Shown in pieces: positions 1-43,541 of a stretch of DNA of 43,541 nucleotides. The notes under the pieces were generated by a model. The model searched no databases. It saw only the letters and a program-made list of their open reading frames with translations, and was not told the DNA's origin. How positions within the stretch are numbered: position 1 is the stretch's first letter; every line of letters begins with the position of its first letter. A program made the position numbers and the translations under genes. The stretch is from IMG/VR virus record IMGVR_UViG_3300020016_000015, positions 1-43,541 of that record, one strand, 5' to 3'. The DNA comes from a virus. Its lineage: Duplodnaviria > Caudoviricetes.

Positions 1-390
1 TACATCGCGAACGCCAAGGCGAATGGGATAGCCGGGAAGGCGGCGAGGCGATCGAATTGGGACTGGCTCGCGCAGCAGCTGGCCAAGGCTTGCCTCGGCG
101 AGAAGGAGAGCATCGACATCGGTAAGTTCATCGCCGTGCTGGAGGTGAATGGCGTGGACTACTCGAAGTGGACCAACCGAAATAGGGGGTGGGAGGGTAG
201 GTTCCGCATGACGGGGCGGGTTGTGCTGCAGAAGGTGGTGGCGGATCGAGGTTCGCTGCTGCTGCCGGAAGGTGTGGTGGTGGAGGCACCGGAGGAATGG
301 CGCGAGCGGTTCAAGACGAAGAAGGCCGCGCCCAAGGCGGCTGCGGTCGTGGCGGCGGTGAAGGAAGAGGTGGTCGACAGCCAGTTCTAA
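1..390 (+). CDS. C-terminal part of paralog A of the GxxGRxRMT family (N-terminal part at 43260-43541)
   Basis: Frame is open from base 1 (YIANAKANG...WDWLAQQL...GWEGRFRMTGR). It aligns closely with the 2409-2894 protein and continues the ORF at the right end of the window. Confidence 0.85.
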   Translation, partial: YIANAKANGIAGKAARRSNWDWLAQQLAKACLGEKESIDIGKFIAVLEVNGVDYSKWTNRNRGWEGRFRMTGRVVLQKVVADRGSLLLPEGVVVEAPEEWRERFKTKKAAPKAAAVVAAVKEEVVDSQF

Positions 391-407
391 GTCACTGAAA
401 TAAAGAA

Positions 408-439
408 CCGCCCACCCCGGCTTGCGCTGGGGTGGGCGG
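408..439 (-). terminator. Intrinsic terminator between convergent genes
   Basis: Stem CCGCCCACCCCGG / CTGGGGTGGGCGG, followed by TTCTTTATTT on the minus strand. Confidence 0.7.
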
Positions 440-441
440 AA

Positions 442-684
442 CTACATTAAGCTGCGACGGCCGGTGGCTGCTAAGTCGGCCTTGGGGTGGGAACTAGTGC
501 GATTGTCACCCTTATAACGTAGCTCAGCGAATGGCCAGTGGACAAGCCAATCGTCGTCGCGGGTTCCAATCACGTAACCAATAGAATCGATGGGGATGAA
601 GTACTCACCAATACCGCAACGAGAATGGCGAATGGTGCGCACTTCGAGGCAGCCTTTTATAAGGCGGCGGGTGGCTTTATTCAT
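442..684 (-). CDS. Hypothetical early protein
   Basis: Begins MNKATRRLIKG. The start overlaps the stop of 681-890 (ATGA coupling). Confidence 0.55.
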   Translation of the reverse strand: MNKATRRLIKGCLEVRTIRHSRCGIGEYFIPIDSIGYVIGTRDDDWLVHWPFAELRYKGDNRTSSHPKADLAATGRRSLM

Positions 685-890
685 TCGTCGGCCTCCACTT
701 CTGGGCCGGACGGGGGAAGGTCGGCGTCCCGACGCACGAACCAATATTTCCAAGCAACCCCGCCGAGGCAGAAAGAAATAAGGGGCGAGGCCACGAAGAA
801 ATAAAGCGGGCGAGGCCAGCCAGCGAAAGAGGAACAGCACACGGCGCAGCGAAAGCCCTCACGACGAGCCAAGGCGAAAAACGAACGCAT
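681..890 (-). CDS. Hypothetical protein with a hydrophobic C-terminal segment
   Basis: AGGAGA RBS upstream; lies directly downstream of promoter 920-949. Confidence 0.5.
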   Translation of the reverse strand: MRSFFALARREGFRCAVCCSSFAGWPRPLYFFVASPLISFCLGGVAWKYWFVRRDADLPPSGPEVEADE

Positions 891-919
891 GGGGTGGTTC
901 TCCTGTTGATGTTAGACGA

Positions 920-949
920 ATTATAGCACGGGGCGGGGGGTCGTGTCAA
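920..949 (-). promoter_or_regulatory. sigma70 promoter TTGACA-N18-TATAAT with extended -10 TG
   Basis: Perfect consensus boxes. The -35 and spacer are nearly identical to the promoter at 2076-2104. Confidence 0.8.
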
Positions 950-1003
950 GATATAGTTCGCCATTCGCAGTGAAAAGCAGGGCGTCAGCTTGCAGTACCC
1001 ACG

Positions 1004-1169
1004 TATCCTCCGTACCTACCTTACCAAACTTTTTCTCCCCCTCCTCTACACGTGGGGTGGGGGCTGTAGAAAAGGCTTGTACAATGAAACAGTTGTAGCA
1101 GGGGGTGTGTGTGGGGGGGTAGCGTAGAGAGCGCCGCCTGTAGGCTTGGTAAGGTAGGCACGCGGGATA
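1004..1169. repeat. Non-coding region bounded by a 24-bp imperfect inverted repeat, with internal GTAG/CTAC repeats (candidate origin or terminus)
   Basis: 1004-1027 TATCCTCCGTACCTACCTTACCAA matches the reverse complement of 1146-1169 at 21 of 24 positions. Confidence 0.6.
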
Positions 1170-1279
1170 GGCGCGTATCGAGAAGGCGCCTGCGGCTCGC
1201 ATTCGCTGAGTGCGTCGAAGTGGCTCGCCCGACTGCGCCCGAAGCTTTTCGCGATGCTTCATGCTCGCACATACAGAGA

Positions 1280-1308
1280 AGCCCCCGCAGCTTACGCCAC
1301 GGGGGCTG
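1280..1308 (-). terminator. Probable terminator hairpin
   Basis: AGCCCCCG...CGGGGGCT stem just downstream of the 47-aa ORF. Confidence 0.45.
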
Positions 1309-1331
1309 GTTCTATTCGGCGAGTGTGGTGT

Positions 1332-1475
1332 TCAGATGCCCCGTCTTCGGATTTCGATTTCCAGTTCGTGGATTCGCTTCGCGTCTTCCTTGCTGGGGGG
1401 CTGCGAAACCTCTCGCATCAGACGCGCCCATTCGACGTCGATTTCTTCTTTGGACATCTTCCGTGGATTCTGCAT
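1332..1475 (-). CDS. Small 47-aa helical protein, below the ORF-track cutoff
   Basis: MQNPRKMSKEEIDVEWARLMREVSQPPSKEDAKRIHELEIEIRRRGI. Has an ACGGAG RBS, its own promoter (1517-1545) and a downstream hairpin. Confidence 0.7.
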   Translation of the reverse strand: MQNPRKMSKEEIDVEWARLMREVSQPPSKEDAKRIHELEIEIRRRGI

Positions 1476-1516
1476 TTCTGTGCTCCGTTTCGTGGGCGGG
1501 ATCGCCCGACATTCCC

Positions 1517-1545
1517 ATCAAACCACACCGCGATCCGCCGCGCAA
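1517..1545 (-). promoter_or_regulatory. Variant sigma70-like promoter TTGCGC-N17-TTTGAT (T at -11)
   Basis: 17-nt spacer and extended -10 TG. Shares TCGCGGTGTGGTTTG with 2978-3006 and precedes an RBS and ORF. Confidence 0.6.
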
Positions 1546-1572
1546 TGCGACAGATCGCCGCATGGGGCTTCG

Positions 1573-1785
1573 CTATTTCGGCGGGAGCAGTTCTTCCACG
1601 TCGAAGTGCTGCTTCAGTAGTTCCACTACTTCTTCCCTGGTTTCGCCTGCCCCGATAGCGTTTCGCGCGGTCACCATAAGAACCTTGTCGTCGCCCCACC
1701 CGAAGGATCGCCATTCGACGGTTTCGTCGGGTAGGAAGGTGAGGAAGATGATCGGCTTCGTGGCGTTGCTGTTCTTCTGTTTCAT
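1573..1785 (-). CDS. Hypothetical early protein
   Basis: 70-aa ORF in the leftward early operon, with a purine-rich RBS region. Confidence 0.65.
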   Translation of the reverse strand: MKQKNSNATKPIIFLTFLPDETVEWRSFGWGDDKVLMVTARNAIGAGETREEVVELLKQHFDVEELLPPK

Positions 1786-1798
1786 TGTCTTCTGTTCC

Positions 1799-2038
1799 TT
1801 ATTCGTTCACAATGTCTTGGCTGCGCGCCCAGATTTCGAAGGCCTCGGTCACTTCGGCCTTGACTTCGGCGGTGTCGCGGTCGAGGGCTTCGATTTCGAG
1901 GATGCGAAGCGTGTCGACGTCGGGCGCCCCGGCTTCTTTCAACGCACGAAGTTCTGCTGCCTTCGCGTCTTCGCCTTGGAGGAAGAAGCCCTCCTCGTCG
2001 GTTTCGTCGCTCTGTGAGAAGAAGTGGATGGTCTTCAT
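1799..2038 (-). CDS. Acidic hypothetical early protein
   Basis: Begins MKTIHFFSQSDE, after the RBS ACGGAGCAGAAC and promoter 2076-2104. Confidence 0.7.
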   Translation of the reverse strand: MKTIHFFSQSDETDEEGFFLQGEDAKAAELRALKEAGAPDVDTLRILEIEALDRDTAEVKAEVTEAFEIWARSQDIVNE

Positions 2039-2075
2039 GTTCTGCTCCGTTTCGGGGGTTGGACCCCACGCCGCG

Positions 2076-2104
2076 ATTGTAGCACGGCGCGGGGGTCGTG
2101 TCAA
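2076..2104 (-). promoter_or_regulatory. sigma70 promoter TTGACA-N17-TACAAT with extended -10
   Basis: Consensus boxes and spacing. Confidence 0.8.
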
Positions 2105-2115
2105 GAGGTCTTCGC

Positions 2116-2346
2116 TCAGACTTCGTTGCAGTGGAGAACGTAGCAATCGTCGAACTGGAGACGCTCGCCTTCGTCTGTGTAGCCGTGCTTCCGCGCTAGC
2201 TCGACCATTTCGTTCTGTTCCTTCTCGAAGAGTTCGCGAACGCTGGCTTCTGCTATTTCGCGGGTGGTGGCGACGGCCAAGAGGCCGAGCCCATCTTCCA
2301 CCAGCAGGTGGTGGTCTTCTTTCGGGATTGCGTAGGCGACGAACAT
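2116..2346 (-). CDS. Hypothetical early protein
   Basis: Begins MFVAYAIPKEDHH with an AAAGG RBS. It is the protein-like C-terminal part of the 317-aa track ORF. Confidence 0.65.
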   Translation of the reverse strand: MFVAYAIPKEDHHLLVEDGLGLLAVATTREIAEASVRELFEKEQNEMVELARKHGYTDEGERLQFDDCYVLHCNEV

Positions 2347-2408
2347 TGGGAAACCTTTCGGGGTTGGTGGTGGTGGAGTGGGGGTGGCTCGCGCCACCCC
2401 CGGCCTTC

Positions 2409-2894
2409 TCAGTGCTGGTGCTTCGCCACCCACTCGGCGGGGGCTTCGAGGGTCTCGCCGTCCGGGAGGGAGAGCGTCCCGGCCTCGGCCACGACCCGCT
2501 GGAGGGCGAGGCGCCCGGTCATCCGAAGCCGCCCCTCCCAGCCCTTGCTCCGGTTCTGCCACCGGCTGTGGTCGACCCCATTCGCCTCGAGGATCGCGAG
2601 GAACCGGTCGATGTCGATCCGGTCCTTCTCGCCAAGGCACTCGCCCGCGAGGGTCTGCGCCAGCCAATCCCACGAGGAGCGCTGCGCCGCCTTGCGTGCG
2701 AGGCCTGCGTCCTTCGCCCGGTGCGCGTACCGGTCCTTGTAGGCGACGGCCACCACGCTCCGGGCCTTCGCGTTGTCCGCTGCGACTTCGGGATCGATCG
2801 CGACGGTCTGGGCTTCGATCGCCTCGCCAAGGGAGAGGGCGAGGGGGGCTTCCGCCTCGGGGGCGGGGGTGGTGTCGGGCTTCTTGCGTGCCAT
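2409..2894 (-). CDS. Paralog B of the GxxGRxRMT family
   Basis: MARKKPDTT...WDWLAQTLAGECLGEKDRIDI...GWEGRLRMTGR. Strong similarity to paralog A. Confidence 0.85.
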   Translation of the reverse strand: MARKKPDTTPAPEAEAPLALSLGEAIEAQTVAIDPEVAADNAKARSVVAVAYKDRYAHRAKDAGLARKAAQRSSWDWLAQTLAGECLGEKDRIDIDRFLAILEANGVDHSRWQNRSKGWEGRLRMTGRLALQRVVAEAGTLSLPDGETLEAPAEWVAKHQH

Positions 2895-2977
2895 CGGTCT
2901 GCTCTCTGGGCGGGCTGGGGCCTCGGGCCGGGGGCCTCGGGGGCGGGGAGGGGGCCGCCGCCCCGCCTCGCACCCAC

Positions 2978-3006
2978 ACCAAACCACACCGCGAGCCCGC
3001 GCGCAA
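2978..3006 (-). promoter_or_regulatory. A-free variant sigma70-like promoter TTGCGC-N17-TTTGGT
   Basis: Same architecture as 1517-1545. The minus strand has no A from 3014 to 2969. Lies upstream of paralog B. Confidence 0.55.
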
Positions 3007-3064
3007 GCGCCGCGTGCGCATGGCTGCCATGCGTCCTGCGCATGGCGATTGGCACGCTTTGTGC

Positions 3065-3141
3065 TGCAAAGTGCGGCCAAGTTGTTGGCCGAAGCTTTTG
3101 CAACTCCCCCAACCCCGCTACGATCTTTGATCGTAGCGGGG
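3065..3141. repeat. Tandem hairpins in the divergence region
   Basis: Perfect 13-bp inverted repeat CCCCGCTACGATC-ttt-GATCGTAGCGGGG (3113-3141), plus the TGCAAA..CGGCCAA/TTGGCCG..TTTGCA stem (3065-3102). Confidence 0.7.
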
Positions 3142-3227
3142 CGGGACCCGTCTCGAATTGCGACGTATTACACTTTGCGTATCCTGGTATCATAAGTCAA
3201 TGTGCGTCGAACGCCTCAGAATATCCT

Positions 3228-3262
3228 CCCTACTTGACGCGCGCCGTACCATGTGCTAAGCT
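3228..3262 (+). promoter_or_regulatory. Late-module promoter CCCTAC-TTGACG-N17-TAAGCT
   Basis: sigma70 boxes with TG extension. The CCCTAC prefix is shared with 4062 and 13592. Confidence 0.7.
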
Positions 3263-3287
3263 CAACGCGCCACATATGGAGGAACTC

Positions 3288-3866
3288 ATGCCCCAACCCA
3301 ACACCACGATGGACCCTGGAGAACTCACCCCCGGTCAATCCGGCTGGCTTCCGCTTGACGCCGCTGGTTATCCTTCCGGACCGGCCACCTTGAATCCGCC
3401 TCCGGGTCCCGGCGCATTGGCGTGCAGCGTAATGTGTGACGCGAATGGGGTTCTAGTTTCAACGACCGGCGCCGAACTGGTCCCGCCCCTGAATTCCAAC
3501 GTCGACAGACGTTACCCCAATGACCCCGCGAACCCGTCTCCCCCTGCTATTATTTCACTGGAGCCGAACTCGGCCGGGATTCTCGATCCCGATTTCACCT
3601 TGGCGGTAGTGGGTTCTGTTGGTGGAACGCCATTCACGGCGGCGTCGGTTATCGTATTCAACGGTGGGGACGAAGTGACCACATTCGTGAGCCCGACCGA
3701 ACTCACCACACTGGTGAAGCCGTCCCTCGTAAGCCAAGCCATCGACGTGCCAGTGAAAGTCAGAGACGCCTACGGCGAATCGAACGAGCTGGTTTTCAGT
3801 TTCACTGAGGCTCCGGCCGCGATGTACGAAGGCGGGCGTAAGCGGGACGAGCGTAACCGCCGCTGA
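3288..3866 (+). CDS. IPT/TIG (Ig-like) domain protein, probably virion-associated
   Basis: GGAGG RBS. C-terminal PAIISLEP...FTAASVIVFNG...TTFVSPTELT...VPVKVR...SNELVFSF is typical of IPT/TIG. Confidence 0.7.
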   Translation: MPQPNTTMDPGELTPGQSGWLPLDAAGYPSGPATLNPPPGPGALACSVMCDANGVLVSTTGAELVPPLNSNVDRRYPNDPANPSPPAIISLEPNSAGILDPDFTLAVVGSVGGTPFTAASVIVFNGGDEVTTFVSPTELTTLVKPSLVSQAIDVPVKVRDAYGESNELVFSFTEAPAAMYEGGRKRDERNRR

Positions 3867-3875
3867 ATAGATAGC

Positions 3876-4052
3876 GTGAGCTACACTAGAAGCCGCTTCA
3901 TGTCTCGCGACCGGATGCGCGGATGGCAGTTGTCTATCCGAGACCCCGGTCGCGCCAAGAAGATAAAGTCCATCCTTAAAGAGGGTGGCTACGACGGAGT
4001 TCGCGCAGCAGAAGCTGAATTGATGCGACGAGAGAAGCGAAAACGTCGTTAA
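3876..4052 (+). CDS. Small basic hypothetical protein (58 aa)
   Basis: Open frame filling the gap between genes (SYTRSRFMSRDRMRGWQLSIRD...). Start uncertain. Confidence 0.4.
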   Translation: MSYTRSRFMSRDRMRGWQLSIRDPGRAKKIKSILKEGGYDGVRAAEAELMRREKRKRR

Positions 4053-4061
4053 TATGTTCGC

Positions 4062-4096
4062 CCCTACTTGACAGGGGCCGCAGCCCATGCTATGAT
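4062..4096 (+). promoter_or_regulatory. Late-module promoter CCCTAC-TTGACA-N17-TATGAT
   Basis: Near-consensus boxes with TG extension. Confidence 0.8.
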
Positions 4097-4152
4097 TGCG
4101 TCACTGTACGTGGCGAATGTATCATTATACCTCTCAACACAGGGAGTTCCCC

Positions 4153-4716
4153 ATGGCCGATACGAAACCCCCCGCACCCGCAACTCAGCCGAAGCCCGCC
4201 GAGAGCGAGGCGGAACGCGTCAAGCGCCAGCACGAAGAAGAAGCTGCTCGTCGGCAGCGCGACAAGGAGAAAGAGGGCAAGCACCAAGCAGGCCCGAAGA
4301 CCAGTTCACTCGCCTATTCGCCTGGCGCTCGCACCGGAGAACGCGTCCCTCTCGGCGACGTTCGCGGCGACACCTTCCTGTCCGACGACGAAATCTCCTC
4401 GCTGGCCGGAGACATCCAGGCGGGCGAAGTCGGCTTCGTGAAGCTCGACGAGGAAGGCACGCCGACCGGGGCGGTTCTCCGCGAGATGCCTCTCGACCCG
4501 GATGGCAGTTACGCACGCGTTATCGGCTCGCCTCAGAGGAAATACGACGAAATCGTCACCCCGTCCGGCGCACCGGTTACTCGTTTCATGAACCCGGAGC
4601 CCACTCTGTGGGACGCCGGAATGCTCGCGCGGAATCCGATCACTCCGGAGATGCTCGAGAACAAATACAACACGCCGCTCGGCGCGCCGGTCGTGAACCA
4701 GCCCGTCGCCACGTAA
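4153..4716 (+). CDS. Hypothetical protein
   Basis: AGGGAG RBS, begins MADTKPP. Shares a short motif with the N-terminus of 3288-3866. Confidence 0.75.
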   Translation: MADTKPPAPATQPKPAESEAERVKRQHEEEAARRQRDKEKEGKHQAGPKTSSLAYSPGARTGERVPLGDVRGDTFLSDDEISSLAGDIQAGEVGFVKLDEEGTPTGAVLREMPLDPDGSYARVIGSPQRKYDEIVTPSGAPVTRFMNPEPTLWDAGMLARNPITPEMLENKYNTPLGAPVVNQPVAT

Positions 4717-4815
4717 ATTAGCGTCCGTCCACCGCCCCCCAAGCCAACGGACGTTAAGGGTCCTCGGCGTTTCTCCCCAGTTACGCCGGGGACTTTCCCC
4801 ATTCGGTGAGCGCTT

Positions 4816-5304
4816 ATGGACGATGAAAACATCCCGTCCGACTTAGTAGCCCTCCCGACTATGCCTTACAACGAGCGGCCAGCAGAACTGCCCCTGGACG
4901 TGGAAGAATGCCGCACCGCCCTTTGGATGGCGTCTGGCAACACCACGAAGGCGGCGGAACTCCTTAAGACCACATCCATTCGGTTACGCGCTTTCATCAG
5001 AAAGTCCGCTTATCTCACTGCAGAAATGCAGGAAGCGGCCGACCGTATGGTCGATCTGGCGGAAGCAAATGTCCTCGACGCTCTGAACGACGCAGAAGAC
5101 GCTTCGCGGCGCGACACGATGAGTAGATTTGTTCTCACCAATATCGGAAAGACGAGGGGGTGGGGCACCGGTAATTCGCCGAACGTAAACGTGAAGAACT
5201 CGGCGGGTGGGACCATTATTGTCCAATGGGGTGATGGTCAGCAATTCAGTAACGAGAAGACCATTGACGGAGAGGTAATAGACAATGAGTCAAGCGCAGC
5301 CTGA
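4816..5304 (+). CDS. terS: Terminase small subunit (HTH-containing)
   Basis: N-terminal HTH (ALWMASGNTTKAAELL), helical VDLAE..L and FVL...GKTRGW segments, upstream of TerL. Confidence 0.65.
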   Translation: MDDENIPSDLVALPTMPYNERPAELPLDVEECRTALWMASGNTTKAAELLKTTSIRLRAFIRKSAYLTAEMQEAADRMVDLAEANVLDALNDAEDASRRDTMSRFVLTNIGKTRGWGTGNSPNVNVKNSAGGTIIVQWGDGQQFSNEKTIDGEVIDNESSAA

Positions 5305-5518
5305 CGGTTACAGCTTGGGGGCACAACGGGTCCGCGAGTCGTTCAATCCGTCCAAAGACAGCGAAGTCGATTATGCGAAGCGGCACACCGCCGACCTGAT
5401 CGACTTCTGCGACAAGCACAAGCATCTTGACCCGCGCCTCGCGGCGCTCGCGATGACCGCTTACGAGGAAGCGGCGATGTGGGCGGTGAAGCTGGTTACG
5501 ACGCAGGTGCCGAAATGA
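5285..5518 (+). CDS. Acb2/Tad1-like helical hairpin protein (putative immune-signal sponge)
   Basis: LGAQRVRESFNPS...RLAALAMTAYEEAAMWAVK resembles the R..A.A.T..EEA.MW motif of Tad1/Acb2-fold proteins. Confidence 0.55.
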   Translation: MSQAQPDGYSLGAQRVRESFNPSKDSEVDYAKRHTADLIDFCDKHKHLDPRLAALAMTAYEEAAMWAVKLVTTQVPK

Positions 5519-5748
5519 ACCGGGGAACCATCGGCTGGGCTATCGATCAGATGCGGGATGGCGAGAAGGTCCAGCGCATCGGTTGGAACGGCAAGAACAT
5601 GTACATTGCCATCCAAAACCCCGATCGTAACTCCAAGATGACGCTCCCTTACGTCTACATGTTCACGGCGCAGGGGGACTTGATTCCGTGGTTGTGCTCG
5701 CAGGCCGATCTTCTCGCCAGAGACTGGCAAGTAGTGATCGAAACGTGA
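5515..5748 (+). CDS. DUF2829 / Tad2-like anti-defence protein
   Basis: AI..M..G.KV.R.GWNGK.M...PY....PW..SQ.D.LA.DW is the DUF2829 signature. Confidence 0.85.
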   Translation: MNRGTIGWAIDQMRDGEKVQRIGWNGKNMYIAIQNPDRNSKMTLPYVYMFTAQGDLIPWLCSQADLLARDWQVVIET

Positions 5749-7082
5749 ACCAGGAATTATTCAACAAGGAAGCGCCCCCTCGGATCACGATTCCTTATGT
5801 TCCGAGGGTGCACTTTCGGCCACTCCACTCTTCCATAAAGCGCTGGATATTCTTGGTAGCCCATCGGCGCGCGGGAAAGACAGTCGCGCTATGTAATCAG
5901 GTGGTCCGGAAAGCTTTGGAAAATCCAAGAACATTTCCCCCACCCCGTTATGGATATATCGGACCATCCTTCGCGCAGGCGAAAGACCTCGTTTGGGGTT
6001 ACTACAAGTATTACACGGGCGTATTGCCCAACGTGAAGGTTGTTGAGGGCGACTTGCAGATCGTCCTGCCCAACGGAGCCATGGTCAATCTTTACGGAGG
6101 CGCCGCAGCTTATGAACGTATGCGCGGGCTATATTTCGACGGGGTGGTTGCTGATGAGTACCCTCTACTTAATCCTAGCATGCTTGGTTCTGTTATTCGT
6201 CCTTGCCTCGCGGATTATCGCGGTTGGGCGGTTATATCAGGAACTTCTGCAGGAGATGACCACTTCCACGAACTTAAGAAGAGGGCTGAAAGAGAGCCCG
6301 AAGAGTGGGAACTGTACGATATACCGGTAACGGAAACCGACGCTCTGGACCCGGATGAAGTCCAGGCGATGCGGAAGGATATGACGCCCGACGAGTTCGC
6401 ACGCGAAATGATGTGCAGCTTCGAGGCGCCCATCGAGGGCAGCTATTACGGCGACGTCATGAACGAAATTTCCCTCGCGGGGCAGATCACGGGAGTTCCT
6501 TATGACCCCAATTCGCTGGTCTTCACGAGTTGGGACTTGGGTATCGACGACGAGATGGTTATTTGGTACATGCAGCGTTGCGGTCGCGAACTTCATACTA
6601 TCGATTTTACTCAGGGGTCTGGTAAGGGTCTTGAACACTACGTCGGAGAAATTAAGTCTAAGCCGTATGCTTATGGCTGCCATGTTCTGCCGCACGATAT
6701 TAAGGCTCGCGAGTTGGGAACCGGGGTGTCGCGAAAAGAAGTCCTCGACTCAATGCTACCCAACACTTTCGTTTGCCCATTACACCGAGTTGAAGACGGC
6801 ATTTCAGCGACGCGTGCGCTAATCCGTCAGATGTGGATCGACAAGACGAAGTGCGCGGCGGGGATCACCGCGTTGCGCGCTTACAGTAAGGGCAAGAATG
6901 GTAAACCCATGCACAATTGGGCGAGCCACGCGGCAGACAGCATGCGAACCGGCGCTGTCGCTATCAACATGATTTCGCCTATGATCGGCGGTTCGAACGT
7001 GATTGGTATCGGTTCGGGAGCGCTTCGGAGAAATCTGAAGCGGCTAGGCAGCGTCCAAAGCAACTCCGGGAGATTTCGATGA
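5745..7082 (+). CDS. terL: Terminase large subunit
   Basis: Walker A HRRAGKT, Walker B VVADE, nuclease motifs WDLG and HAADS. Confidence 0.95.
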   Translation: MNQELFNKEAPPRITIPYVPRVHFRPLHSSIKRWIFLVAHRRAGKTVALCNQVVRKALENPRTFPPPRYGYIGPSFAQAKDLVWGYYKYYTGVLPNVKVVEGDLQIVLPNGAMVNLYGGAAAYERMRGLYFDGVVADEYPLLNPSMLGSVIRPCLADYRGWAVISGTSAGDDHFHELKKRAEREPEEWELYDIPVTETDALDPDEVQAMRKDMTPDEFAREMMCSFEAPIEGSYYGDVMNEISLAGQITGVPYDPNSLVFTSWDLGIDDEMVIWYMQRCGRELHTIDFTQGSGKGLEHYVGEIKSKPYAYGCHVLPHDIKARELGTGVSRKEVLDSMLPNTFVCPLHRVEDGISATRALIRQMWIDKTKCAAGITALRAYSKGKNGKPMHNWASHAADSMRTGAVAINMISPMIGGSNVIGIGSGALRRNLKRLGSVQSNSGRFR

Positions 7083-9262
7083 ACGTCATGACACCCATCC
7101 AAGGCAGCCCCGTCGGCGAAATGGAGCAGATGGAGCGACTGTTTGACAACGGGGTCATCGGTCAACTGGATGTTCAACATCCGAGCAATCCCGGCGACGA
7201 TCCAGACGCGTCGGTGTACGAATACACCGTTCGCGGGATGATCGACGACGCCAAGTCGTTCGATGAGGGTACTCTTGCCCCCGAGCGCGACGAGAATTTG
7301 CATTTCTTCTATGGTGAGACGCCCGCTTCGGAGGGCGAAGGCAAGTCCACGGCGGTGTCTACCGATTTCCGCGACACCGTGATGGCCATTCTGCCCTCCC
7401 TCATGCGCATTTTCACCTCCGACGAACGGGTTTGCACTTGCGCGCCGAATTACAAGGGCCAGGAGGAAATGGCCAAGCAGTGCTCCGAGTATCTGAACTA
7501 TGTGCTTATGGAGGATAACCCCGGCTTTTTGATCCTCCACGATATCATCAAGGATGCTCTGCGCTGCAAGACGGGCGTTACGCGTTGGTGGACCGAAACC
7601 GTGGACGATGTGACGGAGCAAGAATACCACAATATCACCTCCGAGCAATTTCAGTACCTTCTCAGCGAAAATCCGTCGGTCCAGGTGGTTCACGCGGAAC
7701 CCGATCCGCAGCAACCGGGTGTCGCAGCGGTTCTCCGGCTGCGTTTCGTCAAGTCGAAGCCCGTCATCAAGGTTATGTCGGTGCCTCTCGATGAGTTCCG
7801 CATCTCTCGGAAGGCCAAAGACGTCGAGAACAGCCCATTGATTGGCCACGATCAGGTCATAAACGTGTCAGAACTGGTCAAGCAGGGATACCAGTTGGAT
7901 GACTTGGCCGAGTACATGAACCAGTCCGCCGATGATTTTTCTACCGACCGCTTGTTCAGAAATAGCGGTTATGACGAGGGGGACTTGACCGATGCTTGGG
8001 ACGTTCGGTATGGCTGTTATTTCATTCGCATTGATAAGGATGGGGACGGCATCGCTGAGTTGCGCGAAATTCATACCATTGGTGATAATCATGTTATTCT
8101 TTACGATGAGGTCGTCCAACACGCCAACTTTGCCGTTTGGAGTCCTGATCCTGAGCCTCATACTCTGGTTGGCGATACCCCTGCCGACCTAGTGAAGGAT
8201 ATCCAAGTCATCAAGACCAATATGCTCCGCGGTTCGCTCGACTCGCTTGCCCAATCAATCTGGCCGCGAACCGTGTTTAACCAAACGACTACCAACACCG
8301 ACGACGTTCTGAACGACGAAATCGGTGCCCCCATTCGTACTACCGGCGACCCCCAATCGTCGGTGATGTCGCTTGCCCACCAGTTCGTCGGCGAGCCTGT
8401 GTTCAGCATGTTCAAGGTGATGGAGGGGCTCCGCCAATCAAGGACTGGCATTTCCGATGCATCGAAGGGCGTTGATCCTCGGGCTCTGCAGTCTACTAAC
8501 GTTACTGGCATTGACGCAATTGTTCAGGGTGCTCAAGAACGGATCGAACTATGTGCTCGCATTCTAGCCGAAACCGGCTTGAAACAGCTTTTCAGGGGTC
8601 TGCTGCGCGAAATTGTGTCGAACCCCAACCAGCAACGCACGGTTCAGCTTCGCGGGAAGTGGACGGACGTCAACCCCTCCACTTACGATCCGACCATGCG
8701 TATTTCGGTCAATCCGACGCTCGGACGCGGTTCCGACATGACGCGGCTTATGGCGTTGCAAGACGTCAAGGCCACCCAGACGGCTATCATGACCCAATTC
8801 GGTGTCGAAAATCCGCTCTGCGGCGTCCAGGAGTTTCGTAACACTATCGCGGATATGCTCGCCATCGCGAACGTGAAGAACGTCGGGCGGTACTTCCGTG
8901 AAATTACCGAAGAGCAGGTGAAGAAAATCGCGGAGACGCCGAAGGAGCCGGATGCGGCGACGCTTCTCGCTCAGAGCGAGATGGAGAAGAACCGGGTCAA
9001 GATGGCGACCGAAATCTCCAAGTCGAACTTCCAGGATCGGAAGCTCCGGGTGGACGACGATTTCCGCCGCGACGATATGATCGTAAAGGGACTTCTCGAC
9101 GCCGCCAAGATCGAAGCACAGTTCCAGGTGGACGTGAACGAAGCGGAGTTTGAAGCGGAGAACACACCGTCCGACGCGATCAATCCGCCTCCGCCCGAAA
9201 TTCAGCCGCCAGCCGCGTTGCAGCAATTGATGGGGGAACCGAGTGAACCAGCGCCTCAGTGA
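7079..9262 (+). CDS. Portal protein
   Basis: About 727 aa directly after TerL, with portal-like motifs (DALRCKTG, RTGISDASKG, RIELCARILAETG). Confidence 0.9.
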   Translation: MNVMTPIQGSPVGEMEQMERLFDNGVIGQLDVQHPSNPGDDPDASVYEYTVRGMIDDAKSFDEGTLAPERDENLHFFYGETPASEGEGKSTAVSTDFRDTVMAILPSLMRIFTSDERVCTCAPNYKGQEEMAKQCSEYLNYVLMEDNPGFLILHDIIKDALRCKTGVTRWWTETVDDVTEQEYHNITSEQFQYLLSENPSVQVVHAEPDPQQPGVAAVLRLRFVKSKPVIKVMSVPLDEFRISRKAKDVENSPLIGHDQVINVSELVKQGYQLDDLAEYMNQSADDFSTDRLFRNSGYDEGDLTDAWDVRYGCYFIRIDKDGDGIAELREIHTIGDNHVILYDEVVQHANFAVWSPDPEPHTLVGDTPADLVKDIQVIKTNMLRGSLDSLAQSIWPRTVFNQTTTNTDDVLNDEIGAPIRTTGDPQSSVMSLAHQFVGEPVFSMFKVMEGLRQSRTGISDASKGVDPRALQSTNVTGIDAIVQGAQERIELCARILAETGLKQLFRGLLREIVSNPNQQRTVQLRGKWTDVNPSTYDPTMRISVNPTLGRGSDMTRLMALQDVKATQTAIMTQFGVENPLCGVQEFRNTIADMLAIANVKNVGRYFREITEEQVKKIAETPKEPDAATLLAQSEMEKNRVKMATEISKSNFQDRKLRVDDDFRRDDMIVKGLLDAAKIEAQFQVDVNEAEFEAENTPSDAINPPPPEIQPPAALQQLMGEPSEPAPQ

Positions 9263-9497
9263 CTTAGAAATCGACAACAAGGCAGCGGAAGCCGAGTCGA
9301 TTCTTAACCACCCTGTATTCAATGAGGCCATGGAGAAAGTATATTCCAGGGCGCTAGGAACATTACTAAGTGCGGAGGTAGGTAGCTTGACAGCCAGCAC
9401 GGCCCATGCTATCATGATAGCCGTCCGTAATATTAGAAGTGAGCTTACGCAGTTCATCTCCGATAAGAAGATGCGTCAGAAATTCAGTAAGGAGTAA
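9243..9497 (+). CDS. Small conserved protein between portal and scaffold
   Basis: A..IL.HP.F motif and typical position. Confidence 0.7.
   Translation: MNQRLSDLEIDNKAAEAESILNHPVFNEAMEKVYSRALGTLLSAEVGSLTASTAHAIMIAVRNIRSELTQFISDKKMRQKFSKE
9387..9415 (+). promoter_or_regulatory. Internal promoter TTGACA-N17-TATCAT for scaffold and capsid genes
   Basis: Consensus boxes embedded in CDS 9243-9497. Confidence 0.65.
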
Positions 9498-9501
9498 TTC
9501 T

Positions 9502-10665
9502 ATGGCGGACGGCTTAGACCAAGCTGCACAGGCATTCACCGCAGTGATCAATGCTGACCCCGGTAAGGGAGGCAAAGGTCCTTCGCAGGCGAGTGGCACT
9601 CCGGATGTAGTTTTCGCCAATATCGGCGAACTGGACGCGGACACCGACGCGAAGGGCGGCGGTGACGACGACGATCTCAGCCCGGAGGAGATTCTTTATG
9701 GCCGTGAAGCCAAGAAGCCCGAAGCCGATACAAGGAATGCTCGCAAAGGAAAAGAACAAAATCGCGAAGGCGACGATGACGAATCAGATGGGGACGACAC
9801 CGAGCTTCCAGATGATGAAGACGGGGACGCCGATAACGAAGCTCCCGATGATGACGGCTCCGCTGAAGACCCCGAAGGCGCCAAATTTCTCGCGCAAAAA
9901 GTCGAAGTTTCGATAGACGGCGAGCCTGCCGAAGTCACCGTCAAGGAGGCTCTCGAAGGCTACGTTCGCACCCAGACATTCCACCGGCGAATGAACCAGC
10001 TTGACGACGCGAAGAAGATCGTTCGTCGGGCCGCCGCCGATGCCGTTCACAATTACGAGTACTCTGTGAACGTGGCGAAGCAGATGCAGGCTCATATGGA
10101 TCAAATGATCCCGAAGGAGCCTGATTGGGACGCCGAATTCCAGAAGGACCCTGCGAAGGCTAGAGAACTGCAGCGTTACTACGAGAAGGCCAACACCTTC
10201 CGCGAGTCGCTCAGAACGCAGATCGCCGACGCCGCCAAGAAGCAGGTGGAACTCAATCAGACTCAACTTGCTGCTTTCGCTGAGGAAGAAGGGCTCAAGT
10301 TCGAGCAGCAGAACAGCAAGCATTGGTCGGACCCCAAGAAGAAGATGAAAGACTTGCAGTCGATGCGCAAGACCGGCCTTTCGGCGGGGTTCAACGAAGA
10401 CGAGTTGTCGCAGGTGTACGACAGCCGAATGCTTACTGTTCTGCTGAAAGCGTCCAAGTACGATCGGATCATGGCGAGCCGCCCGCAACCCGTTCGGACC
10501 AACGCTGTGAAGCTGAAGCCAGTCGCTCCGGGTTCCGGTTCTGCTCGCCAACGCTCGAACAACAACCAAAACAGCGGTATGAACGCCGCGATGAAGAGGC
10601 TCAATAAGACCGGCAAGATCGAAGACGCTGCGGTGGTGTTCGACCAAATCATCCGCAGGGGCTAA
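9502..10665 (+). CDS. Capsid scaffolding protein
   Basis: Acidic N-terminus, V.IDGE..EVT..E...GY.R motif, coiled coil, LNKTGKIEDAA end, directly upstream of the capsid gene. Confidence 0.85.
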   Translation: MADGLDQAAQAFTAVINADPGKGGKGPSQASGTPDVVFANIGELDADTDAKGGGDDDDLSPEEILYGREAKKPEADTRNARKGKEQNREGDDDESDGDDTELPDDEDGDADNEAPDDDGSAEDPEGAKFLAQKVEVSIDGEPAEVTVKEALEGYVRTQTFHRRMNQLDDAKKIVRRAAADAVHNYEYSVNVAKQMQAHMDQMIPKEPDWDAEFQKDPAKARELQRYYEKANTFRESLRTQIADAAKKQVELNQTQLAAFAEEEGLKFEQQNSKHWSDPKKKMKDLQSMRKTGLSAGFNEDELSQVYDSRMLTVLLKASKYDRIMASRPQPVRTNAVKLKPVAPGSGSARQRSNNNQNSGMNAAMKRLNKTGKIEDAAVVFDQIIRRG

Positions 10666-10796
10666 GTTCTACACCGAGGCCCGGATACTCGAAAGAGGGA
10701 CGGGCGTCAGTTACGTAAAAGAGTCAAGTTGACCGATCACTTGTAAGGTCGACGCGATCTTTACGTTCGTGGAACCTCAGAGTAAAACCTCTTAGG
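10666..10796 (+). ncRNA. Putative structured RNA leader of the major capsid gene
   Basis: Nested complementary segments forming a multi-stem junction with a GAAA tetraloop. Confidence 0.45.
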
Positions 10797-10825
10797 CACT
10801 TCAACCACTGAACAGGAGATCGTCC

Positions 10826-11911
10826 ATGGCCCAAATCACGAGTGCATACAGCACCTATCAGGCGAAAGGTAACCGAGAGGACCTTTCGAACAGCATCTAC
10901 AACATCGACCCGTTCGACACGCCGATCATGTCGATGTCCCGCCGCCGGAATGCCAAGAACCGCACTTTCGATTGGCAGACCGAGAACCTCCCCACCGTCG
11001 ACCCGAACAACGCCCAGATCGAAGGCTTCGAGCTTATCCGGTCGGTTGCTACCCCCACGACCCGTTTGACGAACGTTGCGCAGATTTCCAAGCGCGACGC
11101 GACTGTTACCGGTTCGCAGGAGGCCGCCGACGCCGCCGGTAAGGGCTCCGAAATGGGTCACCAGATGGCGATGGCGTCCAAAATCCTCAAGTCGGATATG
11201 GAAACCATCATGTCATCGCGGCAAGCTCGCGATGACGGCGCCGATCCGAACACCCCGCGCAAGACCGAGGCGATTTGCCACTGGATCGGCCGTGCGAAGG
11301 ACAAGCTCGGAGCGGTTGCGGGCGCGGTTATCGGTGTCGTTACCGGTTTGCCGGTTCTGGCCACCGACGCTTTCGCTGCTGTCGCTGGCGCTTCTCAGGT
11401 CGCGATTACCGAGCAGATGTTCGGCGACGCGATGCAGAAGGCTTACACCAACGGTGCGAGCCCGGATACCTGCGTGGTTCCTCCGGGGATCAAGCGTACT
11501 ATTAGCACCTTCGAGGGTCGCGGCATCTCGCAGATTCTCGTCGGCAAGACCGAAGTCACGGCGACGGTTGATATCATCGCCACCGATTTCGGTCGCGTCA
11601 AGGTGATGCCGTCCAGGTGGATTCCCACCGACGTCAGCCTTATCCTGGATGCAGACTACCTCGCCACGGCGTTCTACCGGAACTTCCGCAACTACCAGAT
11701 CGCCAAGATCGGCGACGCGGAAACCCGCATGATCTTGGCGGAATGGGGTGTGGAGATGCGCAACCCGCTCGCGCACATCCTGTTCAACGGCGTGAAGCAG
11801 GGCGCGGTTATCACCACGCTCGTCAACCCGGCTGCGCTCGCCGCCTCGCAGGCTCCTCACAGCCCGGACGTTACGACGTCCGATCTGAAAGATCACCCGC
11901 ACGCGAAGTAA
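10826..11911 (+). CDS. Major capsid protein (DUF5309/SU10-like)
   Basis: GNREDLSNSIYNIDPFDTP...N..QI...K.D.E...TDFG...KIGDAE...E motifs; AGGAG RBS. Confidence 0.93.
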   Translation: MAQITSAYSTYQAKGNREDLSNSIYNIDPFDTPIMSMSRRRNAKNRTFDWQTENLPTVDPNNAQIEGFELIRSVATPTTRLTNVAQISKRDATVTGSQEAADAAGKGSEMGHQMAMASKILKSDMETIMSSRQARDDGADPNTPRKTEAICHWIGRAKDKLGAVAGAVIGVVTGLPVLATDAFAAVAGASQVAITEQMFGDAMQKAYTNGASPDTCVVPPGIKRTISTFEGRGISQILVGKTEVTATVDIIATDFGRVKVMPSRWIPTDVSLILDADYLATAFYRNFRNYQIAKIGDAETRMILAEWGVEMRNPLAHILFNGVKQGAVITTLVNPAALAASQAPHSPDVTTSDLKDHPHAK

Positions 11912-11918
11912 CGTTGAT

Positions 11919-11950
11919 CCCGCGCCTCGAAAGGGGCGCGGGTTTCACTT
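11919..11950 (+). terminator. Intrinsic terminator after the capsid gene
   Basis: CCCGCGCCTC-GAAA-GGGGCGCGGG followed by TTTCACTT. Confidence 0.8.
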
Positions 11951-11962
11951 ATGGAGGGTTTG

Positions 11963-12109
11963 ATGCCTTCGAAGTCCAAGAGGCAGGCCAAGCTTATGCA
12001 GGCTGCGGCGAATAACCCGAAGTTTGCAAAGAAGGCCGGGGTCCCCACCAAGGTGGCCAAGGAGTTCAATCAGGCCGATAAAAAGAGCAAGAAGTTCGGC
12101 CGACGCTGA
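11963..12109 (+). CDS. Small basic conserved phage protein (48 aa), below the ORF-track cutoff
   Basis: MPSKSKRQAKLMQAAANNPKFAKKAGVPTKVAKEFNQADKK with a GGAGG RBS; resembles a widespread small phage protein family. Confidence 0.75.
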   Translation: MPSKSKRQAKLMQAAANNPKFAKKAGVPTKVAKEFNQADKKSKKFGRR

Positions 12110-13587
12110 TGGATTTCGCCGATCTGTTTCGGCCTAGGCGGGGTTATGCCTCGGGGTTATTGTCCCCCGAAGGTCCATCAATGCGCTCCCGTGAATTACC
12201 CCCTACAGAGAAATTAGCTTACAAGCTTGGTCAGTTCTTTGACCCTGGAACGCCGGGTGATAAGCGAGAAATTTACGACCAAGCAAAACGAAATGTAACC
12301 GCTGCTGGTATTCTTTCGCCGCCGGTTGGGCTCGGCCTCGGTGTTCTAGATTTAGAACATGCTGCTCACAAATACAAAGAGGGCGAAGGAAGCCTTACTG
12401 ATGTTGCAATGGCGGCTCCGGGGGCATTGCCGGGGGCGGCTGGTAAGCTACCCCGATTGAGGGGTGGCTATCATGGTACTTCGTCCCCTGATAATTTTAC
12501 TAAATTTGTAAAATCTGAACGCGATATGGGGACTCATATTTCAACTGACCCCAATGTGGCTAGAGGTTATGCTATGGGGGATTACACCCCCAACAAATTT
12601 AGACAAGATTGGGCCACCATTAATAATTCTCCTGTCGGCACTGTAAGCGGTCTTAGAACTATACCTGTTGTAGCGGATATTCGCAACCCAATAAGATATC
12701 CTGGTGACCCGGTTAATTGGCAAAAGCCTGGTAATGTACTCAGGACATTAGAAGTAAATAGAATGGAAGGTTCGGTTGAGGATACTAAACGATACACCAA
12801 ATTATTAGGTGATCTGGAAAAGGTAAGTGGTAAGTCAGGTGATTGGGAAGGCAATTTTTATAATTATTTAAAAGATAGAAATGTTGATGCAATTCAATAT
12901 CCACATACAACTACCTCAACTAAAGGTACTGGGTTTAATTCATTTATGGCGCTCGATCCAGAACAAGTTATGTCCAAATTTTCTCCGGAAGGGCAGGCGT
13001 TAATAAAAGAACGCGGCGTAATTAAGCCGTCAATGTCGCTTAATTGGAACCCGATGGATCAAGCGTTTTGGAATATTAAGCATGGATTGCTTGAGGCACA
13101 GCAAGTAGCTAAAAACCCGGAATTTAAGGGATTACTTGCTAAAGGTATCCCAACAGCAGAAGAATTATCTAAAAGTATGAACATTTCGTTAAAGGCGGCG
13201 CAAAATGAAGTAGATAAGAGTATATTACAAAAATTAAAATGGGGCAGTATAGAAAAGTCATTGCCCGACAATCATTACGAAGCACAGGAAATGACCAATA
13301 GCTGGCATAAGGCAGTTGCCAATGAGATGAACCCTAGCACTATGAATTATTTCAATGAGGGAGCGTCTTGGAGTGGAATACCCAAGCATCATTTACCGTA
13401 TGTTGTACAGGAATTGGGGTACACCGGTAATGGCGAGTTATTAAATAAGAAATTAGCAGATATGTCGGCTTCGGAATACAAGAAATTTTCCAAAGCTTTG
13501 GACAACGCTGATGAGATGACGTTTCCTCCGGGACACCCTAATTTAACATCGGAACAACTAGAAGCATTTTATAAGAAAACTGAATAG
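12109..13587 (+). CDS. ADP-ribosyltransferase-like (ART-PolyVal type) protein
   Basis: YHGT...F...GTHISTDPNVARGYA...IPVVADIRNP...DAIQY...FMALDPEQV. AT-rich relative to its neighbours. Confidence 0.65.
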   Translation: MDFADLFRPRRGYASGLLSPEGPSMRSRELPPTEKLAYKLGQFFDPGTPGDKREIYDQAKRNVTAAGILSPPVGLGLGVLDLEHAAHKYKEGEGSLTDVAMAAPGALPGAAGKLPRLRGGYHGTSSPDNFTKFVKSERDMGTHISTDPNVARGYAMGDYTPNKFRQDWATINNSPVGTVSGLRTIPVVADIRNPIRYPGDPVNWQKPGNVLRTLEVNRMEGSVEDTKRYTKLLGDLEKVSGKSGDWEGNFYNYLKDRNVDAIQYPHTTTSTKGTGFNSFMALDPEQVMSKFSPEGQALIKERGVIKPSMSLNWNPMDQAFWNIKHGLLEAQQVAKNPEFKGLLAKGIPTAEELSKSMNISLKAAQNEVDKSILQKLKWGSIEKSLPDNHYEAQEMTNSWHKAVANEMNPSTMNYFNEGASWSGIPKHHLPYVVQELGYTGNGELLNKKLADMSASEYKKFSKALDNADEMTFPPGHPNLTSEQLEAFYKKTE

Positions 13588-13591
13588 CTAC

Positions 13592-13626
13592 CCCTACTTG
13601 ACAGCAGACGAAAGGTGTGCTACCAT
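13592..13626 (+). promoter_or_regulatory. Late-module promoter CCCTAC-TTGACA-N17-TACCAT
   Basis: Consensus boxes with TG extension. Confidence 0.7.
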
Positions 13627-13933
13627 GGCTGAGAGAAGCGTGATATACCAGAATGACGGTGCTGTGAAGCGCACCATGTTCTGGGAGGATACGGACCCCT
13701 TAGTGGTCCATGTCCGCACCGAACAAGACCTTACGCAAGCAATCGAGAATAATAAGAAGCTGCGTGAGTTGCATCCTAGACGCTCGACCAATAAGTTGAT
13801 CGCGCGAGGGGTGCCCATCTCCGTTGCCGAAAAGGCAATGCTAGAGCAGTGGGATGAGCAGGATTGGGCGCGTTGGCTGGACGACCCTGATAATGCCGCG
13901 TTCCGTGTTTGGCAAGGCCGGGTAGGCAGGTAA
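13625..13933 (+). CDS. Conserved phage protein downstream of the capsid gene
   Basis: EQD....E.N...WL.DPDN..FR motif. Start could be 13625 or 13640. Confidence 0.75.
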   Translation: MAERSVIYQNDGAVKRTMFWEDTDPLVVHVRTEQDLTQAIENNKKLRELHPRRSTNKLIARGVPISVAEKAMLEQWDEQDWARWLDDPDNAAFRVWQGRVGR

Positions 13934-14556
13934 TGGGTACATTTCTATCCGACAAATGCACCGAAATCCGTAACTGGTTGACGCTCGGTATTGAGCTTCA
14001 CCCAGATACGATCGTTACATCTTGGGTTCGTATGGCCGAGGAATATTTCTCCACCGGCCTTCGCGTCAAACATATGATCCAAATCGACACTTCGATCATC
14101 AAGGATGCTCGAGTGCCGCTTCCTCTGGATTGGCAGGAAATTCGCTTTGCTCGGTTCCTCCCGAGTGGACAGCCCATTCGATATCTCACCACCGATGCAT
14201 TCTTCGACATCGACCCTAACACGGCCGATCAGCGGAAGAATAAGTACGCGATTCTTGGGAATTACCTGTTGGTCAACCCCACGGATTACGTCGATGGGAT
14301 GAAGGTGGAGCTTACATACTACCAGAACATCCCGCCATTGACGAATGACCTCAACAATTGGATTAATTTTTACAGCCCCACCATTTACACGCTCAAGATC
14401 AACCACATCGCTTCGATGTACGCCATCGAAGACGAGCGCGGACCCGTTTGGGATGCGGAAGTCGTGCGGCTCGTCAACGCGATGAATGCCCAACACAAGG
14501 TGGACATGGCCAGCGGTTCCGTGCTGATGCCAGTCCGGAAGAAGTCGTTCGGATGA
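13933..14556 (+). CDS. Head-tail adaptor protein
   Basis: AE......LR...M...LP.DW.E...YY..IP.L....NW....P.IY pattern and position. Confidence 0.75.
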   Translation: MGTFLSDKCTEIRNWLTLGIELHPDTIVTSWVRMAEEYFSTGLRVKHMIQIDTSIIKDARVPLPLDWQEIRFARFLPSGQPIRYLTTDAFFDIDPNTADQRKNKYAILGNYLLVNPTDYVDGMKVELTYYQNIPPLTNDLNNWINFYSPTIYTLKINHIASMYAIEDERGPVWDAEVVRLVNAMNAQHKVDMASGSVLMPVRKKSFG

Positions 14557-14777
14557 TAGGCAGGGAATATGGAATTGGGAAGTATGGACGTAATACCTAT
14601 GATCATTGGCGCGGTAGCGGCGATGTGTGGGTTCCCATTCCAGTTAGCCCTCCGGTAGATGTTTGGGCTCCTGTGGAGGGAGCGGCCGGAACCTGGGCTT
14701 CAGCTGCTATGCCCGTCGCTGAAATCTGGGTTCCGGTCCCGGAGGCCACGCAACCATGGACGCCAGTAGATGGGTGA
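14553..14777 (+). CDS. Small Trp/Pro-repeat virion protein
   Basis: YGIGKYG N-terminus and W.P repeats; translationally coupled on both sides. Confidence 0.65.
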   Translation: MIGREYGIGKYGRNTYDHWRGSGDVWVPIPVSPPVDVWAPVEGAAGTWASAAMPVAEIWVPVPEATQPWTPVDG

Positions 14778-16692
14778 TGTTCTAACCCCCAATCTTGGTC
14801 TCATAAAGCCTGACGTCGGTGGTTCCGACGATATGTGGGGCGAGAAGCTCAACGCTAACTTCGATAAGATCGACACCGCCATCGCTGCTGGCGGAGGGGG
14901 TGATGTAACCCAGGTTTACGTCGACGCCCAAGATGCACTTCGTGTGTTGAAGGCTGGCGACGCGATGACCGGGTTCTTGACTCTTCACGCCGATCCTATC
15001 ACCGCATTTCAAGCTGCGACCAAGCAATACGTGGACGCCCACTCCGGGGGCGGAGGAGGGGGTATTCCGGAGGCACCGAACGATGGCACCGTTTATGGGC
15101 GCCGGAACTTAGCCTGGACGCGGGCAGTCGCTGTTGCTGGTGATGTTATGGTTGGTGACCTTACCATACGTAAGGCATTCCCTACTTTGTGGCTTGATAA
15201 ACCTGCAGCAGGAGCAGGTGAAGTATCTATTTATGGGACGGCGGCTACCATCGCTCAATGGGGATTAATTCTTGGCACGGGGGCAAACAACAATTTCGAA
15301 TTGAGACGTCACAATGCTGCCGGGGCTTATATGACTTCCCCGTTAGTCGTAGACCGTTTAACCGGCAAGACTTTTATTACCGGAAACACCGGTCCAGCAT
15401 TGGACGTAAGTGTGGCTCCGGGAACGAATACCAATTTCGTAGCAACATTTAGGGGCGACCCCACGCTCAATAGCGCTTGTATCGAAGTGAAGGGAACTTA
15501 TTCGGCCTATTTCGGTTCGATCGCCGGATACCCTGGTATGTTTAAGGACGCCGGGGTGAATGGTGCGTATTGGTACGACACTAATAACAGCTTTATGGGC
15601 GTCGCGGGACATATCGCGGTATGTTGGCCGAACGGGTATATTAATTTCGCTATTAATTCTGGGGGTGCTTCGGGCGCGACAGGGTGGGGGTTCCGCGACA
15701 ACGCAGGTATAGTGGAGGCTAAACATTCGGGTGGGGCTTGGGCTCCTGTTGGTGACGTAACCGGACCTGCCGCCGCAGTTGCCGATAGAATTGCTGTGTT
15801 CAACGGAGCTACTGGTAAGCTCATCAAGGACGGTGGAATCACAATTGCCGGACTATCCGCTTACGTACCGAGCGGCAATATCGCCGCGAATACGTTAGCC
15901 GGTGCCATCGCTGAGTTGGACGCCGAGAAGGTCGCCAAGGCTGGCGACACAATGACCGGCCATTTGACGTTGCCTGCCGGTCCGGCTGCTGCGAATGCAA
16001 CTCGCAAAGATTATGTGGATGCTGCTGCCGCATTGAAGCTTGCTAAGGCCGGTGATACGATGACCGGCGACTTACAATTTAATGCTGGCTTTGCGACAAC
16101 TGGTATAACACCAGCCTCTAATCCGGGGCTTGGTAATACGACTTTCGGATTTAATATGAGGCAAGACGGTTACGGGCCGATTATATTTTATAATCGTAAT
16201 AATTATGGCGGCATCTATATTGGCCAGAACATCGACGGTACTCTCCTCTCTTGGACACGAAGCGGCGCCACGGTCGGAGCCATTGGTGTTACCACTACTT
16301 CTACCAGTTATGGTACTTCATCTGACGAGCGATTAAAGGAAGATTTGAAATCATTTAATGCGGGTAATATAATTGACGACACCAATGTGTATAATTTTGC
16401 GTGGAAGGCGACTGGCGAGCGTTCCTACGGCATTATTGCGCAGCAGGCCAACGAAATATATCCGACAGCGATTATCCACGACGAGGAACAAGATTGGTGG
16501 GGCGTCGATTATTCTAAATACGTGCCAGTTATCCTACAAGAATTGAAAGCTCTGCGTGCGCGCGTCGCGGAACTCGAAATGGCGGCTGGTATCAAGCCCC
16601 CCACTATCGATCCGAAGGTTAAGTCCGCACCAAAGAAGAAGACCAAGAAGGTCAAGAAAGCTAAGTCCAAGAGAGGCATTCGTCATGGCTGA
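14770..16692 (+). CDS. Tail fibre/spike with C-terminal intramolecular chaperone (peptidase S74-like)
   Basis: KAGDTMTG repeats, EAPNDG..YGR motif, TSSDERLKED...GIIAQ...VDYSK chaperone. Confidence 0.88.
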   Translation: MGDVLTPNLGLIKPDVGGSDDMWGEKLNANFDKIDTAIAAGGGGDVTQVYVDAQDALRVLKAGDAMTGFLTLHADPITAFQAATKQYVDAHSGGGGGGIPEAPNDGTVYGRRNLAWTRAVAVAGDVMVGDLTIRKAFPTLWLDKPAAGAGEVSIYGTAATIAQWGLILGTGANNNFELRRHNAAGAYMTSPLVVDRLTGKTFITGNTGPALDVSVAPGTNTNFVATFRGDPTLNSACIEVKGTYSAYFGSIAGYPGMFKDAGVNGAYWYDTNNSFMGVAGHIAVCWPNGYINFAINSGGASGATGWGFRDNAGIVEAKHSGGAWAPVGDVTGPAAAVADRIAVFNGATGKLIKDGGITIAGLSAYVPSGNIAANTLAGAIAELDAEKVAKAGDTMTGHLTLPAGPAAANATRKDYVDAAAALKLAKAGDTMTGDLQFNAGFATTGITPASNPGLGNTTFGFNMRQDGYGPIIFYNRNNYGGIYIGQNIDGTLLSWTRSGATVGAIGVTTTSTSYGTSSDERLKEDLKSFNAGNIIDDTNVYNFAWKATGERSYGIIAQQANEIYPTAIIHDEEQDWWGVDYSKYVPVILQELKALRARVAELEMAAGIKPPTIDPKVKSAPKKKTKKVKKAKSKRGIRHG

Positions 16693-17653
16693 CACCACCA
16701 CCCCGAAGATGGGGCTTACGAAGCCAGAAATCGGTGCCTCCAACGACACGTGGGGGAACAAGCTCAACACCAACTTCGATCTGTTGGACGCGAAGACTGT
16801 TCGCAATTCGATCCAGTGGACGGTTACGCCCGGCGATGATAATCCGGCGAGCATTGCCGGGGCGTGGATTATTCGGCGCTTCTCCAACGGTGGTCCAGAA
16901 ATCGACGCAGCGAACCCACCATTGTCGATCGACCGGCAAACCGGCGAAACTACCCTTCAAGGGTTAAAAACCAAGAACATCAACGCGACCGGTAATATCG
17001 TCGCTACCGGCACCATTTCTGGCGTGGGTGGTAATTTCACCGGTACGCTCAATTTCGTGAACGGTATATTTACCGGCACCCTCGCTTCCGGGAACCTCAC
17101 GGTTACTGGTACTATTTCAGCGACCGGCGCGATTACTGGTGCTTCGTTAAACGTCGGGGCTGGTAACATTACGGCCGGTTCGGCTACCATCAACGGCACC
17201 TTGGCCACCGTTAATGTTACCGCTAACAACATCACATCTGGCGGAGCGCAAATCAACGGTGGATCGAACATAACTGGTAAGCTTAATGTTGGTGGTGGCA
17301 TTCGTAGTGATACTGGTTATGTATATCTGAACGGGGCTGAAAATCGTTACGTCCAATTCGACGGCGCTAATTACAACATGCCGGGAGCGCAATTATACAC
17401 TGCGGCCGGTCGTGTTTGGGGAAGTGGTGATTTCAATTACATTCCGCAACCTGCGGGAGCTTATATCACCAACATTCGGTTAGAGTTCGCTCAAGACTCT
17501 GCCATTACCTACAACGTCGGTGTTCAGGAGCTAGTTGCTGGTGGCGTTATGACGGGCGTTGGGATGGTCACTTCTTCGCCAGTTATTCAGACAGTACGCT
17601 TCCGCAGGGTGCAATATTTTACCAACGCTTGGTTCACGGTGGCCTCTCCATGA
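16685..17653 (+). CDS. Second tail fibre protein
   Basis: N-terminal anchor paralogous to the first fibre (TP..GL.KP..G.S.D.WG.KLN.NFD..D); Gly/Thr-rich beta repeats. Confidence 0.85.
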   Translation: MADTTTPKMGLTKPEIGASNDTWGNKLNTNFDLLDAKTVRNSIQWTVTPGDDNPASIAGAWIIRRFSNGGPEIDAANPPLSIDRQTGETTLQGLKTKNINATGNIVATGTISGVGGNFTGTLNFVNGIFTGTLASGNLTVTGTISATGAITGASLNVGAGNITAGSATINGTLATVNVTANNITSGGAQINGGSNITGKLNVGGGIRSDTGYVYLNGAENRYVQFDGANYNMPGAQLYTAAGRVWGSGDFNYIPQPAGAYITNIRLEFAQDSAITYNVGVQELVAGGVMTGVGMVTSSPVIQTVRFRRVQYFTNAWFTVASP

Positions 17654-18039
17654 AGATACTATATCACGGGAAATGGTCGGTTTATATACCGGCCAATCGA
17701 AATCCAAACGCTCCGCCGAGTACGGTGTATGCAAGGCGTGAAAGCGATGGTATGGATTGGTACGATTTCATCCACAACAACAGTCCCTTTAAGAAGGGAA
17801 GTGTAATAATCACACTGGTTAACACTGATATGGGGTTGGTCATCGGCGCAGCGGTTTACGAGGCAGATCGGTTGTTTCCTGATTATGGTCACATAGTTGA
17901 AATAGAGGAATACACTGGCAAGAAGCCACAAAAGGATTTTGGTAACAAATTTTTTGATTTGGAGGAGTTAACTGTAAGTTCGGATACTGTAAATGAACGA
18001 ATTATAAGGTTGCACAAGGAAGCGGAGAAGGCATGCTGA
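17650..18039 (+). CDS. Putative tail fibre assembly protein
   Basis: DG.DWY...A.RLFP....VEI motif, directly after a fibre gene. Confidence 0.6.
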   Translation: MKILYHGKWSVYIPANRNPNAPPSTVYARRESDGMDWYDFIHNNSPFKKGSVIITLVNTDMGLVIGAAVYEADRLFPDYGHIVEIEEYTGKKPQKDFGNKFFDLEELTVSSDTVNERIIRLHKEAEKAC

Positions 18040-19544
18040 CACTTGACTTCCCGCCGGGGGTAACGACGCTTCTTTCGCGTTCGAAGAAGATTCGTAATTG
18101 GCGAGATGCGAATTTGATCCGTTGGGAGAACGGCACCACGGTGAAACCGGTAGGTGGTTGGGAGCAAGTGCCTTATGCTACGCCGTTCGCGTCACGTGTT
18201 CGTGCGATGCATCGGTGGACGAGTAATCAAGGTATCGTTTACACCGCTTATCTGTGTGAGCAACACTGTTACGTGGACAGCGGCGGTGTTTTGACTGACA
18301 TTACCCCGGCTGGTGGAATGGCGCCTCTTACTGGCGACGCGGCTGGTTACGGAGAACTCAGCTTCAATCTTAGCTCGTACGGGACGACCCGTCCAGGGTT
18401 GTCTACGATGCAGAAGTTCTCCCCCGCGTTCTCCATCAACAATTGGGGTGAGTATCTGCTCGTTATGACCAGTTATGACGGCAGATTGCTGCAGTGGAAG
18501 CCTCCTCCCGCCGTTGCGGGTCCGCTCGTAGCGGTTCCGACTGCTCCTGTCGGCAACAGACAGTTCGTGGTTACTCCAGAACACCACTGCATGCTCTTCC
18601 AGATGGGCGGGGCGTTTGCCAAGTTCGGTTGGTGCGACGAGGAAGACCTCGAGGATTGGAACTTCGCCGATCTGGCCAACAAGGCCGGGTTTCTTACGGT
18701 CGACCCCTATTCACCGATCGTAGCAGTTCAGCTTACGAGTGCGGGCATCGTAGCATTTACGCCTGCCATGTCGCACGTTATCGAATACATCGGGCTCCCG
18801 TACATTTATCGGTCGCGTCCTGTTGGTAAGGTTCCGATCCCGATCAGCGCCGCTTCTGTGTCGTCGGTTCCGGAGGGGGTGATCTGGATTTCGGTTGAAG
18901 GCTTCTGGATGTACAACGGATCATCCGTTGACATTCTGCCCTGTCCGTTTTGGGATGTTATCGTCGCGTCGATGGATTTCAATCGAACTGTCCGCGAAGC
19001 GTCCATTATTAGCTTACAGAACCGAGGCGAAATATGGTGGTTCTGGGTCGACATCGCGCAGGGCACCCGAAATAGCCGTTACGCCGTGTATGACTTCCGC
19101 TCCAAGATTTGGTTGCCCGGTTACCTTTCGCGGACGTGCGGTTTGAGCTACGCGAATGATCGCAACCCGATTATGTCGGATGGTGTCAAGGTGTGGAAGC
19201 ACGAGACGGGGCTTCAATACCCCGAGGCGTTGTTTATGCCGTACTTGGAATCTCAGACGCTGAACTCCGAGGATGGCGCTCGCCAGACGACGCTGAAAAA
19301 GATACTCCCCGACATTCGCGGGGACAGAACAGCCCTCGCCTTCTCGGTGGTGAAGAACAACAAACGCACCAACTACGGCGCCCAGACAACATCGCCTCGT
19401 CGCGGCGTTAATGAGCATGGTTGGGTGGATATCCGCGAGACGGCGCAGGACTTGCGCCTCCGCATCGAAATGATCAATAACAACGATTGGTCCACTGTCG
19501 GGCCTATCATCTTCGACTTCGCAACCCGTGGAGTTCAGAAATGA
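18033..19544 (+). CDS. Tail nozzle / DNA stabilisation protein
   Basis: 503-aa beta-rich protein with W.D.N..RW, WCD.ED..DW and EIWWF motifs; podovirus synteny. Confidence 0.7.
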   Translation: MLTLDFPPGVTTLLSRSKKIRNWRDANLIRWENGTTVKPVGGWEQVPYATPFASRVRAMHRWTSNQGIVYTAYLCEQHCYVDSGGVLTDITPAGGMAPLTGDAAGYGELSFNLSSYGTTRPGLSTMQKFSPAFSINNWGEYLLVMTSYDGRLLQWKPPPAVAGPLVAVPTAPVGNRQFVVTPEHHCMLFQMGGAFAKFGWCDEEDLEDWNFADLANKAGFLTVDPYSPIVAVQLTSAGIVAFTPAMSHVIEYIGLPYIYRSRPVGKVPIPISAASVSSVPEGVIWISVEGFWMYNGSSVDILPCPFWDVIVASMDFNRTVREASIISLQNRGEIWWFWVDIAQGTRNSRYAVYDFRSKIWLPGYLSRTCGLSYANDRNPIMSDGVKVWKHETGLQYPEALFMPYLESQTLNSEDGARQTTLKKILPDIRGDRTALAFSVVKNNKRTNYGAQTTSPRRGVNEHGWVDIRETAQDLRLRIEMINNNDWSTVGPIIFDFATRGVQK

Positions 19545-19747
19545 GAGTCACCGGCTTTCAATTCAAGGACCCCGAAGTCACCCGGTTTTTGACTGAGTTC
19601 CTCCGGGAGCAAGAGCGGACGCAGAAGGAAGTGATGAGTTCCATCACTGCGAACCGGTCCCTGCTCCTCTATTCGCCGTCGCAGAAAGTCTACGAAATCA
19701 AGGTGTCCGACGCGGGCGCCTTGACTGCAACATTGGTCGCTGGATGA
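19541..19747 (+). CDS. Small virion-module protein
   Basis: Coupled ATGA start; LLL.SP....Y.I.V...G.L motif. Confidence 0.65.
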   Translation: MRVTGFQFKDPEVTRFLTEFLREQERTQKEVMSSITANRSLLLYSPSQKVYEIKVSDAGALTATLVAG

Positions 19748-20100
19748 ATATTATCGACCAAGTAATGCTTCGCAAGATGAACCGAGCGTTGAAGCTCGGC
19801 TTGGAGCTGTATACTTTCGGTGATATCGAAGAGGGACTGGAAAGTGGCGATTTGCAAGGCCACGTTAAAGGCGACACGTGGGCGATCACCCAAGTGCAAA
19901 GTTATCCGAACCGTAAGGTGGTCAACATTCTATTCTGTATTGGTTCGATTGAGGGTTCTATTGCGTTGGAGTCTGATATAAGCGAATGGGCAAAGGGTCA
20001 AGGGGCAACTTTGCTTACGGCTATTGGTCGCGAGGGGTGGTGGGAACACCGCACTCCAGGCTGGATAAAATCCGGCGTTCTCTATTCGAAGGAACTGTGA
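19744..20100 (+). CDS. GNAT-like tail assembly protein
   Basis: YP..K......G......WAK..G.......GR.GW pattern and position before the ejection genes. Confidence 0.6.
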   Translation: MNIIDQVMLRKMNRALKLGLELYTFGDIEEGLESGDLQGHVKGDTWAITQVQSYPNRKVVNILFCIGSIEGSIALESDISEWAKGQGATLLTAIGREGWWEHRTPGWIKSGVLYSKEL

Positions 20101-20101
20101 T

Positions 20102-21328
20102 ATGGGTGGAAATTCAACCCCGGCGAAAACCGATCAAGTAAGCAAGGTCGAGTTGCCCGCGTGGGTAAATGAAGCCTCGCAGTCGAATTATGGTCTCGCC
20201 AAAGACATTGCTGGACGGCCGTTACAGCAATTCGAAGGCCAGACCGTCGCGACCCCCTCGACCATGACGACGCAGGGTTACGATGCGATCAGATCGGGGT
20301 TCGGTGCAGAAGCTCCGCTCTATCAACAGGCTTCGGCCTTGCAAGACAAAGGCACGGGGCTATTCGATAAGTCTGCTGCGACGCTCGACAGAACCTCGCC
20401 CCTCTACGACGAGGCGGCGAACGTCTATCGGGGGACCACCGGGAACCTGGACATCCAGCCGTTCCTCAATCCTTACACGCAAGAGGTGGAGCAGAACGCC
20501 ATCCGGAATGCGAATACATCGCTGGACCGGAACTTGTTGGGAGTGTCCGACGCCGCCCGGAAGTCTGGCGCATTCGGTGGCTCGCGTGGCGAAATCGAGT
20601 CCGCCCTTACTCGGACAGAGGGTATCAAGGGCATCGGCGATCTTAGCGCGAAGTTGCGTCAAGCGGGCTTCGACACGGCAACGGCCACCGCTCTCGCTGA
20701 TAGAACATCGAAACAAGCGGGGGCGAGTGGTTTGCTTTCGACGGCGGGCGGATTGGGAAACACCGCCGCCGGGTACGGAGCCGCTGGAACTGGTATGTTG
20801 AACGCCGCCGCCGGAAAGATCAACACCGCGACGGGGCAACAAGGTGCTCGCGCATTGGATATCAGCCAACTTTTGAGCGGAGGGCAGTCTGAGACTGCTT
20901 CCCGACAGGCTCTGATCGACGCCGAGATGAAGAAATTCTACGAGGCGCGGGATTACCCCATTGAGGGGCTCAACACTCGCCTCGCTGCGCTCGGCATGAC
21001 GCCTTACGGCAAGACCGAGACAACCAACAAGGTGGCCACTTCGGAAGACAAGGGTCCGGATTGGGCATCCATTCTGCTCGGCGGCGCGGGCCTTGGTCTC
21101 CAAGGTATGAAACTGATGTCCGATCGGAATTCGAAGACCGACATCGAAAAAATTTCGGACGGGGATATTCCGGTATACGCTTATCGCTACAAGGGTGATC
21201 CCAAGACCTATCCGAAGGTGATAGGTCCGATGGCGCAAGACATCGAGAAGAAGTACCCCTCGGCCGTCAAGAAGGTTGGTAAGCGAAAGGTCGTCGATCT
21301 TAACAATCTGATGGAAGTGCTCAGCTAA
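20102..21328 (+). CDS. Ejection/DNA-transfer protein with C-terminal S74-like chaperone domain
   Basis: F.NPY...V, GAFGGSR, then SDRNSKTDI...YRYKGD...GPMAQDIEK..P.AV. Confidence 0.7.
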   Translation: MGGNSTPAKTDQVSKVELPAWVNEASQSNYGLAKDIAGRPLQQFEGQTVATPSTMTTQGYDAIRSGFGAEAPLYQQASALQDKGTGLFDKSAATLDRTSPLYDEAANVYRGTTGNLDIQPFLNPYTQEVEQNAIRNANTSLDRNLLGVSDAARKSGAFGGSRGEIESALTRTEGIKGIGDLSAKLRQAGFDTATATALADRTSKQAGASGLLSTAGGLGNTAAGYGAAGTGMLNAAAGKINTATGQQGARALDISQLLSGGQSETASRQALIDAEMKKFYEARDYPIEGLNTRLAALGMTPYGKTETTNKVATSEDKGPDWASILLGGAGLGLQGMKLMSDRNSKTDIEKISDGDIPVYAYRYKGDPKTYPKVIGPMAQDIEKKYPSAVKKVGKRKVVDLNNLMEVLS

Positions 21329-22212
21329 TGCCACTTTCACCGAAGGCTCGGGCCGTAATTGACGCTCACACGCCTCCGCAGGATCGGGAGTATTACTACC
21401 GCTTGGCCGCGAAGGAAGGTGCATCTGGTAGGACATCTTCCACCGGGGCGAGGGGTCTTTTTCAATTCACTGGCGGAACCGGTAGGGCTTATGGGTTGGT
21501 CGGTAAGAACGGTGATATCCGCGACGATGACAGAGCTAACACTCTGGCTGCAGTCAAACTTACGGAAGACAATCGCGCCATACTTCGCCGGCATCTTGGC
21601 CGGGACCCGAACTACTCCGAACTTGCTTTGGCGCATCAACAAGGTGCAGACACGGCAGGGAAAATGCTTACGGGTACGGGCAACGCCCCTCCCCGCAATC
21701 TGGCCGTCAACAATGTCGACCCGAACGCATCGCCACAAGCGGCAGCGGAGAAGATCATGAATTACTACGGGTTCAACCAACCTCCGGGGATGACCCTCAA
21801 TTCGGCGTCCCCGATGTTCGACCCCAATCGACCGGGAGCATTCGCAACCGGTCCTGCCGGGGCGGTTCCATATGTAGGGGCCTTCACCCCTCCCGCTGGT
21901 GGAACTTCGCTGACTTCCGCTCCTGCGGACGTTGCGGTTGCCTCTGGGCAAGCCCCGGCTGATTTTAGAACTCGTTTATTAGGGGCAGACAATCAGGGAG
22001 CAAAAGGCACTCCTGCTGCTGATATTATGGACAGTTTGGGAACTTTGACCAAAGGTATAAAGGGACCAGCGCCTGACCCGAGACTAAACGATATTGCTCC
22101 TTCCACTCTTGGAGCGAGTGTCGGCCAGCAACAGGCTTCGACGCAGCCGTTGGCACAAGGCATCCTTACTCAGATGATCCAAGCGATGCAACAAAGGCGT
22201 GGTGTAAGATGA
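21328..22212 (+). CDS. Virion-associated lytic transglycosylase-like protein
   Basis: Catalytic E (AKEG), ARGLFQF, LAHQQG lysozyme-like motifs. Confidence 0.75.
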   Translation: MPLSPKARAVIDAHTPPQDREYYYRLAAKEGASGRTSSTGARGLFQFTGGTGRAYGLVGKNGDIRDDDRANTLAAVKLTEDNRAILRRHLGRDPNYSELALAHQQGADTAGKMLTGTGNAPPRNLAVNNVDPNASPQAAAEKIMNYYGFNQPPGMTLNSASPMFDPNRPGAFATGPAGAVPYVGAFTPPAGGTSLTSAPADVAVASGQAPADFRTRLLGADNQGAKGTPAADIMDSLGTLTKGIKGPAPDPRLNDIAPSTLGASVGQQQASTQPLAQGILTQMIQAMQQRRGVR

Positions 22213-24026
22213 ACATCGCCGACCTAATCCTGGCGCTTCAAAACGGCCAGAACCCGAACGCAGCTGTTATGGCGTCCATGCAAGCGCCCGGTGGCGGGTT
22301 CCCGGCTGTCCAGCCTCCGGGAGACGACGCCGCCCCCGTCCCGACGCCGCCCCCGTCTGCTACCCCGTCCGTGCCGATCCCGCAGCCGCGTCCACCCGGA
22401 GCGCCCCCGGCTCCGCCCCCTGAGCCCCCGACGCCCACCGGGGCAAAGACGCCTATTACCAACCCGATGCCCTCCGAGGGCGCGCCGCGCATTATGCAGT
22501 CGCCGCCCGATCTGTCCAACATGTATCTGAAATTAGTGAACGATAACCAAAACGCTGCGGCATTGGATAGAAATATGTCGCTCATCGCAGCTGGCTTCTC
22601 CAAGTATCCGGAAATCCGGTCGGGCCTTATTTCAGGGGCGATGAATAAGAGCGGCCAGCAGCATCTTTCATCGCAGGACATTTTGAACCTCCAGAAGGTT
22701 CAGCTGGAGAACCAAGCATTGGCAGTTCGTCAGGCAGCGAAAGCTGGCCTCATGAAGAAGTACAACCTTAGCCGCGACAGCCTCGACTACCTGGATGCGT
22801 CCGGCAAGCTCGACGAAGTGGTGAAAGCGCACGAGACGCAGGCTCTGCAGCAAGTCACCCACGCGGAAACCGGCCAGGTTTCACTGCATCACGGTATAAC
22901 CGGCAAGCACATCGCCGATATCGGTGGACCGAAGGATCAGCGCACCGAAGATGAACGTGCATTCGCTGACGTCAATGCGGGACGTGTCGCCGCTGGTCAA
23001 GTTCCTTACACCCGCGAGGAATACATCAAGACGGTGAAACGCGACCAGCCCCAAGAGCCCAACGCGACCGACATTGCTGCTCTCGACCAGATCAACCGCG
23101 AAAACGCAGCGGCCGGTCGTCCGAAGGTTTCGATGGAGGATTACGTCAAGACTATCAAGCGCGATCCGAGGCAAGCCGCCAACGAGCAGGATGTTCTCAA
23201 TCTGGCTGCGATCAACAAAGATCGGCCGGGTGACAAACAAATGGGAATGGAGCATTACCTCACGAAGGTGAAACCCGGAGGCATCAGAGTTACAACCAAC
23301 GTTGGTCCGCAAGGTCAACAATTCCCTGCACCGAAGCAAGGATTTGACTATAAGCGCAACGAAGACGGTACAGTCTATGTCAATCCGGACACCAAGCAGC
23401 CAGAAGTGTACCCCATTGCGGGTGGAACTGGTGCGGACGAAGCTACCAAGATTGGTGCCGAGGCGAGAAAGCTTACGCGCGAGGAAATCGAAGCTGAGGA
23501 GAAAAAGAACAAGGCTCGGTGGCACCAGATTTCGAGCACCAGCAACATTCTCAACGCGTCGGATCGTGCCCTCGAATTGGTTAACAAGCTTGGGGTAACC
23601 GGGGTTGGTTCTAGGATTTCCAGGGCTATTTCACCGGGCGGCTTGCCATCAGACAGTTATGATGCCCAACTGAGTACTATCGATTCCAACACGGCTCTGT
23701 TGGAGTTGCAGCGAATGCGTGATGCTTCAACCACCGGAGCCAGCGGCCTTGGTAGCGTCACGGACTTCGAACAGAAGATGTTGGCGTCCACCATATCCAA
23801 CCTTCGATCGGCGCAGCAATCGAAAGATGCCGAAGCCGGACTGCTCCGTGTCAAGGCCATGTTTAAGACGTTGGTAGAAAATCGGTTCGACGACAAGGTG
23901 GACAAGGACTCACCTGCTAAGTTCGAGGCCGCTCTCCAAAAGAATCTACGAGAAGTGGCCGCAGACCACGCCAACAAGAACAAGTCTGGTACGAGCACCT
24001 TCAAGAATATCAAGCCGCTAGACTAA
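22209..24026 (+). CDS. Ejection (internal virion) protein with internal repeats
   Basis: Pro-rich N-terminus, three repeats of about 37 aa, C-terminal GASGLGSVTDFE..ML. Confidence 0.65.
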   Translation: MNIADLILALQNGQNPNAAVMASMQAPGGGFPAVQPPGDDAAPVPTPPPSATPSVPIPQPRPPGAPPAPPPEPPTPTGAKTPITNPMPSEGAPRIMQSPPDLSNMYLKLVNDNQNAAALDRNMSLIAAGFSKYPEIRSGLISGAMNKSGQQHLSSQDILNLQKVQLENQALAVRQAAKAGLMKKYNLSRDSLDYLDASGKLDEVVKAHETQALQQVTHAETGQVSLHHGITGKHIADIGGPKDQRTEDERAFADVNAGRVAAGQVPYTREEYIKTVKRDQPQEPNATDIAALDQINRENAAAGRPKVSMEDYVKTIKRDPRQAANEQDVLNLAAINKDRPGDKQMGMEHYLTKVKPGGIRVTTNVGPQGQQFPAPKQGFDYKRNEDGTVYVNPDTKQPEVYPIAGGTGADEATKIGAEARKLTREEIEAEEKKNKARWHQISSTSNILNASDRALELVNKLGVTGVGSRISRAISPGGLPSDSYDAQLSTIDSNTALLELQRMRDASTTGASGLGSVTDFEQKMLASTISNLRSAQQSKDAEAGLLRVKAMFKTLVENRFDDKVDKDSPAKFEAALQKNLREVAADHANKNKSGTSTFKNIKPLD

Positions 24027-24036
24027 GGAACGTCTC

Positions 24037-25161
24037 ATGGCTAAGTTCGAAATTACCGCTCCGGACGGGAAGCGTTACGAAGTCGAAGCTGATACTGTTG
24101 ATAAAGCGAATGCCGATCTGAAGGCATTCCGCCAGCAGCAAGTATCCCAACAGCAAGCTTCTGACATCGAAGCATCCCCGGCTTGGACTAGGCTATTTGT
24201 CGCGGCGCACGATTTGGGGCGGGGTGCTATTGATAATCTTACTCTAGGCGGATTTAGTAAGCTCGGTGACAAACTCGCCGGGGACGACTCTGTTTCAATG
24301 AGTACCCAAGCTGCGAAGAACCGTACCGGTTGGGCTGGAACCGCTTTGGACATCGCCACGGCAGCGAAATACATCCCGACAGCCGTGCCGCGCGTCGTCG
24401 GTGCTGTCGGCGGGGGTCCGGGGGTCCGCAGCCTAGTCGGTACGGGCGTCGCCGGGGCCGAGGGCGCGGTCGTGGGGGGTCTGGACGCGGCGGCTCACGG
24501 TCAAGATATCGGACAAGGTGGTTTGGTCGGTGGAATTGGTGGGGCGGTCGGTCAGAAGGCCGGTGAGCTTATCGGCTCTGGGGTGAACAAGGTTGCTAAG
24601 TGGTGGAAAGGCGCCAAGGACGATCTGCCGGTATATAACATCCGCGATTTGTCCAAAAATCCAAACCCTCAGCAAAGGGTGAACGTCGCCACTACCCGAT
24701 CGAATGACCGCATGGACTTGGCTGAGTCGCCATTAGCCAAGCAGAAGATAATCAAGGATGAATTTCAGGACGTCAGAACTATCCCCGGCAAGGAACTGAG
24801 CAAATTCACCCCCGAGCAGAGAACAATGTTGGATAAGGTGGTGAAGGGAGACCCCGGAACCAATTATTCCAGGGCGTTGGGCGATTTCCTAGACAACAAA
24901 CTCGCCGCCATCGGAACCACTGCCGGTGGAACTGCTATTGCAGGTCCTATTACGGGTGGGTTGCTTGCAACGGGTCAATTAGCGGCTGGTAAGTCGCTGA
25001 AAAATATGTCCCTTGAGGGGACTAAGGAAGCGGCAGAAGATTTGCGCCGCTCGTTATATACTAAAATCCCCAAATTCCAAGGTCCTATTTCGGATGAGCA
25101 GAAGGCCCTGATAGGGCGGCTTATTCGTCAAGGCGGGTTGACGATCAACAGCGCGCCCTAA
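24037..25161 (+). CDS. Ejection (internal virion) protein
   Basis: F.IT.PDG..YEV N-terminus and Gly/Ala-rich hydrophobic segments; last gene of the virion operon. Confidence 0.65.
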   Translation: MAKFEITAPDGKRYEVEADTVDKANADLKAFRQQQVSQQQASDIEASPAWTRLFVAAHDLGRGAIDNLTLGGFSKLGDKLAGDDSVSMSTQAAKNRTGWAGTALDIATAAKYIPTAVPRVVGAVGGGPGVRSLVGTGVAGAEGAVVGGLDAAAHGQDIGQGGLVGGIGGAVGQKAGELIGSGVNKVAKWWKGAKDDLPVYNIRDLSKNPNPQQRVNVATTRSNDRMDLAESPLAKQKIIKDEFQDVRTIPGKELSKFTPEQRTMLDKVVKGDPGTNYSRALGDFLDNKLAAIGTTAGGTAIAGPITGGLLATGQLAAGKSLKNMSLEGTKEAAEDLRRSLYTKIPKFQGPISDEQKALIGRLIRQGGLTINSAP

Positions 25162-26576
25162 TCCGGGTCCAGCTGAATATTGGTCTTGTAACCCCGGCCA
25201 AAGAATGAGAACACGGCTTGGGCTAGGCTCTCTTTCGCTTGGAGGGCAGCTGTAATTCGCTTGTCCAGCGGTGTTCCCCATAAGTCAATATACAAGCAAC
25301 TTTCAGCTGTCTGGCCGTGACGGTGAATTCGGTCTTCGATTTGGCTCCTATCATCGAGGGAGTAGCTGTTTTCGGCGAACACCATCGTGCTACACTTGTC
25401 GATGATATCTTCCCCGCCAAGCAAGGTGTGTCCGTATTTTCCAGCGCGAATTTGGACCAGAATAACCCGGCAGCTTGGATCACCATTGAACTTATCCTTC
25501 TGAGCCTGAATTTCGTCGGGCTTCATCATTCCCTTGATGAACGCTGGGTTGAATTCCTCCAGCGTCCTGGATAAAATCCCAAGCGTGTAACGGTGGGCGT
25601 AAGGTATCACCACCTTACCCTCGATTTCATCCTCCACGATCTGCTTAACCAACAAGAACCGAGGGTTCTCATGGGGGTGGACTAATTCCTCCACCGACTC
25701 GTCTTCCTTGATAATGAACCCGGACTGAATTTGGGCCAGTTTTATGTATTTCGTAATGAAAGCGTCCACAGTCACGTTTTCGGTGGCGCTAAGCCACACG
25801 ACAAAATCGTTCTCCATGCTCTGGTAAGTTCGCATCAAGTGAGGGCTGAGAACATACTGCCTCGAAGTATATATCTTCGGGGGCAGGTCGGTCCAGTCTT
25901 TCTTAGAGGCTCGGAAGATGAACCGCTCGATAGTGTCGGCCAGCAGTTCTTCGTTCTGCGATCCGATCACCTTCTTGCCCTTGAAACCACCCATCCGGCA
26001 GAACGTTGTTTTAAACGGCCAGAACTTGCTGGTAACGGCGCCGACTATTCGCATCTGCGCCCACAAGTCGTGAGGTCCCTGCGTTACGGGCTTGCCGGAC
26101 AGGAGCCTCCGATATCTGAACACGGCGGCGATTTTCATCGCGGCCTTGGTCTGCAGACTGTCGTGTGTTTTCACCTGCACCGATTCGTCCAGCACCAACA
26201 TCGCGTTCCGCGCGTGTACGAACTGGGTTATGTACCCTTGGACGGCTTCCTTGCGGATTGCCTCATAATTGATGATCAGAACCGGCGGTCTGTCGTACTT
26301 CTTATTTGCGAATTTGGCGTTTTCGTAGTCCGCACCGGAATTGAAAACATGGGCGTCCACGTCAATGCCGTGCTTCTTGATTTCGTCCAGCCATCCGGTC
26401 TTGAACGAATTAGGGCACACAACCACGAGCCGGGTGGCGCTCTTGGTCTTCACCATTTCAGTGAATTCGGTCAGGACCGTCAGGGTTTTCCCGAGGCCCA
26501 TTTCCATGTAGTAGGCGAACCCAGGCTTACCACTAGCCGCCTTGAGTGCTTTCTGTTGAACTTTCAGTAACTGCAT
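25158..26576 (-). CDS. SNF2-family helicase
   Basis: MEMGLGKT, VVVCP, INYE, LDES, LSGKP and Q.EDRIHRHGQ motifs. Confidence 0.92.
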   Translation of the reverse strand: MQLLKVQQKALKAASGKPGFAYYMEMGLGKTLTVLTEFTEMVKTKSATRLVVVCPNSFKTGWLDEIKKHGIDVDAHVFNSGADYENAKFANKKYDRPPVLIINYEAIRKEAVQGYITQFVHARNAMLVLDESVQVKTHDSLQTKAAMKIAAVFRYRRLLSGKPVTQGPHDLWAQMRIVGAVTSKFWPFKTTFCRMGGFKGKKVIGSQNEELLADTIERFIFRASKKDWTDLPPKIYTSRQYVLSPHLMRTYQSMENDFVVWLSATENVTVDAFITKYIKLAQIQSGFIIKEDESVEELVHPHENPRFLLVKQIVEDEIEGKVVIPYAHRYTLGILSRTLEEFNPAFIKGMMKPDEIQAQKDKFNGDPSCRVILVQIRAGKYGHTLLGGEDIIDKCSTMVFAENSYSLDDRSQIEDRIHRHGQTAESCLYIDLWGTPLDKRITAALQAKESLAQAVFSFFGRGYKTNIQLDPD

Positions 26577-27117
26577 GTTCCCCTCTTCTGAACGATTCGC
26601 TGAGTGTACGCTCCGTCAAGGCCATCCACTCATTAACTCTCTCGAATATCTTGTAGTCCCATTGAATTCGCTTCCTTACGTAGTTCTGGATAATGAGACG
26701 CATTTCATTCTTGTGGGTCGACACATACCGGTTCCCCATCAAGCACTCCACCGACAAGAAGTGGAACATTTCCATCATGTCGGCCAGCTTTACTATTTCT
26801 CTGTATCTGACATCTGCGTGATCATACCACGCCGAGCCCACCGTGTCAATCTCTATTTCAGCTATGGTGATGTAAGGCTTTGCTGTGGAGGGAATATCCC
26901 CGGTGAGCGATTCCCTGTCGTCATGGTGGAGGGCAGCTTGGGATAACATACATATTTCTGCCAAGCCGTCTATACCGAACCACGGGGCGATCCGGGTACA
27001 TATTCGCTCCACGTTGAAGCAATGCTCCGCCACGGATTGAGTTTGAATAGTAGGAACGATAGCCCACCGCTTAATCGTGCTTAGGCGGGCATCCAGTTCG
27101 TTGAATACCGTCGTCAT
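26533..27117 (-). CDS. datZ: HD-domain dATP triphosphohydrolase (DatZ-like)
   Basis: KRW.IV.T...QSVAEH...ALHHD..E..TGDIPS..K...VKLAD; adjacent to purZ. Confidence 0.82.
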   Translation of the reverse strand: MTTVFNELDARLSTIKRWAIVPTIQTQSVAEHCFNVERICTRIAPWFGIDGLAEICMLSQAALHHDDRESLTGDIPSTAKPYITIAEIEIDTVGSAWYDHADVRYREIVKLADMMEMFHFLSVECLMGNRYVSTHKNEMRLIIQNYVRKRIQWDYKIFERVNEWMALTERTLSESFRRGEHAVTESSTESTQGG

Positions 27118-27406
27118 GTTCTACTCCCTGCATCCGAAGAGCCACATAGGCTAAGAACGAAAAGTTGGCTTGATCCATCAATTCGATGAGTGAGTTCTCG
27201 TTGAACTTATCTTCGCGCAGCTGGTCTTCGAACTCCACGATTTCGGCGCGGAGCAAATCCATAATGCGCGGTAGCGTTTCCATCGTGGGGGTATCTTTGT
27301 GGGAATTCTTATCGAGTTTAGCGATCATCCCGGCGATGAACGGTATAATGTACGGGCGGAATTTTTTCAGCGAGTCTGGCAACGTGACGATTAGGATACT
27401 AGTCAT
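27071..27406 (-). CDS. mazZ: MazG-like nucleotide pyrophosphohydrolase (MazZ-like, putative dGTP to dGMP)
   Basis: All-alpha E-x2-E...E-x2-D motif (AEIVEF...IELMDQANF), located between purZ and datZ. Confidence 0.6.
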   Translation of the reverse strand: MTSILIVTLPDSLKKFRPYIIPFIAGMIAKLDKNSHKDTPTMETLPRIMDLLRAEIVEFEDQLREDKFNENSLIELMDQANFSFLAYVALRMQGVEHDDGIQRTGCPPKHD

Positions 27407-28457
27407 GGCTCCACCAATTCGAACGTTCGATGTCTTCAATCTTTGGGCCGAACCCAACTAGAAGATCAAACTTCTTGCTGAGCACGGCCGACGCTTCGTG
27501 GAGCCCGTCGATGAATTGGATGTGTTCCTCGGGAGTGAAATAGTCCATGTGGCTTGCGAACACGTAATCGGGGTCGTTGGCGACGCAAGCCTCGAGGAAT
27601 TGGGTCATGGAGAAAGTGGCCACGCGACGGACCCTCTTCGTCACCGTGGTTATTTCAGGCTCACGTTTCAGTGCCTCCCATGTGGTTTCCTGCTGATCAA
27701 AATACCAAGTACCACTAGAATGCCCATCCACGTCGCCAACCCGAATGGGGTATGATCGGATGGCCATGTAAGTACGAGCAAGATGCCTAGGAGGAATTCT
27801 AGCATCGGCTAACCCCTGCATTACCGTGCACTCACGGCTTGTTACTTTGGGATAGAAGCGCGAATTGATACCTAAGCTGAAACCCTGGGCCACTTCCATG
27901 AAATAGGCGTGGTGCTCGGGTTCGATTGCGTGATCCATAAGCATCACGTTCTTCGCGACGCGGCCGAGGGATCGGTCAGCGATAGCATTCGGTTCCCTGC
28001 GGATTTTTCGCACCAACGCCGCGCCGGTTCCGCTCCGGGTGCCAGCGACCGCGCCGATTGACCCCTGTTCTTCCTCGCGCTTATCCTCGTCCGTCACGAT
28101 AGCGGCGTTATGGTGCACGAAGATTGGGATATAAGGATACCTCTCGGCTTCCTCTTTCAGTATGTCGCGGTCAATCACCGCCCCGGCGGATAAATACACC
28201 GGGATAGAAAGTCCCAATTTGTGGAGGGACACAGCGAATGTGGGCAGTTGTTTGAGTACAATTTTCTCGTCGCCGAAATAACTGGTGTGTCCGCTATTCG
28301 GTCCCCCGCTGTAAATAGCGCCAGCGAAATTGAAAGCATGTGGGGCAAGATTTTTATACGCTTGCCATGCGAGCCACGCTGAAAGTGCGCCCTTGCCCGT
28401 GGAGCCGAACTGGCCGTCAACGACGCAGTGGACCCCTTTGTTCTGGAACAAGGTCAT
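27399..28457 (-). CDS. purZ: PurZ-like 2-amino-deoxyadenylosuccinate synthetase
   Basis: DGQFGSTGKG (Ser in place of the PurA catalytic Asp), NSGH, E.AQGFSL, YP..TSR, YPIRV, TTVTKR.RR; short 352-aa form. Confidence 0.92.
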   Translation of the reverse strand: MTLFQNKGVHCVVDGQFGSTGKGALSAWLAWQAYKNLAPHAFNFAGAIYSGGPNSGHTSYFGDEKIVLKQLPTFAVSLHKLGLSIPVYLSAGAVIDRDILKEEAERYPYIPIFVHHNAAIVTDEDKREEEQGSIGAVAGTRSGTGAALVRKIRREPNAIADRSLGRVAKNVMLMDHAIEPEHHAYFMEVAQGFSLGINSRFYPKVTSRECTVMQGLADARIPPRHLARTYMAIRSYPIRVGDVDGHSSGTWYFDQQETTWEALKREPEITTVTKRVRRVATFSMTQFLEACVANDPDYVFASHMDYFTPEEHIQFIDGLHEASAVLSKKFDLLVGFGPKIEDIERSNWWSHD

Positions 28458-28789
28458 TAGTCGGCCTGCTTGTTCGCGTGGTCGGGGTGGAGCATCGCGG
28501 CGAGGGCGGTGTAACCCGCCCCATCGGTGAAATTGTCCTCGGAATAGCCGTACGTCGAACGGGCCGTCTTCACCATGGCCATCATTTGAGCGACGTCATA
28601 AGGGCGAAGTTTAACCTCGCCACGGATAGTGAACGAATGGTTGATGTAGACCGACCACAAATCGGCGATCATGCCGAATGATCGCTCGGTGTGGCCGTGT
28701 TCCTGCCCCCGCTTGCGGATAGCGTCGCCAGCGTCGAGCAGTACTTTCTCGGGGACAGTCAAATCGGTGGGCTTGATATTCGGGTTCAT
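28457..28789 (-). CDS. DUF6378-like protein
   Basis: R...HG....F..IA.LWS.Y...VA.MM...K.AR.....D...D.AGY. Confidence 0.75.
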   Translation of the reverse strand: MNPNIKPTDLTVPEKVLLDAGDAIRKRGQEHGHTERSFGMIADLWSVYINHSFTIRGEVKLRPYDVAQMMAMVKTARSTYGYSEDNFTDGAGYTALAAMLHPDHANKQAD

Positions 28790-29181
28790 GTAGTGCCTTT
28801 CTTATAGTGGTAATACTTGACCAATTGGTCGTGGAAGTCAACGTCGGTAGTCGTGATAGAGAAGCAGTCCGTTTGACGGATTACTTCAGCCGCTTCGTGG
28901 AAGTAATAGTTGCCGTCTTTGTAACCAATCATCACCGGGATGACGTGGCCGTATTTATCGGCAGCATCTTTCACGCGCATTAGTTCGATGTATTGTCTTG
29001 GAGTTGGGCCGAACGTAGACCCCCGGATTAGCTTTACTTCGGCTAAGAACACCGGCAATCCTTTGGGTATAAGGATTGTATCCATAACACCCACCGCAAA
29101 TTGATCTTCGATGCGGCGGGCGTAACCCCCATGTTGCTTTATGGAGGCAATCATCTTTCTCTTTACGGAGGCTTCATTCAC
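28786..29181 (-). CDS. PD-(D/E)XK nuclease (VRR-NUC / resolvase-like)
   Basis: N-terminal E, GVMD...AEVK, and Q motif. Confidence 0.7.
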   Translation of the reverse strand: MNEASVKRKMIASIKQHGGYARRIEDQFAVGVMDTILIPKGLPVFLAEVKLIRGSTFGPTPRQYIELMRVKDAADKYGHVIPVMIGYKDGNYYFHEAAEVIRQTDCFSITTTDVDFHDQLVKYYHYKKGTT

Positions 29182-29389
29182 GGAGTTCTGCCTTGTTAAA
29201 CCACCACTCTGTCACGGTGAACATTCGGTTACCAAGGTCGTCGGCCTCGCTTATTTCGACTACCTGCGACTTGGGGACCCAAACTTCACGCTTGGGACCC
29301 ATCGTCGGAGTTATCAAGTACGCTTTCGCCGTGGTCACTTCTATTCCCGCTTCCAGCATGACGGTTGGATCGCCTGACCGGTACGCCAT
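29174..29389 (-). CDS. Hypothetical protein
   Basis: T.KAYL...WVPKSQ...EW pattern of a small conserved phage family. Confidence 0.7.
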   Translation of the reverse strand: MAYRSGDPTVMLEAGIEVTTAKAYLITPTMGPKREVWVPKSQVVEISEADDLGNRMFTVTEWWFNKAELRE

Positions 29390-29416
29390 TTTATCATCCC
29401 CGCGCGCCCCTGTCAA
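29388..29416 (-). promoter_or_regulatory. sigma70 promoter TTGACA-N17-TAAAAT upstream of the purZ operon
   Basis: Consensus boxes with TG extension. Confidence 0.75.
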
Positions 29417-29423
29417 GGGGGTT

Positions 29424-29807
29424 TTATTTTTTATTCCACGGCTTAAAGAGTCTGATTTCGTCGAGGCTTGGCCATTCGCCAGTGAAACGTAACGCCCGGT
29501 CGTCGATCGTTAGGAAGGCCGACGGCTTGTAGTCCGGCCATTCAATTTCGTCAAGCCATTTCAAATCCTCGTCGGAGTGTGCAGCTTCTTCGGCGCAGTA
29601 ACGCAACCACTCCTGCATCGCTTCGAGGCCGCCTTCTTGATGACTGCGGCTCGAATAGATAGCCACGGTGTATTCTTTCACCGCTTCGCGTAAGAAGGCT
29701 ATAGCACCTGGAACCGGCGGGTCCGAAACGATAGACGCGCCTTTCCAAGGGCTTGTGTACGAGTGGATCACGCCGTCGAAGTCTAAGCATAGAGTGGGTT
29801 TAATCAT
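29424..29807 (-). CDS. HAD-superfamily phosphatase/nucleotidase
   Basis: LDFDGVI motif I, SSR motif II, KP...IDDR motifs III/IV. Confidence 0.82.
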   Translation of the reverse strand: MIKPTLCLDFDGVIHSYTSPWKGASIVSDPPVPGAIAFLREAVKEYTVAIYSSRSHQEGGLEAMQEWLRYCAEEAAHSDEDLKWLDEIEWPDYKPSAFLTIDDRALRFTGEWPSLDEIRLFKPWNKK

Positions 29808-29964
29808 TTCGCATTTCTCCCTTGTATTCTGCGTCGCTTTCTTCGTCTTGGACTTTTTCGAAAGTTTCACAGCCTTCAGTTTCGCACATGAAGTATACCC
29901 CCATCCCGCCACCGGCAAGGCCGTACCCCATTTTCATTTCCTTACCGCATTTTGGGCAAAGCAT
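29800..29964 (-). CDS. Small Zn-ribbon protein (54 aa), below the ORF-track cutoff
   Basis: MLCPKCGKEMKMGYGLAGGGMGVYFMCETEGC...; coupled to both neighbours. Confidence 0.7.
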   Translation of the reverse strand: MLCPKCGKEMKMGYGLAGGGMGVYFMCETEGCETFEKVQDEESDAEYKGEMRND

Positions 29965-30161
29965 TATTCCTTCTCCTTTAGTATCTTATGGACCCCGAGG
30001 AATTCGGTGGATTCCTTCCTATAGACGTGCACGACACGGGTCCCCATTTGTTGCAACACAACGCCTTCCATTCCCTGCAGCGTCGTATAAGTTCCGACCA
30101 GAACCCCGATGAACCCGTCGTGCTTAGCCTTATACACATCGTGTTCAACCACATTACTCAT
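29964..30161 (-). CDS. Hypothetical protein
   Basis: 65-aa ORF coupled to the polymerase stop. Confidence 0.65.
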   Translation of the reverse strand: MSNVVEHDVYKAKHDGFIGVLVGTYTTLQGMEGVVLQQMGTRVVHVYRKESTEFLGVHKILKEKE

Positions 30162-31947
30162 CGTACTTGTCCAGCTTGCTGCCGTAAGACGCTCGAGCCC
30201 AATCCGGCCCAGACCCCAAACCGAATGGAATAGGGACGGACAGTTTCAGTTCGTCGGCGACGTGTTCAACGATGCCAATTAGCTCGGCTACTTCGTGCCC
30301 CGGATCGCGCTGCCAAAGCAAACTGTCGTGAATGGTGAGCAGCATCTGAACCTTGTCGGGGTACACATCTTCGTACTGGCAAGCCCGGAGCAGGCTTAAT
30401 TTCAGGTGTTCACCGCCCACGTTCTGAATAATGCGCGACACGGCGCGATATGCGAACCGTGGGTTATCACAGTAAGCGCGCCTGCCGAGAATAGTCTTGA
30501 CATAGCCCCGCCGCTTGAATGTCTGTACAGCCAACTGTTGGAACTGACCAATCTTGGGGAACGCGTCGCTAAGGAAGGCGGAGTGTGCCGCGCGTGCTCG
30601 CTCCAACGGCCAACGCATGTGCCCAGACAGGGTGGGCGGGGACATCATAGTTAGCATCCCCATCGACAGTCGCTTTGCTACCTCGCGGTCTAGGTTAAGA
30701 ATTTGCGAGGCTCTATCGTGGATATCCATAGTTCCATTTCGGTATCCTTCTGTGAGCACCGGATCACCCGAATAATGAGTGAATAATCGTGGTTCTTGTT
30801 GCTTTGCATCTGCTTCTTCGAAGACGAATCCTTCATCAGGGACAACAAGCCTTCGCACAACTCTTCCCACTTCGATGTTTCGCTTGGGGAAAGCTTGTAA
30901 GTTAGGTTCGGAACATGAAAATCTAACGCCCGCAACTCCGTAGTCATCCGATTTGGATTGGTTGAGTATAGGATGAACTCGTCCGTTAACGTTGTGAGTA
31001 TCGATGAGCGGCGCGATGAAACTGTCCCGCGCCTTTTCGAGCCGCCGGACCGTGAGGATCGCTTGCCCGATGTCATTTGTTTCCAACCATTTTTCTGTAA
31101 ATGAGAACGCCCCGTTGTCGGTCTTGGCGAAGCGCTCGTCAGTGAAACCGTTAGCCCTAAACAGAGCCTCGACTGATTTCGGTGACCGCGCGTTGAACCC
31201 TGGAACAAATACCTTGCTGGCCTCCTTGATAGCTTCGTCGACGTCGACGACTACCTTCTGTGAGTATTCGGGGTCGATCTTAAGTCCCCGGTTGTGCATC
31301 CGCGCCACATAAGGCAGCAGATCGCACTCAAGCTTCCACGGAGCCCTGATTTCATCCCCGTCCAGAATTCGCTGTTGCTTTGCCCATAGTTCGAGCGTTG
31401 AAATGCCGTCGCCGGTCGCGTAATCGACCACGAGGGGGTGGTCCCCTTCCAGGCGCCAGAAATTCCCCATCTGCTTCTTCTCGGGGAGGCCACCGAACCT
31501 ACGCGCCAATTCGGCGTATAGTTCTGCCCCCTTCTTGGGGGTGACGCCGTGGCGAATACAGCACTCTTCTAGGCTGTACCCCTGTGTTATGTCACTGATG
31601 ATCGCCTCGTTGATCATCGTGTCTTCTAGTGGAGAGCCCAGAACAATCCCATGCCTAAGAGTGAACCTAAGATCAAAGCCCAGATTATGCCCAACAGTCC
31701 GAAAACCGAGTCGACTACGAGCCCTAAAAGCGCCATCAAGTTCGCGTTCGAATTCCTCTGCGTTGGGAACATTGCCCCCTCCTTCATGTCTGAGTGGGAC
31801 GTATATTGAATATTTATCATTCGTGATGACATGGCCGCAAATCCTGTCCTTGATGGTTAGACCGGTGGTTTCGGTGTCGTAGGCGATAGGCCCAGAATTA
31901 CTTTCAACGATGTCGAGCGCCAACTGTGGTTCAATGCATTGTATCAT
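30154..31947 (-). CDS. dpoZ: Family A DNA polymerase with 3'-5' exonuclease (DpoZ-like)
   Basis: DTETTG, HN..FD, YA..D exonuclease motifs; PNLQ; motif A D..QQEPR; motif C HDS; no 5'-3' exonuclease domain; linked to purZ. Confidence 0.8.
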   Translation of the reverse strand: MIQCIEPQLALDIVESNSGPIAYDTETTGLTIKDRICGHVITNDKYSIYVPLRHEGGGNVPNAEEFERELDGAFRARSRLGFRTVGHNLGFDLRFTLRHGIVLGSPLEDTMINEAIISDITQGYSLEECCIRHGVTPKKGAELYAELARRFGGLPEKKQMGNFWRLEGDHPLVVDYATGDGISTLELWAKQQRILDGDEIRAPWKLECDLLPYVARMHNRGLKIDPEYSQKVVVDVDEAIKEASKVFVPGFNARSPKSVEALFRANGFTDERFAKTDNGAFSFTEKWLETNDIGQAILTVRRLEKARDSFIAPLIDTHNVNGRVHPILNQSKSDDYGVAGVRFSCSEPNLQAFPKRNIEVGRVVRRLVVPDEGFVFEEADAKQQEPRLFTHYSGDPVLTEGYRNGTMDIHDRASQILNLDREVAKRLSMGMLTMMSPPTLSGHMRWPLERARAAHSAFLSDAFPKIGQFQQLAVQTFKRRGYVKTILGRRAYCDNPRFAYRAVSRIIQNVGGEHLKLSLLRACQYEDVYPDKVQMLLTIHDSLLWQRDPGHEVAELIGIVEHVADELKLSVPIPFGLGSGPDWARASYGSKLDKYDE

Positions 31948-32111
31948 GATTTGTCTTCCCAAGTAATCTTGTACCCGGCGTCTTTCAACGCTTTAACAAT
32001 GGCTTCAGCTGCCTTCTCTACTTCCCACACCGGAGGGATTTTGAAACCACTACTATATAAATGTGCAAACGTGGGGAGGTTCTCCGCCACTATGTCTTTC
32101 GGTGACTTCAT
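31944..32111 (-). CDS. Small hypothetical protein
   Basis: Begins MKSPKDIVAE; overlaps the polymerase start. Confidence 0.5.
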   Translation of the reverse strand: MKSPKDIVAENLPTFAHLYSSGFKIPPVWEVEKAAEAIVKALKDAGYKITWEDKS

Positions 32112-32223
32112 CGTGTTACCTTCCCACAACTCTTACATTTCCAATAGACACTGTGAAAATCGTGACCTATAGTTCCGCCGCACCCTCCCCACCAGCAGAG
32201 AAAGATGCGGCGGAGTATTAACG

Positions 32224-33060
32224 TCAGAACGGGATTACTTCTTCCTTGATCGCCCGCCCCTGCTCGCCTTGACCCATCGCGGTCTTGTCGAACACCGGCT
32301 CGTCTTCCGTCTCGTCGTTGGCGACCCAACCGCCCTTACTGAATCTCTCGTAGAACTCGTTGCAGACCGCCGCCTGCTCTTGGCTGGCGAATCCTGCTCC
32401 GGTGTAGGTGAAATTGAAGTAGGGTCCCTCGGCCCCCTTCTGTTGCACCGTGCCGATGTTGTACAGCTGGCAGAAGTGGGGCACCGGCTTGGAATCAATC
32501 CGCGACAGCAGCTGCTGCATCGGCTTGATGCTCGACCGGGTGTTGATAATGATCGACGGCGAAAGTTCCGGGAAGTCCGGCAGGAACCACATCATGTTGT
32601 AGGTCAGGCTCGCCGCCGGGGGCGAGTTGTTGTCCCCCGGAATGGACGTGCCGAACTGGTCCAGCTTGCTTTCGGCGACGGTCTTGCACGTCTTGTAGGT
32701 CACGTTATTCGGCGACCCCTTGGGCTTGACGGTGAACTCGGCGTTGGGCGGGTCCCAATGAATGCCGTCCATGGCCCTCGCCAGAATACCCCGGTCATCG
32801 TTGCGCGGCGCCCAGAGGATGTAGGACTTGCGGATGACGATCGGAATCGCTCTCAGCGTCGGCCCCATGTTCTCCTGCGCGATGGTGTGCCAGAACTGAC
32901 CCGCCTTCGCCTTGTCTGCGAAGTCCTGCAGTTCCGGTGAAATGGCCTGCATCAGCTTGATGCGGGGGATTATTCGGTCGGTGGAATCGATGTTACCCAA
33001 CGATCCCTTGGCGTATTGTGCCAGATAGCCGGGCACCTCGGCTCGAACGATGTCAGACAT
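32224..33060 (-). CDS. Putative ssDNA-binding/annealing protein
   Basis: IPRIKLMQAISPE motif, acidic C-terminus ending EEVIPF, upstream of the polymerase. Confidence 0.6.
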   Translation of the reverse strand: MSDIVRAEVPGYLAQYAKGSLGNIDSTDRIIPRIKLMQAISPELQDFADKAKAGQFWHTIAQENMGPTLRAIPIVIRKSYILWAPRNDDRGILARAMDGIHWDPPNAEFTVKPKGSPNNVTYKTCKTVAESKLDQFGTSIPGDNNSPPAASLTYNMMWFLPDFPELSPSIIINTRSSIKPMQQLLSRIDSKPVPHFCQLYNIGTVQQKGAEGPYFNFTYTGAGFASQEQAAVCNEFYERFSKGGWVANDETEDEPVFDKTAMGQGEQGRAIKEEVIPF

Positions 33061-33061
33061 G

Positions 33062-33232
33062 TCATTTCACCTTCGTGTGTTGTTTCGCGTATTCGATGAA
33101 TGCGTTCAAGGTGGGTATATCTAAGTACACCTTGTGGTCGCCGTGAAAGCGCGGGGCGCGCAGGCAGAATTGATAGCCGTCGAACGACGCGTATAACCCG
33201 TCGCCGAGGTACGTTTCCCTTGCCCCCTCCAT
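33062..33232 (-). CDS. Small conserved phage protein (56 aa), below the ORF-track cutoff
   Basis: MEGARETYLGDGLYASFDGYQFCLRAPR...VYLD; exactly fills the gap. Confidence 0.7.
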   Translation of the reverse strand: MEGARETYLGDGLYASFDGYQFCLRAPRFHGDHKVYLDIPTLNAFIEYAKQHTKVK

Positions 33233-33723
33233 CATTTCGCCTTCGTGATGCTGGTGTAAGTCATGATGTTGGTGGTGAAGGTCGGGGCAGGGAGTTCGAG
33301 CCCCTCCTCGTTGAGTTCCTTGGCCAACGCGCCGAGCGTTTGGGCGTTAACTGTCTCTTGGATCACCCCACCGTGCGCATTCGCGCGCAGCCATTCGAAC
33401 CCCGCCTGCTTTTCAGGGATCGAGGCAGACCAACGCGTTCCGAGCGACACTCGGCCGACGCCTTCGATGGTGGTGGACTTGATGTTGTGTGCCCGCATCA
33501 CGCTTGGCACTTGCTCCCGCGACAGGTTCTCCTCGATCTTGGCGAGGGCTTCGCGGGCTTCCTTGATGCTCGCCGTGGCCAACCGCACCTTGTCGTAGTG
33601 CTTGATGACTTGAACGGGGTCGTTCGTGGCGATCGCTTCGTTCGTTTCGTTCCTGATCCGCTCTGTTACAGCGGTTAGATTGAAACAGATGGTTTGTAGT
33701 TCCCCTATAGTACCTTCTTGCAT
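33232..33723 (-). CDS. Conserved replication-module protein
   Basis: Coiled coil followed by WLR..G.G.I.ETVN.QTL....KE...G...P. Confidence 0.75.
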   Translation of the reverse strand: MQEGTIGELQTICFNLTAVTERIRNETNEAIATNDPVQVIKHYDKVRLATASIKEAREALAKIEENLSREQVPSVMRAHNIKSTTIEGVGRVSLGTRWSASIPEKQAGFEWLRANAHGGVIQETVNAQTLGALAKELNEEGLELPAPTFTTNIMTYTSITKAK

Positions 33724-33766
33724 CGCTGCCTCGTTGTACCGGCACCTTGATCAGCGCCGTACGATC

Positions 33767-33795
33767 ATCGTACCACGCCGGGGCAGCCCTGTCAA
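33767..33795 (-). promoter_or_regulatory. sigma70 promoter TTGACA-N17-TACGAT
   Basis: Consensus boxes with TG extension. Confidence 0.75.
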
Positions 33796-33812
33796 GATGG
33801 TCTTAATATGGT

Positions 33813-33845
33813 GGAGCCGCTGGCGATGGTTAAACCAGCGGCTCC
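33813..33845 (-). terminator. Terminator-like hairpin after paralog C
   Basis: 11-bp stem GGAGCCGCTGG/CCAGCGGCTCC; weak U-tract. Confidence 0.5.
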
Positions 33846-33875
33846 TTCCACTACGGCCGACTTGGGGGGTCGGAT

Positions 33876-34319
33876 TTAGGCCGCAGCGGGTTCCGCCGCC
33901 TTCGCTTCCGCAGCCTTCGCTGCGGCACCACCGAGCGCCTGCTTGGGCAGGTTCAGCGGCACTTCCGAGCCGTCGAGCGCGACCGCCTTGCCGTTCTTGC
34001 GAACGAACGTGGCGAGCATGTTGCGCAGCGTCATGCGAGCGCGGCCTTCCGCGCCGTGGCGCTTCTCGGCGACCTGGCCTTCGTAGTGCGCCACCTTGTC
34101 CTCGGCGATGCCGTTCTTACGGCACAGGTCGAAGAACTTGGCGAACGAGAAGGCGTTGGCCTCGGTGCACTGCTCCTTGATGAACAGCGCGAGCGGGTCG
34201 TCGCCGCCGGTCTTGTACTTGCCCGCGTACTTCGCCGGGACGATCGACTTCGTGGTCTTCGGTTCGGTCGGAGCGGTGGGCGGCGAATCGGTCGCCGAAG
34301 CTTGGGTCTGGTCGGTCAT
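33876..34319 (-). CDS. Paralog C of the GxxGRxRMT family
   Basis: SIVPAKY...GGDDPLA...C...F..LC..NGI...GAEGRARMTLRN; strong AAGGAG RBS and its own promoter. Confidence 0.8.
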   Translation of the reverse strand: MTDQTQASATDSPPTAPTEPKTTKSIVPAKYAGKYKTGGDDPLALFIKEQCTEANAFSFAKFFDLCRKNGIAEDKVAHYEGQVAEKRHGAEGRARMTLRNMLATFVRKNGKAVALDGSEVPLNLPKQALGGAAAKAAEAKAAEPAAA

Positions 34320-34358
34320 GTTACTCTCCTTGGTTACTGGGTCTGCCCCATCCCGTGC

Positions 34359-34388
34359 ATCCTAGCACACCCGACCGGTTGGTGTCAA
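34359..34388 (-). promoter_or_regulatory. sigma70 promoter TTGACA-N18-TAGGAT
   Basis: Boxes with TG extension upstream of paralog C. Confidence 0.7.
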
Positions 34389-34402
34389 CCCCCCTTGAAT
34401 AT

Positions 34403-34654
34403 CTATGTGAGGAATGACTTTCGTTCTCGGTAGAACTTTTCACACGCTTCTTTCGCTGAATTGAACGTGTCATGGGCACGGAACCCACCCAGATCGACGC
34501 GCGAACCGTCGAACCGCTGCGCCCCGACATACTTCACGCTGGCGGTGAATTTCTCATCCTGACACGTTATAATGAACGTAAACACGCCTTGCATGGCGCC
34601 CCATATTCTTTGCTCAGGGAATACTCGTGGCATTTCGCTGAAGTTCAACGCCAT
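34403..34654 (-). CDS. Hypothetical protein
   Basis: 83-aa ORF with AGGAGG RBS. Confidence 0.7.
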   Translation of the reverse strand: MALNFSEMPRVFPEQRIWGAMQGVFTFIITCQDEKFTASVKYVGAQRFDGSRVDLGGFRAHDTFNSAKEACEKFYRERKSFLT

Positions 34655-34841
34655 TCATTTCCTCCTGGAATTTCATAACCAACTGCATGCGGTTCGCCAC
34701 ATGAAACTTCGTGTATAAAATGTGAAGCTTCATCTTCACGGTGCCCTCGGTAATGTTCATTGTGAGGGCGATTTCTTTGTTACTCTTGCCCTTAGCTAAC
34801 TCGGTTAGCAGTTCGCGTTGCCGGTTCGATAGAGTGTGCAT
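34614..34841 (-). CDS. Stand-alone LuxR/GerE-type HTH regulator
   Basis: LS.RQ.E.L..LA.G.SNKEIA..M.I.EGTVK..L..LY.K..V.NR. Confidence 0.85.
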   Translation of the reverse strand: MHTLSNRQRELLTELAKGKSNKEIALTMNITEGTVKMKLHILYTKFHVANRMQLVMKFQEEMNGVELQRNATSIP

Positions 34842-37384
34842 CAAATCCCCTTGGTAAATCTGGAGTTTAATCCACCTTTCCATGGCTTTGCGCCTATTAG
34901 AGTGGACTCATTTTCACCGAAGTCTTCCTCAGTGAATACGAACCTAGGCTCGAGCTTCACCCCGATGGAATCTCCCATGATTTCAGCTAGGGTGCCGATC
35001 TTGTATTTGAACCGCCAGAACTTGTTAGTGCCGGAAGTCCATGCTTCGACTAGACTAGCCCCGGTGAATTCCTCAAACACATAACGCGGCTGGACGAACC
35101 GGACACCCATCGAAGTACAGGTGTCGGATACCCGCTTGTTGAACTCGGCGATAGTAAACGGCGCTGAAATGTCGAGGTCTTCCCAGATGCGGCCTTCCTC
35201 GATGATATGCTTCGCCACGCGGCGAGCGTAGGACATGTTAGACTCGATAATGTGGCTGTCGCCGCTGCTTGAAATCGATGTATTTTCAATTTCGTGGCGG
35301 CTTACCTCGAGCGTGTTAAAGATGTGCATGTAATGCTCCTTCACCGTCATGTCGCGGATGAAGGTATTAAATTCGTCAAAGAATGGCTTGAGTGTAATCG
35401 TCCAGTTCCTGAACTGAATTTCGGTCTGCTTCATGTAGTCCTTGTCGTAGGTCTTCATATAGAACAACGCGCGGTCCTGTGTATTCGCTTGCCCGATGTT
35501 CATGTCAAATCGGTTGGAGGCGAACACGACGCGAGCAAAAATTCGATAGGTGCGCGCCGACATGAACTTCTCAGCGCCCCCCATTCGGTCAGAACGGATC
35601 AGCTTCTTGATCTCGTCCGTACTACTTTCGCTGTAGAACTTTGCTTCGTCGATGAAAACAAACATCTTGTTAATGAATGGTTCTACCGAAAAGGCACCCT
35701 CCAAAATCTTTGGGGAGGCAGAACCCCACTGGTTCTGAAATAGTTGTTCTAAAAAAATGTTCCCAAAGAACGATTTTCCAACACCTTGTCCCCCCACGAA
35801 GACAGGTGATACTTGCTGCTTCTGGCCGGGGTTCTGTACTGTCCACGCGATCCATTTCTTGAGCCACTCTACTTGGACGGGGTTGTTCTGACTTAGGTAG
35901 TTGAATAGCTGGTCCATCATTGCGTTACACTTCGTAATGATGGCTTGGTCGACGTGCTTGGTAGGGAGAATTGGCCACCCGCGCCACGTGTTGAACATAG
36001 TCATCGTGCCGGGTTCGCTGTCTTGATCGTCGGGAATTACGCCCCCCGCGCGAGATAAGCGAAATACAGAGCCGGGCTGGAAATCTGGGTATAAATCCCT
36101 GCCGCCGACCCGTCTTCGCAGTGGAGACGACTCAAACAGCTTGAACACCGGCTTCATTTTACCGGCCACTTCCATAAGATCGTTACGATGTCTTCGGTCA
36201 AGCTCAGAGCCATCGTGAACAAACCGCGCGATGGAGTAAAATCTGTCTCTATCGATGTATTGGTCGTCTGTTTCGTCGTAAATGTAACGCTCTGCCATCC
36301 GAGTGAGGGGTGATACATCAACCCCAGGCATAAATACCGTCCGCAGTGCGAGCAGGGATTCTGTTCCAATTTCCGCCTCAAGAGCGGGCCAGCCGGGAAT
36401 TTTAGCATCGGGGTTGTTCTCCAGTTTCTTCAGCGCATCCCTCAATACGCGCTTACGCATGTACGCTTCCTTGTCACCTAGCTCAGTACAAACAAAGTCA
36501 ATCATTGACTCTGCTGTCTCCGCCGAATAGATGGGGCAGAAAGTTCCCTGCGATATACCTTCGTTGTCGTTGATGCCTATACTTTCGCGTACGAGGCGGG
36601 CGAGCCAACCGGCCACCTTGATGGTGAACTGCTGCCTTCCGCCCTCGATCCAGTGTGGTTGAATTATGTATAGGAAGGTGCCGAACGCGATGCCGGTGAT
36701 TAGAGTGGAGTAAGCCGTCTTGCGCGACGTCGTAGCAGCCACTTCGCCCACAGATACAGCGGGTTTACCGGCCTCATTGTACCATATAGAAATGTCGTAT
36801 TGACTGGCTTTCTCCTTATGTATGTAGACACTTCCCGGCATAACGGTCTGGCGCGACTCCTTGATCGCATTGACTTTATCATCTGGAATGACTCCCATTG
36901 ACCTGAGTTCCACCTTAAACCGCTTACCGTCGAGCTTGAATTCTTTTGGTTCAAACTCCTTCATTATGTCATAATTCGCTAGGTCTACTTCATTTAGTTG
37001 TACCATCAGGTGAGAAGGTACACCCTTCGACATGCGGCCAAACGCGAACCGTGTGTCGATGCCGAGGTACTTGAATGCCTTGATTATACAGCGATTATAA
37101 CGGGGGTCTTCGGCGTCAATGTCCGCGTCGAGCCAACCGAATTGAAGGTTGAAACCTAAGTTCAGGACCCGCATTTCGGGGTCGTCAATCCACGATTGTA
37201 AATTCGTGTCCCTAAACTTCTTCTTGTACCAGTCCGAAACAAATGGGTTCTTGCCTGACATCTGCAAGAACGTAGCGCCGACTTGAATGAAATTGTTGTT
37301 TATCTGGGCGGTGATGGATCGCTGTTGATTTAGCAGCTTCTCATCGTGGTCGTTTAGCGCGAAGCCGCCCTTAATTTGTTCCAT
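34841..37384 (-). CDS. Primase-polymerase / SF3 helicase fusion (DUF5906-like C-terminus)
   Basis: N-terminal K.P...W...NLG...D.DID...H Prim-Pol motifs; C-terminal GGQGVGKS Walker A, FIDE Walker B, and ASN. Confidence 0.85.
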   Translation of the reverse strand: MEQIKGGFALNDHDEKLLNQQRSITAQINNNFIQVGATFLQMSGKNPFVSDWYKKKFRDTNLQSWIDDPEMRVLNLGFNLQFGWLDADIDAEDPRYNRCIIKAFKYLGIDTRFAFGRMSKGVPSHLMVQLNEVDLANYDIMKEFEPKEFKLDGKRFKVELRSMGVIPDDKVNAIKESRQTVMPGSVYIHKEKASQYDISIWYNEAGKPAVSVGEVAATTSRKTAYSTLITGIAFGTFLYIIQPHWIEGGRQQFTIKVAGWLARLVRESIGINDNEGISQGTFCPIYSAETAESMIDFVCTELGDKEAYMRKRVLRDALKKLENNPDAKIPGWPALEAEIGTESLLALRTVFMPGVDVSPLTRMAERYIYDETDDQYIDRDRFYSIARFVHDGSELDRRHRNDLMEVAGKMKPVFKLFESSPLRRRVGGRDLYPDFQPGSVFRLSRAGGVIPDDQDSEPGTMTMFNTWRGWPILPTKHVDQAIITKCNAMMDQLFNYLSQNNPVQVEWLKKWIAWTVQNPGQKQQVSPVFVGGQGVGKSFFGNIFLEQLFQNQWGSASPKILEGAFSVEPFINKMFVFIDEAKFYSESSTDEIKKLIRSDRMGGAEKFMSARTYRIFARVVFASNRFDMNIGQANTQDRALFYMKTYDKDYMKQTEIQFRNWTITLKPFFDEFNTFIRDMTVKEHYMHIFNTLEVSRHEIENTSISSSGDSHIIESNMSYARRVAKHIIEEGRIWEDLDISAPFTIAEFNKRVSDTCTSMGVRFVQPRYVFEEFTGASLVEAWTSGTNKFWRFKYKIGTLAEIMGDSIGVKLEPRFVFTEEDFGENESTLIGAKPWKGGLNSRFTKGI

Positions 37385-37401
37385 CTTTTCCCCTTGCCCC
37401 T

Positions 37402-37453
37402 AAAAAACGACTGTGGCGAGGGGGACTGGCCGGTCCTTGTTCCCTCGCCACAG
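37402..37453 (-). terminator. Terminator/attenuator hairpin in the primase leader
   Basis: 12-bp stem CTGTGGCGAGGG/CCCTCGCCACAG followed by TCGTTTTTT on the minus strand. Confidence 0.65.
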
Positions 37454-37480
37454 AAGCCACACAGGGGTCAGTGCGGCAAC

Positions 37481-37509
37481 AGTCTACCACGCCGGGGCGC
37501 GGCTGTCAA
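37481..37509 (-). promoter_or_regulatory. sigma70 promoter TTGACA-N17-TAGACT
   Basis: Consensus boxes; spacer similar to 33767-33795. Confidence 0.75.
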
Positions 37510-37520
37510 GATATGAGACG

Positions 37521-37907
37521 CTATTCAGGAGACGTAGGCAACTCCTCAAGTACCTTTGCCTCGCCGAAATTAGGGTCATCGATGTAATCTTCGTTTTCAT
37601 ACTGGTCGAGATAACATTCCTCCCACGCATTCCGCCACTCGTTGTAGGCGTGGGCTTCTTTGTCGTCGCTCTCCGCCCACTTCCCACCGCCCTTGCTGGC
37701 GATGTAATCCTCCATTTCGAAGACCACTTCTCTGGCGAATTTTTCAGCCAACTTCACCTGTTCGTTGTACATGTCGATGTGCTTGTTCAGCACTTCGATA
37801 TGCGCATTGGCGTTGTTCGTTTCGTCCTTGATCCGTTCTTCCAGCACGCGAAGGTTTTTGATAAGTCCGTCGCGGTACTCGATTCGTGCCTTACCTAGTT
37901 CTAGCAT
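37521..37907 (-). CDS. Acidic coiled-coil hypothetical protein
   Basis: AGGAGA RBS; 128 aa. Confidence 0.75.
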   Translation of the reverse strand: MLELGKARIEYRDGLIKNLRVLEERIKDETNNANAHIEVLNKHIDMYNEQVKLAEKFAREVVFEMEDYIASKGGGKWAESDDKEAHAYNEWRNAWEECYLDQYENEDYIDDPNFGEAKVLEELPTSPE

Positions 37908-38062
37908 GGTAGTTCTCCTGTTGTAAACCTCTACATACGCGTCAGTGTGGTGGCGGGGCGGCAGCTATAGTCATAGCGGGCGGCCACGGGGACCACACCG
38001 CGTGCCGTACGCCGCCCCCGTGCGTATCGGTCCGTGCGTGGGCGCACCCCCGCGCGGGCGCG

Positions 38063-38443
38063 CTAGCCGTGATAGTGTGGCTTGTCACCCTGAATTTCCA
38101 TATGGAGCTTCACGTCTTCGGTGAATTCCTTGGTGAAATCGGTGATGATTTCACTGGCTATATCAAGCACGTTTTCTGGGGTACTAATTCGCCGCAGCAC
38201 TTCCATCAGCATCGAACTGGCTAAGTTCACGGTGCACGCGAGCACCCGGTTCGGATTGGTGCCGTTCAGCTGCGCCGAATGGAGCCAGTGTAAGTGGGCA
38301 CGGTAAGCCCCATCGACCAGCATGTAAGCGGAGGCATCCACACCCATCTTATCCCGCAGCAGAACCACGGTTCTATCGACGTAAGTGTCGACAATTTCAG
38401 GCTGTAAGTTCCACTCAGCGCGCAGTTCCTCAATCTTCTCCAT
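38063..38443 (-). CDS. Hypothetical protein
   Basis: 126-aa ORF overlapping the upstream stop. Confidence 0.7.
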   Translation of the reverse strand: MEKIEELRAEWNLQPEIVDTYVDRTVVLLRDKMGVDASAYMLVDGAYRAHLHWLHSAQLNGTNPNRVLACTVNLASSMLMEVLRRISTPENVLDIASEIITDFTKEFTEDVKLHMEIQGDKPHYHG

Positions 38444-38993
38444 CGCCTTGATCCTTCTTGGGTTTGTACTTCTGTTCAGTATCCTGAACCCATGATGGGC
38501 TCAGCTGGTAGAACTCACTACTCATTCCCTCGGGGAGCATCAGCTTGCCCCCGGCTTCGCGCACTTTCCTGGACAGAAGGTTGCGCCCCGTCATTCTCAG
38601 CCGACCCTGCCACCCCTTGGTCGTGCGGTTGTACTTGGCGAGGTTGATCCCATTCGCTGCGCAGATCGCCTCAAATAGCTCCATGTTCGTGCCGCCCTTA
38701 TTGGTGCACATTTCATTGAGATAGATCGCCAGTTCGTCACCACAATGCGTAGGGTGGCCTTGCTCGCTGTAGTTCGCGCGGTAGCGGTTCGTGATGATCG
38801 AGCCCACCTTGGGCGGTTCGACCCGCTTGATTTCGGCCTCGTCGGCCGCTTCGTCCCACTCGTTATTCCAGCGGGCGAAGTCGGGGTCTTCCTCCATGTA
38901 CGGGCATTCGCCTGCCAGCACACCCTCTTTATACGCGAGCGCCCCGCTTATTGGGACTCCGTTTATCCGTTGAATGTCCACTCGACCCTCCAT
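38430..38993 (-). CDS. Paralog D of the GxxGRxRMT family with N-terminal Rmf/CrpP-like motif
   Basis: GALAYKEG....CPY......W...WD, then CGDELA...C...F..IC.ANGI...GWQGRLRMTGRN. Confidence 0.8.
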   Translation of the reverse strand: MEGRVDIQRINGVPISGALAYKEGVLAGECPYMEEDPDFARWNNEWDEAADEAEIKRVEPPKVGSIITNRYRANYSEQGHPTHCGDELAIYLNEMCTNKGGTNMELFEAICAANGINLAKYNRTTKGWQGRLRMTGRNLLSRKVREAGGKLMLPEGMSSEFYQLSPSWVQDTEQKYKPKKDQGDGED

Positions 38994-39180
38994 GCGTAGA
39001 TTTTAACACAGGATGACCGGTCCTGTCAAGTTGTATTTCACGCAACGCGCGCAAGGCGCACCACACTTCTCGAGCGAAGGCGCCAATGTCCGCCTCTGAA
39101 AGATGGGGCACCAGCGGAGTGGTGCGCTTACGCACCACTTCTTCGATGACGGCGATTTGCTTACGGTGAAATTCTCTCAT
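38929..39180 (-). CDS. Hypothetical protein
   Basis: Begins MREFHRKQ; coupled to the upstream stop and overlaps the promoter. Confidence 0.45.
   Translation of the reverse strand: MREFHRKQIAVIEEVVRKRTTPLVPHLSEADIGAFAREVWCALRALREIQLDRTGHPVLKSTHGGSSGHSTDKRSPNKRGARV
39000..39029 (-). promoter_or_regulatory. sigma70 promoter TTGACA-N18-TAAAAT giving a probably leaderless mRNA
   Basis: Only 6 nt separate the -10 box from the ATG at 38993. Confidence 0.7.
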
Positions 39181-39896
39181 AGTTTGTCCGTTATGTCGTC
39201 GAGCATGGCGATGTAACAAGCCATACTGGTTCGCATCGATTCTTCGCCCACTGAGAACCACGTATCGGGGAAATCGCTGTCAAGATCGCGGTAGTACCAA
39301 CCTTCTGTATCAATGTTCAGGTCGGAATTGACGTCCTGCCAAGCGATGATCACGCGGTGTGCATAAGCACAATTCTTACTGTTGACCGTGTGGATGCCCG
39401 CCTTCCCCTTAGCGAACTTGTTGTTGGTCACAGCGGTGGTGCTTAGCTGGTGGTTGAACGCCAGAGCGGTGTTTATCGTCTCGTAAGTGAGGTACTTACC
39501 ATTGAAAGCAGCCCGCCCGATGGCTGCTTCCTCTTCGCGGATTGCCTTGTAGTGGGGCGACGCCTCGGTGTAGATGTGAGTTACCGTGCGCCGGTCCACG
39601 TTGAACATCTTGCCAAGAACTTCTGGCTTGATACCCATTCGGTGAAGAGCCAGAACTTGACAACGTTGGTCGCGTGTCATCTTGGGGGCAAACTTATTCT
39701 TGTCCACCCCCATGACGTGAAGCAGCGCCATTCGTTCTTCCTTGGGGGAGTCATTCTCCGGTACGAACCGGTTTAGCATTTCACCTACGGTCACTTGCTC
39801 GTTGAACCCCGCACGCGTAAGCATGTCGCGTAGAATTGCTTGGCTGTCGGGGTCAACCAATTCTAGCACGTCAGCCATTGTGTCTTTGATACCCAT
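39177..39896 (-). CDS. HTH-containing hypothetical protein
   Basis: ALHRMGIKPEVLGKMFNVDRRTVTHI is an HTH-like segment. Confidence 0.65.
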   Translation of the reverse strand: MGIKDTMADVLELVDPDSQAILRDMLTRAGFNEQVTVGEMLNRFVPENDSPKEERMALLHVMGVDKNKFAPKMTRDQRCQVLALHRMGIKPEVLGKMFNVDRRTVTHIYTEASPHYKAIREEEAAIGRAAFNGKYLTYETINTALAFNHQLSTTAVTNNKFAKGKAGIHTVNSKNCAYAHRVIIAWQDVNSDLNIDTEGWYYRDLDSDFPDTWFSVGEESMRTSMACYIAMLDDITDKL

Positions 39897-39909
39897 GTTA
39901 CCCTCGTTG

Positions 39910-40227
39910 TTACGCTACACCTTCTTCACTGGCGTCTTTCTTCTGGGGCGGGAACTTCTCCGCCCACACCTTGGGCGTGATGCCCGACAGGATGAACTCC
40001 CGGTCGTCGAGCGCCATGTTGGGGAATGCCTCTTGAACAAATGGGCGCACCATTCGGTGTTGACCCAACCATTCGGCCACTTCTTTCGCCGAGTATTCGG
40101 TCTTGATCGAGTGCGAAGCGATCCCGCCGAGAACAGACGGCCGGGTGATGATAAGTAAACCATCACCCTTATCGATAACGGAAGTTTCCTTGTCAACGAT
40201 TATCATCATGTCGTTCACCTTACACAT
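39910..40227 (-). CDS. Conserved phage protein
   Basis: VQEAFP.M..DDREFILSGITP..W motif. Confidence 0.75.
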   Translation of the reverse strand: MCKVNDMMIIVDKETSVIDKGDGLLIITRPSVLGGIASHSIKTEYSAKEVAEWLGQHRMVRPFVQEAFPNMALDDREFILSGITPKVWAEKFPPQKKDASEEGVA

Positions 40228-40652
40228 CGCCAGCGCTTTCCGTAGTGGCGTTTACGGAGTCCGTGGGATTGACACACGTCGCGTGTGCGTCGCCGAATTG
40301 ATGGGCGAGGTTCCGCTTGCGGTTCGACGCGCGGTTCCACCTTGGGTTGGGGTTGCTTCGCCATAGGGATTTGACGAATGAATGCTGATGGTGGCATTTC
40401 ACTGACTGGCGACCACCGCCGCCTGAATGTGCCTTCATCTTGGCGTTGTTCCAACCATCCTTCGCTGTGCACCTTGGTAGGAACTAGTTCCACCTGCTTT
40501 GGTTTAGACGGCCACGCCGCCCAAGCGAAAACAGGAATGAGTGCCAGAACGAATGTGTACTTATAAGCGTGTAATTTTACCCCGGCGAAGGTAAACGGGA
40601 CCGGTCCTTCGCCGGGGCGAGGGGTGCGAACGGAGCGGAACTCACCCCTCAT
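40215..40652 (-). CDS. Membrane-anchored hypothetical protein
   Basis: One hydrophobic helix, Pro-rich linker, C-terminal DVC..HG.RK....WRC. Confidence 0.65.
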   Translation of the reverse strand: MRGEFRSVRTPRPGEGPVPFTFAGVKLHAYKYTFVLALIPVFAWAAWPSKPKQVELVPTKVHSEGWLEQRQDEGTFRRRWSPVSEMPPSAFIRQIPMAKQPQPKVEPRVEPQAEPRPSIRRRTRDVCQSHGLRKRHYGKRWRCVR

Positions 40653-40825
40653 TCTAGACCCGTTTGATCGTTGTCGAGGTATAAGTTCACTTCCCATTCC
40701 TCGAACCCCAAGTCAAATAACAAACCAGCAGCCGTCTTGCGGGACATCTTCTTTTCCCAATAAGCCTGCTGGATCGAGTCCTTCTTGTCTTGTATCTTCC
40801 TAGGGAGAATGGGGGGAAGGCTCAT
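40649..40825 (-). CDS. Small hypothetical protein
   Basis: Begins MSLPPILPRK; coupled to both neighbours. Confidence 0.6.
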   Translation of the reverse strand: MSLPPILPRKIQDKKDSIQQAYWEKKMSRKTAAGLLFDLGFEEWEVNLYLDNDQTGLE

Positions 40826-41106
40826 ACCTCGGCTTCTTCCTGCAGGAAGCGCCACTGCTCGATTTGCAGCCTGCTGCCCCTTGGCATGACGACGATGGGG
40901 TTGAACCGGCACCACTCAGGTGAATGGCCGGACCAACCGTTACGGTACATGTCGAGGGCGAACTTCTCGTGCGGGATGCCCGACACCATTTCAGCTACGA
41001 GCCAAGTTAGGTCGGTCATAAGATGCCGCACGATGATGTCTTCACCCTGTCGTTCGACCGAGTACAGGTCGAACCGGGGCGAGTTGGGCTCGTCGTATTT
41101 CGTCAT
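40822..41106 (-). CDS. Hypothetical protein
   Basis: Begins MTKYDEPNSP; GAGG RBS, coupled. Confidence 0.65.
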   Translation of the reverse strand: MTKYDEPNSPRFDLYSVERQGEDIIVRHLMTDLTWLVAEMVSGIPHEKFALDMYRNGWSGHSPEWCRFNPIVVMPRGSRLQIEQWRFLQEEAEV

Positions 41107-41390
41107 GCGACCAACCTCAACTTGGGCTTGCGCTTGACGTTCTTGCGCTCGCCGATGCGGAAGCTTGCCCGCACTGCATTCGCGACGGCTGCGACGCAAC
41201 AGTAGCGCGGTGAAATGGTGGCTCCGAAGAACCAATTGCGGAGCGTGGTGTTCGTCACGCCGCTCGACTTGGAGATTTGGTTGATCACCGTGCCGAACTT
41301 GACGCCTTGGGCCTCCGCCTCAAATTGCAGCGCCGTGCGCAACAGGTCGATCACGGGGTCCTTGGTCTTGAATAGGTAGGATTTGTACAT
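41103..41390 (-). CDS. XRE/Cro-like HTH protein
   Basis: KDP.ID..RT...ISKSSGV...TL.NWF.G.T.SP. Confidence 0.7.
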   Translation of the reverse strand: MYKSYLFKTKDPVIDLLRTALQFEAEAQGVKFGTVINQISKSSGVTNTTLRNWFFGATISPRYCCVAAVANAVRASFRIGERKNVKRKPKLRLVA

Positions 41391-41391
41391 G

Positions 41392-41610
41392 TCACATTCC
41401 GTTCAGTTTGTTCCAGAACCCCAGAACCATGTCGTGGTCTGCGGTTCCCTGCGCGATCATGTTACCGTCCCGATCCTTAAGGATCAGGTGAATATGGTTG
41501 ATGGGCCGGTCAGGGCAAACGTACGCCGCGATTGAATAGGCGCGGGGTATTTCCATCGTGTTGTGAAGGAGGTGGGTTATGTCCACCACATTATCCTTTT
41601 CGTCAGCCAT
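41392..41610 (-). CDS. Hypothetical protein (paralog of 41603-41953)
   Basis: CP....H.H.IL...DG...AQ.T.D motif. Confidence 0.65.
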   Translation of the reverse strand: MADEKDNVVDITHLLHNTMEIPRAYSIAAYVCPDRPINHIHLILKDRDGNMIAQGTADHDMVLGFWNKLNGM

Positions 41611-41953
41611 CGATAGCCTCCACCATTGTGCGCAGCACGTCTTCGTTGCCTTGGATCAAGCATTGGAACATCACGCCCCAATCACCCGATGATTTCCGCC
41701 GGGAGTAGTAGCGCATCGCAAGATTGTGCAGGTGGGTTTCGGCCGCGTTCATTTCGGCCGGGGCGATCTGCTTCCGCATCAGATCAATCAGTTCTTTGTC
41801 CACGGTGGCTTGAGCCATCGGGAGGCCATCGAGCCCTATCAGAACGATGTGGGCGTGGTCTGTTCCCGCCGTGGGGCATTGGAACACTTCGATGCGATCC
41901 GCCTCAGGAAGACCGCCGTAGTCGACTTCTTCTGTGTCTACTTCTTTGACCAT
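41603..41953 (-). CDS. Hypothetical protein (paralog of 41392-41610)
   Basis: ACGGAGCAGAAC RBS and the same CP..H.H motif. Confidence 0.7.
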   Translation of the reverse strand: MVKEVDTEEVDYGGLPEADRIEVFQCPTAGTDHAHIVLIGLDGLPMAQATVDKELIDLMRKQIAPAEMNAAETHLHNLAMRYYSRRKSSGDWGVMFQCLIQGNEDVLRTMVEAIDG

Positions 41954-41982
41954 GTTCTGCTCCGTTGGTTGACAGTACGCAC

Positions 41983-42011
41983 ATTTTAACACACGCGCGG
42001 TACGCTGTCAA
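41983..42011 (-). promoter_or_regulatory. sigma70 promoter TTGACA-N17-TAAAAT
   Basis: Consensus boxes with TG extension. Confidence 0.78.
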
Positions 42012-42184
42012 GTAGTTTTCGTGGTTGCCGCCGCGATTTTGCCCTCAGTGTAACCGATTCCGTACCATTTTTCAGCAAAAGTCATAACCACGTTGAGCAA
42101 AGCATCGAATTCGTCGTCATCGATTTCGACTATGGCTTCAAGCAAACCAACGATGGCTTCGAGGTCGTCTGATGGTTCGCTCAT
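42008..42184 (-). CDS. Small acidic protein
   Basis: Begins MSEPSDDLE; ATGA-coupled. Confidence 0.6.
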   Translation of the reverse strand: MSEPSDDLEAIVGLLEAIVEIDDDEFDALLNVVMTFAEKWYGIGYTEGKIAAATTKTT

Positions 42185-42414
42185 TTCCCATCCCACGTTG
42201 CAAGGCAGTAAATCAAGTAGGCGATGATGATCAGAACCGTCAGGAGGCAAACTCGCCACCCGGCGATTAAGAATGGGAACACAGCGAAATAAAGGAACAG
42301 AGCAAGAGTGCCGCCCATCGCTGTGTAGAACGCGGTGGTGGCCACCCATTGAACACCACTTACTGTCTTATAGAAGTCGCGGATTAGTTCGTCGCCGGGG
42401 TTCTTTTCGCTCAT
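42181..42414 (-). CDS. Small membrane protein with two hydrophobic helices
   Basis: Long hydrophobic stretches. Confidence 0.65.
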   Translation of the reverse strand: MSEKNPGDELIRDFYKTVSGVQWVATTAFYTAMGGTLALFLYFAVFPFLIAGWRVCLLTVLIIIAYLIYCLATWDGK

Positions 42415-42638
42415 GATCTGCTCTTCAGTTGGGGTTTGAGTGTGACGCGAACTATGTACTGCGCGCTATGTTTCTGGTATGTGTTGATGTCGGATGGTAA
42501 CTGAAAGCCATAAGACATGATCCCGCCCCACCAAGCGTGGTGTTCGTCGTGCCACAACACGCAAGAGAACTGAGGGCTTTGTATGTGGCGGTTATCCCAA
42601 CCGTTAAGCCCGTTCATAATGGGGTACTTGGGGGTCAT
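42411..42638 (-). CDS. Hypothetical protein
   Basis: Begins MTPKYPIM; ATGA-coupled. Confidence 0.55.
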   Translation of the reverse strand: MTPKYPIMNGLNGWDNRHIQSPQFSCVLWHDEHHAWWGGIMSYGFQLPSDINTYQKHSAQYIVRVTLKPQLKSRS

Positions 42639-42850
42639 GGTTCGCACCTCATCTGGGTGTACTTCTTGTAGCGGCGGTGTTTCGGCGCATGGGAGTCGGA
42701 CCGTTTGTAGGTGTCCCACACTTTGTTACTCTCCAGTGAACAAGCACGGCACCGCCTGTGCTTCGCCTCTTTCTTCTTACGGTAGTATGTGTTCTCGGGG
42801 GTGAATTCGTGCCCCCATTTACAGTGGGTTTGTGTGACGTGGCCCATCAA
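42635..42850 (-). CDS. Stand-alone Cys/His domain of the type attached to HNH endonucleases
   Basis: THC..GH.FT.ENT......R.CR.C. Confidence 0.65.
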   Translation of the reverse strand: MMGHVTQTHCKWGHEFTPENTYYRKKKEAKHRRCRACSLESNKVWDTYKRSDSHAPKHRRYKKYTQMRCEP

Positions 42851-43062
42851 ACGCGCTTCTGCGTGCCCTTGGTGGTAACTTCCACCGTCTCGGTGACTTT
42901 CACCAGTTCGATGACCACATCGTCGTAGAAGTAGGTCATGTCGTTCTGGAGTTGTTCCTTAGCCTGTTCGTACGTGGGCTCGTCACTGAATGTGGTGGAT
43001 TTGTACCAATTCTCGCTCTTGGCCGCTTTCCAGCGGGTATAGTAATAAATCTTGGTGGTCAT
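42847..43062 (-). CDS. Hypothetical early protein
   Basis: GGAG RBS after promoter 43090-43118. Confidence 0.7.
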   Translation of the reverse strand: MTTKIYYYTRWKAAKSENWYKSTTFSDEPTYEQAKEQLQNDMTYFYDDVVIELVKVTETVEVTTKGTQKRV

Positions 43063-43089
43063 TTCGGTGCTCCAATTGTGAGTACGCGT

Positions 43090-43118
43090 ATGGTAGCACG
43101 CGGAGCGCAGCCTGTCAA
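43090..43118 (-). promoter_or_regulatory. sigma70 promoter TTGACA-N17-TACCAT
   Basis: Consensus boxes with TG extension; divergent from 43179. Confidence 0.75.
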
Positions 43119-43178
43119 TGGTGTTTAGTGTTCAGGTGGGTGAATGTTGTGTTTCTGCTCTGAATACATAAGGGGGGA

Positions 43179-43207
43179 TTGACAGGGGCGGGTTGGTGTG
43201 ATTTAAT
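43179..43207 (+). promoter_or_regulatory. Variant sigma70 promoter TTGACA-N17-TTTAAT (T at -11)
   Basis: Perfect -35, GGTGTG before the -10, upstream of paralog A. Confidence 0.65.
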
Positions 43208-43259
43208 TAGGTACGGCTCGCGTGGTGCGAGTTCGGTGCAGCGAAACAGGGTGATTGAA

Positions 43260-43541
43260 ATGGCAAAGGGCAGTAAGAAGGCGAAGAAGCCGACCAAGGC
43301 GGAGGCTGAGCAGATCGAGAAGGATCGGCTTGAGGCGCACGCGAGAGAAGGAATTAATGAAGCGCTCGAGGAAGTGGAGCGCAGTTACGAACCGGTGGTC
43401 GGCCCCAACGTTCAGGTGGGCGAGTTCGTCGACCAGCCCGACCAAGGCGAGCCCACTGAAAATGGTGAGCAGACGGAAGGCCAGCTCGCCGAGGGCGAAA
43501 AGGAGCCTGAAGAGAAGGAAATCGTCTCGGTGGTCGCGCCG
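43260..43541 (+). CDS. N-terminal acidic part of paralog A (runs off the window end)
   Basis: MAKGSKKAKK...EKEIVSVVAP, open for 94 codons to the last base. SVVA matches SVVAVAYKDRY of paralog B. Confidence 0.8.
   Translation, partial: MAKGSKKAKKPTKAEAEQIEKDRLEAHAREGINEALEEVERSYEPVVGPNVQVGEFVDQPDQGEPTENGEQTEGQLAEGEKEPEEKEIVSVVAP

Follow-up and report, generated by a model that had tools for sequence, protein, structure and literature searches.

The window analysed here, the whole stretch of 43,541 nucleotides of viral DNA, derives from a 43.5-kb podophage with purZ and datZ and encodes four dispersed paralogues (A–D) of a protein family characterised by a basic, mostly helical domain of ~100 residues. 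By profile comparison, this family is joined to two further groups, namely hypothetical proteins of phages with 2-aminoadenine (Z) in their DNA (Z phages) and a domain that is fused to bacterial nucleases. The best explanation, to which we assign a rough probability of 40%, is that the paralogues are candidates for an early, basic DNA-binding module preferring Z-DNA.

Four paralogues and their genomic setting

The preliminary description had recognised four dispersed copies of one protein family, and these are true paralogues: a search of the window in six reading frames finds the motif G..GR.RM at four sites and no others, all of them at the genes A–D (Table 1), and 19 columns are invariant in the alignment of the four proteins. 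Identity to B amounts to 59% for the C-terminal part of A, 33% for D and 26% for C. Paralogue A spans the ends of the window, continuing from position 43541 to position 1; a broken gene is ruled out, because its database twin (P0004, 228 aa, on a contig of 43,697 bases) is whole and A is, thus, intact. P0004 contains five extra residues at the junction, including the conserved Tyr, which means that a gap of 15 bases separates the end of the window from its start.

Four copies had been regarded as unusual and as indicative of a dosage-critical factor. However, this number is normal for the clade, with four copies present in six, three in seven and two in one of the 14 near-complete relatives, and a dosage role is not borne out. 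A–D represent old subfamilies that are conserved in position and differ in their N-terminal parts, with which a division of labour agrees at least as well.

Within the Z pathway, the synthetase gene is assigned to the purZ type based on its profile match and on a Ser residue in the GDxxKG-equivalent motif, which we take to be diagnostic for this enzyme; the family A DNA polymerase is probably DpoZ-like.

Table 1. Coordinates of the paralogues, their promoter-like sites and the context genes in the window
Feature	Position	Strand	Remarks
Paralogue A, N-terminal part	43260..43541	+	Low-complexity, acidic arm, followed by the first part of the shared domain; database twin P0004
Paralogue A, C-terminal part	1..390	+	Bulk of the shared domain
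Paralogue B	2409..2894	-	161 aa; back to back with the late (packaging) region, at its start
Paralogue C	33876..34319	-	147 aa; most divergent; flanked by primase-helicase and Pam3 gp33-like gene
Paralogue D	38430..38993	-	187 aa; conserved acidic Cys-Pro/Trp motif N-terminal to the shared domain
Promoter-like site of A	43179..43207	+	TTGACA-17-TTTAAT; consensus -35, extended -10 TG, T at -11; sequence match only
Promoter-like site of B, weak	2978..3006	-	TTGCGC-17-TTTGGT; T at -11; 2.5 bits
Promoter-like site of C	34359..34388	-	Canonical; A(-11); 18-base spacer
Promoter-like site of D	39000..39029	-	Canonical; A(-11); 18-base spacer
datZ-type dATP triphosphohydrolase	26533..27117	-	phrog_7076, E 3e-19
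purZ-type 2-aminoadenylosuccinate synthetase	27399..28457	-	phrog_1211, E 5e-51; Ser in GDxxKG-equivalent motif
Family A DNA polymerase	30154..31947	-	PF00476

Each copy had, furthermore, been credited with its own promoter, with T at -11 for A and B and canonical sites for C and D. Both statements hold for A, C and D, where consensus promoter-like sites are present, while the site of B, despite being the top upstream match, is weak, since it scores 2.5 bits versus 26 for that of A. T(-11) is found in six of 18 A orthologues, compared with none of 49 for C and D; being a minority state even among the A orthologues, it is not a required bootstrap class, and this reading was rejected.

Searches with Pfam and PHROG profiles yield no family match for A–D, and the best matches among 104 homologues stay below threshold (E 0.004 for Pfam, 0.011 for PHROG). 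No PD-(D/E)XK nuclease domain is detected in B, C and D with PADLOC and Pfam, a profile search of the PDB with the family returns chance matches only (E >= 0.11), and ESM Atlas searches give no usable match. For the N-terminal motif of D, a ribosome modulation factor (RMF) reading is left unsupported: the RMF profile PF04957 reaches E 0.038 in two of the 104 homologues, and among PDB matches with E <= 10, an 18-sequence profile retrieves no RMF chain. Nor is there support for the domain being present twice in P0257 and P0258, where the N-terminal half gives E 0.05–0.3 with a two-sequence set. Literature on the family was not found in titles and abstract openings from a collection with few subscription journals.

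Relatives in Z phages and on bacterial nucleases

The three groups are connected with HH probabilities of 95.1, 99.2 and 92.6%, compared with 0.13% for a reversed control. Core-domain homology is found between the window family and proteins of the phrog_8941/phrog_8878 type (HH 92.6%, E 4e-7), and the bacterial group bridges the two phage groups at 95.1% and 99.2%; an intermediate sequence, L171, comes from a complete purZ phage. The same subfamilies B, D and C are represented, at matching gene positions, by p04, p15 and p23 of Ochrobactrum phage vB_OspP_OH (MT028492), which also possesses a purZ-type gene; copies number three in this phage, its D being longer (335 aa), whereas the window contains the additional duplicate A. 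The MT028492 record gives no function for these three proteins, and no discussion of them was found in the accessible part of PMC7139368. Remote homologues are the phrog_8941/phrog_8878 proteins (phiVC8 p36 and p46; Alteromonas ZP6 gp37 and gp46; proteins of Acinetobacter and Klebsiella Z siphophages), a family that occurs in Vibrio, Alteromonas, Acinetobacter and enterobacterial Z phages. Like the window family, they are often multi-copy and purZ-linked, but they contain RMNLGN instead of RMTGR, and weak Pfam matches point to SH3-like or zinc-ribbon N-terminal parts in some of them. The phage groups have median net charges of +5 and +4; that of the bacterial domain is +1, i.e., nearly neutral.

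Structure comparisons were based on the predicted models of B (pLDDT 83.8) and of ZP6 gp37. Both weakly match nucleic-acid-binding modules of the helix-extended-helix type, with Z scores of 2.9–3.6 and 5.4–5.8 that lie within the background range. This includes the C-terminal part of T4 endonuclease VII (Z score 3.6, rmsd 2.7, 52 aligned residues; weak), the N-terminal part of Rho (Z score 3.5, rmsd 2.5, 48 aligned; weak) and FAN1 461-533, presumably its SAP domain (Z score 5.4, rmsd 3.5, 64 aligned; background range). In comparison with such modules (SAP, LEM, Rho N-terminal, EndoVII C-terminal), the phage domain has about double the length. In Foldseek searches of viral models, B retrieves the three vB_OspP_OH proteins only and ZP6 gp37 only the ZP6-type family, with no link between the two models.

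A DUF6998 (BisI-type) nuclease is the fusion partner in 15 of 18 bacterial-type proteins and a GIY-YIG-like nuclease in one, the latter being a weak call (E 0.009–0.06), so that more than one nuclease type is combined with the domain. Fusions to modification-dependent nucleases are found in alphaproteobacteria, Caulobacter and Mesorhizobium among them. In five of five cases tested, the fused nuclease corresponds to the PADLOC methyl-directed REase PDLC03212 (E 1e-51 to 1e-58), it matches Eco15I at E 2e-37, and defence-type neighbours are present at three of eight bacterial loci examined. The nuclease partner, therefore, belongs to the BisI/Eco15I/NhoI modification-dependent restriction endonucleases (PDB 8Q5M, 8Q5N); these enzymes, however, read 5mC/5hmC and not Z, and the window proteins are devoid of a nuclease part. 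The methylcytosine motif of BisI-type nucleases, (H/R)(V/I/T/M) according to PMC11347163, is retained in 15 of 15 fused BisI-type nucleases, which can thus already sense 5mC. The fusion proteins may be listed in the supplements of the BisI papers. The layout of a small domain plus an interchangeable nuclease is shared with type IV restriction readers (EVE, SRA, winged helix), none of which has a sequence or fold match to the family among the matches listed. An EVE-type middle domain in L161, suggested by eye, is unsupported, with no Pfam or PDB match. From the domain tree, no direction of movement between phage and bacteria is readable, and a plasmid search with ZP6 gp37 as query found no carrier.

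The proposed link to Z biology is supported by the distribution of the family, which is found in podoviruses and long-tailed phages with genomes of 36–72 kb. A purZ-family gene is present in all 49 near-complete viral carriers (14/14, 29/29 and 6/6), counted as purZ-family matches without telling PurZ and PurA apart one by one. A search of 50,697 cultured phage records with the two phage subfamilies retrieves 2 + 58 records, the genus tallies of which equal those of 60 of the 62 records in the purZ branch of the window; about 60/62 thus carry the family. Outside purZ-carrying genera, no cultured record matches at E <= 1, and the family is absent from phiM5, the closest cultured relative that has no purZ. 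The family is, however, not universal: no copy was detected in the Z phages S-2L, Wayne and Ghobes, and no match among the actinophage records, hence a Z genome does not require it. One provirus without purZ (82% complete) holds the bacterial form of the domain. Moreover, the replication module is largely common to the carriers, so that the co-occurrence does not represent a set of independent events.

A candidate Z-DNA-binding module and its alternatives

DNA binding is indirectly supported by the nuclease fusions together with the net positive charge. In Z-DNA, every Z:T pair has an additional amino group in the minor groove; host proteins that read the minor groove of A:T pairs would, therefore, cope badly with this DNA, for which the phage would provide binders of its own. 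The proteins would be made early and coat or organise the phage Z genome, with the differing N-terminal arms giving each copy its own partner or timing; A is a later duplicate of B, and C and D are old subfamilies. Some bacteria might attach the same module to defence nucleases, drawing these onto Z-containing DNA. In its furthest form, the domain would be the first dedicated reader of 2-aminoadenine DNA, with several stand-alone copies that package, protect and express the genomes of proteobacterial Z phages, and with BisI-type and GIY-YIG-like nucleases of some alphaproteobacteria turned, by capture of the module, into restriction enzymes aimed at Z phages. This is doubtful, and the case for a Z reader is weakened by the fused nucleases keeping their own 5mC motif; on these enzymes, the extra domain may serve in DNA binding of a general kind or in oligomerisation.

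Alternatively, the paralogues could be cofactors of the host sigma70-RNA polymerase, similar in kind to CarD, RbpA or GcrA, that aid the opening of promoters with Z at -11, which we regard as unlikely. According to PMC4496690, strand separation reportedly depends to an important degree on -11A having an unsubstituted C2, and Z is substituted at this position; the family tracks proteobacterial Z phages with consensus sigma70-type sites (extended -10 TG in 52 of 55 sites from six genomes; the non-Z control phiM5 had no scorable sites), and S-2L, without the family, encodes a sigma70-like fragment. Nevertheless, A(Z) is kept at -11 in 14 of the 15 promoter-like sites of the window, including those of the paralogues, and in 12 of 18 A orthologues, profile and structure comparisons found no similarity to a known transcription factor, and fusions to restriction nucleases are hard to account for.

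Two further readings are each improbable. Stand-alone copies could be anti-defence decoys, masking the DNA or pairing with the counterpart of the domain on host modification-dependent nucleases, considering that the same domain is present on bacterial defence nucleases and that the phage genes look early, are multi-copy and have variable arms. Bacterial fusions are rare, though: of 401 alphaproteobacterial genomes, one (the centre genome) is a clear carrier, and a pattern scan of 185,579 species yields 10 loci; none of the 10 is found in a named gamma- or betaproteobacterial host, despite the presence of the family in their Z phages. To the same degree, the domain could bind DNA in general or mediate oligomerisation, having come down with the replication module of the lineage and being devoid of Z specificity. 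The lack of a detected copy in three Z phages of other lineages, the relatedness of the carriers and the separate modification sensor on the fused nucleases are in line with this; the restriction to purZ-carrying genera across such different virion types and genome sizes, and the lack of the family in phiM5, argue against it. Least probable is that the proteins would bind adenine-containing host DNA, shutting down host transcription or replication but leaving Z-DNA alone, in the way that T4 Alc leaves modified T4 DNA untouched: the strong early promoter-like sites and the weak resemblance to SAP-like modules, which are binders of AT-rich DNA, would fit, but, attached to a host defence nuclease, a module with a preference for host-type DNA would do harm.

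Implications for Z phages

The family touches upon the question of how Z phages make the host machinery handle altered DNA. In a 2026 paper, dZ-dependent restriction enzymes are treated as still to be screened for (PMC12944874). For both sides of this interaction, concrete candidates are given here—a conserved early gene set of proteobacterial Z phages and a short list of bacterial nuclease fusions amenable to assays on dZ PCR products—and a Z-specific binder, if true, would be a reagent for detecting Z-DNA.

The paralogue family and its clade

Pfam and PHROG matches identify the window as the nearly complete genome of a podophage. Its genes include those for a family A polymerase and a primase-helicase, for a portal and capsid of SU10 type, and for a purZ-type synthetase alongside a datZ-type dATPase. 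Judging from the purZ/datZ-type and replication genes, its DNA probably carries 2-aminoadenine (Z) instead of adenine. Next to purZ, no MazZ-like gene was detected with Pfam or PHROG; while Ochrobactrum phage vB_OspP_OH (MT028492) has such a gene, the window purZ is flanked by other genes (Table).

Dispersed copies of one family, as put forward in the preliminary description, were confirmed: a six-frame search placed the G..GR.RM motif at four places in the window, all at genes A to D, and their alignment contains 19 invariant columns, with identities to B of 59% (C-terminal part of A), 33% (D) and 26% (C). Copy A spans the window ends; a database twin has five extra residues at the junction, so that 15 bases are absent from the window and gene A is whole. 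Neither the copies nor their homologues match a Pfam or PHROG family, and a literature search of partial coverage returned no paper on them; the family is uncharacterised and lies outside any named family.

The window-family profile matched 1,569 clusters among 7,794 candidates; within 50,697 cultured phage records, its sole match was phage OH (2 records), with three copies and a purZ-type gene. To sample the clade, OH was combined with the 30 longest of the IMG/VR records underlying 58 loci (n = 31). Near-complete relatives (≥90%, 14 carriers) hold four (six carriers), three (seven) or two copies (one), and four copies, previously considered unusual, are therefore ordinary for the clade. In a quick tree of 110 domains, without displayed support values, A is nested in the B group, and C and D are older branches.

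Features of the window and of related loci
Feature	Position	Strand	Observation
Copy A	43260-43541 plus 1-390	+	
Copy B	2409-2894	-	
Copy C	33876-34319	-	
Copy D	38430-38993	-	
Region ahead of D core	38829-38969	-	Conserved acidic motif, Cys-Pro and two Trp, in 20/32 D-type ORFs; resembles ribosome modulation factor by eye, weak profile support
ORF, 492 aa	12109-13587	+	No Pfam/PHROG match; directly after capsid gene; lower-GC stretch (46%)
purZ region	27071-28789		DUF6378 gene and unnamed 111-aa ORF flank purZ
Near-consensus sigma70-type sites, GC-rich spacers	949, 2104, 3234, 4068, 9387, 13598, 26849, 29416, 33795, 34388, 37509, 39029, 42011, 43118, 43179		
Palindromic site	41968-42012	-	Promoter-like site at 42011 flanked by inverted copy of its own -35 hexamer; imperfect palindrome
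Third bacterial-type layout	L168:1111-1743; L169:1135-1743 (also proteins P0257, P0258)		Unknown ~120-aa domain, then shared domain; one carrier is a provirus without purZ
Cyanophage S-2L	L143:6951-7271		106-aa sigma70 region 1.2/2 fragment; no family copy found

Promoters of the paralogues

Strong sigma70-type sites precede A, C and D, in line with the earlier proposal that each copy has its own promoter; B has only a weak one. TnnnnT occurs together with a consensus -35 and an extended -10 TG at fifteen window sites; the base at -11 is A in 14 of them, and T solely at the site of copy A. The assignment of T(-11) promoters to A and B survives as a real tendency, not as a rule: among orthologues, T occurs in 6/18 A, 0/19 C and 0/30 D sites (one of 31 D regions fell under the score threshold), the comparison of A with C and D (Fisher p 2e-4) ignoring kinship and relying on a scoring matrix trained on C and D. 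The other 12 of the 18 A sites depart from it, as does B, for which 11/31 sites in four-copy genomes exceeded the threshold (10 A, 1 C at -11), with T in four weaker ones.

Since an unsubstituted C2 at -11A is reported to matter for melting (PMC4496690), Z-DNA may plausibly be difficult to transcribe. The extended -10 TG, present in 14/14 A(-11) window sites and 38/41 such sites of five other proteobacterial Z phages (52/55 overall, all counts from Z phages), may be a DNA-level answer to harder melting. The proteins themselves are candidates for a sigma70 cofactor, which we consider doubtful.

ZP6-type relatives and the tie to purZ

Searched against 21,521 ORF fragments from the first set of loci, the refined window-family profile had as its top full-length outside match gp37 of Alteromonas phage ZP6 (E 0.77), a member of phrog_8941/8878 without assigned function; this ZP6-type family comprises 2,442 representatives at 50% identity. 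Queries with gp37 returned 58 cultured records (Vibrio 38, Acinetobacter 10, Alteromonas 2, Burkholderia 2, Klebsiella 2 and four single genera), and those with PurZ (E <= 1e-25) 62, whose genus tallies agree with these apart from the addition of Ochrobactrum 2, S-2L and one record that was not listed. By a comparison of genus counts rather than of individual records, about 60 of the 62 cultured phages of this purZ branch carry the family. With the ZP6-type profile, no copy was detected in the Z phages S-2L, Wayne and Ghobes, nor in phiM5, a non-Z phage; of these four, the window-type profile covered Wayne and phiM5.

The anticipated link to purZ held in the sampled viral carriers. A PurZ-family gene is present in 25/31 sampled clade members, including 14/14 of those at least 90% complete, in 29/29 near-complete records among 37 from IMG/VR (the longest of 77 loci), and in 6/6 of a further set of 19; these 49/49 are not 49 independent events, because the profile also matches host PurA and the carriers are related. 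A general DNA binder carried by the lineage is an unlikely explanation.

Predicted models of B (pLDDT 83.8) and gp37 (pLDDT 79.7) are mostly helical, with a long helix bearing the motif, and structure comparison gave no clear solved relative for either. The best scores were at background level, namely Z <= 4.1 for B (several helix-extended-helix modules at 2.9-3.6) and, for gp37, Z 5.4 to FAN1 residues 461-533, which presumably hold its SAP domain, and 5.8 for a longer FAN1 match. The phage cores are basic (median net charge +5 and +4 in the two groups).

Nuclease fusions and the proposed role

Scanning 185,579 prokaryotic genomes yielded 20 loci, ten being phage-like stand-alone genes in bins and ten a distinct form, alphaproteobacterial wherever named, with a DUF6998-type nuclease (8), a GIY-YIG-like nuclease (1) or alone (1). 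A protein search added 18 of this bacterial form (15 DUF6998-type fusions, one GIY-YIG-like fusion, two behind an unknown domain). HH probabilities of 95.1% to the window family and 99.2% to the ZP6 type (window versus ZP6 type 92.6%; reversed control 0.13%) indicate that, at the profile level, the bacterial form bridges the two phage groups. It forms a single branch (support 98) in a quick tree of 86/180 rows that is silent on transfer direction, and is rare (one clear carrier in 401 alphaproteobacterial genomes); the two-domain version also occurs in two records lacking purZ, a provirus that is 82% complete and a fragment.

All five fused nucleases tested match the PADLOC methyl-directed restriction enzyme model PDLC03212 (E 1e-51 to 1e-58), and the nuclease matches the solved BisI-family enzymes Eco15I (E 2e-37) and NhoI (E 2e-17); N-terminal domains of unknown function of such kind are described for BisI-like proteins (PMC8281217). 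Among eight loci examined, L155 adjoins a methyltransferase-Vsr-EcoRII cluster, L159 and L164 adjoin candidate defence genes, L163 lies near a transposase, and four lie amid housekeeping genes. Two different fusions (L156, L161) each lie directly downstream of clpB, a position that hints at a hot spot for insertion. For the phage proteins, an anti-defence decoy is improbable to a similar degree as the general binder. The methylcytosine motif (as defined in PMC11347163) is kept in its His-Thr version in 15/15 BisI-type fusions; the nuclease can thus sense modification without an added domain, which speaks against a simple reader story.

Most data fit a module that binds DNA and likely prefers Z-DNA (probability about 0.4); host shut-off is the least likely role. 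The proteins would bind DNA, prefer Z-DNA and coat the Z genome. Z-DNA binding would account for the tie to purZ, for early multi-copy expression (timing as read from promoter-like sites) and for the module's value on a defence nuclease; one paper treats dZ-dependent restriction as awaiting discovery (PMC12944874). The family may act as a modified-DNA reader in stand-alone and nuclease-fused forms.

Follow-up and report, generated by a model that had tools for sequence, protein, structure and literature searches.

Thymine at promoter position -11 in a purZ-encoding podophage and in purZ phages of several lineages

Three putative promoters in the soil phage genome studied here (the window, meaning the whole stretch of 43,541 nucleotides) carry T at position -11, and we found that they are T alleles of promoters that have A in most relatives. 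Such T-11 alleles are overrepresented among purZ phages, in several lineages not related to one another, and predominate in some of them. The promoter variant is real, linked to purZ and apparently not previously described. With middling confidence, we favor a reading in which the three sites are -35/extended -10 elements read by the host sigma70, where T-11 would be tolerated as 2,6-diaminopurine (Z), the predicted substitute for A in this phage, would fit the -11 pocket poorly. At issue is the way in which promoters are opened by host RNA polymerase when Z replaces A throughout the DNA.

The window is a complete circular podophage record, with one gene spanning the join (43260 to 390), and encodes terminase, portal, capsid, a family A DNA polymerase, PurZ and a DatZ-like dATPase. 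The genes that bear on Z-DNA are:

27399..28457, minus strand: purZ; Ser replaces the PurA catalytic Asp (GQFGSTGKG)
26533..27117, minus strand: datZ-like dATP triphosphohydrolase, near purZ (phrog_7076, E 3e-19, YfbR-like)
30154..31962, minus strand: DNA polymerase of family A (among NCBIfam models DpoZ fits best, with 238 bits, under the cut-off of 500)

The genome is only predicted to be Z-substituted, since the polymerase and PurZ (best model NF038379 at 207 bits, cut-off 300) lie under their NCBIfam cut-offs and no MazZ was recognized, the ORF at 27071-27457 being without any family match to MazZ/dUTPase or others. The same purZ and datZ cluster is found in the Z-genome phages S-2L, phiVC8, SH-Ab 15497 and Wayne and in Ochrobactrum phage vB_OspP_OH. 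The latter is the closest cultured relative, sharing a paralogue family and a palindrome with the window, and has the closest cultured PurZ (53%), which makes an alphaproteobacterial host likely. No cultured phage matched positions 1-20000 of the window at the DNA level. A PHROG scan of 68 window ORFs revealed no gene for a sigma factor or an RNA polymerase; LuxR/CsgD-type HTH models fit best to the ORF at 34614-34883, which had a PHROG "sigma factor" match, and this stand-alone HTH gene lies directly behind the primase. purZ is present in 9/9 near-complete IMG/VR relatives and in vB_OspP_OH. As no purZ-negative close relative occurred among the relatives sampled, the comparison of purZ-positive and purZ-negative sister clades was made with distant controls.

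Three sites with T at -11 and their orthologues

The sites, their genes and two canonical promoters of the early arm are:

2978..3006, minus strand: putative T-11 promoter TTGCGC-17-(TG)-TTTGGT, the first early-arm promoter; drives gene 2894-2409
1517..1545, minus strand: putative T-11 promoter TTGCGC-17-(TG)-TTTGAT, upstream of a 46-aa ORF
43179..43207, plus strand: putative T-11 promoter TTGACA-17-(TG)-TTTAAT; drives the gene from 43260 to 390 across the join
2076..2104, minus strand: canonical A-11 promoter TTGACA-17-TACAAT, between two T-11 sites
920..949, minus strand: canonical promoter TTGACA-18-TATAAT, early arm
1335..1475, minus strand: 46-aa ORF behind the 1545 promoter
2409..2894, minus strand: 161-aa conserved helical protein, one of four paralogues
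43260..43541, plus strand: 5' part of a 223-aa paralogue, the rest at 1-390 of the circular record

An earlier note on this DNA had described the three TTG-17-TG-TTTnnT elements, and its coordinates and sequences are exact; all three are identical in contigs from other soil runs, so they are not assembly errors. Its count of twelve canonical TAnnnT promoters has to be corrected to 14 (11 with a 17-nt spacer, 3 with 18). The GGTGTG-N that it noted before the -10 box is indeed present at all three sites but also at canonical promoters 13598 and 34388, and TG precedes the -10 at all 14 canonical promoters.

All three sites have the TTG-led -35, 17-nt spacer, T-12 and T-7 of sigma70 promoters, with T in place of A at -11. 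The TTGCGC of sites 1545 and 3006 keeps 3/6 of the -35 consensus, and 43179 has TTGACA. They also show TG at -15/-14, a non-consensus -10 and a recognizable -35, the sequence features of the -35/TGn class described in PMC2613000. In the E. coli sigma70 promoters of this class treated there (gapAP1, Pminor, cspA), the same kind of weak -10 is carried by the -35 and the TG, and cspA (CTTAAT) is likewise non-consensus at -11. What sets the phage sites apart is that they retain T at -12 and -7 and deviate at -11 alone, where the new base is almost always T, followed by another T at -10; moreover, their frequency tracks purZ and they can be the main promoter form of a genome. A matrix of the family promoters with -11 masked gave, at threshold 14, 205 matches in real and 14 in shuffled genomes; it accepts the 43179 site (29.7 bits) and the 3006 site (15.5 bits) but not the 1545 site, which is considered a promoter because of its 77% identity to the 3006 site over 43 nt and the common upstream palindrome.

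Canonical promoters at orthologous positions suggest that the sites are what the earlier note took them for, real promoters. Among 80 metagenome loci upstream of a 2894-type gene, 63 were called by rule and represent 51 distinct promoters, with 40 A, 10 T, 1 C and 0 G at -11; the 17 uncalled loci, read by eye, gave 12 A, 1 T and 4 unreadable cases. For example, locus L813, whose downstream protein is 96% identical, has TTGCGC-17-TATAGT at this position. The purZ-positive records with A are G005, G014, G015, G018, G019, G021 and vB_OspP_OH, those with T are G000, G007 and G016, and G017 has C. The 43179 site has T in 3/10 records, its orthologues being TTTAAT in G007 and G014 and TAnnnT in G005, G015, G016, G017, G018, G021 and G022. 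This toggling between A and T makes the three sites alleles of ordinary promoters, none of them fixed.

The 3006 promoter had also been singled out as entirely A-free. The 46-nt A-free run at 3014-2969 exists, but it is only the third longest on its strand (the others 56 and 53 nt). Local mononucleotide shuffles gave P = 0.001 (2895-3230) and 0.015 (2401-3400), uncorrected for the choice of the spot. The segment from -35 to -7 is A-free in 2/51 distinct orthologous sequences, and canonical spacers are also A-free in 27/168 cases. Lack of A as a selected trait was consequently abandoned, the run being neither conserved nor exceptional genome-wide.

Distribution in phages with and without purZ

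A census of TTGAC[AG]-14-TG-N-TxnnnT in 17 family records, some of them near-duplicates, gave 161 A, 10 T, 4 C and 1 G at -11. The non-A rate (8.5%, 15/176) is below that quoted for E. coli (13%, A-11 occurring in 87% of promoters) and thus unremarkable alone; the T-11 contrast stands only when the reference is phage promoters of equal strength. In nine complete genomes (G020 left out, its 2894-type promoter not being located), the matrix with -11 masked found 116 A and 11 non-A promoters at 18 bits or more, a limit under which sites with a degenerate -35 such as 1545 and 3006 fall; one of the non-A matches lies inside a TGTGC repeat. All non-A matches of G018, G019 and G021 are low-scoring. 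Non-A promoters cluster in the early arm, with 10/11 at most 8 kb from the 2894 gene versus 51/116 canonical ones (P = 0.003), although canonical promoters still outnumber them there by 51:10. TAA at -10 to -8, that is an otherwise perfect -10, accompanies 9/11 non-A but 5/116 A promoters (P = 6e-9); that a T-11 site needs a perfect remainder signals a cost.

Cultured phages were compared by the rule TTGAC-17-TxnnnT with TG. Those with purZ gave 65 A and 8 T, the A-11 counts including 8 for phiVC8, 11 for BUCT555, 7 for ZP6 and 14 for vB_OspP_OH. TTTAAT occurs twice in SH-Ab 15497, both times among tail genes, twice in JeffCo and once in Wayne, whereas the single T-11 match of phiVC8 lies inside a gene. 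No convincing T-11 promoter was found in seven complete purZ genomes (G018, G019, G021, vB_OspP_OH, phiVC8, BUCT555 and ZP6), and TTGAC-17-TG promoters are absent or nearly absent from Ghobes, S-2L, phiM5 and RHph_Y25, which are therefore uninformative here. Eleven purZ-negative phages picked by portal similarity gave 26 A, 2 T and 2 G, none of them TTTAAT. purZ-negative FJK begins with TTGACA-17-TCTAAT, without TG, and purZ-negative G075 has TTGACA-17-TG-TTTGAT. The TG extension of TTGAC-17-TAnnnT is present at 111/120 sites in the family, 65/76 in cultured purZ phages and 26/56 in the purZ-negative portal-similarity phages. The LUZ24-like phages (tf, FJK, UFV-P2, BroderSalsa) resemble the window in a related portal, a similar early/late layout and TTGACA-17-TAnnnT cassettes, but they are without purZ, have TG at about half of the sites, show no TG-TTTAAT, and their spacers exceed the genome in AT content by 16-22 points. 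In 24/25 purZ-type records the spacers have a higher GC content than the genome (window, 0.85 vs 0.55), whereas they are AT-richer in 4/4 LUZ24-like controls; this is possibly a second Z signature, as A-tract shape would be lost.

In IMG/VR, stretches with TTGACA-N13-GTGS- are followed by TATAAT about 13,000 times, by TTTAAT about 230 times and by TGTAAT 98 times. PurZ was searched around 76/122 TTTAAT, 88/136 TATAAT and 40/98 TGTAAT fetched loci, listed contigs under 30 kb being dropped. A Ser-type PurZ is encoded in 10/49 TTTAAT, 2/55 TATAAT and 0/26 TGTAAT records of at least 30 kb (P = 0.012 for each comparison), and in 7/23, 1/21 and 0/9 of those at least 90% complete. A DatZ-like gene lies beside 3/9 PurZ genes of the TTTAAT set with flanks searched (G014 is outside that set). 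A further 27 records, picked by PurZ similarity, hold 100 TTGAC-TG-TnnnAT sites, 11 of them non-A and 9 T[TC]TAAT, and no match to the reversed pattern; the nine sites are spread over 8 records that include two near-duplicate pairs. The 50/53 purZ-negative TATAAT records used as controls hold 433 A and 11 non-A promoters (9 reversed-pattern matches) and no T[TC]TAAT among these 444 strong promoters, although most are AT-rich, which should favor T. The difference (9/100 vs 0/444) has P = 2e-7 by site and 9e-4 by deduplicated record; the records are related, and the controls, picked by their TATAAT match, differ in host and GC. The comparison of purZ-positive with purZ-negative phages suggested in the earlier note thus reveals enrichment of T-11 with purZ, against unmatched and distant controls. 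T-11 appears repeatedly, in podoviruses as well as siphoviruses, whose hosts belong to different phyla.

Three records found through their TTTAAT match, G050, G036 and G045 (L566-L567, L582-L584, L596-L597), are unrelated to the window and use TTGACA-17-TG-TTTAAT for nearly all strong promoters: 6/6 sites in G050, 7/8 in G036 and 7/9 in G045, where 9/9 are non-A. Two of them encode PurZ-type enzymes. purZ was not detected in G045, which is 61% complete; its nearest helicase relative, G243, has purZ but is only 38% identical, which makes it weak evidence. DatZ was not detected in G036 and G050, and no sigma family was recognized among 50 selected ORFs of the three records. A dUTPase/deoxyribosyltransferase and a lyase adjoin purZ in G036; the available part of bioRxiv 10.1101/2025.10.22.683976 ties deoxyribosyltransferase and dUTPase domains to Z phages. 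The TTTAAT variant is not exclusive to Z, as 16/23 near-complete carriers lack purZ, many of their sites looking like real promoters, and bacterial genomes contain about 2,900 stretches with the pattern (a count without a TATAAT denominator). Visual inspection of the bases that follow TTTAAT led us to discard a shifted -10 register (TAATnT behind a longer spacer).

Readings of the T-11 variant

Sigma70 takes up the -11 base in a pocket, and 2,6-diaminopurine at this position reportedly impairs promoter opening. We found no literature source testing 2,6-diaminopurine itself. According to PMC2613000, Pgal was blocked by 2-aminopurine in position -11, whereas an ideal -35/TGn/-10 promoter escaped the block. 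PMC1919498 reports considerable inhibition even at a consensus promoter, an abasic -11 being only slightly worse than A. Sigma-factor sensitivity was named as a probable cause of Z toxicity (PMC8342488). Our literature search, which covered few subscription journals, yielded no account of promoter usage in Z phages: the word "promoter" does not occur in the accessible part of PMC7139368, and the accessible parts of PMC12944874, PMC10786293 and the bioRxiv study above deal with T7-driven expression or biosynthesis.

On the predicted Z-DNA, -11 would be Z or T, never A, and the 2-amino group would lower open-complex formation, judging from the published 2-aminopurine work. The advantage of Z over T would then be smaller than that of A over T in ordinary DNA. 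Z would probably still be the better base as a rule, since about 90% of promoters keep it, and because T would still pair with Z in the template, pocket fit alone would change. All promoters would lean on double-stranded anchors (TTGAC, 17 bp, GTG), and T-11 sites would in addition have an upstream palindrome or else a -10 that is perfect apart from -11 (TTTAAT). Rather than two temporal classes, there would be a single polymerase and a single type of promoter, in which the preference is shifted. A narrowed gap between Z and T is the simplest joint account of the 90% retention, the compensation and the enrichment. If true, base modification reshapes a promoter consensus, giving design rules for gene expression from Z-DNA and a sequence marker for Z genomes. 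The natural A/T allele pairs at one promoter are direct material for in vitro tests.

A rather unlikely alternative takes the sites for ordinary weak -35/TGn promoters in which T-11 tunes expression down or arose by drift, with a partial dependence on an activator acting through the upstream palindrome, and the link with purZ for an effect of host lineage, GC or relatedness. The class is known, with CTTAAT in cspA, TTTAAT also occurs in purZ-negative phages and bacteria, the controls are unmatched, and the palindrome stands beside 7/11 non-A versus 16/40 A orthologues. However, T[TC]TAAT is absent from the 444 strong promoters of mostly AT-rich purZ-negative records, attenuation hardly accounts for G036 and G050, which use the variant wholesale, and both podo- and siphoviruses, with hosts from different phyla, have it.

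A bolder view would have Z-DNA rewriting the sigma70 code: TTGACA-17(GC-rich)-GTG-TTTAAT would have evolved repeatedly in Z-genome phages, giving up the base that is most conserved in bacterial promoters because T outperforms Z in the -11 pocket, and some lineages would have switched fully; we regard it as tentative and doubtful. If T does outperform Z, Z genomes would also be recognizable in metagenomes by TTTAAT cassettes whose spacers are GC-rich. As an explanation of the data, a T-11 superior to Z-11 on Z-DNA, with TTTAAT as the consensus adapted to Z and a switch that has advanced to differing degrees among lineages, appears improbable. It accords with the TTTAAT shares of G050, G036, G045 and G014 (5/14 in the last) and with the lack of a sigma family among the selected ORFs of the first three, but about 90% of purZ-phage promoters keep A, the perfect remainder at T-11 sites signals a cost, and Z-DNA is only predicted in G036 and G050, where no DatZ was detected.

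The earlier note had proposed that T-11 promoters alone are opened by host polymerase on incoming Z-DNA and that TAnnnT promoters need a phage factor, which we now consider very improbable. T-11 does cluster in the early arm and is enriched with purZ, the 3006 promoter is the first after a candidate genome end, and two of the three sites drive paralogues of a conserved protein. As an immediate-early class, however, T-11 is neither obligate nor fixed: the expectation of finding it in every purZ relative fails with A at 40/51 orthologues and with seven complete purZ genomes lacking a convincing case. The SH-Ab 15497 sites lie among tail genes (Wayne also has T-11 promoters; phiVC8 and vB_OspP_OH do not, and S-2L lacks this promoter type), and a canonical promoter stands between two T sites of the window. 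Progeny DNA would be Z too, so Z has to function at the roughly 90% of promoters that have A-11. Finally, it is hardly credible that a terminator-like hairpin or a repeat, and not a promoter, lies at each of the two TTGCGC sites, since the stem at 1558-1530 (12 pairs) followed by GGTGTGGTTT, 15 nt past a gene end, and the low matrix score of 1545 are outweighed by relatives in which the palindrome-TTGCGC-17-TG layout carries TAGACT or TACAAT.

Neighboring elements and the paralogue family

Two further elements lie beside these promoters:

1546..1562, no strand assigned: palindrome TGCGGC-N5-GTCGCA, directly adjoining the -35 of the 1545 promoter; occurs once in the window
3108..3150, minus strand: CGGGTCCC with hairpin and G-run, conserved, between divergent late and early promoters

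The palindrome is likely a regulator site. Six copies stand beside promoters of vB_OspP_OH, and it occurs at 23/51 orthologues of the 3006 promoter; the general form TG(C/T)G(A/G)C-N5-G(T/C)C(G/A)CA abuts the -35 or lies 9-10 nt before it (L014 344, 781, 932, 2969, 4186, 5226). It resembles the RegR/RegA/PrrA/ActR box, with the putative consensus GCGGC-N5-GTCGC, and could tie early genes to the redox state of the host; in the window it abuts a degenerate -35, and its owner could equally be a phage-coded regulator. The available part of PMC4064962 has variable putative boxes only and no RegR consensus.

Besides the window, 10 IMG/VR relatives have the CGGGTCCC element in the corresponding place, and vB_OspP_OH has it once; the hairpin behind it is variable. 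It is a candidate genome end or packaging site; no genome end is visible in contigs from other soil runs.

The four paralogues (2409-2894, 43260-390, 38993-38430 and 34319-33876) each have their own promoter and the motif GRxRMT. The family is kept in most relatives, with three copies in vB_OspP_OH, and is a candidate DNA- or polymerase-binding factor. It had no match in PHROG, NCBIfam, Atlas or PDB Foldseek searches, and its only viral fold matches are the vB_OspP_OH paralogues; the model of the 2409..2894 protein has a pLDDT of 81.

A sigma54-like TGGCAC-N5-(T/G)TGC at 3050-3065 (plus strand) has similar counterparts in the same place in G007, G016 and L011 and is perhaps another operator, L011 having an inverted pair. 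In addition, a 32-nt inverted repeat (996-1027 / 1146-1177, 81%) surrounds a 118-nt non-coding core in the early arm and is a possible replication origin.

Follow-up and report, generated by a model that had tools for sequence, protein, structure and literature searches.

The window (the whole stretch of DNA analysed here, a virus record of 43,541 nucleotides) carries a family A DNA polymerase that is likely, from comparison of sequences and loci, to be a third sequence type of purZ-linked PolA and to prefer Z. In the leading explanation, for which we judge the chances to be even, the changed residue at the position of Klenow Tyr766 (Thr or Ser) would be what makes the polymerase prefer Z.

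On the plus strand of the 43.5-kb record lie genes for a portal and a capsid of SU10 type, and its minus strand carries a replication block with primase, Pam3 gp33/gp34-like proteins, PolA, DUF6378, PurZ, a 128-aa ORF, an HD hydrolase and an SNF2 helicase. Soil metagenomes from 13 studies contain nearly the same DNA (5 of the rows are possibly the window's own source), and no RNA dataset carrying it is among the matches listed. The features discussed below are:

30154..31947 (-): family A DNA polymerase (3'-5' exonuclease plus polymerase, 597 aa) of the Wolominvirus-OH-like Z-phage lineage; Pfam DNA_pol_A and exo1
30922..30930 (-): pre-motif A 'TGR', here G-V-R, with the Arg (R668) kept; alignment
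30787..30810 (-): motif A, D380-R387, with the catalytic Asp and the steric-gate Glu (E710 equivalent) kept; alignment
30640..30687 (-): motif B / O helix, R421-S436, with M429 (F762), T433 (Y766) and M434 (G767); alignment
30421..30438 (-): motif 6, S504-N509, with N845 to Ser, Q849 kept and G850 to Asn; alignment
30322..30330 (-): motif C, H-D-S, with E883 to Ser as in phiVC8 and Wayne DpoZ; alignment
28457..28789 (-): DUF6378 protein, directly upstream of purZ in most of the lineage; family match and locus comparison
27399..28457 (-): PurZ-type synthetase, with S19/F17/T270 (phiVC8 S14/F12/T262) kept and S-H-M-D instead of N-F-x-N at the NTP site
27071..27457 (-): MazZ-2-like (MazG-type) nucleotide pyrophosphohydrolase, the 128-aa ORF; profile match
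26533..27117 (-): DatZ-like HD dATP triphosphohydrolase with a W-x-I signature; Pfam YfbR-like/HD_3, PHROG 7076

The polymerase gene

Translation of the polymerase probably starts at the ATG at 31947, which overlaps the upstream stop and gives 597 aa, in agreement with database protein P0001. The product matches Pfam PF00476 with 145.7 bits (cut-off 34.3) and is 23-25% identical to Klenow. In the 597-aa numbering, the codons of G340-V341-R342 lie at 30922-30930, D380 at 30808-30810 and E385 at 30793-30795; those of motif B lie at 30685-30687 (R421), 30673-30675 (K425), 30661-30663 (M429), 30649-30651 (T433) and 30646-30648 (M434), and those of motifs 6 and C at 30436-30438 (S504), 30421-30426 (Q508-N509) and 30322-30330 (H540-D541-S542). 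We take K425, M429, T433 and M434 to be the equivalents of Klenow K758, F762, Y766 and G767, and G340/V341, S504, N509 and S542 to be those of T666/G667, N845, G850 and E883 (columns aligned against bacterial Pol I).

The catalytic machinery appears intact. The window polymerase keeps the catalytic Asp of motifs A and C, R754/K758, E710, R668 and Q849, and has the Klenow fold with the 3'-5' exonuclease motifs (DxE, D, YxxxD). The predicted structure is a confident Klenow-fold model (pLDDT 90.5) with a helix at 421-432; among its fold matches is the Y714S structure 3HPO (Bacillus fragment), while 7PBK is not one of the 50 listed, which carries no weight for or against. A sequence-only reading of this DNA had quoted several motif strings, all of which are present in the ORF at 30154-31947, and had stated that the catalytic Asp of motifs A and C and the motif B Arg/Lys are kept, which the alignment bears out. 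Its suggestion of an active enzyme gains support from the intact polymerase and exonuclease residues and from the structure prediction it had named as a check; on this sequence and model evidence the enzyme looks active.

Pocket residues across polymerase families

One departure lies in the O helix. Thr-Met in place of Tyr-Gly at 766-767, noted in the earlier reading, is found in the window polymerase as described, and T/S-M at these positions, SR..QN and HDS are found in 120/120 homologues listed (64-100% identity, window protein included). At the Y766 column these 120 have 117 Thr and 3 Ser, and 56 further homologues have 49 Thr and 7 Ser; in all, 166 Thr and 10 Ser account for 176/176 homologues, which are 57-100% identical to their query, with neither Tyr nor Phe. 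The G767 column of the same 176 holds Met in 168 and Gly in 8; Met is therefore not obligatory. The V341 column is variable (V 70, A 46, G 2 and S 2 among the 120 homologues listed). Ser for E883 in motif C is a further departure, absent from the earlier list.

Other families differ at these columns. Bacterial Pol I has Tyr-Gly in all 77 sequences that cover the motif (80 loci examined), as do 7/7 reference phage PolAs without a purZ seen; for Kimi (whole genome) and ZCSE2 (50 of 54 kb) this status means that purZ is unannotated, and for the other reference phages that their genera are missing from the ten that the PurZ search names (five singletons there are unnamed). The phiVC8-like enzymes have Phe-Asn in 7/7, and Wayne has Phe-Gly. 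With Thr/Ser in the lineage and Phe in both DpoZ groups, all three sampled purZ-linked PolA groups have thus changed the Y766 residue. Departures described for phiVC8 DpoZ are L455, F459, G548 and S583, of which F459 is the sole change common to both DpoZ groups (PMC8599892); the positions of L455, F459 and G548 are those of M429, T433 and S504 in the window polymerase.

By alignment, the loss of the aromatic ring at 766, Met at 762, Ser at 845, Asn at 850 and the loss of G667 are new in the lineage, and its pocket residues are unlike those of every characterised DpoZ. The earlier proposal of a pocket remodelled beyond characterised DpoZ enzymes stands to this extent, and the changes travel with purZ. 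As worded, however, its novelty was overstated: phiVC8-like DpoZ already has Phe-Asn for Tyr-Gly, Gly for N845 and often Ser for E883, and QQEPR occurs in a non-Z phage. The objection that such substitutions are common in non-Z phage polymerases applies to QQE(PR), found in PolA of Pseudomonas phage ZC01 (with Q-Q-E in HTVC027P), and to a varied T666, but not to the Y766 change (0/7). We rejected QQEPR and the altered Thr of TGR as Z markers, both being present in non-Z phage PolAs. No description of the Thr/Ser motif was found in the literature searched, a search that took in few subscription papers.

Two smaller observations concern the same helix. In a Ser-type subgroup (L121, L122 and 5/56 deeper homologues) R754 is aligned with Tyr; a shifted alignment may account for this, or the O helix may have changed once more. 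The deep-branching L090 and L132 have Gly after Thr (T-G), so that Y766T and G767M are separable steps.

Relationship to known polymerases

The lineage forms its own clade (100/100 support) on a long stem of 1.19-1.64 changes per column. The best NCBIfam model of the window polymerase is NF038380 (DpoZ), with 237.9 bits (OH, 253.2; cut-off 500), and its best PDB sequence match is phiVC8 DpoZ (7PBK). A mixture-model quick tree of 34 rows places the lineage as sister to phiVC8-like DpoZ (SH-aLRT 88); in a careful tree of 20 rows the phiVC8-like enzymes group with JL001-like ones instead (71/50). AU tests on the 20 rows reject neither placement (lineage with phiVC8-like, p=0.365; lineage with JL001-like, p=0.052). 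By their features, members of the lineage fall outside both published DpoZ clusters, and they may share a common ancestor with cluster #18.

The nearest isolate is phage OH (Wolominvirus OH, MT028492; Ochrobactrum phage vB_OspP_OH), whose polymerase PhiOH_p28 is 58% and capsid 72% identical. OH shares the order pol-nuclease-DUF6378-purZ-mazZ-2-datZ-helicase, SRIIQN and HDS with the window, but has Ser-Met rather than Thr-Met at Y766-G767 and NFMN rather than SHMD in PurZ. It has been named as a Z-cluster phage (PMC8342488), and PMC10201439 includes its polymerase in the PolA dataset; in the portions of these two papers available to us its motifs are not discussed, and the available part of the OH description (PMC7139368) holds no discussion of polymerase motifs or DNA modification. 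In PMC12884076 a single group holds the polymerases of PurZ phages from NCBI; this group may include OH, which the NCBI dataset likely held within 'DpoZ-2', and the supplement text does not name OH, the trees being given as figures. The phiDpoZ1/2 of 10.1101/2025.10.22.683976 may also belong to the lineage.

The phiVC8-like DpoZ (cluster #18, DpoZ-2, NF038380, PDB 7PBK; including SH-Ab 15497 and PMBT28) resemble the lineage in lying beside purZ-mazZ-datZ, in an intact exonuclease, in a loop at insertion 1, in HDS (phiVC8), and in having lost Y766 and G767 and carrying a small residue, not Asn, at N845 and Tyr at R841. They differ in overall sequence (27-29% identity), in Phe-Asn against Thr/Ser-Met, Leu against Met (or Leu) at 762 and Gly against Ser at 845, and the lineage lacks TGR and phiVC8 insertions 2 and 3. 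Wayne-like DpoZ (cluster #19, DpoZ-1) shares the loss of Y766 (Phe), HDS and a purZ-type neighbour, a PurZ0 with Asp at phiVC8 N297, but is a distant polymerase on a long branch that keeps G767 and N845, has Phe at B4 and a D29-like ancestry, and uses DutZ/DmtZ/DUF5664, none of which match in the lineage. The phiJL001-like PolAs (R5C, ZC01, ZCSE2, HTVC027P, Kimi and PSASB_03, stand-ins that our trees would assign to cluster #11) have an insertion-1-like loop and a variable T666 like the lineage, whereas 6/6 keep Tyr-Gly, N845, G850 and HDE.

Enzymes of the nucleotide pool

The window PurZ scores 207.2 bits with NF038379 (cut-off 300) and is nearer to phiVC8 PurZ (E 9e-44) than to PurZ0 7VF6 (4e-22). 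It has Ser for PurA Asp13 and the dGMP-pocket residues (S19, F17 and T270; phiVC8 F12, T262), and the ATP-selecting N294-F295-x-N297 of phiVC8 PurZ is replaced by S302-H303-M-D305. PurZ of the window's subclade (L001-L024 and kin) has S-H-x-D, with Asp as in PurZ0, and one other locus (L086) independently has T-F-L-D. This Asp tracks datZ loss: datZ-minus loci have 20 Asp and 3 Asn, datZ-plus loci 6 Asp and 19 Asn, the loci being non-redundant but related. The pattern suggests, at the level of sequence, a return to GTP use within the PurZ branch in this subclade; a PurZ of the SHMD type may use GTP and would then not drain dATP.

The 128-aa ORF belongs to a homologue profile that matches OH p33 (E 7e-17) and phiVC8 p26 (2e-8) in a seven-sequence test set; MazZ-2 of OH is named in PMC8342488. 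The HD protein matches Pfam YfbR-like/HD_3 and PHROG 7076 (dATP triphosphohydrolase), and W-x-I was seen by eye; the DatZ criterion is W20/I22 (10.1101/2025.10.22.683976). datZ is present in the window, and its distribution in the lineage is patchy. When loci are collapsed at 95% identity of the polymerase, 59 remain: 25 with datZ, 23 without it between mazZ-2 and the helicase, and 11 too short to score. Eight changes are needed on the tree, at least five of them forced by well-supported branches. datZ is also absent from 8/8 complete genomes with a datZ-less locus (5/5 positive controls detected), so the burden of adenine exclusion falls elsewhere: in such phages the polymerase, MazZ-2 or DUF6378 must carry it, unless substitution is partial.

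A replacement dATPase was sought among known families. Queries with DutZ, DmtZ-DutZ, DUF5664 and DUF550 gave no tblastn match in lineage genomes (the Wayne and Archimedes queries having no positive control), and 119 ORFs gave no Pfam match to one. We rejected DUF6378 as a DUF5664/DUF550-like dNTPase, since profile comparison with Wayne DUF5664 and SH-Ab DUF5664-DUF550 gave a probability below 1%; it had no PDB match, and the Atlas returned DUF6378 clusters only. In nearly every locus of the lineage DUF6378 immediately precedes purZ (L086 and L132 lack it), and it conserves H-G, D-x-A, K-x-x-R and D-N-x-x-D-x-x-G-Y; it is a candidate nucleotide-binding helper.

The datZ-less complete relatives (G001-G003, G006-G010) retain purZ and mazZ-2. 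Many of these have an ORF of 54-66 aa between mazZ-2 and the helicase (e.g. L007:13715-14264), ribbon-helix-helix by eye, with no Pfam match. Five loci (L055-L058, L069) have purZ and datZ and no MazZ-2 match, so pool enzymes have been lost in both directions.

Linkage to purZ and possible signs of Z-DNA

purZ lies downstream of the polymerase in 75/78 lineage loci and 3/3 later ones (78/81); in the three others the contig stops before the purZ position. Of the three viral locus searches, two relied on patterns from motif B and were blind to exceptions; the other was built on exo I and motif C and kept the best 80 of 230. Bacterial genomes were scanned over 25 of 64 parts, and the 80 loci kept out of 197 include no lineage member. 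The co-occurrence of motif and purZ is one event, not many, because the long stem gives both one shared origin.

Restriction-site content offers a hint. G/C-only 6-bp palindromes are avoided more than dZ-protected sites (13 sites, enzyme list from the supplement of PMC12944874) in 15/15 lineage genomes, datZ-less ones included, with ratios that run from 1.4, the value of the window, to 6.8. The ratios are 2.2 and 2.5 for the known Z phages SH-Ab 15497 and phiVC8, and 0.5-1.1 for five controls that are unmatched in hosts, GC content and lifestyles and of which three carry integrases. This avoidance fits Z-DNA, also in the datZ-less genomes. Four-base palindromes give no clear Z pattern in the lineage, and avoidance of A-containing sites within dZ-sensitive degenerate sites is not above that of controls. 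SmaI, SacI, BamHI, BglII and KpnI sites are missing from the window; CCGG is absent from SH-Ab 15497, and GATC is nearly absent from phiVC8.

How the polymerase might select Z

A mechanism for the Thr/Ser position is suggested by Klenow Y766A, in which closing is weakened for A:T and T:A but not for G:C: K2 is 1.0 for A-dTTP (6.1 in the wild type), 0.90 for T-dATP and 8.9 for G-dCTP (against 6.1), with Kd2 of 79 and 42 uM against 0.11 uM; Y766F behaves like the wild type, and Y766A does not (PMC3715850). Klenow Y766A/Y766S and Bacillus Y714S lose the aromatic ring at the position altered in the lineage, but they are laboratory-made single mutants of canonical enzymes, and mutators. Selection through the Y766 position is favoured by Thr or Ser in every homologue, Phe in both known DpoZ groups, the purZ linkage, the absence of datZ from 23/48 scorable non-redundant loci and the palindrome hint. 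Against it, the kinetic precedent is Ala in an enzyme 23-25% identical, and C-dGTP is not in that paper's main text; phiVC8 selectivity has been argued not to come from any single polymerase-domain change, backtracking being proposed instead (PMC8599892); the B4 Phe is considered unlikely to matter (PMC10201439); and S-2L manages without a selective polymerase.

Alternatively, the polymerase may merely tolerate Z, its odd motifs being drift or compensation on a long branch, with adenine excluded, wholly or in part, by pool enzymes (DatZ where it occurs, or else MazZ-2 or DUF6378). We consider this possible though on balance unlikely. The long stem is what it would lead one to expect, S-2L and Klenow are precedents for non-selective copying of Z, the DUF550 enzyme of SH-Ab 15497 hydrolyses dATP and dGTP, so that MazZ could cover for DatZ, and DUF6378 precedes purZ in most loci. 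But drift accords poorly with a change of the same residue in both characterised DpoZ groups and with Thr/Ser being held across homologues as little as 57% identical to their query; and the five datZ loci without a MazZ-2 match show the pool enzymes to be patchy where the polymerase signature is not.

In its fullest form, selection through the Y766 position would mean that DpoZ evolved a third time, independently, with a pocket in which Thr/Ser for Tyr selects three-bond pairs directly as the fingers close, so strictly that about half of the lineage could drop the dATPase DatZ. We regard this full statement as doubtful; if true, this would be the first case of a Z-specific polymerase that owes its selectivity to one portable site, and OH is cultured.

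Slightly less probable still is Z selection by the phiVC8-type route (backtracking, and proofreading by pair strength), the motif changes being inherited from a DpoZ ancestor rather than acting as the filter. The PDB and NCBIfam matches, the residues shared at N845, R841 and 766-767, HDS, the sister placement in the quick tree and the AU result all point this way; yet phiVC8 insertions 2 and 3 are missing, the careful tree pairs phiVC8-like with JL001-like enzymes, if weakly, and Thr lacks the aromatic ring that Phe keeps, a difference that matters in Klenow, where Y766F is close to wild type and Y766A is not.

The earlier reading had also raised an additional modified base, and a pocket remodelled for a second base or a Z derivative would account for more altered pocket positions than in known DpoZ, for the divergent NTP site of PurZ and for several small window ORFs without a family match. 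We think it very improbable: no methyltransferase, glycosyltransferase, deazaguanine, thymidylate-synthase or kinase family, and hence no candidate base-modifying enzyme, was found in the 47+12 window ORFs scanned or in 119 of 187 short ORFs of three relatives, PurZ retains its dGMP-pocket residues, and the PSASB_03 polymerase, beside queuosine-pathway genes, keeps Tyr-Gly. Least credible of all is an assembly error, which the earlier reading had allowed for and which we reject, or a decayed, inactive gene: the motifs are conserved in the 176 homologues and in cultured phage OH, the ORF and catalytic residues are intact, and in 4/4 independent soil runs (4 studies, none flagged as a possible source) no letter difference or indel is listed over 30100-31100 (each piece covers part of the stretch; one run covers 26/30 bins).

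Other genes of the window

Two putative anti-defence genes lie next to each other ahead of the terminase on the plus strand of the window: an Acb2/Tad1 hairpin gene at 5285-5518 (E 2.5e-10), a family also present in G001-G003, and a Tad2-like gene at 5479-5748 (E 6e-23). Between the polymerase and the Z genes, at 29424-29918 (-), is a HAD-family phosphatase-like ORF of sporadic occurrence, present in 1/25 other loci (L021).
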